From the NCBI GenBank assembly GCA_039026595.1, contig JBCCMA010000001.1, positions 24,740-88,739 on the forward strand: 64,000 nucleotides of DNA, read 5' to 3'. The notes under the pieces are model-generated. The model ran no database searches and was not told the origin of the DNA. It saw only the letters and a program-made list of their open reading frames with translations. Below, piece by piece: positions 1 through 64,000 of the stretch. Within the stretch, counting starts at the first letter, position 1; each line of letters begins with the position of its first letter. A program made the position numbers and the translations under genes. This stretch comes from Pseudomonadota bacterium (GTDB taxonomy: Bacteria > Pseudomonadota > Gammaproteobacteria > Steroidobacterales > JBCCMA01).

Positions 1-607
1 CAAACGGCACCACCGCAAGGCGGCCAATGTGCACAGCGTGATTTGCGGCCAGAGGGCGCAAACGGATGTTCTGCAGCGCGACCAGTTGGCTCCACGGCCC
101 GTTGTTCAGCAAAAACGTCTGCATACGCGGCATCGCATAGACCGGCACATCACGCGCGCCCATCGCTTCGCGGCCGAAGTACATTAATCCGGTGTAATGA
201 CCGATGTGAGCATGGGTCAGAAATACGCCGGAAAGCTCAGGCAGCGGCGCGGGGACGGCCGTCTGCAACCGCCGCCACTGACGGGGCAGCGCCGGTGTGG
301 CATCGAACAGCAAAGCCTGACGCTCGATCGGATCAACGGCGCCAAGCGAGGCCGGCGCGCGCTCCTCATCGCGGTTCGCCCAGCCGCGCTCACAGTGGGC
401 CCGGTTGCATCCGGCCTGCGGGTATCCCGCGTCTTGTGCCACACCCAGAACCATCAGAAACGGCGTGGTCGACAGAACGGGGCGATCTGCTGTCGACGCC
501 GTCGCGCCACCGCACCCCCATAGCGAACCGCACAGTGCCGTGATAACAAGCACCGACAGGCCCCACGTGACGCCCGGACTCGCGAAGGACAGACGCAAAG
601 CCCGCAT
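1..607 (-). CDS. MBL-fold metallo-hydrolase, PqqB-like, secreted (C-terminal part lies left of the window)
   Basis: This ORF is missing from the ORF track because it is open at the window edge. My hand translation of the reverse strand from ATG 607-605 runs 202 codons without a stop: MRALRLSFASPGVTWGLSVLVITALCGSLWGCGG...FLMVLGVAQDAGYPQAGCNRAHCERGW...VFLTHAHIGHYTGLMYFGREAMG. That is a signal peptide, then the GxAQDxGxPQxGC motif, then a His-rich metal site as in PqqB-like beta-lactamase-fold proteins. Confidence 0.6.
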   Translation of the reverse strand, partial: MRALRLSFASPGVTWGLSVLVITALCGSLWGCGGATASTADRPVLSTTPFLMVLGVAQDAGYPQAGCNRAHCERGWANRDEERAPASLGAVDPIERQALLFDATPALPRQWRRLQTAVPAPLPELSGVFLTHAHIGHYTGLMYFGREAMGARDVPVYAMPRMQTFLLNNGPWSQLVALQNIRLRPLAANHAVHIGRLAVVPF

Positions 608-702
608 TTCTGACGATGTGAACATCCGCAAATCCCTCATTGCGTGTGCTTGCCGAGTGCTAAAATTATGTCATGACTTTCGCACGCCTTCGGAGCTGCT
701 AC

Positions 703-2154
703 ATGTTTAACTTTTCCCGTATTTTCTGCCCCATCCTGATTTCGCTGTTCATGGCGGCCAGCGCGGGCGCGCAGGACAGTCTGCGGGCCTCGCTGTTCGA
801 CGACGCGCGCGACGCGCTGATCGCCGCCAATCAGGCCAATGCGCCTTACCTCGCGCCTACCAGCTATGAAGCCGGTGCAGAGCACTACAAAAAGGCGGAA
901 GAGCTGCTGGAACGCGGCGGCAACCTCGACCGCATCCGCTCGGAACTCGATAAGGCGCTCAAGGACTGGCAAACGGCGCTGGCCGCAGCGAACACCGCAC
1001 GCACCACGCTCAGCAACGCGGTACTTGCTCGCGACGATGCAAAGAACGCCGCCGCCCCTGAGGTGGCCAATAAAGAGTGGCGCGACGCCGAGGATCTGTT
1101 TCGAGATGCCACGACCCGCCTCGAGAGTGGCTCAAATAAATCCGCACTGCGTCTGGGCGGCAAGGCCGAAACCGCCTACCGCGCCGCTGAGTTGACCGCT
1201 ATCAAGGCCAACTATCTGAACGAAACCAAAGCGCTGCTCGAACAAGCAGACGATTTGCGCGCGGACCGCTACGCACCGGCCACGTTTGAAAGCGCCGGCG
1301 CACTGCTGACCGAGGCGGAATCAGAACTCAACGACAACCGCTACGACACGGACCGGCCGCGCAGTCTGGCCCAGAGCGCCAAGCACCAGGCCAAACTCGC
1401 CATCCACCTGACCGGTCAGCTTCGCGACGCCGAGAAAGATCGCGCCGCGCTCGAAGCGTTGGCGCTCGACTGGCAAACGCCGGTCAAACGCATTGGCGCC
1501 ACTTTGGACATTCCCGTTTATTTCGACGATGGCTACGAGGACGCTACCGACACACTGGTCGCCCGGGTGGAGGAGTTACTGGAACAAAACCGCGCTCAGA
1601 GTCAGGACCTCGCCGAGCGCAAATCGCAGATCCGGGAGATGGAAAGCCAAATTGCGACGCTGGAGGAGCGCCTCGGCGGCGCATCGCAGGAACGCCTCGC
1701 GCTGGCGGCCCAGCTGGACCGGCAGGCGCGCCGACGTGCCAAATTCGAGGCGGTCGAGAAACAGTTCACGCGCGACGAGGCCATCGTCCTGCGGGCCGGA
1801 AACGACGTCATACTGCGGCTGGTCGGCCTCACTTTTGCCAGCGGCAAATCGGAGATCGGCCCGGACAAATTCGCACTGCTCGCCAAGGTACGGGACGCCA
1901 TCAATCAGTTTGATAACGCCGATATCGTCGTTGAGGGGCACACCGACGCGTTCGGCAGCGATGACAGCAACATGGCACTGTCCACAGAACGCGCGGAAGC
2001 GGTGCGCGCCTACATGCTCGCTAATATGGGTCTTTCGGACACTCAGGTGACGGCCAGCGGGTACGGTGAAACCCAGCCCATCGCCAACAATGAGACGCCG
2101 GAAGGGCGTACAAAGAACCGGCGCATCGACATCATTTTGCGGCCAGCCAATTAA
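703..2154 (+). CDS. OmpA-family protein with a long helical N-terminal region and a C-terminal peptidoglycan-binding domain
   Basis: ORF 673..2154. The internal ATG at 703 gives the signal peptide MFNFSRIFCPILISLFMAASAGAQD. The middle is Ala/Glu/Arg-rich and coiled-coil-like. The C-terminus is an OmpA/MotB domain (VVEGHTDAFGSDDSNMALSTERAEAVRAYM...TKNRRIDIIL). Confidence 0.85.
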   Translation: MFNFSRIFCPILISLFMAASAGAQDSLRASLFDDARDALIAANQANAPYLAPTSYEAGAEHYKKAEELLERGGNLDRIRSELDKALKDWQTALAAANTARTTLSNAVLARDDAKNAAAPEVANKEWRDAEDLFRDATTRLESGSNKSALRLGGKAETAYRAAELTAIKANYLNETKALLEQADDLRADRYAPATFESAGALLTEAESELNDNRYDTDRPRSLAQSAKHQAKLAIHLTGQLRDAEKDRAALEALALDWQTPVKRIGATLDIPVYFDDGYEDATDTLVARVEELLEQNRAQSQDLAERKSQIREMESQIATLEERLGGASQERLALAAQLDRQARRRAKFEAVEKQFTRDEAIVLRAGNDVILRLVGLTFASGKSEIGPDKFALLAKVRDAINQFDNADIVVEGHTDAFGSDDSNMALSTERAEAVRAYMLANMGLSDTQVTASGYGETQPIANNETPEGRTKNRRIDIILRPAN

Positions 2155-2186
2155 TCCGCCGCGCCCGCATTTGACTTAGTTCAAAA

Positions 2187-2220
2187 CGGCCCGGCGCGCA
2201 GTTGACTTCGCGCCGGGCCG
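2187..2220 (+). terminator. GC-rich hairpin after the OmpA-family gene (possible terminator, no U-tract)
   Basis: The arms cggcccggcgcg (2187-2198) and cgcgccgggccg (2209-2220) form a perfect 12-bp stem with a 10-nt loop. No T-run follows on the plus strand. TTGACTT occurs twice (2171, 2202), so the region may also hold the promoter of the next gene. Confidence 0.35.
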
Positions 2221-2343
2221 GTGTCCACTATGCAAAATTCGCCGGCCCGCTCGATCGCAGCAGAAGAACAACGCGATCGGACTGCACCCCCAGATCGGGT
2301 TCGGCCTGTCTCTAGTTAAAGACAATTCCCGGGGAGGGAAACT

Positions 2344-5211
2344 ATGACGAGTAATCGACGCAACGTCGTCGCCGGTGCCTGTCTCGCCGCCATGGCAGTC
2401 AGCGCAAGTCCGGTGTTTGCCGACGACAAAGAACCGGACGGCATGTCCGCAAAAGAGCTGAGTGCCGCGTGCGCGATGCTCGACAATCCGAAGAAACGGC
2501 CCTACATGGACGGCCTTCTCAACTATCTTCTGGTCAAGTGCGGACGACAGAACGAACTCGGCGGCGCCGAGACCGTTCGCCACAGTTCGGAAAAGTCCGT
2601 CAACCGCATCCCGGGTACGGACGTGGCCGTGAACGACGCGCTTGTCGACACCGGTGCCTCTCGGACCCAAAACGAAACGTCGATTGCTCGCAGCCCCATC
2701 ACCGGGACGCTGTGCTCCGGTTTTAACGACTCGACATCGGGTGTCACCACGGGCCAGGGCTTCACCGGATTTGCCCGCTCCACCGACAACGGCGATACGT
2801 TTACCGATAACGGCGCGTTCGATTCAAACTCCTCTGGCGACCCGAGCATGATCTGGCGTCGCGCCGACGAGAACTTCTACCTCGCCACGCTTCGCAACGG
2901 CGGTCTCGGCATCTACCGTTCGACGGACGACTGCCAGACGATGAACCTGATCGCCCAGGCCACCAACGGCGGGGACGACAAGGAACTGCTCGCTGTGGAC
3001 AACAACATCGGCAGCGACAATTACGGCCGCATTTATATGGTATGGACTGATTTCGGCCTCGACGGGTCGATCTACTCGGTCTACTCGGATGACGGCGTGA
3101 ACTGGTCGTCGCAGGTGCGCATCAGCGCACCCGGTGGCGGCGTTCAGGGCGCGTGGCCCATCGTGGCCCCCGACGGCACGTTCTATGTGGCGTGGGTGCG
3201 CTTCGGCGGCGCCACCGTCGATATGGAAGTGGCCCGCTCGACCGACGGCGGCGACTCCTACACGCAGGTGACCAGCCCGCTGGTCGGCGGGATCAACCCG
3301 GCCGACTCCACCGCCACCGCCAACTGCGGTCGCTCGGCGCTCAACGGCAACCTCCGCTATCTGGCCTCACCGCAGATTGCGGTGACGCCCAACGGTGATC
3401 TGCATATCGTCTACACACGCGATCCGGACGGCGCCAACTTTGGTGACACCATCGACGTGTACTACCGTCGCTCGATGGACGGCGGCGACAACTGGTTGCC
3501 CGAAGTGCGCATCAACGACGACAGCACGCTGACCGACCAGTTCTTCCCCACACTGAGTGCCGGTCCCACGGGCCGAATCGTCATTACATGGTACGACCGC
3601 CGCCTCGACGAAACCGATAATCTGTTTGTGGACTACTACTCGGCCACGTCAGAAGACGGTGGGGCCACCTTCGGGCCCAATGAGCGCATCTCCGACGTAT
3701 CGTCGCCGATTGTGCTCGATCCCAATCTGGCCACCTGTTATCACGGTGACTACGACCAGCAGATTCAGACCGAGTCGCGCGCCTTCATCCAGTGGGCAGA
3801 CGATCGGGAAGTGGGCGGACGTAACGATCCCAACACATACCTCGATCGCAATACGTTTGAGCCGGATTTCTTTGTGACCGGTACCAACCCGATTGCATCG
3901 GTGTGCGCGCCGGATGATGCCGTATTTGATATCGACGTCGGTCAGGCCCTCGGCTTCTCCGACCCGGTCACCATGTCGTCCTCCGGTGTTCCGGCCGGCG
4001 CCACGGGCAGCTTCAGTGTTAACCCCGTCGCACCGGGTGCCAGCACGGTCTTTACCGTCAGCAACACCGCCGGCGCCGCTGCGGGCGACTACACCATTGA
4101 GGTCAGCGGATCGGCCGACAGCAAGACGCGCGCGGCGCAGCTGATGCTGGCTCTGGCCACCGCGACTCCGGACGCCGCCGCGCTGTCCGCCCCGGTGAAC
4201 AACGCCACGGGCGTGGCCAACTCGCCGACGTTCTCGTGGAACGACGCGGCGCAGGCCGCCACCTACCGCGTCGAGATCGCCACCGATCCGGACTTCGTGA
4301 ACGTGGTCGAAAGCGGCACCACCGACACCACGTCGTATACCGCAACCACCACGCTGTCTCCGCTGACCCGCTACTACTGGCGCGTCACGGCCGACAACAT
4401 TTGCGGTGCGGGAGCGGCCTCCACGACGTTCACGTTCGAAACGGCGAACATCATCTGCATCACCTCGGGTGACGCCATTCCGGACAACACCGCATCGGGC
4501 CTCGACAGCACGGGTGTCTTGTCGGCCAGCGGCACGCTGACCGATCTGGACGTCTCCCTGAACGTCACGCACACCTATGTCGGCGATCTGATTGTCACAC
4601 TCACACATGAGGACACGGGCAGCAGCGCCGTGATCATGGATCGTCCGGGTGTACCGGCCACCGGCTTTGGTTGCTCCAACAACGACATCGACACCATCTT
4701 TGATGATGAGGCGGGTACGCCTGTCGAAGATGTTTGCGACAGCAACCCGGCCATCGGCGGCACGGTGATCCCGGAGAACGCCTTGTCGACGTTCGACGGT
4801 GAAGACCTGTCGGGCACGTGGACGCTGAACATCAGCGACAACGCGGGCATCGACCTTGGCAACCTCAACGAATGGTGCCTGCTGCCGGCGACCGAGCCGG
4901 TCGCCGTGGACTCGGACGGTGATGGCGTGTCGGACGACGCCGATAACTGCACCTTTGTGTCCAACGCGGATCAGCGCGACACCAACGGTGACGGGTTCGG
5001 TAATGCGTGCGACGCCGACCTCAACAACGACTGCGTGGTCAACGTGGTGGATCTGGGTCTGTTCCGTCAGGTCTTCTTCAGCTCAGACGCTGACGCAGAC
5101 TTCAACGGTGACGGCGTGGTCAACGTGATCGACCTCGGCGTGATGCGCCTTGGGTTCTTCAGCCCGCCGGGACCGTCGGTTGAGCCGAACGCCTGCACGC
5201 CCGCGAATTAA
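2344..5211 (+). CDS. secreted multidomain protein: BNR/Asp-box sialidase-like propeller, Ig/FN3-like domains, proprotein-convertase P-domain, TSP3 + dockerin-like C-terminus
   Basis: Signal peptide: AGACLAAMAVSASPVFADD. Repeated Asp-boxes: YRSTDDCQT, YSDDGVNWS, ARSTDGGDSYT, RRSMDGGDNW, TSEDGGATF. P-domain-like stretch: LDVSLNVTHTYVGDLIVTLTHEDTG...GEDLSGTWTLNISDNAGIDLGNLNEWCL. C-terminus: DSDGDGVSDDADNC...DQRDTNGDGFGNACD, followed by two DxNxDGxVNxxDL segments. Confidence 0.8.
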   Translation: MTSNRRNVVAGACLAAMAVSASPVFADDKEPDGMSAKELSAACAMLDNPKKRPYMDGLLNYLLVKCGRQNELGGAETVRHSSEKSVNRIPGTDVAVNDALVDTGASRTQNETSIARSPITGTLCSGFNDSTSGVTTGQGFTGFARSTDNGDTFTDNGAFDSNSSGDPSMIWRRADENFYLATLRNGGLGIYRSTDDCQTMNLIAQATNGGDDKELLAVDNNIGSDNYGRIYMVWTDFGLDGSIYSVYSDDGVNWSSQVRISAPGGGVQGAWPIVAPDGTFYVAWVRFGGATVDMEVARSTDGGDSYTQVTSPLVGGINPADSTATANCGRSALNGNLRYLASPQIAVTPNGDLHIVYTRDPDGANFGDTIDVYYRRSMDGGDNWLPEVRINDDSTLTDQFFPTLSAGPTGRIVITWYDRRLDETDNLFVDYYSATSEDGGATFGPNERISDVSSPIVLDPNLATCYHGDYDQQIQTESRAFIQWADDREVGGRNDPNTYLDRNTFEPDFFVTGTNPIASVCAPDDAVFDIDVGQALGFSDPVTMSSSGVPAGATGSFSVNPVAPGASTVFTVSNTAGAAAGDYTIEVSGSADSKTRAAQLMLALATATPDAAALSAPVNNATGVANSPTFSWNDAAQAATYRVEIATDPDFVNVVESGTTDTTSYTATTTLSPLTRYYWRVTADNICGAGAASTTFTFETANIICITSGDAIPDNTASGLDSTGVLSASGTLTDLDVSLNVTHTYVGDLIVTLTHEDTGSSAVIMDRPGVPATGFGCSNNDIDTIFDDEAGTPVEDVCDSNPAIGGTVIPENALSTFDGEDLSGTWTLNISDNAGIDLGNLNEWCLLPATEPVAVDSDGDGVSDDADNCTFVSNADQRDTNGDGFGNACDADLNNDCVVNVVDLGLFRQVFFSSDADADFNGDGVVNVIDLGVMRLGFFSPPGPSVEPNACTPAN
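4909..5178 (+). repeat. copy 1 of a ~90-aa C-terminal module (TSP type-3 Ca-binding repeats + duplicated dockerin-like EF-hand segment + PPGPS)
   Basis: DSDGDGVSDDADNCTFVSNADQRDTNGDGFGNACDADLNNDCVVNVVDLGLFRQVFFSSDADADFNGDGVVNVIDLGVMRLGFFSPPGPS aligns residue for residue with 9346-9615. By eye the DNA is about three-quarters identical. Confidence 0.85.
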
Positions 5212-5235
5212 TCAACGGCGAGAAAAGTAATGAGA

Positions 5236-5265
5236 GGGCCGGGCATTTGCCCGGCCCTTTTTTTT
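5236..5265 (+). terminator. rho-independent terminator
   Basis: The stem is gggccgggc (5236-5244) with gcccggccc (5249-5257), the loop is attt, and a run of eight T follows (5258-5265), 25 nt after the stop codon. Confidence 0.85.
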
Positions 5266-5360
5266 GCCCCGCGCATTGCGTTCGATCAATAAACCAGCAC
5301 CCGCGCGAGCAAAAAAGCGCTAAGGTGGGGCTTGGAGAAAAGCAAGAAAGGTGGCGCCGC

Positions 5361-6251
5361 GTGTACCTGCCCTCTTTCCAACTACGCTGTAGATCATGGA
5401 TCTGCTTGCTCGGCACGGCCGCCGGAGGCTGCTCGGCCGCCCATGAACCACAAGCCGCGGTGGCGGAAACACCCTGCCTGCAAAACGGCACAGAGAGCCT
5501 GTCGGTCGAGATTGAAACGGCGCTTGGTAGCGTGACATTCGATCTTCTGGACAAGGCGGCGCCCAACAGCACGAACACCGTCCGCAACCTGATCTGCTTC
5601 GGTCAGCCCGACCGGCCTGCCAACGGCAAAGTTGTCGATTCCGGGTTTTACACGGGCCAGACCTTTGACTACACCCGACCCAATTTTGAAGTACGGGTAT
5701 CGGCCGCCGCCGATTCCGATCTGACCATCGATAAGGAACTGGATGCCGTCGCGCTGGGCCTCGATGAGCAAACCATCGACTCGGCAGGCGCTGCGATGGA
5801 TACCTTCCAGTTTGAACTGCAGAAGGCATTTGCCCGGGACAAGCGACCCGGCGCGAACACGGATCAGCTGGTCGAGTGGGTGGACACGTTCCGCCGAACC
5901 GGCAACGCGGAGTTTTTGATCGGCAAAAGCCGAACCGAAATCAATCAGGCGCTGGGTTTTGAGTACCAGAAGGGGCTGGCGTCCGAACCGGTTGCCCGGG
6001 GCAGCGTGCTGCTGCAGCCCGCCTCGAAGACAAAGAGCAGCCCGCGGCTGGTGTTCACACTTTCCGAGAATCCGAACTACACTGGTAGATGGGTCGTTGT
6101 CGGCAGGGTGTCCAACGGTCTGGATCTGCTGAATCGCCTGTCAAGGGCGCCCAGTTCCGGACGAATGCACCCACGATGGCAACCGGAGGAACCGGTCGTG
6201 ATTACCGGCGTGAGCATCAGGTCACGAAAAGCACAAGAACGATCGCCGTAG
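5361..6251 (+). CDS. cyclophilin-like (PPIase-fold) lipoprotein, divergent
   Basis: ORF 5247..6251 starts at a TTG that lies inside the terminator, so I prefer the GTG at 5361, which gives a lipoprotein signal (ICLLGTAAGGC). The body has a cyclophilin-like outline (VEIETALGSVTFDLLDKAAPNSTNTVRNL ... FYTGQTFDY ... VVVGRVSNGLDLLNRL ... PVVITGVSI) with a long insertion. The catalytic FHR/QGGD motifs are not conserved. Confidence 0.5.
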   Translation: MYLPSFQLRCRSWICLLGTAAGGCSAAHEPQAAVAETPCLQNGTESLSVEIETALGSVTFDLLDKAAPNSTNTVRNLICFGQPDRPANGKVVDSGFYTGQTFDYTRPNFEVRVSAAADSDLTIDKELDAVALGLDEQTIDSAGAAMDTFQFELQKAFARDKRPGANTDQLVEWVDTFRRTGNAEFLIGKSRTEINQALGFEYQKGLASEPVARGSVLLQPASKTKSSPRLVFTLSENPNYTGRWVVVGRVSNGLDLLNRLSRAPSSGRMHPRWQPEEPVVITGVSIRSRKAQERSP

Positions 6252-6351
6252 CGCGAGCATCCCTCGACGCGCGGCCGCACCAGATCGATTCTTCTGGCCC
6301 GTTTAACAGGCGGGAAATAAAAATCGGTGCAACAAAAACAGGGAGACTTTA

Positions 6352-9300
6352 ATGGACTATCGTACGCCGGTCCGCGCGTTGCTCATTACAGCAGCGGCGG
6401 CAATCCTGCCTCTGGCACAGGCCGAGCTTACGCTCACTCCGGACATGACCGACCTTCCACCGCCCATCGTTCTGCAGCAGCAAGGGGTGACTGCAGACGA
6501 ATACCGAGCGGCCATCGAGGCCAACGCTTACACAGTTGTGCAAGAGAAACCGGACCGGCCAATCAAGACGGGCGGTATCTCCGACTCGGCCGAGGCCATC
6601 GAACTGACGGCCGCAGAACATCGAGCCATCATGGACGCGGCCAGCGCCGCTGGCGCGGCGGGGATTCTGACTCCCGGTCAAATCAAAGCCCATATTCAGG
6701 GCGAGTATCTTGATGGGCCAACATCCGAGCTCGGCAAAGATGGTGGCCGACGTGCGCAGCAGAGCCGCGAGTGGCCAGACGCCACGCCCGAGACCTCGCG
6801 CGCGACAGGCGATCGAGTACGGAACTTCCAGACGCTCAATAACACGGGCTTTATCCCACCGGACACGCAGATTGCCGTTGGACCAAGTCACGTGATCGTG
6901 GCGGTGAACTCCGCCTACACGATCTACAATCTGGACGGCGTCATTCAAGGGGCGGCGCAGACGCCGTACAACGCCCTGTTCACCAATGCCATCCCTGACG
7001 GATTTACGGGCAATCTGTTCGATCCGAAGATCGTCTACAGCCCATGGCACGGTCGTTACGTGATGTTGATCCTTGGTGTCGATTTCACCAACCAGACCAG
7101 CTTTTACTTTATTGCCTTCTCGCAGACCTCCGATCCGACTCAGGGCTGGTGGCTTTATCGCAGCGTCAACAACGGCTTCCTGACCTCTGCATGGCTCGAT
7201 TACTCCGGACTTGGTGTGGACGACTTCGGCGTATATGCGTCCGGCAACATGTTCAACTTCTCAAACAACGCCTACCAGTATTCGATGGTGCGTTATTTCG
7301 ATGAGGACGGATTCAATGGCGACTCCCTGAATTCGCGCACGTTCACCGACGTCAGATGGCCCGACGATTCGCGCGCCTTCACGATCCAGCCGGCCGTTGC
7401 GCACACGCGCAATCTGACCAACGACGGCACGTCGTTCTTCGTGGCCACCCGGTCAGGGTCGGGTGATGAGGCACTTCTTATGAAACTGACCGGTCACGTT
7501 GGCCCCGATGCGCCAGCGGGCACGCTTTCTTCGGTGGTCATCGATGTCGGTCAGTACGATGCACTTGGTGAAGCGGTGGCCCAGCCCGGCACCACCGCGC
7601 GCATTGACGGCGGCGATGCGCGCGTACTGAACGCGGTCTACTCGCAGGGCAATCTGTACGCCACACTCACCAATGATCTCAACAACGACGGAACACGCGG
7701 CGCCGTGTACACGTTCCGTCTGGGCACCTCGGCAAATAATCTGGAATGGTCTCAAAACCTCCAGTCGCCGGGTTGGTATTACACCTATCCCGCCGTCACC
7801 GTGCTCGGAGCCGGCGGCGACACGACCCCCGTCGGCGTGTACATGTCCATTACCCGCGGCGCCTCGGATACCAGCAACGGGCTCTTCGCGTCGGCGGGCT
7901 ACAAGCTTTATGAGCAACCCGAGGTCGACGGCGCCGGCGCGTTTTCAACGTATCGAAACGGAGCGGCTTCCTATGTGAACCGCGACGGCAACAATCGTAA
8001 CCGCTGGGGGGATTACACCGGCGCAGCCTACGATTGGAATTGCCCCGGGCGAATGTGGGGCGCGGCGGAGTACGTGCGCTCTGCCAATCAATGGGGCACG
8101 CAAGCGGCGGCGGTCATGATGGACGACAGCGCCGTGGACTGCGCGACGCAGACGCCTGCCCAGGTACAGTCGTTCGCACCCAACGGCAACATCACCGACA
8201 CCACGCCCACCTATACGTGGGCCCGGCCGAGCAACCAGCCCGTTGGGGAGTTTGTACTGACAGTCAGTCAGTCGAGCGGCGCTTTCGTATTCGACGAGAC
8301 CATCACACCAGCACAGGCGGGCTGCGACGATGATTTCAGCTGCGCGTTCACACCCTCACAGTCGTTGGCACTGGGTGACTACACCTTCTCGGTGCGGGCC
8401 AGAAACAGCGCGGGCATCGGCGCGGGCAGCACCGCTCGAGCGTTCTCTATCGTGCCGCTGCCGCCATTCAATGACAATTTCGGCAGTGCCGTCACGATCT
8501 TCGAATCGGCCAATGGCACGCTCGTGGGCGCGACTCAGGATGGCAGTACCAGCGGCACAGCCGCGTCGCAAAAAGACGTCTGGTATCGCTTTGTCACGCC
8601 GGGGCCAGGCACGCTGCGCGTCAATAGCTGCGGCAGTCAAAACCTTGATGGACTGGATACCGTGTTGTCCTTGCATGCCAATGACGGCAGTGTGGGAACG
8701 GGCGCTAACCAGATCGCTCTGAATGACGACTGGGAGGGCACCGGGGGTGACGCCACCGCGAACTGCCCGCGCATTCGAGACTCGGCGGTGGCTGTGGACG
8801 TGACGCAGTCCGAGACGGTGTACATCCGAGTGTCACGCTTCAGCACGTCAACCGACGGCCGGTTCATCCTCAATGCCTCATTCGAGGAAGCGCCGCCGGT
8901 CAACGACGCATTCGACTCTCCCATACTGATCAGCGCCAGTGTGCCAATCGAGTTCTCGTTCTACGGCGCGACCCGCGATGGATCGAGCAGCGCGGACAGC
9001 ACCAGTTTTGTGTCGCCAGACGTCTGGTTTGTTTACGACGTACCGTCTGCGGGCGAGCTTCAGGTCAATACCTGCGGGTCTCTGGACTTGAGCAACATCG
9101 ACACCATTTTGTCCCTGCATGACGACAACGGCGCGCCGGGCTCGCCGGCCAATGAGCTGGCGGCGAACGACAACTGGGATGACGGCGGTGATCCGGATGC
9201 GGCGTGCCCCGGCTCGTTCGACTCGGCCACGCGCATTACGCTCAACGGCGCGCAACGCGTGTTGATCCGCGTCGCACGCGGCGATGACATTGGCGGGCCG

Positions 9301-9630
9301 GAGTTTCTGATTAGCATCAACTTCACGCCCAGCACACCGCCGGTGGACACCGACGGCGACGGCGTGTTCGACGCTGCAGACAACTGCACACTGCTGCCCA
9401 ATGCGGACCAGCGTGACACCAACGCAGATGGCTACGGCAACGTCTGCGACGCCGACATCAATAACGATGGCGTGGTGAACTTCGTTGATCTCGGGCAGCT
9501 CCGCACGGTGTTCTTCACCAATACGCCGGATGCCGACTTCAACGGCGACGGAGTGGTGAACTTCCTGGATCTGGGTGTGATGCGTACCCGCTTCTTCCAG
9601 CCGCCCGGACCGAGTGGCGTCGCGCCCTGA
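6352..9630 (+). CDS. large secreted protein: N-terminal propeller-like region, FN3-like domain, two PPC-type (pre-peptidase C-terminal-like) domains, TSP3 + dockerin-like C-terminus
   Basis: Signal peptide: LLITAAAAILPLAQAE. An internal duplication of about 140 aa carries the pattern DVW[YF]..xxPxxGxLxVNxCGSxxLxxxDTxLSLH. The C-terminus is the same module as 4909-5178. Confidence 0.75.
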   Translation: MDYRTPVRALLITAAAAILPLAQAELTLTPDMTDLPPPIVLQQQGVTADEYRAAIEANAYTVVQEKPDRPIKTGGISDSAEAIELTAAEHRAIMDAASAAGAAGILTPGQIKAHIQGEYLDGPTSELGKDGGRRAQQSREWPDATPETSRATGDRVRNFQTLNNTGFIPPDTQIAVGPSHVIVAVNSAYTIYNLDGVIQGAAQTPYNALFTNAIPDGFTGNLFDPKIVYSPWHGRYVMLILGVDFTNQTSFYFIAFSQTSDPTQGWWLYRSVNNGFLTSAWLDYSGLGVDDFGVYASGNMFNFSNNAYQYSMVRYFDEDGFNGDSLNSRTFTDVRWPDDSRAFTIQPAVAHTRNLTNDGTSFFVATRSGSGDEALLMKLTGHVGPDAPAGTLSSVVIDVGQYDALGEAVAQPGTTARIDGGDARVLNAVYSQGNLYATLTNDLNNDGTRGAVYTFRLGTSANNLEWSQNLQSPGWYYTYPAVTVLGAGGDTTPVGVYMSITRGASDTSNGLFASAGYKLYEQPEVDGAGAFSTYRNGAASYVNRDGNNRNRWGDYTGAAYDWNCPGRMWGAAEYVRSANQWGTQAAAVMMDDSAVDCATQTPAQVQSFAPNGNITDTTPTYTWARPSNQPVGEFVLTVSQSSGAFVFDETITPAQAGCDDDFSCAFTPSQSLALGDYTFSVRARNSAGIGAGSTARAFSIVPLPPFNDNFGSAVTIFESANGTLVGATQDGSTSGTAASQKDVWYRFVTPGPGTLRVNSCGSQNLDGLDTVLSLHANDGSVGTGANQIALNDDWEGTGGDATANCPRIRDSAVAVDVTQSETVYIRVSRFSTSTDGRFILNASFEEAPPVNDAFDSPILISASVPIEFSFYGATRDGSSSADSTSFVSPDVWFVYDVPSAGELQVNTCGSLDLSNIDTILSLHDDNGAPGSPANELAANDNWDDGGDPDAACPGSFDSATRITLNGAQRVLIRVARGDDIGGPEFLISINFTPSTPPVDTDGDGVFDAADNCTLLPNADQRDTNADGYGNVCDADINNDGVVNFVDLGQLRTVFFTNTPDADFNGDGVVNFLDLGVMRTRFFQPPGPSGVAP
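9346..9615 (+). repeat. copy 2 of the TSP3 + dockerin-like C-terminal module
   Basis: DTDGDGVFDAADNCTLLPNADQRDTNADGYGNVCDADINNDGVVNFVDLGQLRTVFFTNTPDADFNGDGVVNFLDLGVMRTRFFQPPGPS. Confidence 0.85.
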
Positions 9631-9696
9631 CACCGTGAACGCCGCGCGGTTTGACGACCGCGCGGCGCTTCGGCGAGGCCCCTTCAGTGGGGCATG

Positions 9697-9735
9697 AAAA
9701 AAGCCCGGACGACTGCCGTCGCCGGGCTTTTCTTT
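9697..9735. terminator. bidirectional intrinsic terminator between convergent genes
   Basis: The stem is gcccggacgac (9703-9713) with gtcgccgggc (9718-9727), containing one bulge. It is preceded by six A (aaaaaa, 9697-9702) and followed by ttttcttt (9728-9735). It sits between the stop at 9630 (+) and the katG stop at 9753 (-). Confidence 0.7.
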
Positions 9736-9752
9736 ATCAGGCCGGTGGAAGC

Positions 9753-12014
<2,262 letters not shown>

Positions 12015-12063
12015 TTAACACCCGACACGGGTGATAAATACAGTATTTAATGTATCGATTTTC

Positions 12064-12080
12064 GATAGACGGAATCTATC
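12064..12080. promoter_or_regulatory. candidate LysR/OxyR-type dyad upstream of katG (GATAG-N7-CTATC)
   Basis: gATAGacggaatCTATc lies about 80-95 nt upstream of the katG ATG. It overlaps a second dyad, ATCGA-ttt-TCGAT (12054-12066). Only one ATAG-N7-CTAT unit of the four-element OxyR motif is present. Confidence 0.3.
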
Positions 12081-12107
12081 AATTAAGCGCTCGGGCGAGG
12101 CCGGACG

Positions 12108-12623
12108 TTATGGCGGCGCCGTGAACGCGTCCGCCCGTGCGAGGGTGCTCTCGTGATCGCTTTTCTTGTGGTTCTGGTAGCTGGTGTCCAGAACGCGGCC
12201 CTGCCGATCCAGCACCACAACGCCCGGCAGCGGCTGACCGCGAAGCCCGGCGATGGCCGGCATCCGTTCGCGGCCCCGGCAAGACACGAAGTGCCAGGGC
12301 ATGCGCTCGCGGCGGATGTACTCTTCCATCGCGTCGCAGCTCCCGTCGGCGCTAAAGAAGACGACCTCGACCGAGCGCTTCTGTTGACGCCACCGCGCCG
12401 CAACCTCTTTTAGCGTCGGGATAAACGCGCGGCACGGGGGACACCAGCTCGCGCCAAAATACACAACGATTGTCTCTGTCTCCGGATCGAGTCGGCTCGG
12501 TTTCATCACACCGGCGTCCATCACCATCAGATCCGTTGTGAACGGGGCCTCGCCGTCGCCGTCGGCCAGCGCCGGGCTGTGGCTTGTGAACAGGAATAAG
12601 ATGAGAAGTAGCTGGCGCATCAC
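12108..12623 (-). CDS. periplasmic thioredoxin-fold protein (TlpA/ResA-like thiol-disulfide oxidoreductase)
   Basis: Signal peptide: MMRQLLLILFLFTSHSPALA. The active site WCPPC sits in the context VVYFGASWCPPCRAF. The start overlaps the upstream receptor stop by 4 nt (ATGA). Confidence 0.8.
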   Translation of the reverse strand: MMRQLLLILFLFTSHSPALADGDGEAPFTTDLMVMDAGVMKPSRLDPETETIVVYFGASWCPPCRAFIPTLKEVAARWRQQKRSVEVVFFSADGSCDAMEEYIRRERMPWHFVSCRGRERMPAIAGLRGQPLPGVVVLDRQGRVLDTSYQNHKKSDHESTLARADAFTAPP

Positions 12624-14743
12624 AACTCCAGGGTCAGGCTGACAAAAAAGGTCCGTGGGAGCCGCGGCCCGTAAACGAAATCGCTGTCTCGATTCGCTCC
12701 AAGCTGCAGATCGTCCTGGAAACTGTCAAACGCATTGCGCACGCCAAAGGCGACATCGAGATGGAGGTCCGATGCGGTTTCGATATGCCGCGTTGCCGAC
12801 AGGTCCATCTCAATGAAATTGTCTGTACGAACGAGCTCACCCGCGTTGTTGTCGAGGACGGACATGGGCCCTGTGAACCTCAGCCCGGCGAACAGATCCC
12901 AGTTTCGAGGAGCAACATACAGCGCTTGCGCCGCCCCCACCCAATTAGGCGTTTTCAGATACCGGTCGGTGGCAACCTGCTGCGTACCCTCCTCGAATAC
13001 GATCTGGGTGTCGTCAAAGCGGGCATCCACGTAGGCGACACTGGCGGACAACTGCAACGCCGTGGTCGGTCGCGCGTTGGCCGTTAACTCAGCACCCAGT
13101 ACTTGGCTGCGGCCGGCGTTGGAGCGAACCTGAAACAGGCCGCCCGTTGCGTCGGTCTGGATATCGCCCAGAAAGAAGGTGTCGTCGAGACGCGTGACGT
13201 AGGCCTGACCGTCAAAACTGAAAATACCATCGCGCCACTCCGGGTCCAGATCGAAGCCGATGGACATCGACGTAGAACGCTCTTCGACGAGGTCCGGTGC
13301 ATTGCGCGTACGGATGGGATCGGCGCCCAACGTATCGATATGCACATCCTCATTGAACACCTCGGGCGCTCGAAAACCGGTGGACAGGTTTGCACGTAGA
13401 ACCAACGTTCGGTCGGGCGAGTACCACAGGCCCACACGCGGCGACAAAATCACGTCATCCACCTCGGAACTCTTGTCGGCCCGCAGCCCGCCGAAGACAC
13501 GCAGTTTCTCTGACAGCGTCCACTCGTCCTGCGCGAACAATCCGAAGACACTGAAGCGCTCGTCAAGAAGGACATTGATCACGTTGCCATCGACCGACTG
13601 GTTGTCGTCGGTCACCGACTCGTCCCGATACTGTAGGCCCATGTTCACGCTGTGCGCACCGCGCTGCGCGTCCACCCGCAGCTCGGCGTATTGCAGCCGA
13701 TCGTCGGTGGCACCGAACTGATTGCGCGAGACGGCGACGGCGGCGTCGAACGCCTGCTGGTCGAATCCAGCTTCGGTGGGATCCGTTTCAACATCGCAGA
13801 GGCCACCGTAAAAGGTGGCCCGATCAACCGTGGACAAACCGTAGATGGCTTCGATCCGGGTTTGCGCATCCCACTGACTACGAAAGCTGAGTGCGCCGCG
13901 ATGCAGGTCGGTCTCAATGTCTTCTGCAACATTAGAAAGGAACGCCGGCTGGTCGAGACGATTGCCGCCGCGGCGCTCTTCTCCTGTGAACTGGTAATTG
14001 AGCAGAAACTCGGATGTTTCGCCGACGGCCAGACGGCTCAGGAAACCGGCCGTAACCAGGTCCCGATCAACAAGCTCCGTGAACGCGTCGTCATTCAGGT
14101 CGAGTGGGTTCTGTCGATCGACCTGAGCAAACGCAGAAATTGCCGCACGCCCGTCGCTCGACACCTTTGTACCCAGAGCACCAAACGAGGTGAAAGGCTC
14201 GCCCTGTCGATCCTCACGCACGGCATACGCTTTCAACCCGTCTTCCGTCGGGCGGATCGGGATCACGTTGACCACCCCGGCGACGGCGCCCGGCCCGTAA
14301 AGTGCAGACGCGCCCCCCTTCAGGACCTCGATTTGCTTTACAAGCGGCGCGGGTATCTGCTCGACCCCGTACACCGACGCGACGCCTGTGAACAGCGGCA
14401 GACCGTCGAAAAGGATCTGGTTGTACGCTCCGGGGAGCCCGAGAAGCTGGATTTCCGTGGTGTTGCAGTTCTGACAGTTGTTTTCGCTGCGGGCCAACGG
14501 CAGGTAGCTGATCGCGTCCGCAAGATTTCGCGATCCGCTGCCCTTCAGCACGTTGTCGCCGATGACGTCGGTTCGGATGGCAGCCTCCCGTTGACGTTGC
14601 TCGGTGCGCGTTGCGGTGACCACCACAGTCTCAAGTGGCGGACGAGCTTCAGGCGCAGGGTCCTCTGCTGCCGCCACGTCAACGCCGCCCGCAAGCGCAA
14701 GCGCTGCAAAGTACAAAGCAATCGTTGAGTTATTCGACATCAT
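12620..14743 (-). CDS. TonB-dependent outer-membrane receptor
   Basis: ORF 12620..14797 begins at a GTG. The internal ATG-ATG at 14743/14740 gives the signal peptide MMSNNSTIALYFAALALAGGVDVAAAE. The plug reads ETVVVTATR...IEVLKGGASALYGPGAVAGVVNVI and contains a CxxC (NNCQNCN). A beta-barrel follows, ending ...FFVSLTLEL. Confidence 0.9.
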   Translation of the reverse strand: MMSNNSTIALYFAALALAGGVDVAAAEDPAPEARPPLETVVVTATRTEQRQREAAIRTDVIGDNVLKGSGSRNLADAISYLPLARSENNCQNCNTTEIQLLGLPGAYNQILFDGLPLFTGVASVYGVEQIPAPLVKQIEVLKGGASALYGPGAVAGVVNVIPIRPTEDGLKAYAVREDRQGEPFTSFGALGTKVSSDGRAAISAFAQVDRQNPLDLNDDAFTELVDRDLVTAGFLSRLAVGETSEFLLNYQFTGEERRGGNRLDQPAFLSNVAEDIETDLHRGALSFRSQWDAQTRIEAIYGLSTVDRATFYGGLCDVETDPTEAGFDQQAFDAAVAVSRNQFGATDDRLQYAELRVDAQRGAHSVNMGLQYRDESVTDDNQSVDGNVINVLLDERFSVFGLFAQDEWTLSEKLRVFGGLRADKSSEVDDVILSPRVGLWYSPDRTLVLRANLSTGFRAPEVFNEDVHIDTLGADPIRTRNAPDLVEERSTSMSIGFDLDPEWRDGIFSFDGQAYVTRLDDTFFLGDIQTDATGGLFQVRSNAGRSQVLGAELTANARPTTALQLSASVAYVDARFDDTQIVFEEGTQQVATDRYLKTPNWVGAAQALYVAPRNWDLFAGLRFTGPMSVLDNNAGELVRTDNFIEMDLSATRHIETASDLHLDVAFGVRNAFDSFQDDLQLGANRDSDFVYGPRLPRTFFVSLTLEL

Positions 14744-14812
14744 GACCGTTCGGCTCAAGGGTCGCGACAGGGTAACAAACCTGCCTGATCCGGCCACATG
14801 GGGCCTGATTTG

Positions 14813-14848
14813 TAAAAAAAACGGCCGGGAGCAACGCTACCCGGCCGA
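14813..14848 (-). terminator. strong rho-independent terminator (reads on the minus strand), downstream of pufA and about 70 nt upstream of the TonB receptor start
   Basis: On the minus strand: CGGCCGGG-tagcgttgct-CCCGGCCG (8-bp perfect stem, 14821-14848), followed by TTTTTTTT (14813-14820). Confidence 0.8.
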
Positions 14849-15091
14849 TCGTTTTGTCGATACTGCGCTCTGCGGGGGCGCCAACCAAGACAGCGCGTCG
14901 CGAGCCAGGCAGACCTCGACAAAAAAGAGCACGGCAAACCACCACCCACAGCAGTGAATCAGAACTCACACCGCGCTGAGAAGCGGTGCCGCGATCCACA
15001 ATTTGCTCCACCTCGCAGTGTGCGTCGATGACTCATCGCGAGGGCGGTGGCGCCGTGCATACCTAACTCAAATATCGATCCCCTTTCGGCA

Positions 15092-15121
15092 ATCAAATAA
15101 AACTGTTGGGGTTCTCACCCC
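15092..15121 (-). terminator. short hairpin + U-rich tract 55 nt after pufA (candidate leaky terminator or mRNA-stability hairpin)
   Basis: On the minus strand: GGGGU-GAGA-ACCCC (GNRA-type loop, 15108-15121), followed by aacaGTTTTATTTGATTG. Confidence 0.4.
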
Positions 15122-15176
15122 GGATATAACGCGCGGGCCGCCGGATTGCGACGGACCGCACGCTACACTTTTTGCA

Positions 15177-15395
15177 TCAACCGACGCGCGTATCCAACGC
15201 GTCCAGTTCGGCGTGATACGCCACCCTGTCCAGCGTTTGGAACGACGACACGTCTGCTGCGCCAGGCCCTTCAATCCAGTTGAATCGGTCGGTACTCAAC
15301 ACGATAAAGTGAATGAAGATTGCCAGCGTGAACAGGAAGACTGCCATTGCGATGAGCATTCTTCGCGGATCAAACATCAGCCAAATACGCCACAT
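15177..15395 (-). CDS. pufA: light-harvesting 1 (B870/B875) alpha polypeptide
   Basis: MWRIWLMFDPRRMLIAMAVFLFTLAIFIHFIVLSTDRFNWIEG matches the LH1-alpha pattern (MWRIW..FDPRR...H.ILLST..FNW). GGAGG lies 7 nt upstream. A C-terminal extension of about 20 aa is present. Confidence 0.95.
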   Translation of the reverse strand: MWRIWLMFDPRRMLIAMAVFLFTLAIFIHFIVLSTDRFNWIEGPGAADVSSFQTLDRVAYHAELDALDTRVG

Positions 15396-15407
15396 TTTTC
15401 AGTCCTC

Positions 15408-15635
15408 CTAGGTCAGACGTGCAAGCACGTGGTTAGCGACGGCATTGGCGCCGTCCATCAACGATGCGTAACCACCTTCCCCTGGGAACCAGGGACGCCA
15501 CTGCCAAACGAGGAAGTGGGCGATGATTGCGATCACGGTGAAGCCAATGAACCCAGCCATGAACAGGCGGTGGAATTCTTTGGCCTCATTAGCGGTCAGA
15601 CCCGACATGGATCCTCCCGAGTTATGGTCAGACAT
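15408..15635 (-). CDS. pufB: light-harvesting 1 beta polypeptide
   Basis: [42 protein letters not shown] matches the LH-beta pattern (L..EA.EFH..F....AH.LVW.WRPW). It lies 12 nt upstream of pufA. An extra C-terminal tail of about 16 aa is present. Confidence 0.95.
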
Positions 15636-15742
15636 GGATCGATTCCTTACTGTCTTGCCTTACGGCAGTTACCGCACCCATCCCGTACGGCGGGGACTCC
15701 ACAACAACACTCATTTCCCTGCGAAAATTCATGCGTTACGAA

Positions 15743-15985
15743 TTACGTAACCGAGAACGCAATGGCCGTTACGTTTCGCGCGGTCAATGTCGCCTCACGA
15801 AAAGCACTCTGGTACCCCTTGCGTCCCGGTGGCCACGGCTGCCAACGCCAGCCCGACAGCGACGCTGCCAGAGCAATGGGCAGAACGGCGGCAAAACTGC
15901 ACCCCAGCACAAGCCATTCGCCGAGCGATCTCGCTGGCGTAACAGGTCGAGCCTCTGTGGTGTGTTGCACAATCGTCTGTGTCAT
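15743..15985 (-). CDS. pufQ: PufQ-like small membrane protein
   Basis: 80 aa with a single central TM segment (EWLVLGCSFAAVLPIALAASLSGW) and a basic/aromatic tail (SAFREATLTARNVTAIAF). It occupies the bchZ-pufB slot where pufQ sits in Rhodobacter-type clusters. The call rests on position, size and topology; sequence similarity is weak. Confidence 0.5.
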   Translation of the reverse strand: MTQTIVQHTTEARPVTPARSLGEWLVLGCSFAAVLPIALAASLSGWRWQPWPPGRKGYQSAFREATLTARNVTAIAFSVT

Positions 15986-16121
15986 TGGTCAGTTCCGTAG
16001 TGGTTGCATAGTGGTGCCAGGCATTTCGCGGTACGACTTGTGGTCGCAGATTGCCTCGCCCAATTCATTTCACTCCGTGTCTCGTCTGCGACGGTCGCTG
16101 TCCATAGTGTCCGCCCAACCG

Positions 16122-17573
16122 TCATGCGGCTGCGCTGGCGTTTTGCGCGGCGTGCACCACGCAATCCAGATCCACACTGCTGAGACTGAGCAGTCTGGCC
16201 TGTTTCTCTGCCGCGTCGCGAAGCGTCTTGGCAGCTGAAATTCGTATAAGGACCGGCGCTTTTTCGACAATCTCGTCGAGTCGAGCCTTCGCATTGTCGT
16301 CCCAGGGCAACGAACGCGTTTGTCGCGTCGGTGTGCTCGGCGTTTTGTCGAGCTCACTGCCGAGGGGAAGAATGTGGAACAGCGCGTCAAACATCGCGTT
16401 GCAGATTTCCTGCATCAAATAGGTGGCGCCGCTGTAACCCATGAACGGCGTGCCGGTATGACGCCGGATGATCGCGCCCGGGAAGGAAGCCGGAATGAAC
16501 ATCGTTCTGGCACCGATCTCGGACAGATACATCCGTTCGTTGTAACTGCCGAACATCATCATGGGTGTTTTGGTGTGCGTCAGTTCGCGCACTTCGTCGT
16601 TGCGAGTCTTCTGACCCGCACGTCGACTCACCGCGAACGTGCACGGCATGCCCATGTCTTCCTCCAGAAAATTGCGCACACCGCGCGTGTAGGTTTCGTT
16701 TGCGACAATGGCGAAGCTCGCCGTCGCGTAGAAATCCTGCGTCACCGACCGCCACAAATCCCACAGCGGCTTGATGGTCGTGTGCTTCTCTTTCTCGATG
16801 AACGGCTCAGGGTCCAGCCCGAGAATGTCACCGAGTTCGCGCAGGAACGCGGTGGTGCTGTGCAGCCCGATCGGCGCCTGGAGGTACGGCCGATCGAGCT
16901 GTTCGCACAGCATTCTTCCGAACTCGCGGTACATGCAGACATTCGCCTCTGCGTTCGCAAGTTTCGGTACGTCCGTGAGGAGGCTGCCGAGCGGGAACGT
17001 CAGATTGACCTCCGCGCCGAGGCCCTCAATCAGGCGGGTGATCTCCGCCAGATCGGACGGCATGTTGAAGTGCCCGTAGGCGGGCCCGATGATATTGACG
17101 CGCGGCTTCTCGCCGTCCTTGCGCTTGGGCACGGGCGGCACCTTGCCGCCTTTGGGTCCGTACTCGGACCACAGCCACGACATGGACCGATCCGCACACT
17201 GCCACTGATCTTCGTCGATCGTGCGCGGCAAAAAGCGTTTGATCTTGGTGCCCTCCGGTGTGACACCACCTCCGATCATCTCGGCGATGGAACCGGTCAC
17301 CACCACGCTCGGCTTGGAAGGATCGAGCGTCTTGTGCGCGCGCTTCATCGCGCCTTCAGTGCCTTTCTGGCCGAGCTCTTCCTCACCCAGACCCGTGACG
17401 ACAATGGGCAGTTCATGCGGCGGCAGCCCGTCGGTGTAATGCAATACCGACGTCACCGGCAGATTCTCGCAGCCCACCGGGCCGTCGATGATGACCTGCA
17501 GACCCTTGATGGCGCAGAACACGTATACCGCGCCCCAGTAGCCGCCCGCCCGATCGTGGTCGAGAACCAGCAT
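16122..17573 (-). CDS. bchZ: chlorophyllide a reductase subunit Z
   Basis: The N-terminus [40 protein letters not shown] is typical of BchZ. The gene is 483 aa and directly follows bchY. Confidence 0.95.
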
Positions 17574-19117
17574 CAGGCGTTCACCCGCTTTTTCTCGCCC
17601 GTATCCGGGGTGGTGGCACCACGTGTGGCGCGACGTTTTGGTCCACGAACCGGGCCGCGGCGTTTCTTGGGCGCAACCCGCGGCAGATCCTGCCAGACAC
17701 CGGCCTTCTCGCCCTCGCCCACACCGCCAAAGAACGCGCGCATGGTGTCCATGCGATCAGACTGCGACAGCGCGCCGTTAATAACCATGGCCAACGAGCC
17801 GGGGCCGGGGATGCCACTCAGGGGGCGTGCAGAAATCAGGTTGGTGAAATACAGACCAGGTATGGAAAGTTCTTTGGCCTTTTGCACCACCGGGGTGGTG
17901 CCAATGGCCAGGTCCGGTTTGTGGTCGAGGATCGCCTGACAATCCTGCTCGAGCGAGGCGCGGTACTGCACCTGAACCCCGCGAGCTTCAAGCCATTCAC
18001 GATCCGCAGCCGACCATGCCGTCTTGGGACAGGCCGATCCCACATATTTGAGATCCGCGCCGCACTCAACCAGCAATCGGGCAACGATCAATTCCGAGCC
18101 TTCATAACCAGACAGCGTGATTCGCGCGTTGATCGGCGACGCTGCAATGGCACCTTTGATCGCCGGCAGCACGGCATTTCGTGCCGCCTCGATCCGCTCC
18201 TCGGACACGCCCGCCGCTTCGCCGATGGCCCGAAGCCATGCGTCTGTGCCGTCGTGCCCAACCGGCGCCGACCCGACAATGGGACGTCCGGCCGCTTCGA
18301 ATTCGCGCACGCAGGCGGTGTAAAACGGATGGATAGCCGCGACGACGCGCCCCTCCAGAGCGGAATACAGTTCGCGCCATTCGCGCGTAGGCACAACGGG
18401 TCCCGCGCGCAGGCCCAATGGCTCCAACAAACCGCCGATGCTGACCGGATCGGCCGGGAACATTTCGCCAAGCAACGTCACACTCGGGCGATCGTCGTCC
18501 TGCTGATCGGCCATGGCCGCGACCGGTCCGCTTTCAATCTCTTGCCGCGCGTAGTTGAGCATCGCGCCGGCCAGTACATCCTTGGCCTCAGCGTGCGTCG
18601 GAATACCAAAACCTGGCACATCGATACCGATGATGCGCACACCGTTGATTTCCTTCGGCAGCAATTGCAAAGGCACGCCGGATGCCGTGGGCACACAGAG
18701 ATTGGTGATCACCACAGCATCGTATTGCTCCGGATCAGCCAGATCGTGTACCGCCTCACGGATGTCCTCGAACAGTTTGCCGGTGACCAGCGTTTCTGAG
18801 TTGAACGGGACGTAGCCAACGGTGCGTCGCGCGCCATAAAAATGGGACGTAAACGTCAGTCCATACACGCAACACGCCGATCCGGAGAGAATCGTGGCGG
18901 TACGCCGCATGCGCAGCCCAACACGCAACGAACCGAACGCCGGACACATCGACTGAGGCTGATCGTGCGGCCCCATCGGATAGTCCTTCGCGTACTTCTC
19001 AAGCAGCTCGGCCTTGCCCGCAGCGGCGGCTGACTTACGCAGCTCATCCTTGGCGTGGCAGCCGCTGGCCGGGGCCGGAGCGCTCGTGTTCGCGTTGTTG
19101 GTTGGCGTATCGGTCAT
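17573..19117 (-). CDS. bchY: chlorophyllide a reductase subunit Y
   Basis: [45 protein letters not shown] is a NifD/BchN-like Cys pattern. The gene lies between bchX and bchZ. Confidence 0.95.
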
Positions 19118-19119
19118 GG

Positions 19120-20148
19120 TCAGACGTTGTCGTAAACGACCTCCAGCGATGGCCGTTCGATCACGGACTTGCCGCTCATATCTTCCATGGTGGCCGGCGT
19201 CAGCGTGACGCCTGCACCGACGGACTCACCGCTAAACAGACCAAGCAGTCCGTCCTGCGACAAGGGCGTGGGGTGTTTCGGTGGCGCTTCAGCCACGTTG
19301 GTCGCGAGCTCTTCGAACAGCGACGCCCAGGGCCCGCCTGGCTTGCCCACAATCTCGTAGTTAGCGCTCTTGCGCCGGATGTCGTCATCGGCCGGAATAG
19401 CGGCCAGCACCGGAATGCCCACCGCTTCGGCGAATGCGTGCGCCTCGCCCGTGCCATCATCCTTGTTGATCGCCATACCGGCCACACCCACGTTGCCGCC
19501 GAGCTTGCGGAAATACTCCACAGCCGAGCACACGTTGTTGGCCACATAGAGCGACTGAAGATCATTTGAACCGACGACGATGACTTTCTGGCACATGTCA
19601 CGGGCGATCGGCAGACCAAAGCCACCGCACACCACGTCACCCAGGAAGTCGAGCAGCACGTAATCGAAATCCCATTCGTGGAAGCCCAGCTTCTCCATGA
19701 TCTCGAAGCCGTGAATGATGCCGCGACCACCGCAGCCCCGACCGACTTCCGGACCACCGAGCTCCATGGCGAACACACCGTCACGCTTGAAGCAGACATC
19801 GCCGATGGTGACGGGGTCCCCCGCCTCCTTGAGACGAGCAGAGGTTTCAATGATGGTCGGGCAGCTTTTGCCGCCAAACAGCAATGAGGTGGTATCGCTT
19901 TTCGGGTCACACCCGATCAGCAGCACTTTTTTGCCCTGCTGCGCCATCATGTAAGACAGATTGGACAGCGTAAAACTCTTACCGATGCCGCCCTTGCCGT
20001 AAATGGCGATGATCTGCGTTTCCTTGGTCACCTCTTCGGTGGCCACTGGCTCGGATTCCTGCGACGCCTCCTCGCGCAGACGCTCATGCATGGCGGCCTG
20101 TCCGTTCACGGTTTGCGTCTTGATGACGTCTGCTTCGGTCGCGCTCAT
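19120..20148 (-). CDS. bchX: chlorophyllide a reductase iron protein subunit X
   Basis: A NifH-like P-loop ([20 protein letters not shown]) and the cluster ligands (GDVVCGGFG). ORF 19120..20184. I prefer the ATG at 20148, which overlaps the bchC stop as ATGA. Confidence 0.93.
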   Translation of the reverse strand: MSATEADVIKTQTVNGQAAMHERLREEASQESEPVATEEVTKETQIIAIYGKGGIGKSFTLSNLSYMMAQQGKKVLLIGCDPKSDTTSLLFGGKSCPTIIETSARLKEAGDPVTIGDVCFKRDGVFAMELGGPEVGRGCGGRGIIHGFEIMEKLGFHEWDFDYVLLDFLGDVVCGGFGLPIARDMCQKVIVVGSNDLQSLYVANNVCSAVEYFRKLGGNVGVAGMAINKDDGTGEAHAFAEAVGIPVLAAIPADDDIRRKSANYEIVGKPGGPWASLFEELATNVAEAPPKHPTPLSQDGLLGLFSGESVGAGVTLTPATMEDMSGKSVIERPSLEVVYDNV

Positions 20149-21104
20149 TGCAGCGTTCTCCAGTCCATCACCATTTTCAGGCAATTGGGATCACCAAATG
20201 CCGTGTCGTAGGCCATCGACGCTTCCGACGCCGGCACGGTGTGTGTAATCAGCCCGTCCAGTGAAAGCGCACCATCCTCGACCATGCGGTGCGCATTCCG
20301 AAGATCTACCCGCTTCCACTCAGCAGCGATGCGGAAGCGTGCTTCGCGCATGAATGCGGGCGGGAAAGTGAATGACAGTCGTTTTGAATAGAAGCCAGCC
20401 AGCACAATCTCGCCACCCGGCGCAATCCGCTTGACCAGATCATCGAGGATGTCCGCGTCGCCGCTGACGTCATAAATATGCTGGTAGTCGTGGCGCGTAT
20501 CTTTTTCCGGACGCAAAACGTCATAGCCTTGTGCGCCGGCAAAGCGGCCGGAGTCGACTTCCCAGACCGTGGGCGGCACACCGGTCATCGCCAGCGACAG
20601 CCGGGCAAGTAACCGACCCAACACGCCGTGACCAATAATCAGATCGGGTGCGGCCGAGTGTCCGGCACCACGAATGGCGTGCAAGGCTGTTGCAGCGAGC
20701 GCCAGCAAGGTTCCCTTGTCATAGACCGAGGTACTGATACGCAGCGCCTTTTCGGATGGCACCACGAGGCGTGACGCTGACCCGCCGAACAAACCGCGCA
20801 CATCACCAAAGCAGTCTGCGCCGCTGACAAACACACGTTCGCCGATGCGCGACCGTTGATCCAGACCGGCATCCACAATCTGCCCAACCGTTTCATAGCC
20901 CGGCACCAGCGGATAGGCGAGCCCCGGAAAAGACGGCATGGCGCCGTTCCACAACAACCGCTCGGTGCCTGTGCTTATTCCCGAGAATTCAACATCGACG
21001 ACGACGTCGTTCTGACCGGGTGCGGTCAGCGGGAGGTCCGCCAGCACAAGTGCGTTCGGACGCTCGAAGACCACGGCTTTCGCCTGTAGTGAAGAGTCGC
21101 TCAT
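20145..21104 (-). CDS. bchC: bacteriochlorophyllide a dehydrogenase (3-hydroxyethyl to 3-acetyl)
   Basis: The fold is medium-chain dehydrogenase (VVVDVEFSGISTGTERLLWNGAMPSFPGLAYPLVPGYE). Supported by its position ahead of bchXYZ and by the tandem PpsR operators upstream. Confidence 0.9.
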   Translation of the reverse strand: MSDSSLQAKAVVFERPNALVLADLPLTAPGQNDVVVDVEFSGISTGTERLLWNGAMPSFPGLAYPLVPGYETVGQIVDAGLDQRSRIGERVFVSGADCFGDVRGLFGGSASRLVVPSEKALRISTSVYDKGTLLALAATALHAIRGAGHSAAPDLIIGHGVLGRLLARLSLAMTGVPPTVWEVDSGRFAGAQGYDVLRPEKDTRHDYQHIYDVSGDADILDDLVKRIAPGGEIVLAGFYSKRLSFTFPPAFMREARFRIAAEWKRVDLRNAHRMVEDGALSLDGLITHTVPASEASMAYDTAFGDPNCLKMVMDWRTLQ

Positions 21105-21152
21105 TTACCGCTGTCGTCGTTCGTGTTTTTGATCGGGAGAAAGAGTGTAGAT

Positions 21153-21196
21153 TGTCAGTCTACGCTGACGCTTCGAGTTGTCAACTACTGCTGACA
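21153..21196 (-). promoter_or_regulatory. bchC promoter with tandem PpsR/CrtJ operators
   Basis: The perfect site is TGTCAACTACTGCTGACA (21179-21196). A one-mismatch site, TGTCAGTCTACGCTGACG (21153-21170), lies exactly 8 bp away. On the minus strand these contain TTGACA (-35; plus-strand 21179-21184) and TAGACT (-10; plus-strand 21157-21162) with a 16-nt spacer, about 50 nt upstream of the bchC ATG. Confidence 0.75.
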
Positions 21197-21199
21197 TTG

Positions 21200-22444
21200 T
21201 CACGTATCTACCTGACATGACAGCACTCGGGCCAGCATCGGGATCGTCGTTTTGTGCATGACCGGGGCACGGAAACCGGCCCGCCGCAGAAGACCGGCGA
21301 GCTCGTCGGGAGTCCGCGGGCGCCCGGTGCCCATCGCCCGTAGATAGACCCGGAAATACGCATCACCCATACGCCGCGCCTCGCGTGTGCCGGCCATCGG
21401 CTCGGCGATCAAAATCGCGCCACCTGGCGCCAGCGCATCACGAATACGCTCAAGCAGTCCGAGGACGGTGTCGTCGTCGTGATCGTGCGCAATGCGAACC
21501 AGGGAAATCAGATCATGCCCTTGCGGCAAAGCATCGCGCCGAAAATCACCGCCGTGCACGGAGGAGCGCGCCGCAAGACCGGCATCGGCCAGCGATTGTC
21601 TCGCCAGATCGGCCACGGGCGGCAAATCAAACAGCGACAACTCAAGATCAGGCGCCGCCACCGCTACTGCGCGCAGGAACGCGCCGCTGCCACCGCCCAC
21701 ATCCAGAAGACGACGGAAACGCCGGAAATCGAAAGCGTCGATCACCTGCTCGGCCACCATAGGCTGGGACGCTGCCATCAGGTCCGAATAGCGTGTCGCC
21801 GCATCCCGTGACAGCCCGTCTCCACCTGCATAAGGCCAGTACGCATTGAGCGCCGCGTGATCCGTATCGCCGCGCATCAGCGCGACCGGATCCACCAGAT
21901 CGCGGTAAAGGTGTTCGTGGTGATGAACCATCGCCTGCAGCGACGCATCCTCCATCATCACGACACCCAAACGCCCCGCCACGTACTCGCCGTCGCCCAC
22001 CGGACTCAAGAGATCAAGGGAAGCGGCCGCGCGAAGAAGGTCTGACCACGCGAGTTCGTCAAGGCCGCCATGGCCGGCAAGGCGATCGCTACGCAGCGGT
22101 CCCGATCGAAGACGGTCGAATACATCCAGCCGCACGCACGCCATCAGAATTTGTGAATACGCAAAGCCAGCGATCAGATCGAACAGCTCGCTGGCCTGCC
22201 TTTGCGCAATGCGCCGGGTGGGCCAGAAGCGATGGGCCGCTCGACGAAACCTTGGACTCGCAAGGAGCCGGTTGCGAAAAGCAAGCCAGCGGCGATGGAG
22301 CCCCGACGGGGCCACATGCGCATCGGCCGGTTCAAACAGATGTTGCAATGGAATCAGGCGGCGGCGATGCGCAGCAACGCCATGTCCATGAATCGATCGG
22401 ATTCGTGGCGAATCTGTTGCCGCAACTCGCGCTCGCCCGGACAC
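21200..22444 (-). CDS. crtF: hydroxyneurosporene / demethylspheroidene O-methyltransferase
   Basis: The N-terminal region reads WLAFRNRLLASPRFRRAAHRFWPTRRIAQRQASELFDLIAGFAYSQIL. The class-I SAM motif is RLLDVGGGSGAF. The start is uncertain because the ORF overlaps the crtE 3' end by 91 nt, so the true start is probably downstream. Confidence 0.88.
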   Translation of the reverse strand: MSGRARVAATDSPRIRSIHGHGVAAHRRRLIPLQHLFEPADAHVAPSGLHRRWLAFRNRLLASPRFRRAAHRFWPTRRIAQRQASELFDLIAGFAYSQILMACVRLDVFDRLRSGPLRSDRLAGHGGLDELAWSDLLRAAASLDLLSPVGDGEYVAGRLGVVMMEDASLQAMVHHHEHLYRDLVDPVALMRGDTDHAALNAYWPYAGGDGLSRDAATRYSDLMAASQPMVAEQVIDAFDFRRFRRLLDVGGGSGAFLRAVAVAAPDLELSLFDLPPVADLARQSLADAGLAARSSVHGGDFRRDALPQGHDLISLVRIAHDHDDDTVLGLLERIRDALAPGGAILIAEPMAGTREARRMGDAYFRVYLRAMGTGRPRTPDELAGLLRRAGFRAPVMHKTTIPMLARVLSCQVDT

Positions 22445-23229
22445 GCCGGAATGGAACTGGCCACATTCTCGAGCAAGCCTTCGAGATACTTCTCAGATTC
22501 ACGCATACCGCGCTGGAGAACGGAATTGGGACGAACGAGATCAGAGTCCTGGCCGACCGGTTTGCCGATCTCTTCGGGGTCCGCTGTGACATCGAGGATG
22601 TCGTCGACCACCTGATAGGCCTCGCCAAGGCCCTGCCCGAGCGGTGCCCAGCCGTCTACCGCGGCGCCGGCCGAGGCGGCGCCAATCTCCGTCGCAGCGA
22701 CAAACAGCGCACCGGTTTTCTGGCGCTGATAACGATCAAGCGTGGGGCTGTCCTCACACTCCCACGCCTGACCCGCGGCGATGCCTGTGGGCGCGCCGAT
22801 GCCGCGCGATAACGCCAGCAGCATCGTCGGGAGGCGCGACGGACAGTCGCGGGCCGCTCTGGCGAGGGTGTCGAACGCCATCACAATCAAGGCATCGCCG
22901 ACCAACACGGCGAGGCGCTGGCCGAAGGCCACATGGAGCGCTGGTTTACCCCGGCGGGTCGCAGCGTCGTCAAAACACGGCAGATCGTCGTGCACGAGCG
23001 ACGCGCAGTGAATCAGTTCCACGGACGCGGCGGCGGCCACAGAAACAGCCGGTCGGTCGGTCGCGCAGGCCTGCGCAACAGCAAGAGAGAGCTTGGGACG
23101 AATCCGGGCGCCGCCCGGAAAAAGCGCGTACTCGAGCGCCTCCTGGAAGCGCGGCGGGCAATCATCATGGTGCGCACGGTCGACGGCACCCCGCAGGCAG
23201 TCCTCTACCTGTGTTGCTGCTGTGTCCAT
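22354..23229 (-). CDS. crtE: geranylgeranyl diphosphate synthase
   Basis: Polyprenyl synthase aspartate-rich motifs are present (LVHDDLPCFDD and the second motif VVDDILD). ORF 22354..23292. The ATG at 23229 has AGGGGAG 6 nt upstream and leaves the PpsR box in the promoter region. Confidence 0.9.
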   Translation of the reverse strand: MDTAATQVEDCLRGAVDRAHHDDCPPRFQEALEYALFPGGARIRPKLSLAVAQACATDRPAVSVAAAASVELIHCASLVHDDLPCFDDAATRRGKPALHVAFGQRLAVLVGDALIVMAFDTLARAARDCPSRLPTMLLALSRGIGAPTGIAAGQAWECEDSPTLDRYQRQKTGALFVAATEIGAASAGAAVDGWAPLGQGLGEAYQVVDDILDVTADPEEIGKPVGQDSDLVRPNSVLQRGMRESEKYLEGLLENVASSIPACPGERELRQQIRHESDRFMDMALLRIAAA

Positions 23230-23286
23230 CGAAACTCCCCTGCGCTTATCATGGTCGCGACTGTCAATGTTTGTTGTCGCATTAAT

Positions 23287-23304
23287 TGTCATTTAGCATA
23301 GACA
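23287..23304. promoter_or_regulatory. PpsR/CrtJ operator in the divergent crtE / crtC region
   Basis: Perfect TGT-N12-ACA: TGTCATTTAGCATAGACA. It contains a TAGCAT (-10-like) hexamer on the plus strand. Confidence 0.65.
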
Positions 23305-23388
23305 CTAGTGGGCGGCAAGTGCGGCACTCGGCGCGACCCTTCTTGCTGCGATGCAGCGAATCAGGCCTAAGGATCGGCGGCAAACGCA

Positions 23389-24306
23389 ATGCATTTTCCA
23401 GTCTTCGACACGGGGGTACCCGACGGCGGGTATAAGTGGTGGTACGTGGACGGCACGAGCGCCGACCATCGGCATCACATCGTGATGATTGCGTTTGTGG
23501 GCAGCGTGTTCTCACCCCATTACTTCCGGGCACTCCGCCGTTCGGCCGCCCCGGCAGAGCGGTATTGCGCGTTTAATCTCGGGGTGTACTCCAAAGGCCA
23601 ACGCCGCTGGGTGCTCTCCGAATACAACGAGAGCCAGATCAGCCGAGACACCAACACATTCGCGCTCGGCACAAATCGACTGCACTTTGACGGCACGCGC
23701 CTGCACATCGAGATTTGTGACCGCGCGGTACCAATACCGCGATCCGTGACCGGCCGCATCACCGTCACACCGACTTGCGTTACAAACGACCCGCTTACGC
23801 TCGACGACGAAGGGCAGCAGAAGTGGTGGCCATATGCCCCGCGAACTCGCCTTGATGTGGCCCTGACCGATCCGGCGTTGCGATGGCAAGGTCAGGGCTA
23901 CTTCGATGCCAATTCAGGCACCGTCCCGCTTCCGGTTTCCTTTCGCAAGTGGCATTGGAGCCGTCAACACATCGGTAACGCCACGCGCATCACGTACCAC
24001 ACCACTCCGAAATCCCACGCGGGCAAATCCATGTCGATGGTGATACACAAGGATGGCCGGCTTGAGCACGCTGAGCCGCTTGAGCAATACGAACTGCCAC
24101 GCGGCCTGTGGGGCATGCGACGTCCAATCGCCGCGGCGGAACCACCGACCCTTATTCAGACACTCGAAGACACGCCCTTCTACACACGATCGATCGTTGC
24201 CGCACCGAAGTCCGCGAAGGCCCTTACCATGCACGAAAGCCTGTCGCTGGACCGGTTCGTGCAACCCTGGGTGCAGCGCCTGCTGCCGTTCCGGACGCGG
24301 CGCTGA
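23389..24306 (+). CDS. crtC: acyclic carotenoid 1,2-hydratase (hydroxyneurosporene synthase)
   Basis: The N-terminus FDTGVPDGGYKWWYVDGTSADHRHHIVMIAFVGSVFSPHYF matches the CrtC signature (GGY.WWY.D..S.D....I.F.GSVFSP.Y). Confidence 0.9.
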   Translation: MHFPVFDTGVPDGGYKWWYVDGTSADHRHHIVMIAFVGSVFSPHYFRALRRSAAPAERYCAFNLGVYSKGQRRWVLSEYNESQISRDTNTFALGTNRLHFDGTRLHIEICDRAVPIPRSVTGRITVTPTCVTNDPLTLDDEGQQKWWPYAPRTRLDVALTDPALRWQGQGYFDANSGTVPLPVSFRKWHWSRQHIGNATRITYHTTPKSHAGKSMSMVIHKDGRLEHAEPLEQYELPRGLWGMRRPIAAAEPPTLIQTLEDTPFYTRSIVAAPKSAKALTMHESLSLDRFVQPWVQRLLPFRTRR

Positions 24307-24315
24307 CGGATCAAT

Positions 24316-24975
24316 TCAGAACTGCCATCCGACCCCGACCGTGATGGTCAGCGGTGTGTAGTCCGACGTCACGACACGGCTCGTATTCGCCGGAAACTCA
24401 AGTTCGGCACCGGACACGCTCAGATAGCGCGCACCGGCATCAAGATAGAGTTGATCCGACAGCGAGTAGCGCCCGCCCACTTGCAACTGAAAACCGACCT
24501 CATCGGTCTCGAATGATGTCTCCGCCCCACCAACTTCAAAGTCGATATCCACCTCCTGCACGAACACGAGCCCGACCCCGGCATACCACCGCAGGCGATC
24601 GGAGGATGCCACGCCGAAATCCCGCAACACGTTAAAACCGATACTGAATGAGGCGAAGTCACCGCCCGTACTGGCGCCGACACCCTGCAGCGTCACGTCG
24701 TCCAGATCATTGCGCCGGTACAGCACGTCACTCTCCAGACGCCAGCGGGGATTGAGCCTGAATCCAAACGCTACGCCACCGGTGAACGACGCGCCAAAAT
24801 CAGCGTCTGCGCTTGAGGTTGTCATGGCATCGCGATAGTCCAGACGTTGCTCCCCCAGAAATCCGAGGCCAACCGTCGCAGTGGCGTAAAAACCACTTTC
24901 CGAGTCGGCGAGCACCGCGGCCCCGGAAACGGCAAACCAGACAGACAAAGTGACGTGCAAAAATCGTGTGTTCAT
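24316..24975 (-). CDS. small outer-membrane beta-barrel protein (OmpW/OMP_b-brl-like)
   Basis: ORF 24316..25005. The ATG at 24975 gives the signal peptide MNTRFLHVTLSVWFAVSGAAVLA. Strands alternate hydrophobic and polar residues, with Gly/aromatic girdles. The C-terminal beta-signal reads ITVGVGWQF. Confidence 0.75.
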   Translation of the reverse strand: MNTRFLHVTLSVWFAVSGAAVLADSESGFYATATVGLGFLGEQRLDYRDAMTTSSADADFGASFTGGVAFGFRLNPRWRLESDVLYRRNDLDDVTLQGVGASTGGDFASFSIGFNVLRDFGVASSDRLRWYAGVGLVFVQEVDIDFEVGGAETSFETDEVGFQLQVGGRYSLSDQLYLDAGARYLSVSGAELEFPANTSRVVTSDYTPLTITVGVGWQF

Positions 24976-25122
24976 CGTGTGTGTCCTCGCGTATGCGTCA
25001 TTCATGGTTGCAGTGAGCCTTGCACGTGGCCGATTGTCGCAAAAGACTGAAATCGCACAAATTGCACGAACGGCAGGAGCGCTGCACCAACGGTATGGAC
25101 CCGCCCGTGTACACTGCTCGTT

Positions 25123-25953
25123 ATGACGGCTTCCTTCCTGTTCACTCGCCAGCTACTGATGATCGGAGCGGCGCTGACGGTGCTCTTTGCCGTTCTGTCG
25201 CCCGACGCAAGCGCAGGGCTTCCGCTGATTTCCCGACTTCTTTTCTGGGCGGCGCATATCGGGATCGGTCTCAGTATCGCCGTGTTGTGTGCACGCCGTC
25301 TGGCGCTGTGGTTTCCCGCATTGCGCGACTGGCGCCTCATCGCCGCTGCCGGCATTGCCGGCGTCGTCGTCTTTGCACCGTGCGCCCTTTTGCTGGAGTG
25401 GCTGTTTCCCGTTCTTGAAGCCGTTGATGAGCGGGGCTGGCTCGATCAGGTCGCAGGGACCTCCACTCTAGCTGCCGTTGTTGTCGAAGGCATCGAGCTC
25501 GCGCCCTCGTATCTGGCAGCGTGGTGCCTGATCAACGCGGCGCCCATTGCGTTCACGCAACGGCGAGAGAACAATGATCCGAAGAGCACGCAAGCTCAGG
25601 CACCGTTGGAAGATTCCTCCGATCCGGCGAGCTCTTTTTTAGCTCGACTTCCACCGGCTATCGGTCGTGATCTCGTTTCCGTGTCGTCAGATCTCCATTA
25701 TCTGAACGTCGTGACGATGCGGGGTCGGGCCATGATTCTTGGCGCAATGCAGGATGTCGAAACGGCCTTTGGCAAACGCGGACTGCGTGTTCACCGATCG
25801 CACTGGGTCCATAATGACGCGGTGGTCAGGGTGTGGCGGACATCGCCAAGCTGGCAAATTGAGCTGGCAGATGGCTCCCGTGTCCCGGTCAGCCGACGCA
25901 AACGCGCAGCTGTTATTGCCCAACTCGGGCAGGATTTCTGCCGTGACAAATAG
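25123..25953 (+). CDS. membrane-anchored LytTR-domain DNA-binding protein (one-component regulator)
   Basis: The N-terminal ~150 aa hold 4-5 predicted TM helices. The C-terminal LytTR domain reads SDLHYLNVVTMRGRAMILGAMQDVETAFGKRGLRVHRSHWVHNDAVV...ADGSRVPVSRRKRAAV. Confidence 0.8.
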   Translation: MTASFLFTRQLLMIGAALTVLFAVLSPDASAGLPLISRLLFWAAHIGIGLSIAVLCARRLALWFPALRDWRLIAAAGIAGVVVFAPCALLLEWLFPVLEAVDERGWLDQVAGTSTLAAVVVEGIELAPSYLAAWCLINAAPIAFTQRRENNDPKSTQAQAPLEDSSDPASSFLARLPPAIGRDLVSVSSDLHYLNVVTMRGRAMILGAMQDVETAFGKRGLRVHRSHWVHNDAVVRVWRTSPSWQIELADGSRVPVSRRKRAAVIAQLGQDFCRDK

Positions 25954-25968
25954 TGTGCGAGCGCGGGC

Positions 25969-26931
25969 TCAGCCCCGTGTCAGTGTACGCCCCGGAAATG
26001 CCGCCTCCACCAGAAACGCGACCTCTTTCAACGGCGGCGCGTAGTCCCGCGCGCGCGGTCGCAAGGTGGAGATCAGCGCCCGGATCAGCCGCACGGACTT
26101 GCGGCTTTGGCTCACGACTGCCCGGTAGTCCACCGAGTTCAGTCCGTTGCGCTCGATCTTTCTGCCGATATCCGAGTAAATCCAGCGCGCGGCGTTGATG
26201 CCGGGTCGACAGCCCACCGGCAACTGCGCGATACCGCTAGCCGATCGCCGATAAAGGACATCTGCGGCATCAAGCAGCGACTGAACCACTTCACCGACCG
26301 CGGGGGTCCATACCGGCTTGCGCAACCAGGCCTCGTGATCAATACCCTGCGCTTCCATCAGATCGAGTGGCAGATAGAGACGGCCTGCGCGGGCGTCCTC
26401 GCCAACGTCCCGACAGATGTTGGTGAGCTGCATCGCCACGCCAAGGTCACAGGCCCGGGCCAGAATATCCGGTGAGCGCACACCCATCAGCATCGCCATC
26501 ATGGCGCCGACCGTGCCCGCGACCCGCGCTGCGTAGTCGTACACTTCCGATACGGTATGGCATCGCCGACCGGCCACGTCCCATTCAAAACCCTCGATCA
26601 AGGCCTCGGGCAGCGCCTGCGGAATCCGGAACACGCGCACAACATTCGACAACGCACGGTCGGCAGGACACGCCAGCGGGTACCCCTCGTACAAACGCTC
26701 AAGTCGGTTACGCAACTCAGCGATGGCATCTTCATGCGTGGCGCCCTGGTCCACAGCATCGTCCGCAAGCCGGCAAAAAGCGTACAGGGCCGAAGCCGGA
26801 TCGCGCACTTCACGCGGCAAGAGCAATGAGGCAGCGAAAAACGAATGCGACCCCACGCGAAGCATCTGGCGACACGCGGTGATGTCTTTCTGGTAGGTAT
26901 CACGGACGTTGGGAGCGAGGGTCTTCATCAT
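25969..26931 (-). CDS. crtB: phytoene synthase
   Basis: The squalene/phytoene synthase signatures SHSFFAASLLLPREVRDPASALYAFCRLADDAVD and MQLTNICRDVGEDARAGRLYLP are present. Confidence 0.93.
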   Translation of the reverse strand: MMKTLAPNVRDTYQKDITACRQMLRVGSHSFFAASLLLPREVRDPASALYAFCRLADDAVDQGATHEDAIAELRNRLERLYEGYPLACPADRALSNVVRVFRIPQALPEALIEGFEWDVAGRRCHTVSEVYDYAARVAGTVGAMMAMLMGVRSPDILARACDLGVAMQLTNICRDVGEDARAGRLYLPLDLMEAQGIDHEAWLRKPVWTPAVGEVVQSLLDAADVLYRRSASGIAQLPVGCRPGINAARWIYSDIGRKIERNGLNSVDYRAVVSQSRKSVRLIRALISTLRPRARDYAPPLKEVAFLVEAAFPGRTLTRG

Positions 26932-27821
26932 TTCTGGTCCTTCGTCAGGGACGCCGCGCCGCGGGTCAGCGCGTTGTGCACATGAGCCGCCACACCGGGC
27001 CCGTCTTCCTCGTGGGCGAGATGGCCAAGCGGACCGAGCGAATGCGCGGTGCCGGACGACACCCGGACAACGGTTTCACTGGCCTGGTGCGGGGGAACGG
27101 TGGTGTCGCGCTCACCGAAAAAAAACGTCGTCGGCGCCGTCAACTCGTCGAGCCGCACGCGCATGGGCCACAGGTCCCAGCTCGCCATCATTCCAAGCGT
27201 GGCTCTGATATGCCCTGGCTGGCCAAACAAGTGTCGGTAACCGGAAAGAAACACGTCGTCGATGCGCGAGCTTGTGCTATCCAATACGCGCTCAACCGCG
27301 CCGGGTGACTCGGCGCGCCCGGCGATCATGCGGGCGACCGCGCCATTGCCGGCCAACGATCGAGCCAACGGCCCAAACCACTGCCCAATCGGGCCACCGA
27401 ACGGAACAAAGGCCCCGTTCAATGACGCAATGGGCACATCGGCGGGCAAATGGTCCAGCATCAGCTGAACGCAAACCGCCGCGCCCGCTGAGTGTCCGAC
27501 AAGGCCCGAGGGCACCCAGTCCTTGACCGCCAACGCGTCGGCCAGCGCCGAAGCCATGCCGGGCAGGGTGAGCGCGTGATCCGCCTTCAGCCGGCTTCGC
27601 GCATGGCCCGGTAAATCGAACGACACCACTTCGTAGCGATCTGCCAGAGCGGGCGCGAATGTTCGCCACGAATGGGTCGACGAACCCGTCCCGTGAAGCA
27701 AAACGATTAACGGTCCGGCGCCGATGGACTCTGCATGCCAGTCCACGGTTTCGGTGGGAATGGTAAAGACCTGCCTTTCACAGGCGTCCAGCGATTGCAG
27801 GCGACGGGCGTGAGAGGTCAT
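26928..27821 (-). CDS. bchO: alpha/beta-hydrolase BchO (Mg-chelatase accessory protein)
   Basis: LIVLLHGTGSSTHSW and the nucleophile elbow VGHSAGAA. It lies after bchD and overlaps both neighbours by 4 nt. Confidence 0.85.
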   Translation of the reverse strand: MTSHARRLQSLDACERQVFTIPTETVDWHAESIGAGPLIVLLHGTGSSTHSWRTFAPALADRYEVVSFDLPGHARSRLKADHALTLPGMASALADALAVKDWVPSGLVGHSAGAAVCVQLMLDHLPADVPIASLNGAFVPFGGPIGQWFGPLARSLAGNGAVARMIAGRAESPGAVERVLDSTSSRIDDVFLSGYRHLFGQPGHIRATLGMMASWDLWPMRVRLDELTAPTTFFFGERDTTVPPHQASETVVRVSSGTAHSLGPLGHLAHEEDGPGVAAHVHNALTRGAASLTKDQK

Positions 27822-29557
27822 GATCTCGCCCCGCTCTGGTCGCCGCCCACCGCGCCGGCGAGCGCGCCGGCGTCTGCATAGGGCAGAGGCAAATAGCGAG
27901 CGCCGAGTGCGTCAGCGATGCGACGCGCCCGGTCGCGCGGGCGGCGAGATGTGTCAATCACAATGCTTGGCACATCGAGCACTTGATATTCCCAAGCCGC
28001 GGACAACGCATGCTCAGTCGCATCCGGGTGTCCGGGGACACCATCTCGGCCGACATTACCGTGGCCGTCGGTCAGAAAAATAACCTGCGCCTTTTCCGAT
28101 GCGCGGCGCAGCTGTTCGCAAAGATCACGTGTCACATCGATGGCATCGGCCAGCGGTGTTGCGCCGCCGCCGGGCAAGTCCGCGAGACGACGCCGCGCGC
28201 GTGTCAATGACCGCGTGGGTTCGAGCAACACCTCGGCATGGTCCCCACGAAACGCCACCACGGCGACCCGCGCACGCGTGACGTAGCACTCTGCCAGCAA
28301 CAGTTCGACAGCGCCTTTTACTTCCGCGAGACGGCGAGCTGCGGACGAGCCAGACGCGTCCACGACAAACACAGTGGTCATCCTGGTGCGCGGTTTGTAG
28401 CGCGTGACTCGGAAATCCTCGGGTAACACCCGCAAACGACCGTTTGCCGACGCCCGAAGCCGCTGCCAGGGAGCGGCCGCCTTGACTGTGGCCAGAACAT
28501 TCAGCTTCTGCGATCCCAACCGATTGACCGGACGGACGCCGACCGGTCGGCCGCGATCCGGCTGCGGTGCTTTGCCGCTCGGGCTGCGTCCTTTGTGACC
28601 ACCGCCGAGCCCGCCGTCAGCGAGGGATTTCAACAAATGTTCCGGCAGAACAGCGGTGACCGCTTCAACAACCTGATCATGCAAGCGAGTGGCAACGCCG
28701 TCGCCCTCATCCTGATGATCATCACGCGGCGCGTCGTCTTCCGGGGCCGGTTGCTCTGGCTCGACGTCCGCCTCCGGGCATGGTGGAAGCTGTCGGACCC
28801 GATGCGCGAGGACCAGCTGGCACGCCAGCATAATGTCTTCATTCGCGACCTCATCCGACGCGCGACGTGCCGCCAGCGCCCGTGCCGCCGCCGCGGTCTG
28901 TATTGCGGCGCGCAGCGAGAAGATACCGAGCGACATCGCCGCTGCGTTGATGGTGGTCAACGTGTCATCGGTGATTTCCAGCGATGCGAATCGTTCCCGA
29001 GCGGCATCAAGCTCGGCCGGTGCCCAGTCCGAGGTCGGCAAGTAGCGCAGATTGGCGTCCAGCGTAAAGGCCAGTCGATCAGCCAGCGCCGGGGCCAGAC
29101 ACTCGTCTGGCTCAAGACTCTCATCCAGCGCCACGACAATGGGCGAGCACGGCACAATGGCCGAACGCCCCTCACGTTCAATGGTGAGCTGCTGGGCATC
29201 CATGGCCTGGCAGACCAGCGCTACGAAATGACCGCTCAAGCGTTCAGCCATGGAGAGCACAAGCAGTCGGTTGTGCGCCATTTCCAGTAGACCGGACTGG
29301 TATACCGGGCGCTGCGCCTGCAGCGTGGTGGCGATATCCAGTCCGCCCAGCAAGCGATCTTCCGATGCACCGATCGGTACGCGCACGGGCGTGTCCATCG
29401 CGGCCGCCAACCGGTCGAGGATCAGATCCCGACCGGGGCCCGGCAATCCGCGTACGGCCACCCCGCCGAACGACGCCGGGGCGATGGCCAGCAAATCAAT
29501 AATGGTTAAAGGCGTCTCGACCTGTGCGTCGGAAACCGTTTCAGCGGCCGCGCTCAT
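27818..29557 (-). CDS. bchD: magnesium chelatase subunit D
   Basis: An N-terminal AAA-like half, an acidic/Pro-rich linker (EADVEPEQPAPEDDAPRDDHQDEGD) and a C-terminal vWA domain with MIDAS (VFVVDASGSSA). Confidence 0.93.
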   Translation of the reverse strand: MSAAAETVSDAQVETPLTIIDLLAIAPASFGGVAVRGLPGPGRDLILDRLAAAMDTPVRVPIGASEDRLLGGLDIATTLQAQRPVYQSGLLEMAHNRLLVLSMAERLSGHFVALVCQAMDAQQLTIEREGRSAIVPCSPIVVALDESLEPDECLAPALADRLAFTLDANLRYLPTSDWAPAELDAARERFASLEITDDTLTTINAAAMSLGIFSLRAAIQTAAAARALAARRASDEVANEDIMLACQLVLAHRVRQLPPCPEADVEPEQPAPEDDAPRDDHQDEGDGVATRLHDQVVEAVTAVLPEHLLKSLADGGLGGGHKGRSPSGKAPQPDRGRPVGVRPVNRLGSQKLNVLATVKAAAPWQRLRASANGRLRVLPEDFRVTRYKPRTRMTTVFVVDASGSSAARRLAEVKGAVELLLAECYVTRARVAVVAFRGDHAEVLLEPTRSLTRARRRLADLPGGGATPLADAIDVTRDLCEQLRRASEKAQVIFLTDGHGNVGRDGVPGHPDATEHALSAAWEYQVLDVPSIVIDTSRRPRDRARRIADALGARYLPLPYADAGALAGAVGGDQSGARS

Positions 29558-30567
29558 GCGTCGAACGCCTCTTCCAGAGCACGGTCTATGCGCACGTCTG
29601 CACCGGACTCATCCAGCGGATTGCGCCGTAAACGATGTCGCAGGGCCGGATGCGCGATCCGCCGGACGTGATCGAGTGTCACCGTGTCATCGCCATCAAA
29701 CGCTGCCAACGCGCGCGCCGTTCGCAGCAGCGTCAGTTCGCCGCGCAGTCCGTCGGTGGATAACGACAGGCACAACCGGGCGCAGTCCTCGAGAAGGTCG
29801 TCCGGTACTTGAACGCTGCCGAGTGCTTCACGCGCACGGACAATCTTTCGGCGAAGTGTCGATTCCCGACGGGCCCATTTTCTGGCAAACGCCACCGGGT
29901 CGGATTCATACGCGTCCCGCCGACGAATCACCTCCACTCGCTGCTTCACATCGGTGGGCGTGCTGACCTGAACCGACAGTCCAAAACGGTCGAGCAACTG
30001 CGGTCGAAGTTCCCCTTCTTCCGGGTTACCACTGCCCACCAGAACAAACTTGGCCGCGTGCCGAACGCTAAGGCCCTCTCGCTCCACCCGGTTCTCTCCG
30101 GACGCCGCAACATCGAGCAACAGATCGACGATGTGGTCCTCCAGAAGGTTGACCTCATCGATGTACAAAAAGCCGCGATGGGCCCGCGCAAGCAATCCGG
30201 GCTCAAAGGATTTCTCACCGTGGACCAGCGCCCGTTCAAGGTCCAGGGAACCAACAACGCGGTCCTCGGTCACGCCGAGCGGCAGATCCACAACCGGGGT
30301 GGGCTCCGCCTTCGCTTTTGTGTGGGTCTTGCAGTGACCGCAGTCCGGGTCAATCCGCTCCGGCTCACAACGGTACGCGCACCCGGTGATCGTTGTGGTC
30401 TTGGGCAGCAACGCCGCCAGCGCGCGCACGGTCGTGGACTTGCCGGTACCGCGGTCGCCAAAAACGAGTACGCCACCGACGCCCTGATCCACCGCGGCGA
30501 CCAAAAGCGCCTGGCGCATTTCGTCCTGACCCACGATGGCGGTAAAGGGGAAGGGTTTTACGGCCAT
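29554..30567 (-). CDS. bchI: magnesium chelatase ATPase subunit I
   Basis: FPFTAIVGQDEMRQALLVAAVD, Walker A (GDRGTGKST) and Walker B (LYIDEVNLL). The ORF extends to 30645, but the ATG at 30567 (MAVKPFPF) sits 1 nt after the upstream stop. Confidence 0.95.
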   Translation of the reverse strand: MAVKPFPFTAIVGQDEMRQALLVAAVDQGVGGVLVFGDRGTGKSTTVRALAALLPKTTTITGCAYRCEPERIDPDCGHCKTHTKAKAEPTPVVDLPLGVTEDRVVGSLDLERALVHGEKSFEPGLLARAHRGFLYIDEVNLLEDHIVDLLLDVAASGENRVEREGLSVRHAAKFVLVGSGNPEEGELRPQLLDRFGLSVQVSTPTDVKQRVEVIRRRDAYESDPVAFARKWARRESTLRRKIVRAREALGSVQVPDDLLEDCARLCLSLSTDGLRGELTLLRTARALAAFDGDDTVTLDHVRRIAHPALRHRLRRNPLDESGADVRIDRALEEAFDA

Positions 30568-30568
30568 A

Positions 30569-31351
30569 TCACTCGGCCCCCGCGCGGTCGGTGTCGGGCT
30601 GCCGGGAACGCAGACCCAGACGCCATAACGCGCGATCCGACACATCGATCATCAGAAACAGGTGTTCGAGCATGGCGAGAGACAACAGCGTGGCGCACAA
30701 GACGGCACCGGTGCTGACAAAGAGCGTCGCCGCATCGGCCGCCATGGCGATACAAAGACCGAGCGCAAGCGCGCCGAGCCCCATCGACACCGGAAACAGC
30801 GGGTTCATCGAAGCGCGCGTCACAAATGTGGACAGGTACTGCGATCGCGCCGGCAGAAAATCCAGGTGCAGATTGCGCACCCCGAGAAAGATGTTGAGTT
30901 TCGCGCTCCAGCGCATGCCCCACAGGATGCAATAGGTCCAGAACGCGACGCGGTTGATCGCACCAAAGGTTAACGCAAGAACCAGGCCGCCCGTCGCGAT
31001 GATCGCAAGCTCATGGTAGAGGCTGGCCTGCACGCCACGCTTGAACCGTTCGGTGCGCGAACAGGTTTCGGGGCACGCTTCCGGCCTCGGGCCAGTGACA
31101 AAACCGAGCAGGTACGACACTTCGTGCCACGCCCATACGAGCAACGTACCCGTAAACGCCGCGTAAGCCGCGCTAACCGTATCCAGATGCGTGGTGCGCG
31201 CGATTAACACCAGGCCGGCAAACGCCAGAACGCTGGCCATCGATAACGTTCGCGGAAATGAGCTTTCGGGCAGGCCGGTACGGTAAAGCGTCGCAATCGT
31301 AAAGCCCCACCAAAGAGCAATCGCGACAAAAACTGGAACAAGAATACTCAC
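30569..31351 (-). CDS. puhE: polytopic membrane protein, PuhE-like (putative photosynthetic complex assembly protein 2)
   Basis: 260 aa with about 7 TM segments. It shares a conserved-looking core, WAWHEVSYLLGFVTGPRP ... WSAKLNIFLGVRNL, with the PuhE/DUF3623 family as I remember it. It is embedded in the bch operon. The call comes from topology plus remembered motifs only. Confidence 0.55.
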   Translation of the reverse strand: MSILVPVFVAIALWWGFTIATLYRTGLPESSFPRTLSMASVLAFAGLVLIARTTHLDTVSAAYAAFTGTLLVWAWHEVSYLLGFVTGPRPEACPETCSRTERFKRGVQASLYHELAIIATGGLVLALTFGAINRVAFWTYCILWGMRWSAKLNIFLGVRNLHLDFLPARSQYLSTFVTRASMNPLFPVSMGLGALALGLCIAMAADAATLFVSTGAVLCATLLSLAMLEHLFLMIDVSDRALWRLGLRSRQPDTDRAGAE

Positions 31352-31363
31352 CGCAACGTCCGC

Positions 31364-32797
31364 CTAATTGGGCATATGCGCCAGACCGAGGCCGCGCTTG
31401 TCACTGCCGGGCCGACCGGAGTGACGCGCCAGCGGTCCGATCACAATCAGTGTGATGAACAACAGCAGAATTTCGAGGTGGTAAACCGCGCTGTATCCCG
31501 TGGTGACGGGATTAAAGGCCGGCCCCAGCCACTGGTTCTCGACGAGCGACGTCACGCCATCCCGCAACGCGCCACCCAACGCAATGGCGACGCCCGCGCT
31601 GGTGGCCTGAACGGCACCCCATGCGCCCAGTGCCATGCCGCTGTCACCCTCGCGGGCGAGATTCATGGCCGACACGAGTGTGCCAACGGCAAACAACCCG
31701 GCGCTGAAGCCAACCAGCGCAACACCGCCGCGGAACAGCAGCGCCGAGTCCACCGCGACGGTCAGCGTCACAATGGCAAACGCGAACAGGCCCGACACGG
31801 CGCCGTAGCCCGCCAGCCGGTTGGCGTCCAGCCCGCGGTGCAACCAGCGCGCGGCCAGCGCAAACGCCGTGAGCGTTCCGAGCGCAAGAAGGGCGGTCAA
31901 TGTCGTCGTGGCGCTGACCGATAAACCGAGAACCTGCGCGCCGTAGGGTTCGAGCAGAATGTCCTGCATCGTAAAGCCCAACGTGCCCACGGCCACGGCG
32001 ACAAGAAGACGCACAGACCCGGGGTGCGCCCGAAAGCGGCGCCACGCCTCGCTAAAACGCGGCGAGGGTTCCGTTTTGGCTCGACGTTCAGACTTGCGCG
32101 CCTCCTGCTTCCATACAGCGACCACATTCAGAACCAGTGTCAGGATGGCGGCGCTGTGCAACACCCGGATCAGGCGCACTTGGCTGAAATTATCGAGCAC
32201 GGCCCCCAACACAAGCGCACTCAACAGCATTCCGACCAACAACATTACGAAGAGCAGCGCCACGACCTGCGGTCGATCTTCATCGGGAGCCAAATCCGTT
32301 GCCAGGGCCAAACCGGCCGTCTGGGTGGTGTGCAATCCTGCGCCCACCAATAAAAATGCGAGCGCCGCGCCGATCTGTCCGAACACGACGGGACCGTGTG
32401 TATCGCCGGACATCACGATCAGGGCAAACGGCATGATCGCGAAACCGCCGTACTGCAAGAGAGTACCGATCCAGATAAACGGCACACGCCGCCAGCCAAG
32501 GGCCGACTGATACACATCGGATCGAAATCCGATCAATGCGCGCAAAGGTGCAAACAACAGAGGCAGCGCCACAACGACAGCGACAAGCGTCGCGGACATG
32601 CCCATCTCGACGATCATCACGCGATTGAGCGTGCCGGTCAGCAGCACAATGGCCATGCCAACGCTGATCTGAAACAACGCCAGTCGTGACAAACGCGATA
32701 AAGGCAAATGTTCGCTGGCCACATCAGCGAAGGGCAGGCAGCGGCGCACCAGACCCGCGACGGCCGACGCGTGAGCCGACGGGTCGTTGGCGGTCAT
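31364..32797 (-). CDS. lhaA: PucC/LhaA-family MFS protein (LH1 assembly)
   Basis: 477 aa, 12-TM MFS-like, with the N-terminal motif RLSRLALFQISVGMAIVLLTGTLNRVMIVE typical of the PucC/LhaA (BCD) family. It lies immediately after bchM, as lhaA does. Confidence 0.85.
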   Translation of the reverse strand: MTANDPSAHASAVAGLVRRCLPFADVASEHLPLSRLSRLALFQISVGMAIVLLTGTLNRVMIVEMGMSATLVAVVVALPLLFAPLRALIGFRSDVYQSALGWRRVPFIWIGTLLQYGGFAIMPFALIVMSGDTHGPVVFGQIGAALAFLLVGAGLHTTQTAGLALATDLAPDEDRPQVVALLFVMLLVGMLLSALVLGAVLDNFSQVRLIRVLHSAAILTLVLNVVAVWKQEARKSERRAKTEPSPRFSEAWRRFRAHPGSVRLLVAVAVGTLGFTMQDILLEPYGAQVLGLSVSATTTLTALLALGTLTAFALAARWLHRGLDANRLAGYGAVSGLFAFAIVTLTVAVDSALLFRGGVALVGFSAGLFAVGTLVSAMNLAREGDSGMALGAWGAVQATSAGVAIALGGALRDGVTSLVENQWLGPAFNPVTTGYSAVYHLEILLLFITLIVIGPLARHSGRPGSDKRGLGLAHMPN

Positions 32798-33494
32798 GAT
32801 CGAACCAGTCGCATGCCTGTGGAGGTGTAAAAACCGCGACTGACCGGATTGATATCATCGATGCGCCAATCCTTCAGCGCCGGCTCGTGCCGAATCGCTT
32901 CGCGCAGCCGACGTTCGGCGATCGGCTCGATCGCCGGAGCACGGTGCTGCAGATTTGGGATCAGACGACCCACACGGTGCATAATCGACAGCGCGACCGT
33001 TCGCGGCGCGAACGTGAAGATAATGGCGCGCCGTGTGCGCGGCGCGTAACTCGCAAGCATATTGACCAAATGCTCGCAGCCGTAATGGATCATCGAATCC
33101 ATCGCCACGACGTAGTCGAACTCGCCCAGCGAGTCATCGAGCATATCGCCAACGTGGAACGTGACCCGCTCATGGTCGATGCTCGGGATACGTTCGCGTG
33201 CGATGTCGATTAACGTAGGCGAAACGTCTGCCGCGACAACGTGGCCGCCCCGCGCGGCGACAATTTGCGCCAATGCGCCGGTGCCGCAGCCCGCATCGAG
33301 CAGGCGCGTGCCGTCCATGATGGTGGGCAACCAGGCGAGAAGGCCCTCGCGCATTTCATCACGCCCGGCCCGGACCGTCGCCCGCACGCGACCCACAGGT
33401 GCATCTGATGTCAGGCGACGCCAGTTCTCGGCGGCCGTCCTGTCAAAGTAGGCCTCCAGCCGGTGCTTGCGTTCGATGTAGTCCGTTGGCGCCA

Positions 33495-33495
<1 letters not shown>
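32794..33495 (-). CDS. bchM: Mg-protoporphyrin IX methyltransferase
   Basis: SAM motif LLDAGCGTGALA. The gene is 233 aa and follows bchL. Confidence 0.93.
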
Positions 33496-41466
<7,971 letters not shown>

Positions 41467-41654
41467 AAGGGCAGCAAAGTGGATCGGTTACCCTGAATCT
41501 AAGCCCGGTAGGCAGCACTGTCAACAAACATGTACGTCATGTTTTCTTGACATTCGAGCGGGTTGCGCGCTTAGTGGTAGCCGACGTGCTGCGCATGTCG
41601 GGACGGGGTGTATAGTCCAACGACCGCATCCACAGGCCTGGGAGGCCTGTCGCA

Positions 41655-42527
41655 ATGACGACGCATCCCACTGACGACGAGCAAGAAGCTCGTTGTGACG
41701 ACCGGGCGACGCCTGATTCTTGTGATCAATCGTCGCTTCTGGCCCGGACTATTGAGGGGGAGATCATCCCGCGCCTGATGATGACGGTAAATGTGCTACC
41801 CAATCCGCTGTCTCTGGAGCAAGCTCGCGACGTTAGCGGCTTGTTCGAGGACAATGAGGAGCTGATCGCCGAGCTGATTCGGCTACTCCTTAACCACGAT
41901 GCGCGGGTGTCCGTCGAATTCCTGAGCGGTCTGCGGTCGCGCGGAGCCACGCTTCGGGACATGTATCTGGACCTTCTCGCACCGGCGGCCCGTCAGCTCG
42001 GGGTTATGTGGGAAGAGGACACGGCCAACTTCGCCCAGGTCACCGTCGGCGTCAGCCGACTACACCAGATTCTGCTTCAGTTCAGCCCGCTGTTTTGCGC
42101 CGAGGCTCCGGACAACCACAACGGTCGAACGGCAGCCATTTTTGCGCTGCCGGGCGAATCGCACACGTTCGGTATCTTCATGGTCGTCGAGTTCTTCCGA
42201 CGCGCCGGCTGGACCGTCTACAGCGGCACGCTCAGCGAAGACAGCGCCGTTAAACAGCTGTTGAGCACCCACGAGGTGGATGTTTTTGGGGTATCCGTCA
42301 GCGCCGAGCGCCATTTGACCGAACTACCCGAACGCATCGCCCGCCTGCGCGCGGCGTCCCGTAACCCGGAAATGAAAGTGATTTGCGGCGGTCACGCTTT
42401 TCTCCGGGACAGCACCCTGCATACCAGTATCGGGGCGGACGGGTTCGCCGAGGACGGCCGCCGTGCTGTCGAACTTGCCAATACACTGGTCAAGATCAAT
42501 GCAGCGACGCAGCCCGGTACCGCTTGA
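41655..42527 (+). CDS. ppaA: cobalamin-binding antirepressor PpaA/AerR
   Basis: The C-terminal B12-binding domain carries the E/DxHxxG motif (ALPGESHTFGIFMVVEFFRRAGWTV). It lies directly upstream of ppsR and divergent from bchF. Confidence 0.85.
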   Translation: MTTHPTDDEQEARCDDRATPDSCDQSSLLARTIEGEIIPRLMMTVNVLPNPLSLEQARDVSGLFEDNEELIAELIRLLLNHDARVSVEFLSGLRSRGATLRDMYLDLLAPAARQLGVMWEEDTANFAQVTVGVSRLHQILLQFSPLFCAEAPDNHNGRTAAIFALPGESHTFGIFMVVEFFRRAGWTVYSGTLSEDSAVKQLLSTHEVDVFGVSVSAERHLTELPERIARLRAASRNPEMKVICGGHAFLRDSTLHTSIGADGFAEDGRRAVELANTLVKINAATQPGTA

Positions 42528-42575
42528 TCGGCCTGCACGACATGACTTTCTGAGCTCTTCCCAGACGTTTTTGCC

Positions 42576-44006
42576 ATGACCTCCCGCTCCCAATCCAGCA
42601 GCCAGATCGCAAAACGCTACGCGAGTAGCATTCAGGTCGACGCAATGCGCCAGATTCTGGCGGGCGCGAACGACATCGCGCTGGTTATTGATCGCAAGGG
42701 CGTTGTGCGCGACGTTGCAGCAGAGCACGACAAGGACATTTTGTCGCTTGCGGGAGGCTGGGTCGGTTCACCCTGGATCGACACGGTGACGACCGAGAGC
42801 CGGCCCAAGGTGGAGTCGATTCTGCGAGCCACCGAAACCGATCGGCCGTCGCGCTGGCGGCATTTGAACCACCCGTCACCGAGCGACGGACCGGATCTGC
42901 CCGTCATGTACCGCGCCTTCGGACTGGGAGAGCCGTCGTACCGCATTGTCATGGGTCGTGACCTGCGCCCTATGTCATCACTGCAGCAACAACTGCTCGA
43001 TGTTCAGCAATCGATCGAGCGGGACTATGCGCGTCTGTACCACGCCGAAACCCGCTATCGCATGCTATTCCAGGTGTCATCCGAAGCGGTACTGATCGTA
43101 GACGCCGGCAGCGGCCAGGTGATCGAGGCCAATCCCGCGGCGGCGGCGCTGTTTGACCAACCCGTCAACAAGGTCATCGGTCAGCCCCTCGCCAAGTTCT
43201 TTGCGCGGGGCGAAGCCGACGCGCTTGCCGCCATGCAAGCCCGCCTCAGCGCAGCTGGCAAACCCGAGGAACTCACCGGAACCACGCGCGATGGCGATTC
43301 GATGACGATCGCCGCAACCTTCCTGCGCCATGATTCGTCCCCGCTGGCGCTGCTGCGCCTGCATCCCGCTGGAACGTCAATGACCGAACGCAGCAGTGGC
43401 GGACCATCGGTGGCACTTGAGGTGATGGAACGCTCACCCGACGCGTTTGTGATCACCGATTTGAATGGGCGAATACTCACCGTTAATGACGCCTTCATTT
43501 CACTGTGCCAGGTTGCTTCCGAACTGCAGCTTGTCAATCAACCTCTGGACCAGTGGGTCGGTCGGCCCGGTGTCGATGTGGATGTACTGCGCAAAAACCT
43601 GAAACAGCGTGGCGAAATTCGGCACTTTGCCACGCGGATCAACCCCGAATACGGGGCCAGCGTGGACGTCGAATTATCCGCCGTGGCCGTCAAAGACGGC
43701 GAGTTGCCCTGCCTCGGCTTCGTGATCAGACATGTTATGCGCCCGGCCCGCAGTGCCACGATGGCCAGCCAGCCCATGGTGCGTACGCTGGAGCAAATGA
43801 CCGAACTGGTCGGCCAAGTGCCCATGAAGGATCTCGTCCGGGAAACGACCGACATCATTGAAAGAATGTGCATCGAGGCGGCGCTCAAATTGACCACAAA
43901 CAACCGGGCCTCTGCCGCCGACATGCTGGGCCTTTCGCGCCAGAGCCTTTACGTCAAGCTCAATAGATATGGCATTGGAGAGCCAAGAGGCGACGACGCA
44001 GCCTGA
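42576..44006 (+). CDS. ppsR: photosynthesis gene repressor PpsR/CrtJ (PAS-PAS-HTH)
   Basis: 476 aa with PAS-like repeats and a C-terminal Fis-type HTH (NNRASAADMLGLSRQSLYVKLNRYGI). Confidence 0.92.
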   Translation: MTSRSQSSSQIAKRYASSIQVDAMRQILAGANDIALVIDRKGVVRDVAAEHDKDILSLAGGWVGSPWIDTVTTESRPKVESILRATETDRPSRWRHLNHPSPSDGPDLPVMYRAFGLGEPSYRIVMGRDLRPMSSLQQQLLDVQQSIERDYARLYHAETRYRMLFQVSSEAVLIVDAGSGQVIEANPAAAALFDQPVNKVIGQPLAKFFARGEADALAAMQARLSAAGKPEELTGTTRDGDSMTIAATFLRHDSSPLALLRLHPAGTSMTERSSGGPSVALEVMERSPDAFVITDLNGRILTVNDAFISLCQVASELQLVNQPLDQWVGRPGVDVDVLRKNLKQRGEIRHFATRINPEYGASVDVELSAVAVKDGELPCLGFVIRHVMRPARSATMASQPMVRTLEQMTELVGQVPMKDLVRETTDIIERMCIEAALKLTTNNRASAADMLGLSRQSLYVKLNRYGIGEPRGDDAA

Positions 44007-44062
44007 TTTTTCGCGCATTCCAGCCGTACCCAGCCGTGCGGCCAGTGTCTAGTTTGGTTAAC

Positions 44063-44080
44063 TGTCAATTTTGCTTGACT
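44063..44080. promoter_or_regulatory. imperfect PpsR-like dyad upstream of bchG
   Basis: TGTCAATTTTGCTTGACT is TGT-N12-ACT, one mismatch from the consensus. Its right half is a TTGACT -35-like hexamer with TAGGTT 17 nt downstream, about 30 nt before the bchG ATG. Confidence 0.35.
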
Positions 44081-44109
44081 GATTTTTGGCCACAAGCTAG
44101 GTTGAGGCT

Positions 44110-45018
44110 ATGTCACGCGCGACCACACATCCAGCGGTGGTCAGCCGCCCCGCGTGGACGGCTTACCTTGAGCTTCTGAAACCCATCACGTGGTTTCCGC
44201 CCATGTGGGCATTTGCCTGTGGATTGGTTGCCTCCGGTGCGCTTCTGGGTGATCGCTGGCTGTTCGTTCTCGGCGGTATCGCGCTGACCGGACCACTGGT
44301 CTGCGGCACCTCGCAGGTGGTCAACGACTGGTTCGACCGCCATGTTGACGCCATCAACGAACCGCATCGCCCCATTCCATCTGGCCGCGTCCCCGAACAA
44401 CGCGCGCTGTTCTTTGCCATCGCGTGGACCGGCGTCTCGTTTATTGTGGCGGCCCTTCTGGGCCCGTGGGTGTTTGCCGCCACGGTCGTCGCTCAGATTC
44501 TGGCCTGGGCCTACAGTGCGCCGCCGTTTCGTCTGAAACTGAACGGATGGTGGGGCAACGCAGCGGTCGGAGCGTGCTACGAGGGTCTGCCATGGCTAAC
44601 CGCGGCCGCCGTGTTGAGCGCCGCCGCGCCCACGTGGCATTCGTGGGCCGCCGCCGCGCTCTACAGCCTTGGCGCGCACGGCATCATGACGCTGAATGAT
44701 TTCAAGTCGATCGAGGGCGACCGCAAGACAGGTGTTCGGTCGCTGCCCGCGCGCTATGGCGCCGATGTCGGTGCCCAACTCGCCTGTTTGTTCATGGTGG
44801 TGCCGCAGATCGGGGTTATCGCGCTGCTGCACATCCTGGGACAGCCTGTCTATGCTGGCGGGGTCGGCCTTTTGCTGCTGGGTCAACTGCTGCTGATGCG
44901 GCGGCTCGCCACCGATCCGAAACGCCTAGCGCCTTGGTACAACGCCACCGGTGTGGCGCTCTACGTCAGCGGCATGATGCTAACGGCGTTCGCCATTCGC
45001 AGCGTGCTTCTGCCATGA
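44110..45018 (+). CDS. bchG: bacteriochlorophyll synthase (UbiA-family prenyltransferase)
   Basis: LELLKPITWFPPMWAFACG and the Asp-rich motif NDWFDRHVDAINEPHRPIPSG. Confidence 0.93.
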   Translation: MSRATTHPAVVSRPAWTAYLELLKPITWFPPMWAFACGLVASGALLGDRWLFVLGGIALTGPLVCGTSQVVNDWFDRHVDAINEPHRPIPSGRVPEQRALFFAIAWTGVSFIVAALLGPWVFAATVVAQILAWAYSAPPFRLKLNGWWGNAAVGACYEGLPWLTAAAVLSAAAPTWHSWAAAALYSLGAHGIMTLNDFKSIEGDRKTGVRSLPARYGADVGAQLACLFMVVPQIGVIALLHILGQPVYAGGVGLLLLGQLLLMRRLATDPKRLAPWYNATGVALYVSGMMLTAFAIRSVLLP

Positions 45019-46385
45019 GTCGTGCATCGCACAAGGGCTTGAGCTGGTTTGGCATCGCGCGCCTTGGGCTGGTTCAGACTGCGCTTGGCGCGGTTGTTGT
45101 CCTCACCACATCCACTTTTAATCGTGTGATGGTCGTGGAACTGTCGTTGGCGGCTGTTCTGCCCGGCTTGCTTGTCGCCGCCCACTACGCGATCCAGATC
45201 CTGCGCCCCCGGTTTGGTCACGGCTCGGATACAGGCGGCCGACGCACGCCGTGGATTATCGGCGGCATGATCGTTCTCGCGTTCGGCGGCACGCTGGCCG
45301 CAGTGGCGATTGCCATTGCCGCCGATCACATTGCTGCCGGCCTTGCGTTGTCACTGATCGCTTATCTCATGATTGGTATGGGCGTCGGCGCGTGCGGCAC
45401 GTCGCTGCTGGTCCTGCTCGCCGAGCGCGCCGCGCCCGAGCGACGCCCCGCTGCGGCCACCATGACGTGGGTCATGATGATTATCGGATTCATCGTGACC
45501 ACGATTGTGGTCGGCGAACTGCTCGACCCGTTCTCGATGCAACGACTGGTCGCCGTGACGGCGGGGGTTGGCATGGTCGCGGTGCTGATCACTCTGCTCG
45601 CAAGCGCCGGTATCGAGTCAGGTGGTGCCGCGGTACAGCCCGCCAGCGCAGAAGCGCCACGCGGTGATTTCCGAACGGCTATACGCGAGGTTCTTAGCGA
45701 ACAGCGCACCCGACGGTTTGGGTTTTTCGTCTTTATGTCGATGCTCGCGTACAGCGCGCAGGACCTGCTCGTTGAACCGTTCGCAGGCGCCCTGTTCGGT
45801 CTGACGCCGGGCGAATCAACTCAACTGGGCGGCGTGCAACACGGCGGCGTCCTGCTTGGCATGATCCTGGTTGGCCTGATCGGATCGGCGTATGGCAAAG
45901 GTCGCGAGCGACCGCTGCGGGTGTGCATGGTCGCCGGCTGTCTCGGTTCAGCGACGATGCTGTCCCTGCTTGCGCTGGCTGCGTACAACGGTGGCGACTG
46001 GCCCTTGGTCGCCAATTTGTTCGCACTCGGACTGGCCAACGGCCTTTTTGCCGTCGCGGCGATCGGCTCGATGATGAGCATGGTCAGTGAAGGGCACGAG
46101 AACCGGGACGGCGTCCGCATGGGCGTTTGGGGTGCCGCACAGGCCATCGCATTTGGTCTCGGCGGGGTGATCGGCACTGCGCTCGTTGACGTTGTGCAAT
46201 GGCTCACCGGTTCCACGCCGACGGCCTATGGCCTTGCCTTTGTATTACAGGCCGCACTGTTTGTTGCGGCCACTCTGATTGCGGTCTCGCTCAGTCGTGA
46301 TGCCGCGACGGCCCTGTCGCGCCCTGCGTCGGTCGAGCCTTTTAATCGCGTTGCCAGTCAGGAGACAGCGCATGGACAAGTTTGA
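45015..46385 (+). CDS. PucC-family MFS protein of the bchG-bchP operon (orf428/bch2 type)
   Basis: ORF 44934..46385. The ATG at 45015 overlaps the bchG stop (ATGA). The sequence RLGLVQTALGAVVVLTTSTFNRVMVVEL repeats the PucC-family N-terminal motif seen in lhaA. Confidence 0.82.
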   Translation: MSRASHKGLSWFGIARLGLVQTALGAVVVLTTSTFNRVMVVELSLAAVLPGLLVAAHYAIQILRPRFGHGSDTGGRRTPWIIGGMIVLAFGGTLAAVAIAIAADHIAAGLALSLIAYLMIGMGVGACGTSLLVLLAERAAPERRPAAATMTWVMMIIGFIVTTIVVGELLDPFSMQRLVAVTAGVGMVAVLITLLASAGIESGGAAVQPASAEAPRGDFRTAIREVLSEQRTRRFGFFVFMSMLAYSAQDLLVEPFAGALFGLTPGESTQLGGVQHGGVLLGMILVGLIGSAYGKGRERPLRVCMVAGCLGSATMLSLLALAAYNGGDWPLVANLFALGLANGLFAVAAIGSMMSMVSEGHENRDGVRMGVWGAAQAIAFGLGGVIGTALVDVVQWLTGSTPTAYGLAFVLQAALFVAATLIAVSLSRDAATALSRPASVEPFNRVASQETAHGQV

Positions 46386-47574
46386 TGTAGTTGTCGTAGG
46401 CGGCGGGCCCACAGGCGCCACCGCCGCCAATGATCTGGCCACCAAAGGGCTGAATGTCCTTCTCATTGACAAGGACGGTCGGATCAAACCGTGCGGCGGG
46501 GCGATCCCACCAAAACTGGTGCGAGAGTTTGATATCGCCGAGTCACTTCTGTGCGAGAAAGTCACCACCGCCAGAATGATTTCGCCGTCCGGTCAGGAAG
46601 TCGACATGGACATTGGCGGCTGGGTGGGCATGGTCAATCGAGACGAGTTCGATGAATGGCTGCGCCAACGGGCCGCAAAAAACGGTGCGACGCGCGTCAC
46701 CGGTTATTTCCGCCGTGTGTTGCATGACATGGAAGACGAGCCCATCGTCGAATACGTCAGCGGTCGCGAGGCCGTTCGCGTTCGCACACGGGCGATCATT
46801 GGCGCCGACGGCGCCTTGTCGATGGTGGCCAAGGACTGCATCCCGGGTGCCGAAGATGTCCCCAAGGTGTTCGCGTACCACGAGATCGTGAAAACGCCAC
46901 AGGCGCCGTCCAAGGGTTACGACGGCAAGCGCTGCGACGTGTATTACCAGGGCGAATGCTCACCGGATTTTTACGGCTGGGTCTTCCCGCACGGTGACAA
47001 GATCAGCATTGGGACCGGCACAGCAGAAAAAGGCTTTTCATTACGCAAAGCGGTTGTAAAGCTGCGCGATGCTGCGGGACTGACCAACGCCGAGGACGTC
47101 CGCGTAGAGGGCGCACCAATTCCGCTTCGCACGCTGAAAAAATGGGACAACGGTCGCGACACCGTAGTCGCCGGGGACGCCGCGGGCGCCGTGGCCCCGG
47201 CGTCGGGCGAGGGCATCTACTACGCCATGTTAAGCGGTCGGTTTGCGGCCGATGCGACCGCCGAGTTTGTGCGTACGCGCAATCCGAAAGCGCTCAAGAT
47301 GGCCCGCAAACGCTTCATGCGATTACACGGACGGGTGTTCCTTATTCTCGGCATCATGCAGCGCTTCTGGTACACCACAGACAAGCGGCGCGAGCGATTT
47401 GTCAGCATCTGCAAAGACCCGGACGTGCAGCGGCTGACCTGGGAGGCGTATATGAACAAGAAACTGGTGCGGGCCAAACCCATCGCCCACATCCGCATCT
47501 TCTTCAAAGACCTCGCCCACCTCGTGGGCCTGGCGCCCAGTCGATCGCCCGACAAACCGCAAAAACCAGCCTGA
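46372..47574 (+). CDS. bchP: geranylgeranyl reductase
   Basis: The start is at the internal ATG 46372 (MDKFDVVVVGGGPTGATAANDLA, an FAD-binding GxGxxG). Conserved motifs include PCGGAIP and GDAAGAVAPASGEGIYYAM. Confidence 0.93.
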   Translation: MDKFDVVVVGGGPTGATAANDLATKGLNVLLIDKDGRIKPCGGAIPPKLVREFDIAESLLCEKVTTARMISPSGQEVDMDIGGWVGMVNRDEFDEWLRQRAAKNGATRVTGYFRRVLHDMEDEPIVEYVSGREAVRVRTRAIIGADGALSMVAKDCIPGAEDVPKVFAYHEIVKTPQAPSKGYDGKRCDVYYQGECSPDFYGWVFPHGDKISIGTGTAEKGFSLRKAVVKLRDAAGLTNAEDVRVEGAPIPLRTLKKWDNGRDTVVAGDAAGAVAPASGEGIYYAMLSGRFAADATAEFVRTRNPKALKMARKRFMRLHGRVFLILGIMQRFWYTTDKRRERFVSICKDPDVQRLTWEAYMNKKLVRAKPIAHIRIFFKDLAHLVGLAPSRSPDKPQKPA

Positions 47575-47585
47575 CGCGCACCGCC

Positions 47586-48065
47586 TTGAGTTCAACACTG
47601 CGCCGATACTGGCCAACGGCCGCCGTTGCGCTGGTCCTGTCGCTGGGCATCGGCGGTTTGGGCGGCGCCCTGACCGATCTGGGCGACTGGTATCAGAACC
47701 TGACGCAACCGGCATGGAAGCCGCCCGACTGGGCCTTTGGCCCCGCGTGGACGAGCATTTTCATTTTGTGTGCCGCGGCCATCAGCATCGCGTGGGTACA
47801 CGCTCCGACACAGCGCGCAAAACGGCAAATCATCATCGTGTTTGCAATCAATGCGATCCTGAACCTGCTGTGGAGCGCGTTGTTTTTTGTTTTCAAAATG
47901 CCGCTGCCCGCGCTGGTCGAGATTGTGCCGCTCTGGCTGTCGATTCTGGCGTGCACCATCGTTTGCTGGCGCATCCGGCCGCTGGCCGGCGTGTGCCTGA
48001 TGCCGTATCTGGTTTGGGTCGCGTTCGCATCGACGGTCAATTATGGTGTCGTGGTCCTGAACTGA
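47586..48065 (+). CDS. tspO: tryptophan-rich sensory protein TspO/MBR
   Basis: Only the last ~160 aa of ORF 47142..48065 are TspO-like (WYQNLTQPAWKPPDWAFGPAWTSIFIL ... LNLLWSALFF ... MPYLVWVAFASTVN). There is no in-frame ATG, so the TTG at 47586 is my best guess and the start is uncertain. Confidence 0.85.
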   Translation: MSSTLRRYWPTAAVALVLSLGIGGLGGALTDLGDWYQNLTQPAWKPPDWAFGPAWTSIFILCAAAISIAWVHAPTQRAKRQIIIVFAINAILNLLWSALFFVFKMPLPALVEIVPLWLSILACTIVCWRIRPLAGVCLMPYLVWVAFASTVNYGVVVLN

Positions 48066-48078
48066 CGGCAGCCCGCGC

Positions 48079-48348
48079 GTGGACGCATTTCTTAATCCCA
48101 CCACGATCGTTCTCATCGGCATCTTCATGTTCGTTGAACTGATCTTATTGACTCGCCTGTTTGCGAAGCGCAACGATCAGAACAACGTGGGCATCACAAT
48201 CGGCAATGTACTGGCTGGCGTGTTTCTGATGGTGGCTGTCGCCGCCGAGATGTCCGATCAGGCGACGTGGTTTACCGGCTTGTGTCTGATCGGCGCTCTG
48301 GCAGCCCACTGTGCCGAAGTGGTCCTGCGCATTCGGTCGTCGCGCTGA
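48079..48348 (+). CDS. small hypothetical membrane protein (about 3 TM)
   Basis: It has a GTG start 13 nt after tspO. The composition is hydrophobic and TM-like (TIVLIGIFMFVELILL, VLAGVFLMVAVAA, LCLIGALAAHCAEVV), unlike the Arg/Pro-rich spurious ORFs of this GC-rich DNA. I recognise no homology. Confidence 0.4.
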   Translation: MDAFLNPTTIVLIGIFMFVELILLTRLFAKRNDQNNVGITIGNVLAGVFLMVAVAAEMSDQATWFTGLCLIGALAAHCAEVVLRIRSSR

Positions 48349-48791
48349 TGCGCCTTTCCGAAGTCCTTCTGCGCCTTGGCACCAGTCTGGTTGCGTGGAT
48401 CTTGCTGCTGACTTATCTCATCTGGCTCGGAGTCGTCGGGCGTATCGGCTGCGGCCCGGATGGGGATGAGTTGCACAAACTCGTGCTCGGACTTGCTCCA
48501 TTTGCCGTGGGCAGCGCTTTTGCACTGCGTGCTACGCAACCGCTGGACGAGGTGCATCGAATTCTCCGCTGGATCGCCGTCTTTCTCGTCATTCTGACGC
48601 CGTCCGCACTGCATGCCATCTGGACCGTATTCGGGACGGTCTGGCTGAGCGGCGATCGGATCTGTGCCGAAGGCAGCGTGACATCATGGGAGAACGCCTG
48701 GCCAATCGTACACGGTATGGCCATTGTGGCGATCGCGGTTCTGATCAGGTCCATGTGGCAACCAAGCGCCGCCGAAACAGAGTCAGGGTAA
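48348..48791 (+). CDS. hypothetical membrane protein (about 4 TM)
   Basis: The internal ATG at 48348 of ORF 48267..48791 overlaps the preceding stop (ATGA). TM segments include [51 protein letters not shown] and [12 protein letters not shown] recognise no homology. Confidence 0.4.
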
Positions 48792-48945
48792 CGCACTACC
48801 ACGCGCGCTAACCTTGCTTTCCCTGCATCGCGCTGCGTACACTCCGGCGCTTGTGCAAAGCAATAAGCCGTCTTATCACGGCAAACCTACAACACTTGCT
48901 GCTGCACCTTCTTCGAAACCAAGACACAAACTGGGGGGTTTACTC

Positions 48946-49350
48946 ATGGGAATGGCATCCGAATTCAAGGATTTCGCCATGCGCGGCAACGTCGTGGATA
49001 TGGCAGTGGGCATCGTGATCGGCGGCGCGTTCGGCAAGATCGTCTCGTCGTTCGTCAAGGACGTTCTGATGCCGCCGATTGGACTGGCGCTGGGCGGCGT
49101 TGATTTCTCGCAGCTCGCCGTGACACTCAAGGAGGCCGTCGGCGAGACGGCAGCGGTCACGCTTAACTACGGCGTGTTTATCCAGACGGTCGTTGACTTC
49201 ATCATCATCGCCTTTGCCATCTTTATGGTGGTCAAAGCCATGAACTCGATGAAAAAGAAGGAAGAAGAAGCACCGGCCAAGCCGCCGGAGCCCAGCAAGG
49301 AAGAAGTTCTTCTGACCGAGATCCGCGACGCGCTGCGCACCGGAAGCTAA
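48946..49350 (+). CDS. mscL: large-conductance mechanosensitive channel
   Basis: From the internal ATG: [46 protein letters not shown] is the canonical MscL N-terminus. The gene is 134 aa with a charged C-terminal helix. Confidence 0.95.
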
Positions 49351-49434
49351 GGCCGTTCGGCCGACGACGTGGCCCGGGTTTCGCCCGGGTTACGTTATAC
49401 GAACCAAGAAGCGCGATCCGAAGATCGGCGTCCT

Positions 49435-52400
49435 CTAAACACTGCGCGGCCGACCAGGTCCGGTTAACCGTTTACGCCTGACCGCGAGAAGTGCCAGCAG
49501 GCCCAGCACGCCGGCATGGCCGGCTCCACCGCCACCGCCTCCACCGGAATTAACCGGGGGCGGCGGTGTTATGACTGGCGGTGGTGGAGCGGGCGGCATT
49601 TCGCGCTGATCGGCGACCCCGTTGCCATTGTCGTCCTGAGTGGTGGAAAGCGCTGTGGGCAGACCCGTTATCGGATCCACCGCGTCGAGGAAACCGTCGG
49701 CGTTCGCGTCTACCGTAGCTGGATCGGTCCCAGGGGGCAGCGCCTCGACCAGATCAAAGATACCGTCGTTGTCGCTGTCGGAATCGATGTAGTCGGGTTG
49801 GCCGTCTCCATCCGAGTCGGTCGGTGTCGCGCCGTTCATGCCGTCCTGCAAGCCATCGCGGGGACTGCTGTCGACGACGGTATCAAAGCGACCGTCGTTG
49901 TTGTCATCGGTACCGGCGGGCAGGGCATTCGCGCTCGCCTCCAGAATGTCGGTCAAACCATCGTTGTCGCTATCGCCGTCACGGAAGTCGGGCACCGCAT
50001 CGCCGTCGGTGTCCCGAACGGACTGGCCGTTGCCGGCCACTACGCCTTCGATTGAGTCCGTGATCCCGTCACTATCCGCGTCCAGATCCGTCAGATCAGG
50101 CAGGCCGTCTGCGTCGGTATCGATCGCCTCGGCCTCATCGCTCACACCGTTCGCATTGGTGTCGGTTGCTGACCCGTTGGCATCTGGATCAACGGCATCG
50201 TCTACGCCGTCGCCGTCGGCATCGTTGCCGCTCAAACTCGGCAGCGTTTCACCATTGGCCGCGGCTTCGATGGCATCAGGCACACCGTCGTCGTCACTGT
50301 CGGTATCAACGAAGTCGGCGTTCCCGTCGCCATCAAAGTCGGCGGGTTCCAGCGCATCATCCACACCATTACCGTTAGTGTCATCGCCGCCGGTGGTGTC
50401 GGCATCGAGCGCATCGTCGATGCCGTCGCCGTCAACATCCCCGCCCAACGGCGGCGTGGCCGGCGCCTCGAGCAGATCGAGCACACCGTCGTTATCGCTG
50501 TCCAGATCAAGATGGTTCGCAACGCCGTCAGCATCCGCGTCAGCGGCTTCCAGCGCGTCGTCCACACCGTTGTTATTGGTGTCCTCGCCGTTGGTCTGGT
50601 CCACGTCCACCGCATCATCGACGCCATCCGCGTCGCTGTCCGCGCCAGCCAGTGTGGGCGGGTTCGTGTTCTCCACCACGTCGAGCGTGCCGTCGTTATC
50701 TGAATCGGTGTCGACGTAATCCGCTCTGCCATCTCCGTCGGTGTCCATCGGTTGCGCGGGCGTCGAGCCCGCCTCGACGCGGTCCAGCACACGATCGTTA
50801 TCACTGTCGGTGTCTTCGAAATCCGGCGTACCGTCGCCGTCGGTGTCGACCGGCAGCAACGGGTTGTCGCCCGCCTCCACGCTGTCGGGAATCCCGTCGT
50901 TATCCGAGTCGGGATCATCGATGTTCAATCGCCCGTCGCCGTCCACATCCACCGATCCTTCGATCACGTCGGGTATGCCGTCGCTATCGCTGTCCAAAGC
51001 GTCGACAACAATCGTGACCGTCGCCGACGCGCACACATCAGGATCGGGCTCCGAGTTGCAGACCGTGTAGCCAATGGTGACCGTTGGGCGCAGCTCCGCG
51101 GCCGGCACCAGGTAGGTCAGCTCACCGGTGTTGGCGTCGAACGTTGGAATCCCGGTGGCGGTGCCCGCGTTCGGGGCGGCGGATTGCGCCAGAGTGGTCG
51201 TGCCCTCGTTCTCCGGGTCAGAGTTCGCGAGGAAGTCATCGTTCGCGAGGACATTGAGCACGACGCTGTCGCCCGCCGCCGCGCTGACCGCATCGTCTGA
51301 AGCCGTGGCCAGCGTGACATTCGGATCAAGTCGGTCGGGTTGGCCATCGCCGTCCGCATCCGGCTCTGGGGCCACGTTGATCGTCACCGTTGAGGTGGCA
51401 CACACATCCGGATCGGGCGCCGAGTTACACACGGTATAACCCAGCGTTACCGACGTATCACCTTCACCAAGAACCGGCGTGTACGTCAGCTCGCCCAATT
51501 CGGCGTTAAAGACAAACGGGCCGGCGGCGGTTCCGTTGTCCGGCGCTGCCGCCCGCACGAGCGTCGTGGTGCCTTGATTCTCCGCATTGGCATTGGCCAG
51601 GAAGTCGTCATTATCGAGAATGTTGAAGGTTGCGGTGACGCCAGGGTCGGCACTCACCGTATCGGGCGCCGCCGTTGGCGTGGCCACATTCGGATCAAGA
51701 CGATCCGGATTGCCGTCCCCGTCCATGTCAAGCTCAGGTCCGACGCTGACTGTGACGGTCGCCACAGCGCACACGTCGGGATCCGGGTCGACGTTACAGA
51801 CCTCATAGCCCACCGTCACCATGGCGTTCTCTTCAGCGAGCGGCGGCGTGTAGGTCAACGTGCCGGCATCGGCATCAAACTGCGCATCGCCTATGGCATT
51901 GCCGGCAGACATATCGCTTGCTCGATTCAATGTGGTCGTTCCGGCGTTCCGCACGTCGTCGTTTGGCAGAAAGTCGTCATTAGCGAGGACATCGATTGCA
52001 GCCGTTTGCCCAGGCGTAGCGGCCAACGTGTCATCCGCGGCGCTGCCGCCCGTATCGTCGCCGTCTGTGCTGTCCGGATTACCGTCCCCGTCGATATCGT
52101 TGACGGAGCGATAGTCCACGTCGGTTGCATCGGTATCCGTGTTCGGGAACTGGGTGAGCGGCGTGTCGATCACGCCACCCGGATCGGCGTAACTGGCGCC
52201 AATCACGGTCGCATCATCAATGCCGTCGTTGTTCGCATCCGTTCCAACAGCAACGAACCCGCCCTCATCTGAATCGGACAGGCCGTCTCCATCGCTGTCG
52301 GGATCGATGTAATCCGGCAGAGCGTCCAACGTATCGATGGCAACCTGATTGGGCACGGCGAACGTGCCGCCGAAATCGGCCGTGGTGCCGTCGTTTGCAT

Positions 52401-54282
52401 CAAACAGGTCGATGACACCATCGCCGTCGGCGTCGTCATCGCGGACATCTCCGTCACCGGCGACGTAACCGGCCGAGGTCTGCGCTTCAACAAAATCGCT
52501 GATGCTGTCGCCGTCGCTGTCCAGATCCAGAAAGTCCGCCACGTCGTCGGTGTCCGATTGTCGAGCGGGTGTTCCGTTGCCAACTCCGTGGTCGGACTCA
52601 ACCATATCGGCCAAGCCGTTACCCGCGACGGCGCTGCCCGCCACGCCGGCGTCGCTGAATTCGGCGCCATCGATAACACCGTTCTGATCCGGGTCCAGTG
52701 AAGCGGCGTCCGCACCGCTCTCGACCAGATCGCTGACACCGTCGTTGTCGGCGTCCAGATCGCGGCTGTTCAGAAGTCCGTCGCGGTCCGCGTCGCCCGC
52801 CTCGAAACTCAGAACATGCAAGATCCCATGCCCAAGCCCGAGTCCGCCATCGTCCTCCGATGAGGTAAATCGCACGGTGATCGTATCGACCGATCCGCCG
52901 AATTCGAACGTCGCGAACGTCGCCGAGTCCTGCGCCGGGATAGGACCTGCCGTCGTTTCAACCGCGCCCGGACCCGTTACGACCATGTCAGGACCAAGGA
53001 ACACCGGCGTGGCCGTCACCGCGGATCCGCCGAGCGAGGCGGATACGATCACGGCCTCAAGATCGTCGAGGTCCACAATCCGAAGTACGGGGTGTTCACC
53101 AGGCGTCGGCTGCCCGTCCCGCCCATCCAGCGTGATCGTGTATTCGACAAAGTTGTTGGCGGTATCGGACCCATCGGCCTGCCAGAAAAACACCGCTGGT
53201 GTCAGGATGCTCTCGAAATCAAACACGCCCACATCCGGCACATTCAGGCCCCCACCGGTACGCAGATCCGTCGCCGCGCCGCTAAACGTGAGATCCGAGA
53301 ACCTGACAGAGACGTGTTCATCTTCTTGATACGCCACGCCGGTGATGTCATCGCCCTGAGCCAGATCGCCGTACGTCAGGCGACCAGCGAAAATCTCTCG
53401 CGCATCGAGCAACCCGTCGTTGTCGTCATCCAGATCGGCGCCATCGAGGACACTGTCACCGTCGGTGTCGGTCGTCAGGCTGCGTGCATTCGGTCGCGCG
53501 CGGTTGCGTTGTCGTGCATCCCCACTCGGATCCGTTTGCAAGGGGCTGACGACATCACTAACGGCACCCACAACCGGCAACGCCGTCGTCGACTGATTCT
53601 GAGGGGCTGTGTTCGACATGATGCGGATGGGGATCGTGTTGGCTGATGCCGAGAAATCGGCCACGAGCGACACGTGCTCTGCAGTGCCCATTCCACCATC
53701 CCAAGTCGACGCCTCGGACAGCCAGGTCGGCACACCCGAACCCACAGCGTTCACCGTAAACCGGTCTTCCAGCAGGACATACAGCGACGCCAGACCTTGC
53801 CCATCGACAAAACCGCTCAGCTCTCGAGTCTGCGCGCTGTAGCCAACGTGGATCTTGAACGGGACGTCCGCCTGAACCAGAACCGAGCCACCCCGTTGCG
53901 TTCGAACAGAACCGTCCGAATCGGCGAAAGCGAGGTACACCGCACAAAAGCCGTTGCGCGGCGCCCCGACCACCAGACCCGCCACGTCCGTCTGCATGTG
54001 GCTCTCAATGCGCACAAAGCCGACGGCCACACTGCTTGAGCTGTCGCTGGTGCAGGTGAGTGCCCCGTCAAAGGACAACGTGTCCGCATCGGTATACATG
54101 CTGTCGAGGTGTCGTGCCGATTGCGCGAACGCATCGAGCAGCGCCGTCTGACCCTTGGCATCGTACGTATGCGGTACGGCATCAGAATGGACAGCGTACT
54201 GCGCCAGCGCAGTGTTGCCGCCCACTAGCATAAGCAGAAGCGAAAACATGAAGGCAGCCGCGTGTTGATAACCTGATTTCAT
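49435..54282 (-). CDS. giant secreted/cell-surface Ca-binding protein: unknown N-terminal domain, many thrombospondin type-3-like repeats, three 123-aa Ig/cadherin-like tandem repeats, GlyGly-CTERM-like tail
   Basis: ORF 49435..54336. The ATG at 54282 gives the signal peptide MKSGYQHAAAFMFSLLLMLVGGNTALAQ. Dozens of DxDxDGxxDxxDxDxDNDG units are present. The C-terminus reads PPPVNSGGGGGGGAGHAGVLGLLALLAVRRKR, i.e. a Gly run, a TM helix and a basic cluster. Confidence 0.8.
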   Translation of the reverse strand: MKSGYQHAAAFMFSLLLMLVGGNTALAQYAVHSDAVPHTYDAKGQTALLDAFAQSARHLDSMYTDADTLSFDGALTCTSDSSSSVAVGFVRIESHMQTDVAGLVVGAPRNGFCAVYLAFADSDGSVRTQRGGSVLVQADVPFKIHVGYSAQTRELSGFVDGQGLASLYVLLEDRFTVNAVGSGVPTWLSEASTWDGGMGTAEHVSLVADFSASANTIPIRIMSNTAPQNQSTTALPVVGAVSDVVSPLQTDPSGDARQRNRARPNARSLTTDTDGDSVLDGADLDDDNDGLLDAREIFAGRLTYGDLAQGDDITGVAYQEDEHVSVRFSDLTFSGAATDLRTGGGLNVPDVGVFDFESILTPAVFFWQADGSDTANNFVEYTITLDGRDGQPTPGEHPVLRIVDLDDLEAVIVSASLGGSAVTATPVFLGPDMVVTGPGAVETTAGPIPAQDSATFATFEFGGSVDTITVRFTSSEDDGGLGLGHGILHVLSFEAGDADRDGLLNSRDLDADNDGVSDLVESGADAASLDPDQNGVIDGAEFSDAGVAGSAVAGNGLADMVESDHGVGNGTPARQSDTDDVADFLDLDSDGDSISDFVEAQTSAGYVAGDGDVRDDDADGDGVIDLFDANDGTTADFGGTFAVPNQVAIDTLDALPDYIDPDSDGDGLSDSDEGGFVAVGTDANNDGIDDATVIGASYADPGGVIDTPLTQFPNTDTDATDVDYRSVNDIDGDGNPDSTDGDDTGGSAADDTLAATPGQTAAIDVLANDDFLPNDDVRNAGTTTLNRASDMSAGNAIGDAQFDADAGTLTYTPPLAEENAMVTVGYEVCNVDPDPDVCAVATVTVSVGPELDMDGDGNPDRLDPNVATPTAAPDTVSADPGVTATFNILDNDDFLANANAENQGTTTLVRAAAPDNGTAAGPFVFNAELGELTYTPVLGEGDTSVTLGYTVCNSAPDPDVCATSTVTINVAPEPDADGDGQPDRLDPNVTLATASDDAVSAAAGDSVVLNVLANDDFLANSDPENEGTTTLAQSAAPNAGTATGIPTFDANTGELTYLVPAAELRPTVTIGYTVCNSEPDPDVCASATVTIVVDALDSDSDGIPDVIEGSVDVDGDGRLNIDDPDSDNDGIPDSVEAGDNPLLPVDTDGDGTPDFEDTDSDNDRVLDRVEAGSTPAQPMDTDGDGRADYVDTDSDNDGTLDVVENTNPPTLAGADSDADGVDDAVDVDQTNGEDTNNNGVDDALEAADADADGVANHLDLDSDNDGVLDLLEAPATPPLGGDVDGDGIDDALDADTTGGDDTNGNGVDDALEPADFDGDGNADFVDTDSDDDGVPDAIEAAANGETLPSLSGNDADGDGVDDAVDPDANGSATDTNANGVSDEAEAIDTDADGLPDLTDLDADSDGITDSIEGVVAGNGQSVRDTDGDAVPDFRDGDSDNDGLTDILEASANALPAGTDDNNDGRFDTVVDSSPRDGLQDGMNGATPTDSDGDGQPDYIDSDSDNDGIFDLVEALPPGTDPATVDANADGFLDAVDPITGLPTALSTTQDDNGNGVADQREMPPAPPPPVITPPPPVNSGGGGGGGAGHAGVLGLLALLAVRRKRLTGPGRPRSV
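51000..52100 (-). repeat. three tandem ~369-nt (123-aa) coding repeats inside the giant protein gene
   Basis: The unit is ...NDDFLxNxxxxNxGTTTLxxxxxxxxGxAxGxxxFxAxxGELTYTPxxxExxxxVTxGYTVCNSxPDPDVCAxxTVTxxVxPExDxDGDGxPDRLDPNV.... The VCN..PDPDVC landmark recurs at about 51031, 51398 and 51768 on the plus strand. The outer boundaries are approximate. Confidence 0.8.
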
Positions 54283-54548
54283 CGACGTGATCCTGATGTG
54301 GATGGAAACTCGATGCGCGGACGCATGAGTGGACATAACGCCGAGTTTGATCGGGAGCGCGAATCAAAAAAGTGATCGGCGTCTCAAGACGGCCAACGCG
54401 CCAATTGTCAATTCAGGTTACAGGGCGCTAAGCCCCTGTCCTTACGGGGTATTCCCGGCATCAACGATGACGCGTTCAGAGTCAACGAAAAAGGAATCGG
54501 GCGACGAACTGGCCCACAAAGAGGTGTCAAGATAGACAGTGATAACCG

Positions 54549-55880
54549 CTATTCGTACACGCGCGTCAATTCGGTGCCCGGATAATAGTGCGCGAGGATA
54601 TCCTTGTAGGTGTATCCCCGCGTCGCCATAACGGCCGCGCCGATCTGACACAGCCCCGCGCCGTGGCCCCATCCCGCGCCGCGCAGAACAAAGGCATCCG
54701 GTTTTGCTTCCGCGCCCTCAATGTCCACTGTAAACGCTGAACTCTTGAGGTGAGAACGGCTCAGCACACGACGGATCTCCAGTTCCTTGCCCACGGTCGC
54801 GCTGTCTTTTTCGCCCACAATCGTGAGCGTCCACAGTCGACCGGACCGGCCGCGCGCACCGGGCTTCAAGGCGATGATGCGGCCGAGATCCCGGCCCAGA
54901 CGGTCCGTCACCCGTGACCTCAATTCCACGTGGTCAATACGCTCCACCCAGCGGAAAAAATCCGGCGTGGTGCGTCGATCACGTTCCGGCAATATGGTGT
55001 CGAGCACGCTGTCATCTTCACACGCACAGAACGCCGAAGAGGGCTGATCGAGAAAACGGCGGAAAGCCGATTCTGAAGATACATCGCTCGGCTCGGTATG
55101 CCCGACGGGCGCATCGACCAACGGCACGAGATAGGGCACCGGTTCATCGCTCCACGCCACTCGCGCATCCTCGACGATACCGCCGCAGCATTTTCCGTAG
55201 CGCGTATCGCAAACCGCGTCCCCAAAGGTAAGGATCTCGCCAGCGGTGGCCGACACGGCATCGCGCACCGTCGATGACCCGATGCGCGTGGTGCCGTGGT
55301 AGCGCTGGCAGTGATCCTCGGCGCACACATCAAAGTCCGCATGAGCCGATGTGTCGTACCAGCGCAAGCCCTCCGCATTGCTTTGCCACGGTGCGGCTGA
55401 TTTTCCCTGCAGACGCCGTTGCGCGAGAAGCCAGCTGCGAGCGATCACGCTGTGCGCGCGGATTAACGCAGGCGGACACGTCGCCGACATTTCCGAAGAC
55501 ACGACCGCAGCCAGATAGGTCTCCAAAGGCACGCGGTTAATGACGCGCAGGCCGGTCGCGTCCGGCTCGATCCGAACCGCGCCTTCGAAAGACAGGGTCT
55601 CGGCTTCCGACCAGTGAAACGCGGCGCCCACACGCGAGGACAACGAGAACGACTGGCCACTGCGCGCAGGCTGTCCCTCCAGCGCCGGCACGCGCAGTGT
55701 TGATGTGCCGCGACACGCCACCTGCTCGCCGTCCCGCTCGAACTGCCACTCTCCGGCAGACAGCGCCGCCCCCGTGTGATCCGTAAACCCGTCCGGCAGG
55801 GTCAGTGTGACGCTGGCTTGCTGCTCAAGAAGTGCCACGTTCAGAAGCGGCTCGCGGGTCGGTAGCGTCAAAGCCCCCAC
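54549..55880 (-). CDS. SpoIID/LytB-domain protein (no signal peptide seen)
   Basis: SpoIID family motifs are present: PLETYLAAVVSSEMSATCPPALIRAHSVIARSW, DVCAEDHCQRYHGT, TAGEILTFGDAVCDTRYGKCCGGIVE and GAGWGHGAGLCQIGAAVMA. The N-terminus MGALTLPTREPLLNVALLEQQ is not signal-like. Confidence 0.85.
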   Translation of the reverse strand: MGALTLPTREPLLNVALLEQQASVTLTLPDGFTDHTGAALSAGEWQFERDGEQVACRGTSTLRVPALEGQPARSGQSFSLSSRVGAAFHWSEAETLSFEGAVRIEPDATGLRVINRVPLETYLAAVVSSEMSATCPPALIRAHSVIARSWLLAQRRLQGKSAAPWQSNAEGLRWYDTSAHADFDVCAEDHCQRYHGTTRIGSSTVRDAVSATAGEILTFGDAVCDTRYGKCCGGIVEDARVAWSDEPVPYLVPLVDAPVGHTEPSDVSSESAFRRFLDQPSSAFCACEDDSVLDTILPERDRRTTPDFFRWVERIDHVELRSRVTDRLGRDLGRIIALKPGARGRSGRLWTLTIVGEKDSATVGKELEIRRVLSRSHLKSSAFTVDIEGAEAKPDAFVLRGAGWGHGAGLCQIGAAVMATRGYTYKDILAHYYPGTELTRVYE

Positions 55881-56788
55881 CCGCGCACATCTTGAGGTGA
55901 CACGCAGACCTCCGCATAAAGCGCCTCGATCTGAGGCAGCGTAACCCCTTCAAACTGCTCGCCGTCCCCGATGATCACAAGGCCACCCATTTCGAGCGCC
56001 GCCGGACTGATCGCAAGCGCATCCGGTTCGCCAAACGCCTCCGAACGGTGGCGGCGGCGCGGGAAGATCAGCGTATGGAAACCGTCCGGTCCCGCGGTAC
56101 CAATGATATTGACCATGGGTTCACGCCCGTGCCCGAGCGCGGTGAGTATGGCCTCCACGGCGATCGTCACCTCGGCGTCGGTATCCGCCCGCACCAGGAG
56201 GCCGCAGCGTGAACCGAACGTGACAACGGACACACCGGATCGCACGTCCGACGGCATTGTCGAGAACACCGGCAGCGCGTCGCGTCGCCCGGCCTGAAGA
56301 TGAAAATGATCCGGCGCCGAGGCGCCGCACGCCGACCCGTTGTAGAGCACAAACCACTCAGGCCCCAATGCCTGCGCGACAATATGCAGAGAATGAACCC
56401 GCCCGAGCAATAACTGTGGCACGTGTTGCCGGTCGGCCAGCGTCAGATGATCGGGCACGGCCGGGAACGGATTGGCCATCGCCACCAGATCACCAAATCC
56501 TACGCCGCGTTCTTCATCCGGCAGGTTGGCTTCGCACAGAAAACAGGGCCGCGCCTCAATGGACGCGGCGTCAGTCTTAGCGAAGGTCGACGCACGTCGA
56601 CGCAGATTGGCCTGCAGCACAATGCCGTCCGCCTCCTCACCAAGACGACGCGCCGGCGACGATGCCAGCGCGCGTTCGCCCTCTACCAGCATGGGCCATG
56701 TGGCGCGCTGCTGAATCAGTAGCTCGTCGATGGCGTCGGACAGATACGCCGGCGCGCGCACTTCGGCGAGCAGACGGTCGGGATTCAA
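55868..56788 (-). CDS. HIT-superfamily (GalT / GDP-hexose phosphorylase branch)-like protein, DUF4922-like
   Basis: CFLCEANLPDEERG, then NPFPAVPDHLTL, then the histidine-triad-like motif SAPDHFHLQAG. It overlaps both neighbours (4 nt and 13 nt). The family assignment comes from remembered motifs. Confidence 0.5.
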   Translation of the reverse strand: MNPDRLLAEVRAPAYLSDAIDELLIQQRATWPMLVEGERALASSPARRLGEEADGIVLQANLRRRASTFAKTDAASIEARPCFLCEANLPDEERGVGFGDLVAMANPFPAVPDHLTLADRQHVPQLLLGRVHSLHIVAQALGPEWFVLYNGSACGASAPDHFHLQAGRRDALPVFSTMPSDVRSGVSVVTFGSRCGLLVRADTDAEVTIAVEAILTALGHGREPMVNIIGTAGPDGFHTLIFPRRRHRSEAFGEPDALAISPAALEMGGLVIIGDGEQFEGVTLPQIEALYAEVCVSPQDVRGWGL

Positions 56789-58182
56789 TTTGCTGCCCGC
56801 CTCGCCAGAATCTCGAGCGTGCGGAGCCGGTCCTTATATCGGTCGTTGCGATTGGCCTGCTCGACGGAAAGATCGCTGTCGGTATTTCCCGACCACCGCC
56901 GACACCAGTACAGCGAATCGTAGATACGACCGGTGCGATATTGGCGCGAGAGCGTCAGCGCAAGCGCGTAGTCCTCGCCGAAGCTGACATTCGGAAAACC
57001 GATGCGCCGCAAGGTAGGCACATGAAACGCGCGTGGCGCTCCCAGGCCAGCGATGCGCAATGCGTTGTTATGGCCGTTCTCATCGGTCCATTCGCGGTGG
57101 TCGATCAGGCCCGGCGGCAACGGCTCAAGATCAAAATCGACCGTGGTGTAGGAGCCCACCAGAAAGGCCAGGTCATTTTGTTGCAGCTGATCGACGATGC
57201 GTTGAACCACGTCGTCACCTGAGTACAGATCATCGCTATCGAGCTGTACGGCATAAAGCCCGCACTGCGCGTGGCGGATCGCGTGATCCCAGCAGCCCCC
57301 GATGCCAAGGTCATGTCGTGTTGGCACGACGTGTATGAGCCGGGCATCGTCCTTCGAAAGCTGTGTGAGAGCGTCGGTCGTGCCGTCTGTGGAGTGGTTG
57401 TCCACGACGATGACGTTCATATCGAATGTGGTGGTCTGACCCAGCGCGCTCTTGGCGGCGTCGATCACTGTGTTGACGCGATCACGCACCGGAATGATCA
57501 CGCTCGCCCTGACCGGGAAGTCGTGCTCGATCGGCGCAGGCCCGGCGTCCGGCGGTGGCGCCCACGCATCGATCGCCCGCAGATGGCCCGTACACACCTC
57601 TTCAAACCGGCGCTGCAGGGTTTGCGCCTCAGCACGCAGGTAATCGAACACTTTGACACCCGTGCGAACGTGGTCCTGAGCAGATCGCGTGTAGCACGGC
57701 TCAGGCAAATGGACGATCTGCCCGCACCTGGAAAGATGCAGTCGAAGCGCGTACCACGCCACCGCGGGCAATGGGTCGCGCAGCGCCTCGTCGTCTGCCG
57801 TTAGAGCCGCCTCAAGGTTAATGATCGCGAGTGCACCGAAATTGAAGTTGTCGCGCACGCTGCCAAGTTGGTAACCGATCAACGGCCGCAATCGGCGCGC
57901 GCCCTGCTCGTCCATCTCGTGGTAGTCGCTGTAGACCAGCGTCGCACCGGTGGAATCGAGCGCACCGGACAACCGATCCAGAGCGATTTCGCTGAGCCGC
58001 GCCGCGTCATCGACCACCACGAACACCGATTGCACGCTCTGACGTTGCAGTGCGCAAAGGGCCTCGTGAAGCGACAGACCATCGGGTGCGCTGACCTCAA
58101 GCGGCGCACGGCTGCCCAGCGTGTCGGCGCACGCGCGCCCGGTTTCATCGGTTGTGGCAAGAACAAGCCAGCCTGTTGTCAT
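56785..58182 (-). CDS. family-2 glycosyltransferase with an extra degenerate GT-A-like N-terminal half
   Basis: The C-terminal half has ASVIIPVRDRVNTVIDAAKSALGQT...NVIVVDNHSTDGT and a DxD motif (LDSDD). The N-terminal ~220 aa look like a second, degenerate nucleotide-sugar fold (VFVVVDD...LVYSDY). Confidence 0.8.
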   Translation of the reverse strand: MTTGWLVLATTDETGRACADTLGSRAPLEVSAPDGLSLHEALCALQRQSVQSVFVVVDDAARLSEIALDRLSGALDSTGATLVYSDYHEMDEQGARRLRPLIGYQLGSVRDNFNFGALAIINLEAALTADDEALRDPLPAVAWYALRLHLSRCGQIVHLPEPCYTRSAQDHVRTGVKVFDYLRAEAQTLQRRFEEVCTGHLRAIDAWAPPPDAGPAPIEHDFPVRASVIIPVRDRVNTVIDAAKSALGQTTTFDMNVIVVDNHSTDGTTDALTQLSKDDARLIHVVPTRHDLGIGGCWDHAIRHAQCGLYAVQLDSDDLYSGDDVVQRIVDQLQQNDLAFLVGSYTTVDFDLEPLPPGLIDHREWTDENGHNNALRIAGLGAPRAFHVPTLRRIGFPNVSFGEDYALALTLSRQYRTGRIYDSLYWCRRWSGNTDSDLSVEQANRNDRYKDRLRTLEILARRAAN

Positions 58183-58185
58183 GAT

Positions 58186-58737
58186 TTAAAGAGCCTTGCG
58201 CATGTGAATGATGACGCTGTCGCTGCCGTTAGCTGCCGTCGTGGCGTGGCGCTCAAGTTCGCGGTATCCGCACGACAGGTAAAACGCCTCGCCCGGAATC
58301 GTGGCGCCCAGATCGATGGTCGAAAAGCCGGCGTTCCGTGCGGCCTTCTCGCCCAACTCGATCAATAACCGTCCGATCCCCCGGCGCGTCCAGTCCGGGT
58401 GCGTATACATGGCGCGGATGCGGGCGGGCTCGGTGCTCGGGTCGCTGAAGCTGTCGTCGCGGCCGACGGTGTGATTGCCGCCGTACAACGTTCTGCGCTT
58501 TCCCCAGCCACCACAGCCGACCATCACAGGGCCGTCAGGGGTGGCCGCTTCAATAATGAAATAGGTGCCGTCGTCGATCAGCGTTTGGTCGACGCCCATC
58601 GTTTCGCGGGCAGCCACGATCTCGGCGGGCGTGAGGAACGCACTCATGTTGCCGTCGATAGACGCCGACATGAGCGCCATGATGGCAGGGATATCCGATT
58701 GCCCGGCGATCCGGTGCGTAAATTCGGGAGCAGACAT
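58186..58737 (-). CDS. GNAT-family N-acetyltransferase
   Basis: The start is at the internal ATG 58737 (MSAPEFTHRIAGQSDIPAIMALM). The acetyl-CoA pocket motif is MYTHPDWTRRGIGRLLIELGEKAARNAG. The upstream 107 codons of ORF 58186..59058 are antisense to the neighbouring receptor gene. Confidence 0.85.
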   Translation of the reverse strand: MSAPEFTHRIAGQSDIPAIMALMSASIDGNMSAFLTPAEIVAARETMGVDQTLIDDGTYFIIEAATPDGPVMVGCGGWGKRRTLYGGNHTVGRDDSFSDPSTEPARIRAMYTHPDWTRRGIGRLLIELGEKAARNAGFSTIDLGATIPGEAFYLSCGYRELERHATTAANGSDSVIIHMRKAL

Positions 58738-58810
58738 AGCGCCACCATGATACCGACAAACCGATACACGCTGATACCGACCAGCGATCCGGGCCGGTAC
58801 GTGGCGCGGC

Positions 58811-61237
58811 ATGCTGCGCGCGACCCTTGAGGATACCCCCATGCACCACCATCGCTTTCGTTCTTTCGCGTCACGCTTTACCGGCCGCTTTTTACTGACG
58901 TTCTCGCTCACTGTTGGCGCCGCTACCGCTTTCGGCCAGGCCGACACCGGCGGTCTGACCATCGATGTGGTCGACGCGCGCAGCGGGCGCGCTATTGCCG
59001 CGCCCGTCGTGACCCTGACGGCGCGGGACGGACGCACGACTCCGGCACAGGGCAACACCGTCAGATCGTTGTCGCCGGGCTTGTACGCGGTAACGGTATC
59101 GGCGGATGGTTACCAGACCGTCGAAGAACCCAGCCTGCGAATCATCGCTCGCAAGGTGCAGAGGCTCGCGGTGGAACTCACGCCACTGGCGCGCAACGTG
59201 GAGGAAGTGCTGGTCACCGGTCGGGCGGTGGTCGCCGACCCCTTCGGTAGTGCCAGCGCCACGTATCTGAATCGAGAGGAGTTGCGCAGTGCGGTAGGGG
59301 CGGGCAGCGATGTGATGCGCGCATTGGATGGTCTGCCTGGTCTGACCGCCACCGGCGATTTCGCCAATTTCTCCGTGCGCGGTCGCGGGCCACGGGACAA
59401 TCTGATTTTTGTCGACGGTTTTCCGCTGGACAAGGTGGTGCACTTCGACGCGACGCTGGGCGAAGAAGAAGACGTTGGCGGCGGTGGTCGCTTTTCGATC
59501 TTCGCACCGAACTCGATTGCCGGCGCGGAGTTTTCGCCCGGAGGGTGGAGCGCCGCGTTCGGCGGGCGCAGCGGGTCACTCTTACAACTCGACGTCGCCG
59601 GCGGCAGCCCGTCCCCCAGCTTCACGGCGCGAGTGGACATCGCGGGCATCGAACTGACCTATGACGGACCAAGCGGGTTCGACGACAACACCACGGTTTA
59701 CGCCACAGCCCGTCGCTTCAATTTCGAAAACGTGTTCGATCTTGTGGGTGAGAACGACATTGGCACGCCACGCCTGACCGACATTATTCTGAAAACACGC
59801 ACCGAGCTTGGCGATCGTGACACCATTGAATCCCTGCTGGTGCTGGCGCCCGAGGACGTGGAGCGCGACGTCGAAAACGTGCTGGCCGCGGAGGACGCCA
59901 TCGACACGGGCATTGGCGGCGCCGAGCAGGATCTCGGGTTGTTTGGCGTGACCTGGCGGCGACTGGTGGGGGACAGCGCCGAATGGACCAACCGTGTGTA
60001 CGCCCGACAGAGCGACAAGGACAGCCGGCAGGGCGAGGCGATTCCGGACGCCGTACCAGCAGGCAGTCCCCCGAGCGCCATCCCCGTACGCGAGAACCTC
60101 ATTCGGGTCAGTGAGAACGAACGGGAAATCGGCTGGCGCAGCGACTATCGACAGCCGAATCGCCTTGGTGAGTTCAACGGTGGGTTCCGGGTGGTGCAAG
60201 TGGACGCCGATTTCGAGACCACATTGCGCGAGCCTTGGACCCGCTTTGTGTACAACACCGACGACCCCCGCCCGCCGGGCCAGGACTTCATCGTGCTGCA
60301 ACCGGCTGATGTGAACGCCCGTTTTGACGACTCCGCCACATCGTGGGCACTGTTCGGTGAACAGTTGTTTGAACAGGACCGCTTCAATATCCGGGCGGGA
60401 CTGCGTGTCGATGGCGACGGCTTCTCTGATGAAACGCTGGTCTCACCGCGACTGGCCGTCAACCTTCTGCCGTCAGAGGACTGGCGCGTGTCGCTTACGA
60501 CCGGGCTGTTTTACCAGTCACCGCGCTTTTTGCAACGCGGCGCCAGCAACGACAACGCGAACATCGAGTCGGAGCAAACCCTGCACGCCGCCGTTGCGGT
60601 CACCCGTCGCTTTGGTTCGGACTGGTCGCTGCTGGTAGAACCGTACTACCAGCGCCTCGACAACCTGCTGGTCGACGCCGGCCGTACGGACAGCCGTCTG
60701 AGCAACGACGGCGACGGCCGCGCATACGGCGTGGACATGGTGTTGTCGAGATCGTTCTCGAATGGCTGGTTTGGCAACGCCACCTACTCGTATAACGACA
60801 CGCAACTGAATGACAACGACGGCATGGGTGATTACACGGCTGATTTCAGCCGCGCCCACTTTTTCTCAGTCGGGGGGTCGTGGGAGATCAGCCAGCGCTG
60901 GCAGCTGGGCGCGCGCTGGAAGTTCGCCACCGGACGGCCCACAGACGACTTCATCATCAACAACGATGTGCTGGGACCCGGTCAGCTTGTACGCGCGTCC
61001 AAGGAGCTGACCCGTCGAAATGCGCTGGAGCTCGGCAACTACCACTCGCTCAATGTTCGGGTGGACTATCGTCGTTCGCTCGGGCCCGTGAACTTCATCG
61101 GGTTTATTGACGTGATCAATGTGTACGGCGGCCCGGGCGCTCAGCCGGCCGAGTTCAGTGCCATCGACGGACGCAACGTTGAAGAGGACGACGGCGCGTT
61201 TCCGATCATCGGCATTATTTTTGAGCGAACCTGGTAG
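58811..61237 (+). CDS. TonB-dependent receptor-like outer-membrane protein with an N-terminal carboxypeptidase-regulatory-like domain
   Basis: Signal peptide: FLLTFSLTVGAATAFGQAD. A CarboxypepD_reg-like beta-sandwich follows (LTIDVVDARSGRAIAAPVVTLTARDG...GLYAVTVSADGYQT), then a plug (DVMRALDGLPGLTATGDFANFSVRGRGPRDNLIFVDGFPL), then a barrel ending IIGIIFERTW. The start could instead be the ATG at 58841. Confidence 0.85.
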   Translation: MLRATLEDTPMHHHRFRSFASRFTGRFLLTFSLTVGAATAFGQADTGGLTIDVVDARSGRAIAAPVVTLTARDGRTTPAQGNTVRSLSPGLYAVTVSADGYQTVEEPSLRIIARKVQRLAVELTPLARNVEEVLVTGRAVVADPFGSASATYLNREELRSAVGAGSDVMRALDGLPGLTATGDFANFSVRGRGPRDNLIFVDGFPLDKVVHFDATLGEEEDVGGGGRFSIFAPNSIAGAEFSPGGWSAAFGGRSGSLLQLDVAGGSPSPSFTARVDIAGIELTYDGPSGFDDNTTVYATARRFNFENVFDLVGENDIGTPRLTDIILKTRTELGDRDTIESLLVLAPEDVERDVENVLAAEDAIDTGIGGAEQDLGLFGVTWRRLVGDSAEWTNRVYARQSDKDSRQGEAIPDAVPAGSPPSAIPVRENLIRVSENEREIGWRSDYRQPNRLGEFNGGFRVVQVDADFETTLREPWTRFVYNTDDPRPPGQDFIVLQPADVNARFDDSATSWALFGEQLFEQDRFNIRAGLRVDGDGFSDETLVSPRLAVNLLPSEDWRVSLTTGLFYQSPRFLQRGASNDNANIESEQTLHAAVAVTRRFGSDWSLLVEPYYQRLDNLLVDAGRTDSRLSNDGDGRAYGVDMVLSRSFSNGWFGNATYSYNDTQLNDNDGMGDYTADFSRAHFFSVGGSWEISQRWQLGARWKFATGRPTDDFIINNDVLGPGQLVRASKELTRRNALELGNYHSLNVRVDYRRSLGPVNFIGFIDVINVYGGPGAQPAEFSAIDGRNVEEDDGAFPIIGIIFERTW

Positions 61238-61249
61238 CGCGACGCGCGA

Positions 61250-63214
61250 TCACAGGCGCGCGTAGCGGTCTAGGAACGCCAGCACACGGCGATGCAGATC
61301 TCGTCGGTCTTCCAGATCACCGAGGTTGTGACCGGTCTCTGGGTAAATCTGCCATTCGTAGTCCTTGCCCAATTGATCAAGCCGTACTTTAAGTCGGTAG
61401 GCGTGCTCAATATCAACGACTTCATCCTTTCCGCCATGAACAATCATGAGCGGTACGCGTAGCTGATCGAGCAACATGTCAGGCGACTGTTCCGCCAATG
61501 ACGCCGCGTCCGTCCACGGATCTCCGATGTAGTCCTCACCCCACTCGCGGGCGCGCTCCGGCCAGTCGGATTGCGCAACGAATAAACCCAGATCGCTGAC
61601 GCCCATCAGCGTCACCGCGGCACGATAGGTCTCCGGGTGGCGAATACCGAGCATGGACGCGGCATAGCCTCCATAGCTGAAGCCTGCCACCACAATACGA
61701 TCCGCGTTTATATCGGGTCTGGCGGCCACAGCCGCAACGGCCGCGTTAATGTCGCGCAACATGCCCGCCCCGTATTCGCGCTTGCCTGCGTCACGGTACG
61801 TGTCGCCAAAGCCGCCGGAGCCGCGGAAGTTGACGCGCAACACGGCGTAGCCGTTGGCCGCGAAAAACTGGACCGTCGGCTCGAATCCAGCGTCGTCGTA
61901 CACATCCACCGGGCCGCCGTGCGGTATCACCACAAGTGGCCACGGCTGCGGATGCTCGCGGCCCGGCAGGGTGAGCAGGTAAGGGACAGTGAGTCCGTCC
62001 ACGTCCACCGTGGCCGTCTCCAGCCGGCTGGTTAGCCGCGCATTGAGATTGGGGTGCTCGCTGCCCACAAGGCGCGACTGCCGGTTATGCACCACTTCAA
62101 AGCGCCCTGGCGCGTTGTGGTCCTCCAGATAGAACAGCTCGTGCTGACCGTCCGGCGACCGGTCGATACGGATTCGTTGCTGTGTACCATCACGATCCGC
62201 CTCGTCCTGATAGCGCACGCCCTGCTCGTCGATGTAGACGGTGGTGACCTGTCCATCGCGAAGCTCCTGGACACCGATCGCGTCACTGGCTCCGGGCGCC
62301 AGGGTCACGCCGAAAATCGGGTACTCACCCGCGCGATAGATCTCGTCGACCTCTTCCGTGCGGTAATTGACACGAAAAATCGTGCGCCGCTCCTCGTCGC
62401 TCAGATCCACTGCAAAATACGTGTCCTCCGTGCGGGTGCGCGCGAGCGGGAAAAACACCGGATCGTCAGCCGACTCGTCCATCGTGTCTGCAGACCATTC
62501 ATACAATTTGTCCGTTTTGCCGTCGTCACGGAACACCGACAACAGCGCGCCGGACTCTCCTAAATGCAGAACACTGTGAGGCTGACCGCCCTCCCCCTCG
62601 AACCAGTGCAGCGCGAAACCGTCCACGGACGCCACCGCGTTGCTTGCAACAAACTGACCGCCGTCAATGCGGGTCAGCTTGGTACGCGGGAGCGCGTCGT
62701 CGTTGAGCTTGGACGCGCGCACGCGGTAGACCCGCGACACGCGCCCGCTGCGGGCGTAGAGAAACTCATCTGGTGATTCCGGGAGCGCGCCCACCATGCG
62801 CCCGCTGGTGCGGACGCTCGCCACACGGGTGGATGCCTCATTGGTGCCCTCTGTCAGCATGACCAGACGGCGCGTGCCCTTGGTATCGAGGAGATTCTCG
62901 ACCCCCGCGCGTAACTCGACCAGCGTGACCGCGACCGTCTCATTGTCGATCCACACCAGCGACAAAGGCGACGCCTCGCTCGCACCTAACGTGATCTGAT
63001 CGGCGAGGCGGCGTCGCGCACCGGTCGCCGTATCGATCACATCGATCGCCGGTTCGTTCTCCACATCTGCGATGACCGCGACCTGTCGACCGTCGGGGCT
63101 CAAGACGGCCGCACTGACATCCGGATGCGTAAAAAACTCGTCCGCCGTGAACGCATTCGCGCCAACAGACGCCGTCCACAGGGCGACCAAAGCCAGTGTA
63201 CGGATCAACGCCAA
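61250..63214 (-). CDS. S9-family serine peptidase (prolyl oligopeptidase / acylaminoacyl-peptidase type), secreted
   Basis: Signal peptide: MALIRTLALVALWTASVGANA. An N-terminal propeller-like region is followed by a C-terminal alpha/beta hydrolase domain with VAGFSYGGYAA (GxSxGG) and a downstream Asp/His region (HGGKDEVVDIEHA...PETGHNL). Confidence 0.88.
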   Translation of the reverse strand: MALIRTLALVALWTASVGANAFTADEFFTHPDVSAAVLSPDGRQVAVIADVENEPAIDVIDTATGARRRLADQITLGASEASPLSLVWIDNETVAVTLVELRAGVENLLDTKGTRRLVMLTEGTNEASTRVASVRTSGRMVGALPESPDEFLYARSGRVSRVYRVRASKLNDDALPRTKLTRIDGGQFVASNAVASVDGFALHWFEGEGGQPHSVLHLGESGALLSVFRDDGKTDKLYEWSADTMDESADDPVFFPLARTRTEDTYFAVDLSDEERRTIFRVNYRTEEVDEIYRAGEYPIFGVTLAPGASDAIGVQELRDGQVTTVYIDEQGVRYQDEADRDGTQQRIRIDRSPDGQHELFYLEDHNAPGRFEVVHNRQSRLVGSEHPNLNARLTSRLETATVDVDGLTVPYLLTLPGREHPQPWPLVVIPHGGPVDVYDDAGFEPTVQFFAANGYAVLRVNFRGSGGFGDTYRDAGKREYGAGMLRDINAAVAAVAARPDINADRIVVAGFSYGGYAASMLGIRHPETYRAAVTLMGVSDLGLFVAQSDWPERAREWGEDYIGDPWTDAASLAEQSPDMLLDQLRVPLMIVHGGKDEVVDIEHAYRLKVRLDQLGKDYEWQIYPETGHNLGDLEDRRDLHRRVLAFLDRYARL

Positions 63215-63831
63215 TTCTCCAGCAATGTGTCGACGTAGGGATCAGGAATTGCGCGCCCGTAAATCAGGTTCGCATCACCAAACCAGTCATCCCTGTGTGC
63301 CTGCAGTGTCTCAAACTGAAAGGCGATACGAGATTCAAGGGTTACTTCAACAAAATCCGTGCGGCGCTCCTTGGCGATGAACAAGCGTCCGGCATAGGCC
63401 GTCTTGCCCGGCACAACACAGAATCGCCAGAGCGGATCATCCGACGTATCGAGTCGATACGGTAGTTCAAAAAACGGCGCATCGACTTCGGTGATCTGGT
63501 ACCAGCCTTCTCGAAGCCGCAAAACCACCCATTCCGTCGGCGCCTGATCCAGACGCACGACGCTGGATCGCTTACGCGACACGGGTTCATCATGCGGGGG
63601 CGGCGTCGATTTCCGATGGGACAGCCGTGCCACGTTCATACTGGGCGCGGTGCCATCGATCACAAGTTCAAACAAGGCAAGGCCCTCATCGCCGTCAAGT
63701 TCAATGGCCTGACCGGGTGAGAAGATCGCCACCTCGGAATCGTCCGCCCACGCGGCAATCGGCATCAACCACAGGAACGTCATCAGCACGCAAGCCGCGC
63801 CTTTAATCTGGCGACGTTCAAGTCCGGTCAT
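63205..63831 (-). CDS. secreted hypothetical protein
   Basis: Signal peptide: AACVLMTFLWLMPIAAWADD. Its 3' end overlaps the start of the downstream S9 peptidase gene by 10 nt. I recognise no domain. Confidence 0.55.
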   Translation of the reverse strand: MTGLERRQIKGAACVLMTFLWLMPIAAWADDSEVAIFSPGQAIELDGDEGLALFELVIDGTAPSMNVARLSHRKSTPPPHDEPVSRKRSSVVRLDQAPTEWVVLRLREGWYQITEVDAPFFELPYRLDTSDDPLWRFCVVPGKTAYAGRLFIAKERRTDFVEVTLESRIAFQFETLQAHRDDWFGDANLIYGRAIPDPYVDTLLENWR

Positions 63832-63953
63832 TCAGCTGCTCTCCACGGGGCGGGTTGATGCGCATTAGTATAGAGTGCCAGCAGGAACCAGCAACGGGAT
63901 AGTGCAACGTGAAAAACGTGTTTGCAGCGGTCAATAAGAGACATTCTCGCGCG

Positions 63954-64000
63954 ATGCTCATCGGGCTCGCGCTTCTTCTCGCCGGGTGCTACCCAAGCGA
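63954..64000 (+). CDS. 5' end of a lipoprotein gene (runs off the right edge)
   Basis: ATG at 63954 (or the in-frame GTG at 63909) gives MLIGLALLLAGCYPS, a lipobox LAGC. Only 15 codons are visible. Confidence 0.35.
   Translation, partial: MLIGLALLLAGCYPS

Follow-up and report, generated by a model that had tools for sequence, protein, structure and literature searches.

The block bchFNBHLM-lhaA-puhABC is a conserved part of photosynthesis gene clusters (PGCs), and in NOR5/OM60 bacteria acsF lies outside its usual position, i.e., not between puhC and puhE, while carotenoid genes are found outside the PGC in both the Sphingomonadales and NOR5/OM60 (PMC3176799). In Citromicrobium sp. JL354, an integrating conjugative element bears an incomplete PGC, pufLMC-puhCBA, which shows that reaction-centre genes can form a transferable unit of their own, detached from the pigment genes (PMC3338782). 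In Binatota, BChl-biosynthesis genes occur as scattered, incomplete 'gene shrapnel' without bchM, bchXYZ, bchF, antenna genes, or PGC regulators (PMC8262859). The locus described here, a 64-kb window of a marine gammaproteobacterial MAG, shares with the NOR5/OM60 and Sphingomonadales clusters the absence of carotenoid desaturase genes from the PGC, but unlike them breaks the conserved bchFNBHLM-lhaA-puhABC block and also lacks pufLM. The JL354 module coexists with a complete PGC, whereas the cluster in the window has lost its own copies, acsF included. As in Binatota, pigment genes are present and a reaction centre was not found, with the same caveat of MAG completeness (PMC8262859). Unlike in Binatota, this is a purple-bacterial cluster with LH1, lhaA, puhE, and ppsR, where reaction-centre genes were demonstrably once present.

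Twenty-eight full-length photosynthesis genes were located at 15177-48065, the same inventory as in the initial annotation of this DNA. Names were assigned with NCBIfam and Pfam profiles at near full-length profile coverage, except for the pufQ-like ORF. The genes bchIDH, bchM, bchLNB, bchF, bchCXYZ, bchG, and bchP were clustered and passed the NCBIfam equivalog cutoff or were nearly full length. Thus, the BChl a pathway is represented except for the cyclase, together with LH1 pufBA, lhaA, puhE, pucC, ppaA/ppsR, tspO, and crtBCEF, and the block crtF-bchCXYZ followed by LH1 pufBA is present. The features are listed below (gene symbols from bchZ onward denote profile matches).

12620-14797, minus strand, TonB-dependent receptor gene, at the place of the relatives' pufM 3' end, pufC, and other genes
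14814-14847, minus strand, intrinsic-terminator-like hairpin then U8, downstream of the pufM remnant (fold and sequence)
14924-15081, minus strand, pufM pseudogene remnant just after pufA, about PufM residues 208-275 of ~321
15108-15168, minus strand, strong hairpin plus small GC hairpin with U-run, directly after pufA (-48.5 kcal/mol, z -5.15)
15177-15395, minus strand, pufA, LH1 alpha, intact, BChl-binding histidine kept; NF040862/NF040861 profile pair with pufB
15408-15635, minus strand, pufB, LH1 beta, intact, BChl-binding histidine kept
15743-15985, minus strand, pufQ-like small ORF, conserved in relative L002, no profile match
16122-17573, minus strand, bchZ
17573-19117, minus strand, bchY
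19120-20148, minus strand, bchX
20145-21104, minus strand, bchC
21200-~22348, minus strand, crtF
22354-~23229, minus strand, crtE (crtE-to-bchZ block, 16122-23292)
23389-24306, plus strand, crtC, divergent from crtE across a 96-nt spacer
24316-25005, minus strand, OMP beta-barrel gene between crtC and crtB, convergent with crtC
25123-25953, plus strand, membrane LytTR-domain gene between the OMP gene and crtB
25969-26931, minus strand, crtB
26928-27821, minus strand, bchO
27818-29557, minus strand, bchD
29554-30567, minus strand, bchI
30569-31351, minus strand, puhE (NCBI MEM6638305.1)
31364-32797, minus strand, lhaA
32794-33495, minus strand, bchM
33495-34415, minus strand, bchL
34412-38098, minus strand, bchH
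38070-39632, minus strand, bchB
39629-40909, minus strand, bchN
40906-~41421, minus strand, bchF (bchM-to-bchF block, 32794-41466)
41655-42527, plus strand, ppaA, B12-binding PpaA-like protein
42576-44006, plus strand, ppsR (TIGR02040, 432 bits)
44110-45018, plus strand, bchG
45015-46385, plus strand, pucC-like
46372-47574, plus strand, bchP
~47586-48065, plus strand, tspO

The surrounding genes are all unrelated to photosynthesis, as initially described: OmpA, TSP3-repeat proteins, KatG, thioredoxin, and the TonB receptor on the left, and MscL, a large Ig-domain protein, SpoIID, GT2, GNAT, a TonB receptor, and an S9 peptidase on the right. No tRNA, Rfam element, or IS-like repeat was found in the window, the last in agreement with the earlier report of no IS elements. 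bchC has a TGT-N12-ACA palindrome upstream (21179-21196), and the crtE/crtC spacer carries another (23287-23304); the motif occurs 16 times in the window against 11 +/- 3 expected, which is not above chance.

Searches of all 64 kb by tblastn, with 8 to 134 sequences of relatives per protein, recovered no gene for PufL, PufM, PufC, CrtD/I, PuhA, or AcsF, the best E value for AcsF being only 0.5 with eight queries. Among the annotated ORFs of the window there was likewise no cyclase, either Rubrerythrin or radical-SAM (BchE-like), which bears out the earlier statement that no ORF resembles PufL/M, PuhA, AcsF, BchE, CrtI, or CrtD. The five junction distances given with that statement were also accurate, including 1 nt between the puhE stop (30569) and the bchI ATG (30567), a 4-nt bchO/crtB overlap (26928-26931), and 9 nt between the end of crtC (24306) and that of the convergent OMP ORF (24316).

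The window was compared with the canonical clusters of its nearest relatives, uncultured Gammaproteobacteria/Pseudomonadota MAGs, namely ENA ERZ26696270 contig_66 (L083/L092), GCA_045106455.1 (L084), GCA_964639265.1 (L100), GCA_039821445.1 (L089/L090), and GCA_039028935.1 (L087). Order and orientation are the same throughout, with bchFNBHLM-lhaA...puhE-bchIDO-crtB, crtC reversed, and crtEF-bchCXYZ-pufBA, at about 66-76% DNA identity; protein identity to L083/L092 is 52-93%. The crtEF-bchCXYZ region is collinear with L092 (75.8% DNA identity), and one flank gene is common to both (L092 20067-20179 matches window 9458-9346). The OMP and LytTR pair (24316-25953) is specific to the window, being absent from L083/L092, L084/L085, L087, and L100. 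In every relative examined, crtI before crtB and crtD beside crtC are also missing, so a location of both genes elsewhere is presumably ancestral to the clade as a whole. The initial annotation had listed closed slots for pufLM, puhABC-acsF, crtI, crtD, and the position after puhE. Those for pufLM and puhABC-acsF stand, but the crtI, crtD, and post-puhE slots were borrowed from Rhodobacter-type clusters, and the relatives lack them too, with puhE abutting bchI in all. Hence, the joint absence of two paralogous FAD desaturases, once regarded as notable, is common to all related clusters examined. What truly sets the window lineage apart is that pufL-pufM-pufC are gone and that puhA-puhB-puhC-acsF have been cleanly removed over 3 kb, and the cluster is probably a vertically inherited gammaproteobacterial PGC from which reaction-centre structural and assembly genes were lost in this lineage only.

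At the puh end, puhABC lie between lhaA and puhE in L083, L084, L087, L089/L090, L094, and L100, and acsF sits just upstream of puhE in all of these except L087, whose arrangement resembles that of NOR5/OM60. In the window bchFNBHLM-lhaA is present but PuhA, PuhB, and PuhC are absent, and the roughly 3 kb found in relatives is replaced by the 12-nt spacer (31352-31363) between the lhaA stop (31364) and the puhE start (31351), the length given earlier. The two deletion endpoints both fall between genes, in spacers that measure only 22 and 13 nt in L083; puhA-puhB-puhC-acsF were lost in one gene-boundary-precise deletion, after which lhaA, puhE, and the downstream bchIDO-crtB still form one tightly packed operon. 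Such intergenic endpoints would not be expected unless lhaA and puhE-bchIDO-crtB were needed in working form.

At the puf end, L092, the one of the listed relatives read that far, has bchZ-pufB-pufA-pufL-pufM-pufC, and L002 has pufQ-pufB-pufA-pufL plus the start of pufM, whereas in the window pufL and pufC are absent and pufM persists only as a frameshifted fragment of about 155 nt. Contrary to the earlier statement that there was no pseudogene debris, 126 of 134 PufM queries matched 14927-15081 on the minus strand (tblastn, best E 4e-5). The remnant (14924-15081) consists of three collinear HMM pieces in three reading frames (GSIFELGMHGATALAMSH / EVEQIVDRGTASQR / IHCCGWWFAVLF), carries a 2-nt frameshift and an internal deletion of ~38 nt, and is truncated at both ends. 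At the DNA level, a 94-nt stretch of it matches L092 pufM with 84% identity (E 7.6e-22 in a search of the window) and one of 35 nt with 86%. Of the 25 PufM positions with at least 97% conservation, it departs from 6, compared with 1 of 25 in a functional relative, and five of the six replacements are not shared with that relative. The two indels within about 130 nt could have arisen as part of the deletion, in which case the dating is weakened. Conservation with L092 extends over the first 24 nt past the pufA stop, and the hairpins at 15108-15168 are the retained pufA-pufL intercistronic element, now serving as the operon end. Given the remnant and the genes at the same position in relatives, reaction-centre genes were formerly at this locus and were then deleted; successive deletions took out pufL, pufC, and most of pufM, and the decayed pufM fragment is what they spared.

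Across the 30.2 kb of coding sequence that remains there is no stop or frameshift, and decay is limited to the places where pufLMC and puhABC-acsF stood, whereas simulation of even 1% neutral divergence gave about 9 stop codons in the same length and 0 of 200 stop-free runs. Values of dN/dS against L083/L092 were 0.03-0.28 (pufB 0.08 and pufA 0.13 against L092), although at dS > 1 divergence is saturated and the ratio mostly mirrors history before reaction-centre loss. Relative-rate tests suggest somewhat faster evolution in the window lineage, with 377 unique changes versus 261 under outgroup L084, but 221 versus 188, not significant, under outgroup L087. Because the remnant is altered at invariant PufM positions while the 30 kb of remaining genes is undisrupted, we infer that the 28 remaining genes have been under purifying selection since pufM inactivation and that the pigment and antenna machinery is still used.

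The gaps could conceivably be artefacts, either of mis-assembly or chimerism or of a minor deletion variant in a population of normal phototrophs. The source is a MAG, and the Logan contig L001 carries pufB in a second version, whose 14 differences cluster in 15396-15507, so the sample also contains a close relative of this sequence. However, a different assembler (Logan, run SRR22824308) reproduced both junctions, with L082 100% identical over 1947 nt across the lhaA/puhE junction and L001 identical to window 14093-15395. Collinearity with L083/L092, at about 75% DNA identity, is unbroken on both sides of each gap, and assembly cannot produce a diverged, frameshifted pufM fragment; an artefact is therefore highly improbable. 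Loss of phototrophy under way, with a reaction centre nowhere in the genome and the rest an undecayed relic or in partial use, e.g., for carotenoids, is unlikely but deserves more weight. Phototrophy-gene loss is well documented among close relatives, e.g., Citromicrobium JLT1363 (PMC3338782). In addition, unique amino-acid changes are slightly elevated in the window lineage, particularly in bchO and puhE, no reaction-centre gene of this MAG is among the PuhA/PufL matches listed, and without any cyclase BChl cannot be made from these genes alone. Yet only the reaction-centre genes are eroded, with a neutrally decayed remnant beside 30 kb of neighbours that escaped the roughly nine new stops expected at only 1% divergence; the puhABC-acsF deletion preserved the operon, and LH1, lhaA, puhE, and pucC show the same degree of conservation as the bch genes. 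We know of no use for these four without a reaction centre.

A pigment and antenna system without a reaction centre, in which BChl a and an LH1 ring are selected for a non-photochemical function such as sensing, photoprotection, or membrane organisation, draws on the same dN/dS and simulation evidence for selection and the same lack of a reaction-centre gene of the organism among the PuhA/PufL matches listed. KatG, thioredoxin, and tspO adjoin the cluster and would fit management of photo-oxidative stress. To our knowledge, BChl plus LH1 has no function without photochemistry, and excited BChl in a trapless LH1 ring generates singlet oxygen in aerobes, which should make such a system costly. 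The cyclase (acsF/bchE) and crtI, both outside the window, must lie elsewhere in any case, so that reaction-centre genes elsewhere are the simpler assumption. Binatota MAGs, reported with BChl genes and no detectable reaction centres, offer a parallel, but their authors themselves favour a non-functional pathway (PMC8262859). We consider this system very unlikely. If it were real, the BChl pathway, LH1, assembly factors, and redox/light regulators would serve something other than photochemical energy conversion, or else the antenna might feed an unrecognised acceptor.

The most likely reading, to which we assign a probability of roughly 0.6, is a split system with the reaction-centre module at another locus. 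The initial annotation had offered a bipartite cluster or one without a reaction centre, and these remain the right pair, with the difference that the genes were once here and that continued purifying selection on the 28 genes favours the bipartite arrangement over both a relic and a reaction-centre-less system. With pigment and antenna machinery still employed, a locus outside the window would supply the cyclase and the reaction centre (L, M, H, PuhB/C, and probably cytochrome C). About 34 NCBI accessions of PuhA/PufL matches were all far from MEM6638305, and run SRR22824308 contributed no clade-type PuhA or PufL to the 120 best matches listed per search; with the listing ending there, both results are weak negative evidence. 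The most economical history may be that the genome first gained a second reaction-centre module, by acquisition or duplication, which made the native copies redundant and allowed their later erosion. The mobile pufLMC-puhCBA cassette of Citromicrobium JL354 offers a likeness for this module, which would be its reciprocal.

Both the ORF listing and the profile searches bore out the 28 photosynthesis genes proposed in the initial annotation, and family profiles of the cluster genes were covered over essentially their full length:

15177-15395, minus strand: pufA (ORF listing and profile search)
15408-15635, minus strand: pufB (ORF listing and profile search)
15743-15985, minus strand: pufQ-like ORF
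16122-21104, minus strand: bchZYXC (profile search)
to about 23229, minus strand: crtF and crtE (profile search)
23389-24306, plus strand: crtC (profile search)
25969-30567, minus strand: crtB, bchO, bchD, and bchI (profile search)
30569-31351, minus strand: puhE (profile search)
31364-32797, minus strand: lhaA (profile search)
to about 41421, minus strand: bchM, bchL, bchH, bchB, bchN, and bchF (profile search)
41655-48065, plus strand: ppaA, ppsR, bchG, a second PucC-family gene (45015-46385), bchP, and tspO (profile search)

The reported junction distances (12 nt from lhaA to puhE, 1 nt from puhE to bchI, a 4-nt overlap of bchO and crtB, and 9 nt after crtC) were also right, and no reaction-centre (RC), cyclase, or desaturase gene had been overlooked: tblastn with PufL, PufM, PufC, CrtD/CrtI, PuhA, and AcsF (8 to 134 queries each, from related loci) found no gene in the 64 kb. 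Weak PufL/PufM matches at 55692-55847 and 26908-27030 fell within SpoIID and bchO/crtB coding sequence and were taken as chance. Neither an 8-vinyl reductase gene (bchJ or bciA-type) nor LH2 genes (pucBA) were seen in the window, despite the second PucC-family gene. PpsR-type palindromes (TGT-N12-ACA) occur just upstream of bchC (21179-21196) and in the crtE/crtC divergent spacer (23287-23304), the classical positions, with the motif not enriched overall (16 observed vs. 11 expected in the window). An antisense 411-codon ORF (15003-16238, plus strand) spans pufA, pufB, and pufQ; it resembles many GC-rich antisense ORFs in the window, all of them spurious and liable to deceive automated gene callers. 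The flanks, as initially described, hold only unrelated genes on both sides. Very large secreted proteins (955, 1092, and 1633 aa) with thrombospondin type-3 repeats, P-domain, Ig-like, and dockerin-like domains are encoded at 2344-9630 and 49435-54336, while genes for a KatG catalase-peroxidase, a secreted thioredoxin-like protein, and a TonB-dependent receptor (9753-14797) adjoin the truncated puf operon, where the related contig_66 of ENA ERZ26696270 (L083/L092) has other genes (phytase-like, NAT, GST, and HtrA-like).

The 380-nt interval between pufA and the TonB receptor gene is not empty. There, 126 of 134 PufM queries matched 14927-15081 on the minus strand (tblastn), and an HMM built from PufM sequences resolved GSIFELGMHGATALAMSH, EVEQIVDRGTASQR, and IHCCGWWFAVLF, three pieces that lie in collinear order, each in a frame of its own, and correspond to approximately PufM residues 208-275. 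At the DNA level this remnant was 84% identical to L092 pufM over 94 nt and 86% over 35 nt (E 7.6e-22 against the window), the alignment being interrupted by a 2-nt gap and an internal deletion of roughly 38 nt. The first 24 nt 3' of the pufA stop are conserved with L092 and form the start of a strong hairpin (folding; -48.5 kcal/mol, z -5.2), and folding placed another hairpin of terminator type, followed by U8, 3' of the remnant, although a consensus terminator/promoter scan of 14600-16200 gave no hits. Hence the initial statement that no pseudogene debris was visible does not hold, as a frameshifted, internally deleted pufM fragment lies beside pufA. This fragment, together with the L092 match after pufA, therefore places pufL and pufM formerly at this site; the alignments show that RC genes once stood in the cluster and were subsequently deleted.

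An exact-match look-up retrieved no identical protein for the window BchZ, and among one-genome-per-species GTDB representatives the closest BchZ was only 83% identical and belonged to an uncultured gammaproteobacterial MAG, whose 5.5-kb contig carries pufQ-pufB-pufA-pufL-pufM. Metagenome contigs searched with PuhE gave distant relatives only (47-51% identity). Related clusters were found through PuhE homologs, the closest by this measure being GCA_039821445.1 (79%). Contig_66 (PuhE 75%, DNA about 75% identical to the window) has the order bchBHLM-lhaA-puhA-puhB-puhC-acsF-puhE-bchIDO-crtB-(crtC reversed)-crtE-crtF-bchCXYZ-pufB-pufA-pufL-pufM-pufC, followed by unrelated genes, and its puhABC/acsF arrangement recurs in GCA_045106455.1, GCA_964639265.1, GCA_039821445.1, and one Logan contig. 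In GCA_039028935.1 (L087, 11429-17771), puhABC-puhE occurs without acsF and puhC lies directly before puhE, from which the position of acsF is variable within the clade; in the same locus, bchO and crtB are separated by a DUF3422 gene. For other aerobic phototrophs it has already been described that carotenoid genes can lie outside the cluster, and acsF apart from puhC-puhE (PMC3176799). In none of the related clusters examined did crtI precede crtB or crtD lie beside crtC, so the two missing paralogous desaturases initially singled out are not particular to this genome, and puhE abuts bchI in all of them. Three of the five slots that had been called closed are therefore the ancestral state of the clade, whereas the losses of pufLMC and puhABC-acsF are specific to the window.

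In the window, then, pufL, pufC, and most of pufM have been lost, 3 kb with puhA-puhB-puhC-acsF has been cleanly removed, and the crtB-crtC interval (24316-25953) has gained an OMP beta-barrel gene and a membrane protein gene with a C-terminal LytTR DNA-binding domain. None of the related clusters examined has this pair, around which neither repeats nor mobile-element genes were seen. The proposed synteny comparison with the closest relatives thus found the gene order to be common, but not the RC loss. Whether relatives missing from the best PuhA matches might also be RC-less was considered and rejected, the P0008 cluster being normal. Approximately 5.5 kb past the remnant, the gene at 6352-9630 (1092 aa) is a homolog of a BNR/sortilin-like gene about 7 kb past pufC in L092 (113 nt at 73%); the chromosomal neighborhood is therefore common and the cluster inherited in place.

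Given the loss of RC genes, we scrutinized the remaining genes for signs of decay. Between the window and contig_66, synonymous sites were saturated (four-fold-site identity 35-52%, except pufB at 73%; dS >1 in all genes but pufA and pufB), and dN/dS was 0.03-0.28 in every gene, including pufBA, lhaA, and puhE, values that mostly reflect history before the loss. The remnant is a more direct clock: 6 of its 25 codons with 97% or higher conservation across 67 PufM sequences deviate, five of these deviations not being found in L092, while the functional L092 pufM deviates at one of the same 25. Together with two indels in about 130 nt, this is measurable neutral decay since inactivation, with the caveat for dating that the indels might stem from the deletion event itself. 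No stops or frameshifts were found in the 28 genes. Simulated neutral divergence of 1% over the coding sequence that remains (30.2 kb) introduced about nine stop codons, with 0 of 200 runs stop-free, and at 0.5% divergence 1% of runs were stop-free. The puhABC-acsF deletion begins and ends within intergenic spacers (22 and 13 nt in L083), leaving the 12-nt spacer before puhE and bchI 1 nt past the puhE stop, a precision expected only if function had to be preserved in lhaA and, downstream, in puhE-bchIDO-crtB. Remnant decay, 28 intact genes, and precise deletion therefore indicate erosion selective for RC genes, and it is well supported that the 28 remaining genes are still under selection. 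A topology-dependent relative-rate test hints that the window lineage evolves somewhat faster (unique changes 377 vs. 261 in L083 with one outgroup; 221 vs. 188, not significant, with a safer outgroup; topology uncertain). Window-specific amino acid changes in bchO (26928-27821) were about twice those of L083 with both outgroups (40 vs. 18 and 34 vs. 17), and those in puhE (30569-31351) were in excess with one only (29 vs. 10; 15 vs. 15 with the other).

An assembly or population artefact is very unlikely. One Logan contig of SRR22824308 is 100% identical to 30142-32088, across lhaA-puhE-bchI, and another (L001) is identical to 14093-15395, across pufA, the remnant, and the TonB receptor gene, so both odd junctions were reproduced by a second assembler. 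Assemblers do not create diverged, frameshifted gene fragments, and the junctions are real. Scans of the window for tRNAs, Rfam families, and repeats revealed no integration site or IS trace. Beyond 15395, L001 departs from the window at 14 positions within 112 nt covering the end of pufB and the pufB-pufA spacer (compared over 15396-15545). The changes are mostly synonymous, with one EG to VD replacement, and at 91% identity the variant segment is about as distant from the window as it is from L092; another pufB copy in this genome, a relative co-occurring with it, or chimerism of the contig could account for the variant.

A relic cluster in a lineage losing phototrophy is unlikely, since neither the selective erosion nor the boundary-precise deletion readily fits such a history. 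A selected pigment-antenna system without an RC would be remarkable, but we consider this reading very improbable; such a system has no known function, and its only parallel, a loose one, is the bacteriochlorophyll (BChl) "gene shrapnel" of Binatota (PMC8262859).

We infer instead that genes for an RC and a cyclase, as well as crtI/crtD, lie in other parts of the genome. To our knowledge, LH1, LhaA, PuhE, and PucC have no role without an RC. BChl synthesis requires AcsF or BchE, neither of which is encoded in the window, and some photosynthesis genes must therefore sit outside it. Acquisition of an RC cassette from outside would have rendered the native copies redundant, and these would then have eroded while pigment and antenna genes were kept. 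In Citromicrobium JL354, an integrating conjugative element bears a mobile module, pufLMC-puhCBA, whose gene set is almost exactly that missing here, and gain of a similar module followed by erosion of native copies would, by analogy, yield exactly this window (PMC3338782). The window PuhE is identical to NCBI protein MEM6638305.1, which comes from a MAG, and no PuhA or PufL homologs with nearby accessions were among the matches listed (best 120 to a relative's PuhA and PufL), a weak negative given that PufL is too conserved for such a list to be clade-specific. It is weakened further by the frequent loss of islands and plasmids from MAGs. The initial annotation was thus largely right, save for the debris claim and a contrast drawn in part against the wrong reference clusters; the locus is a complete, vertically inherited gammaproteobacterial photosynthesis cluster whose RC genes were specifically eroded and all else maintained.

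If no RC exists, the locus would represent, very surprisingly, a BChl-antenna system that selection maintains without any photochemistry. If an RC module is found elsewhere, a transferable, Citromicrobium-like cassette would have replaced the native copies, a state predicted but not documented in the literature searched. This would be direct evidence that, in purple-bacterial phototrophy, the RC module evolves and moves apart from the pigment module, and marker surveys relying on pufM beside bchZ/pufBA, as well as cluster-based calls of phototrophy in MAGs, could then mislead. On either reading, the locus offers a dated, internally controlled case of selective gene erosion within a superoperon.
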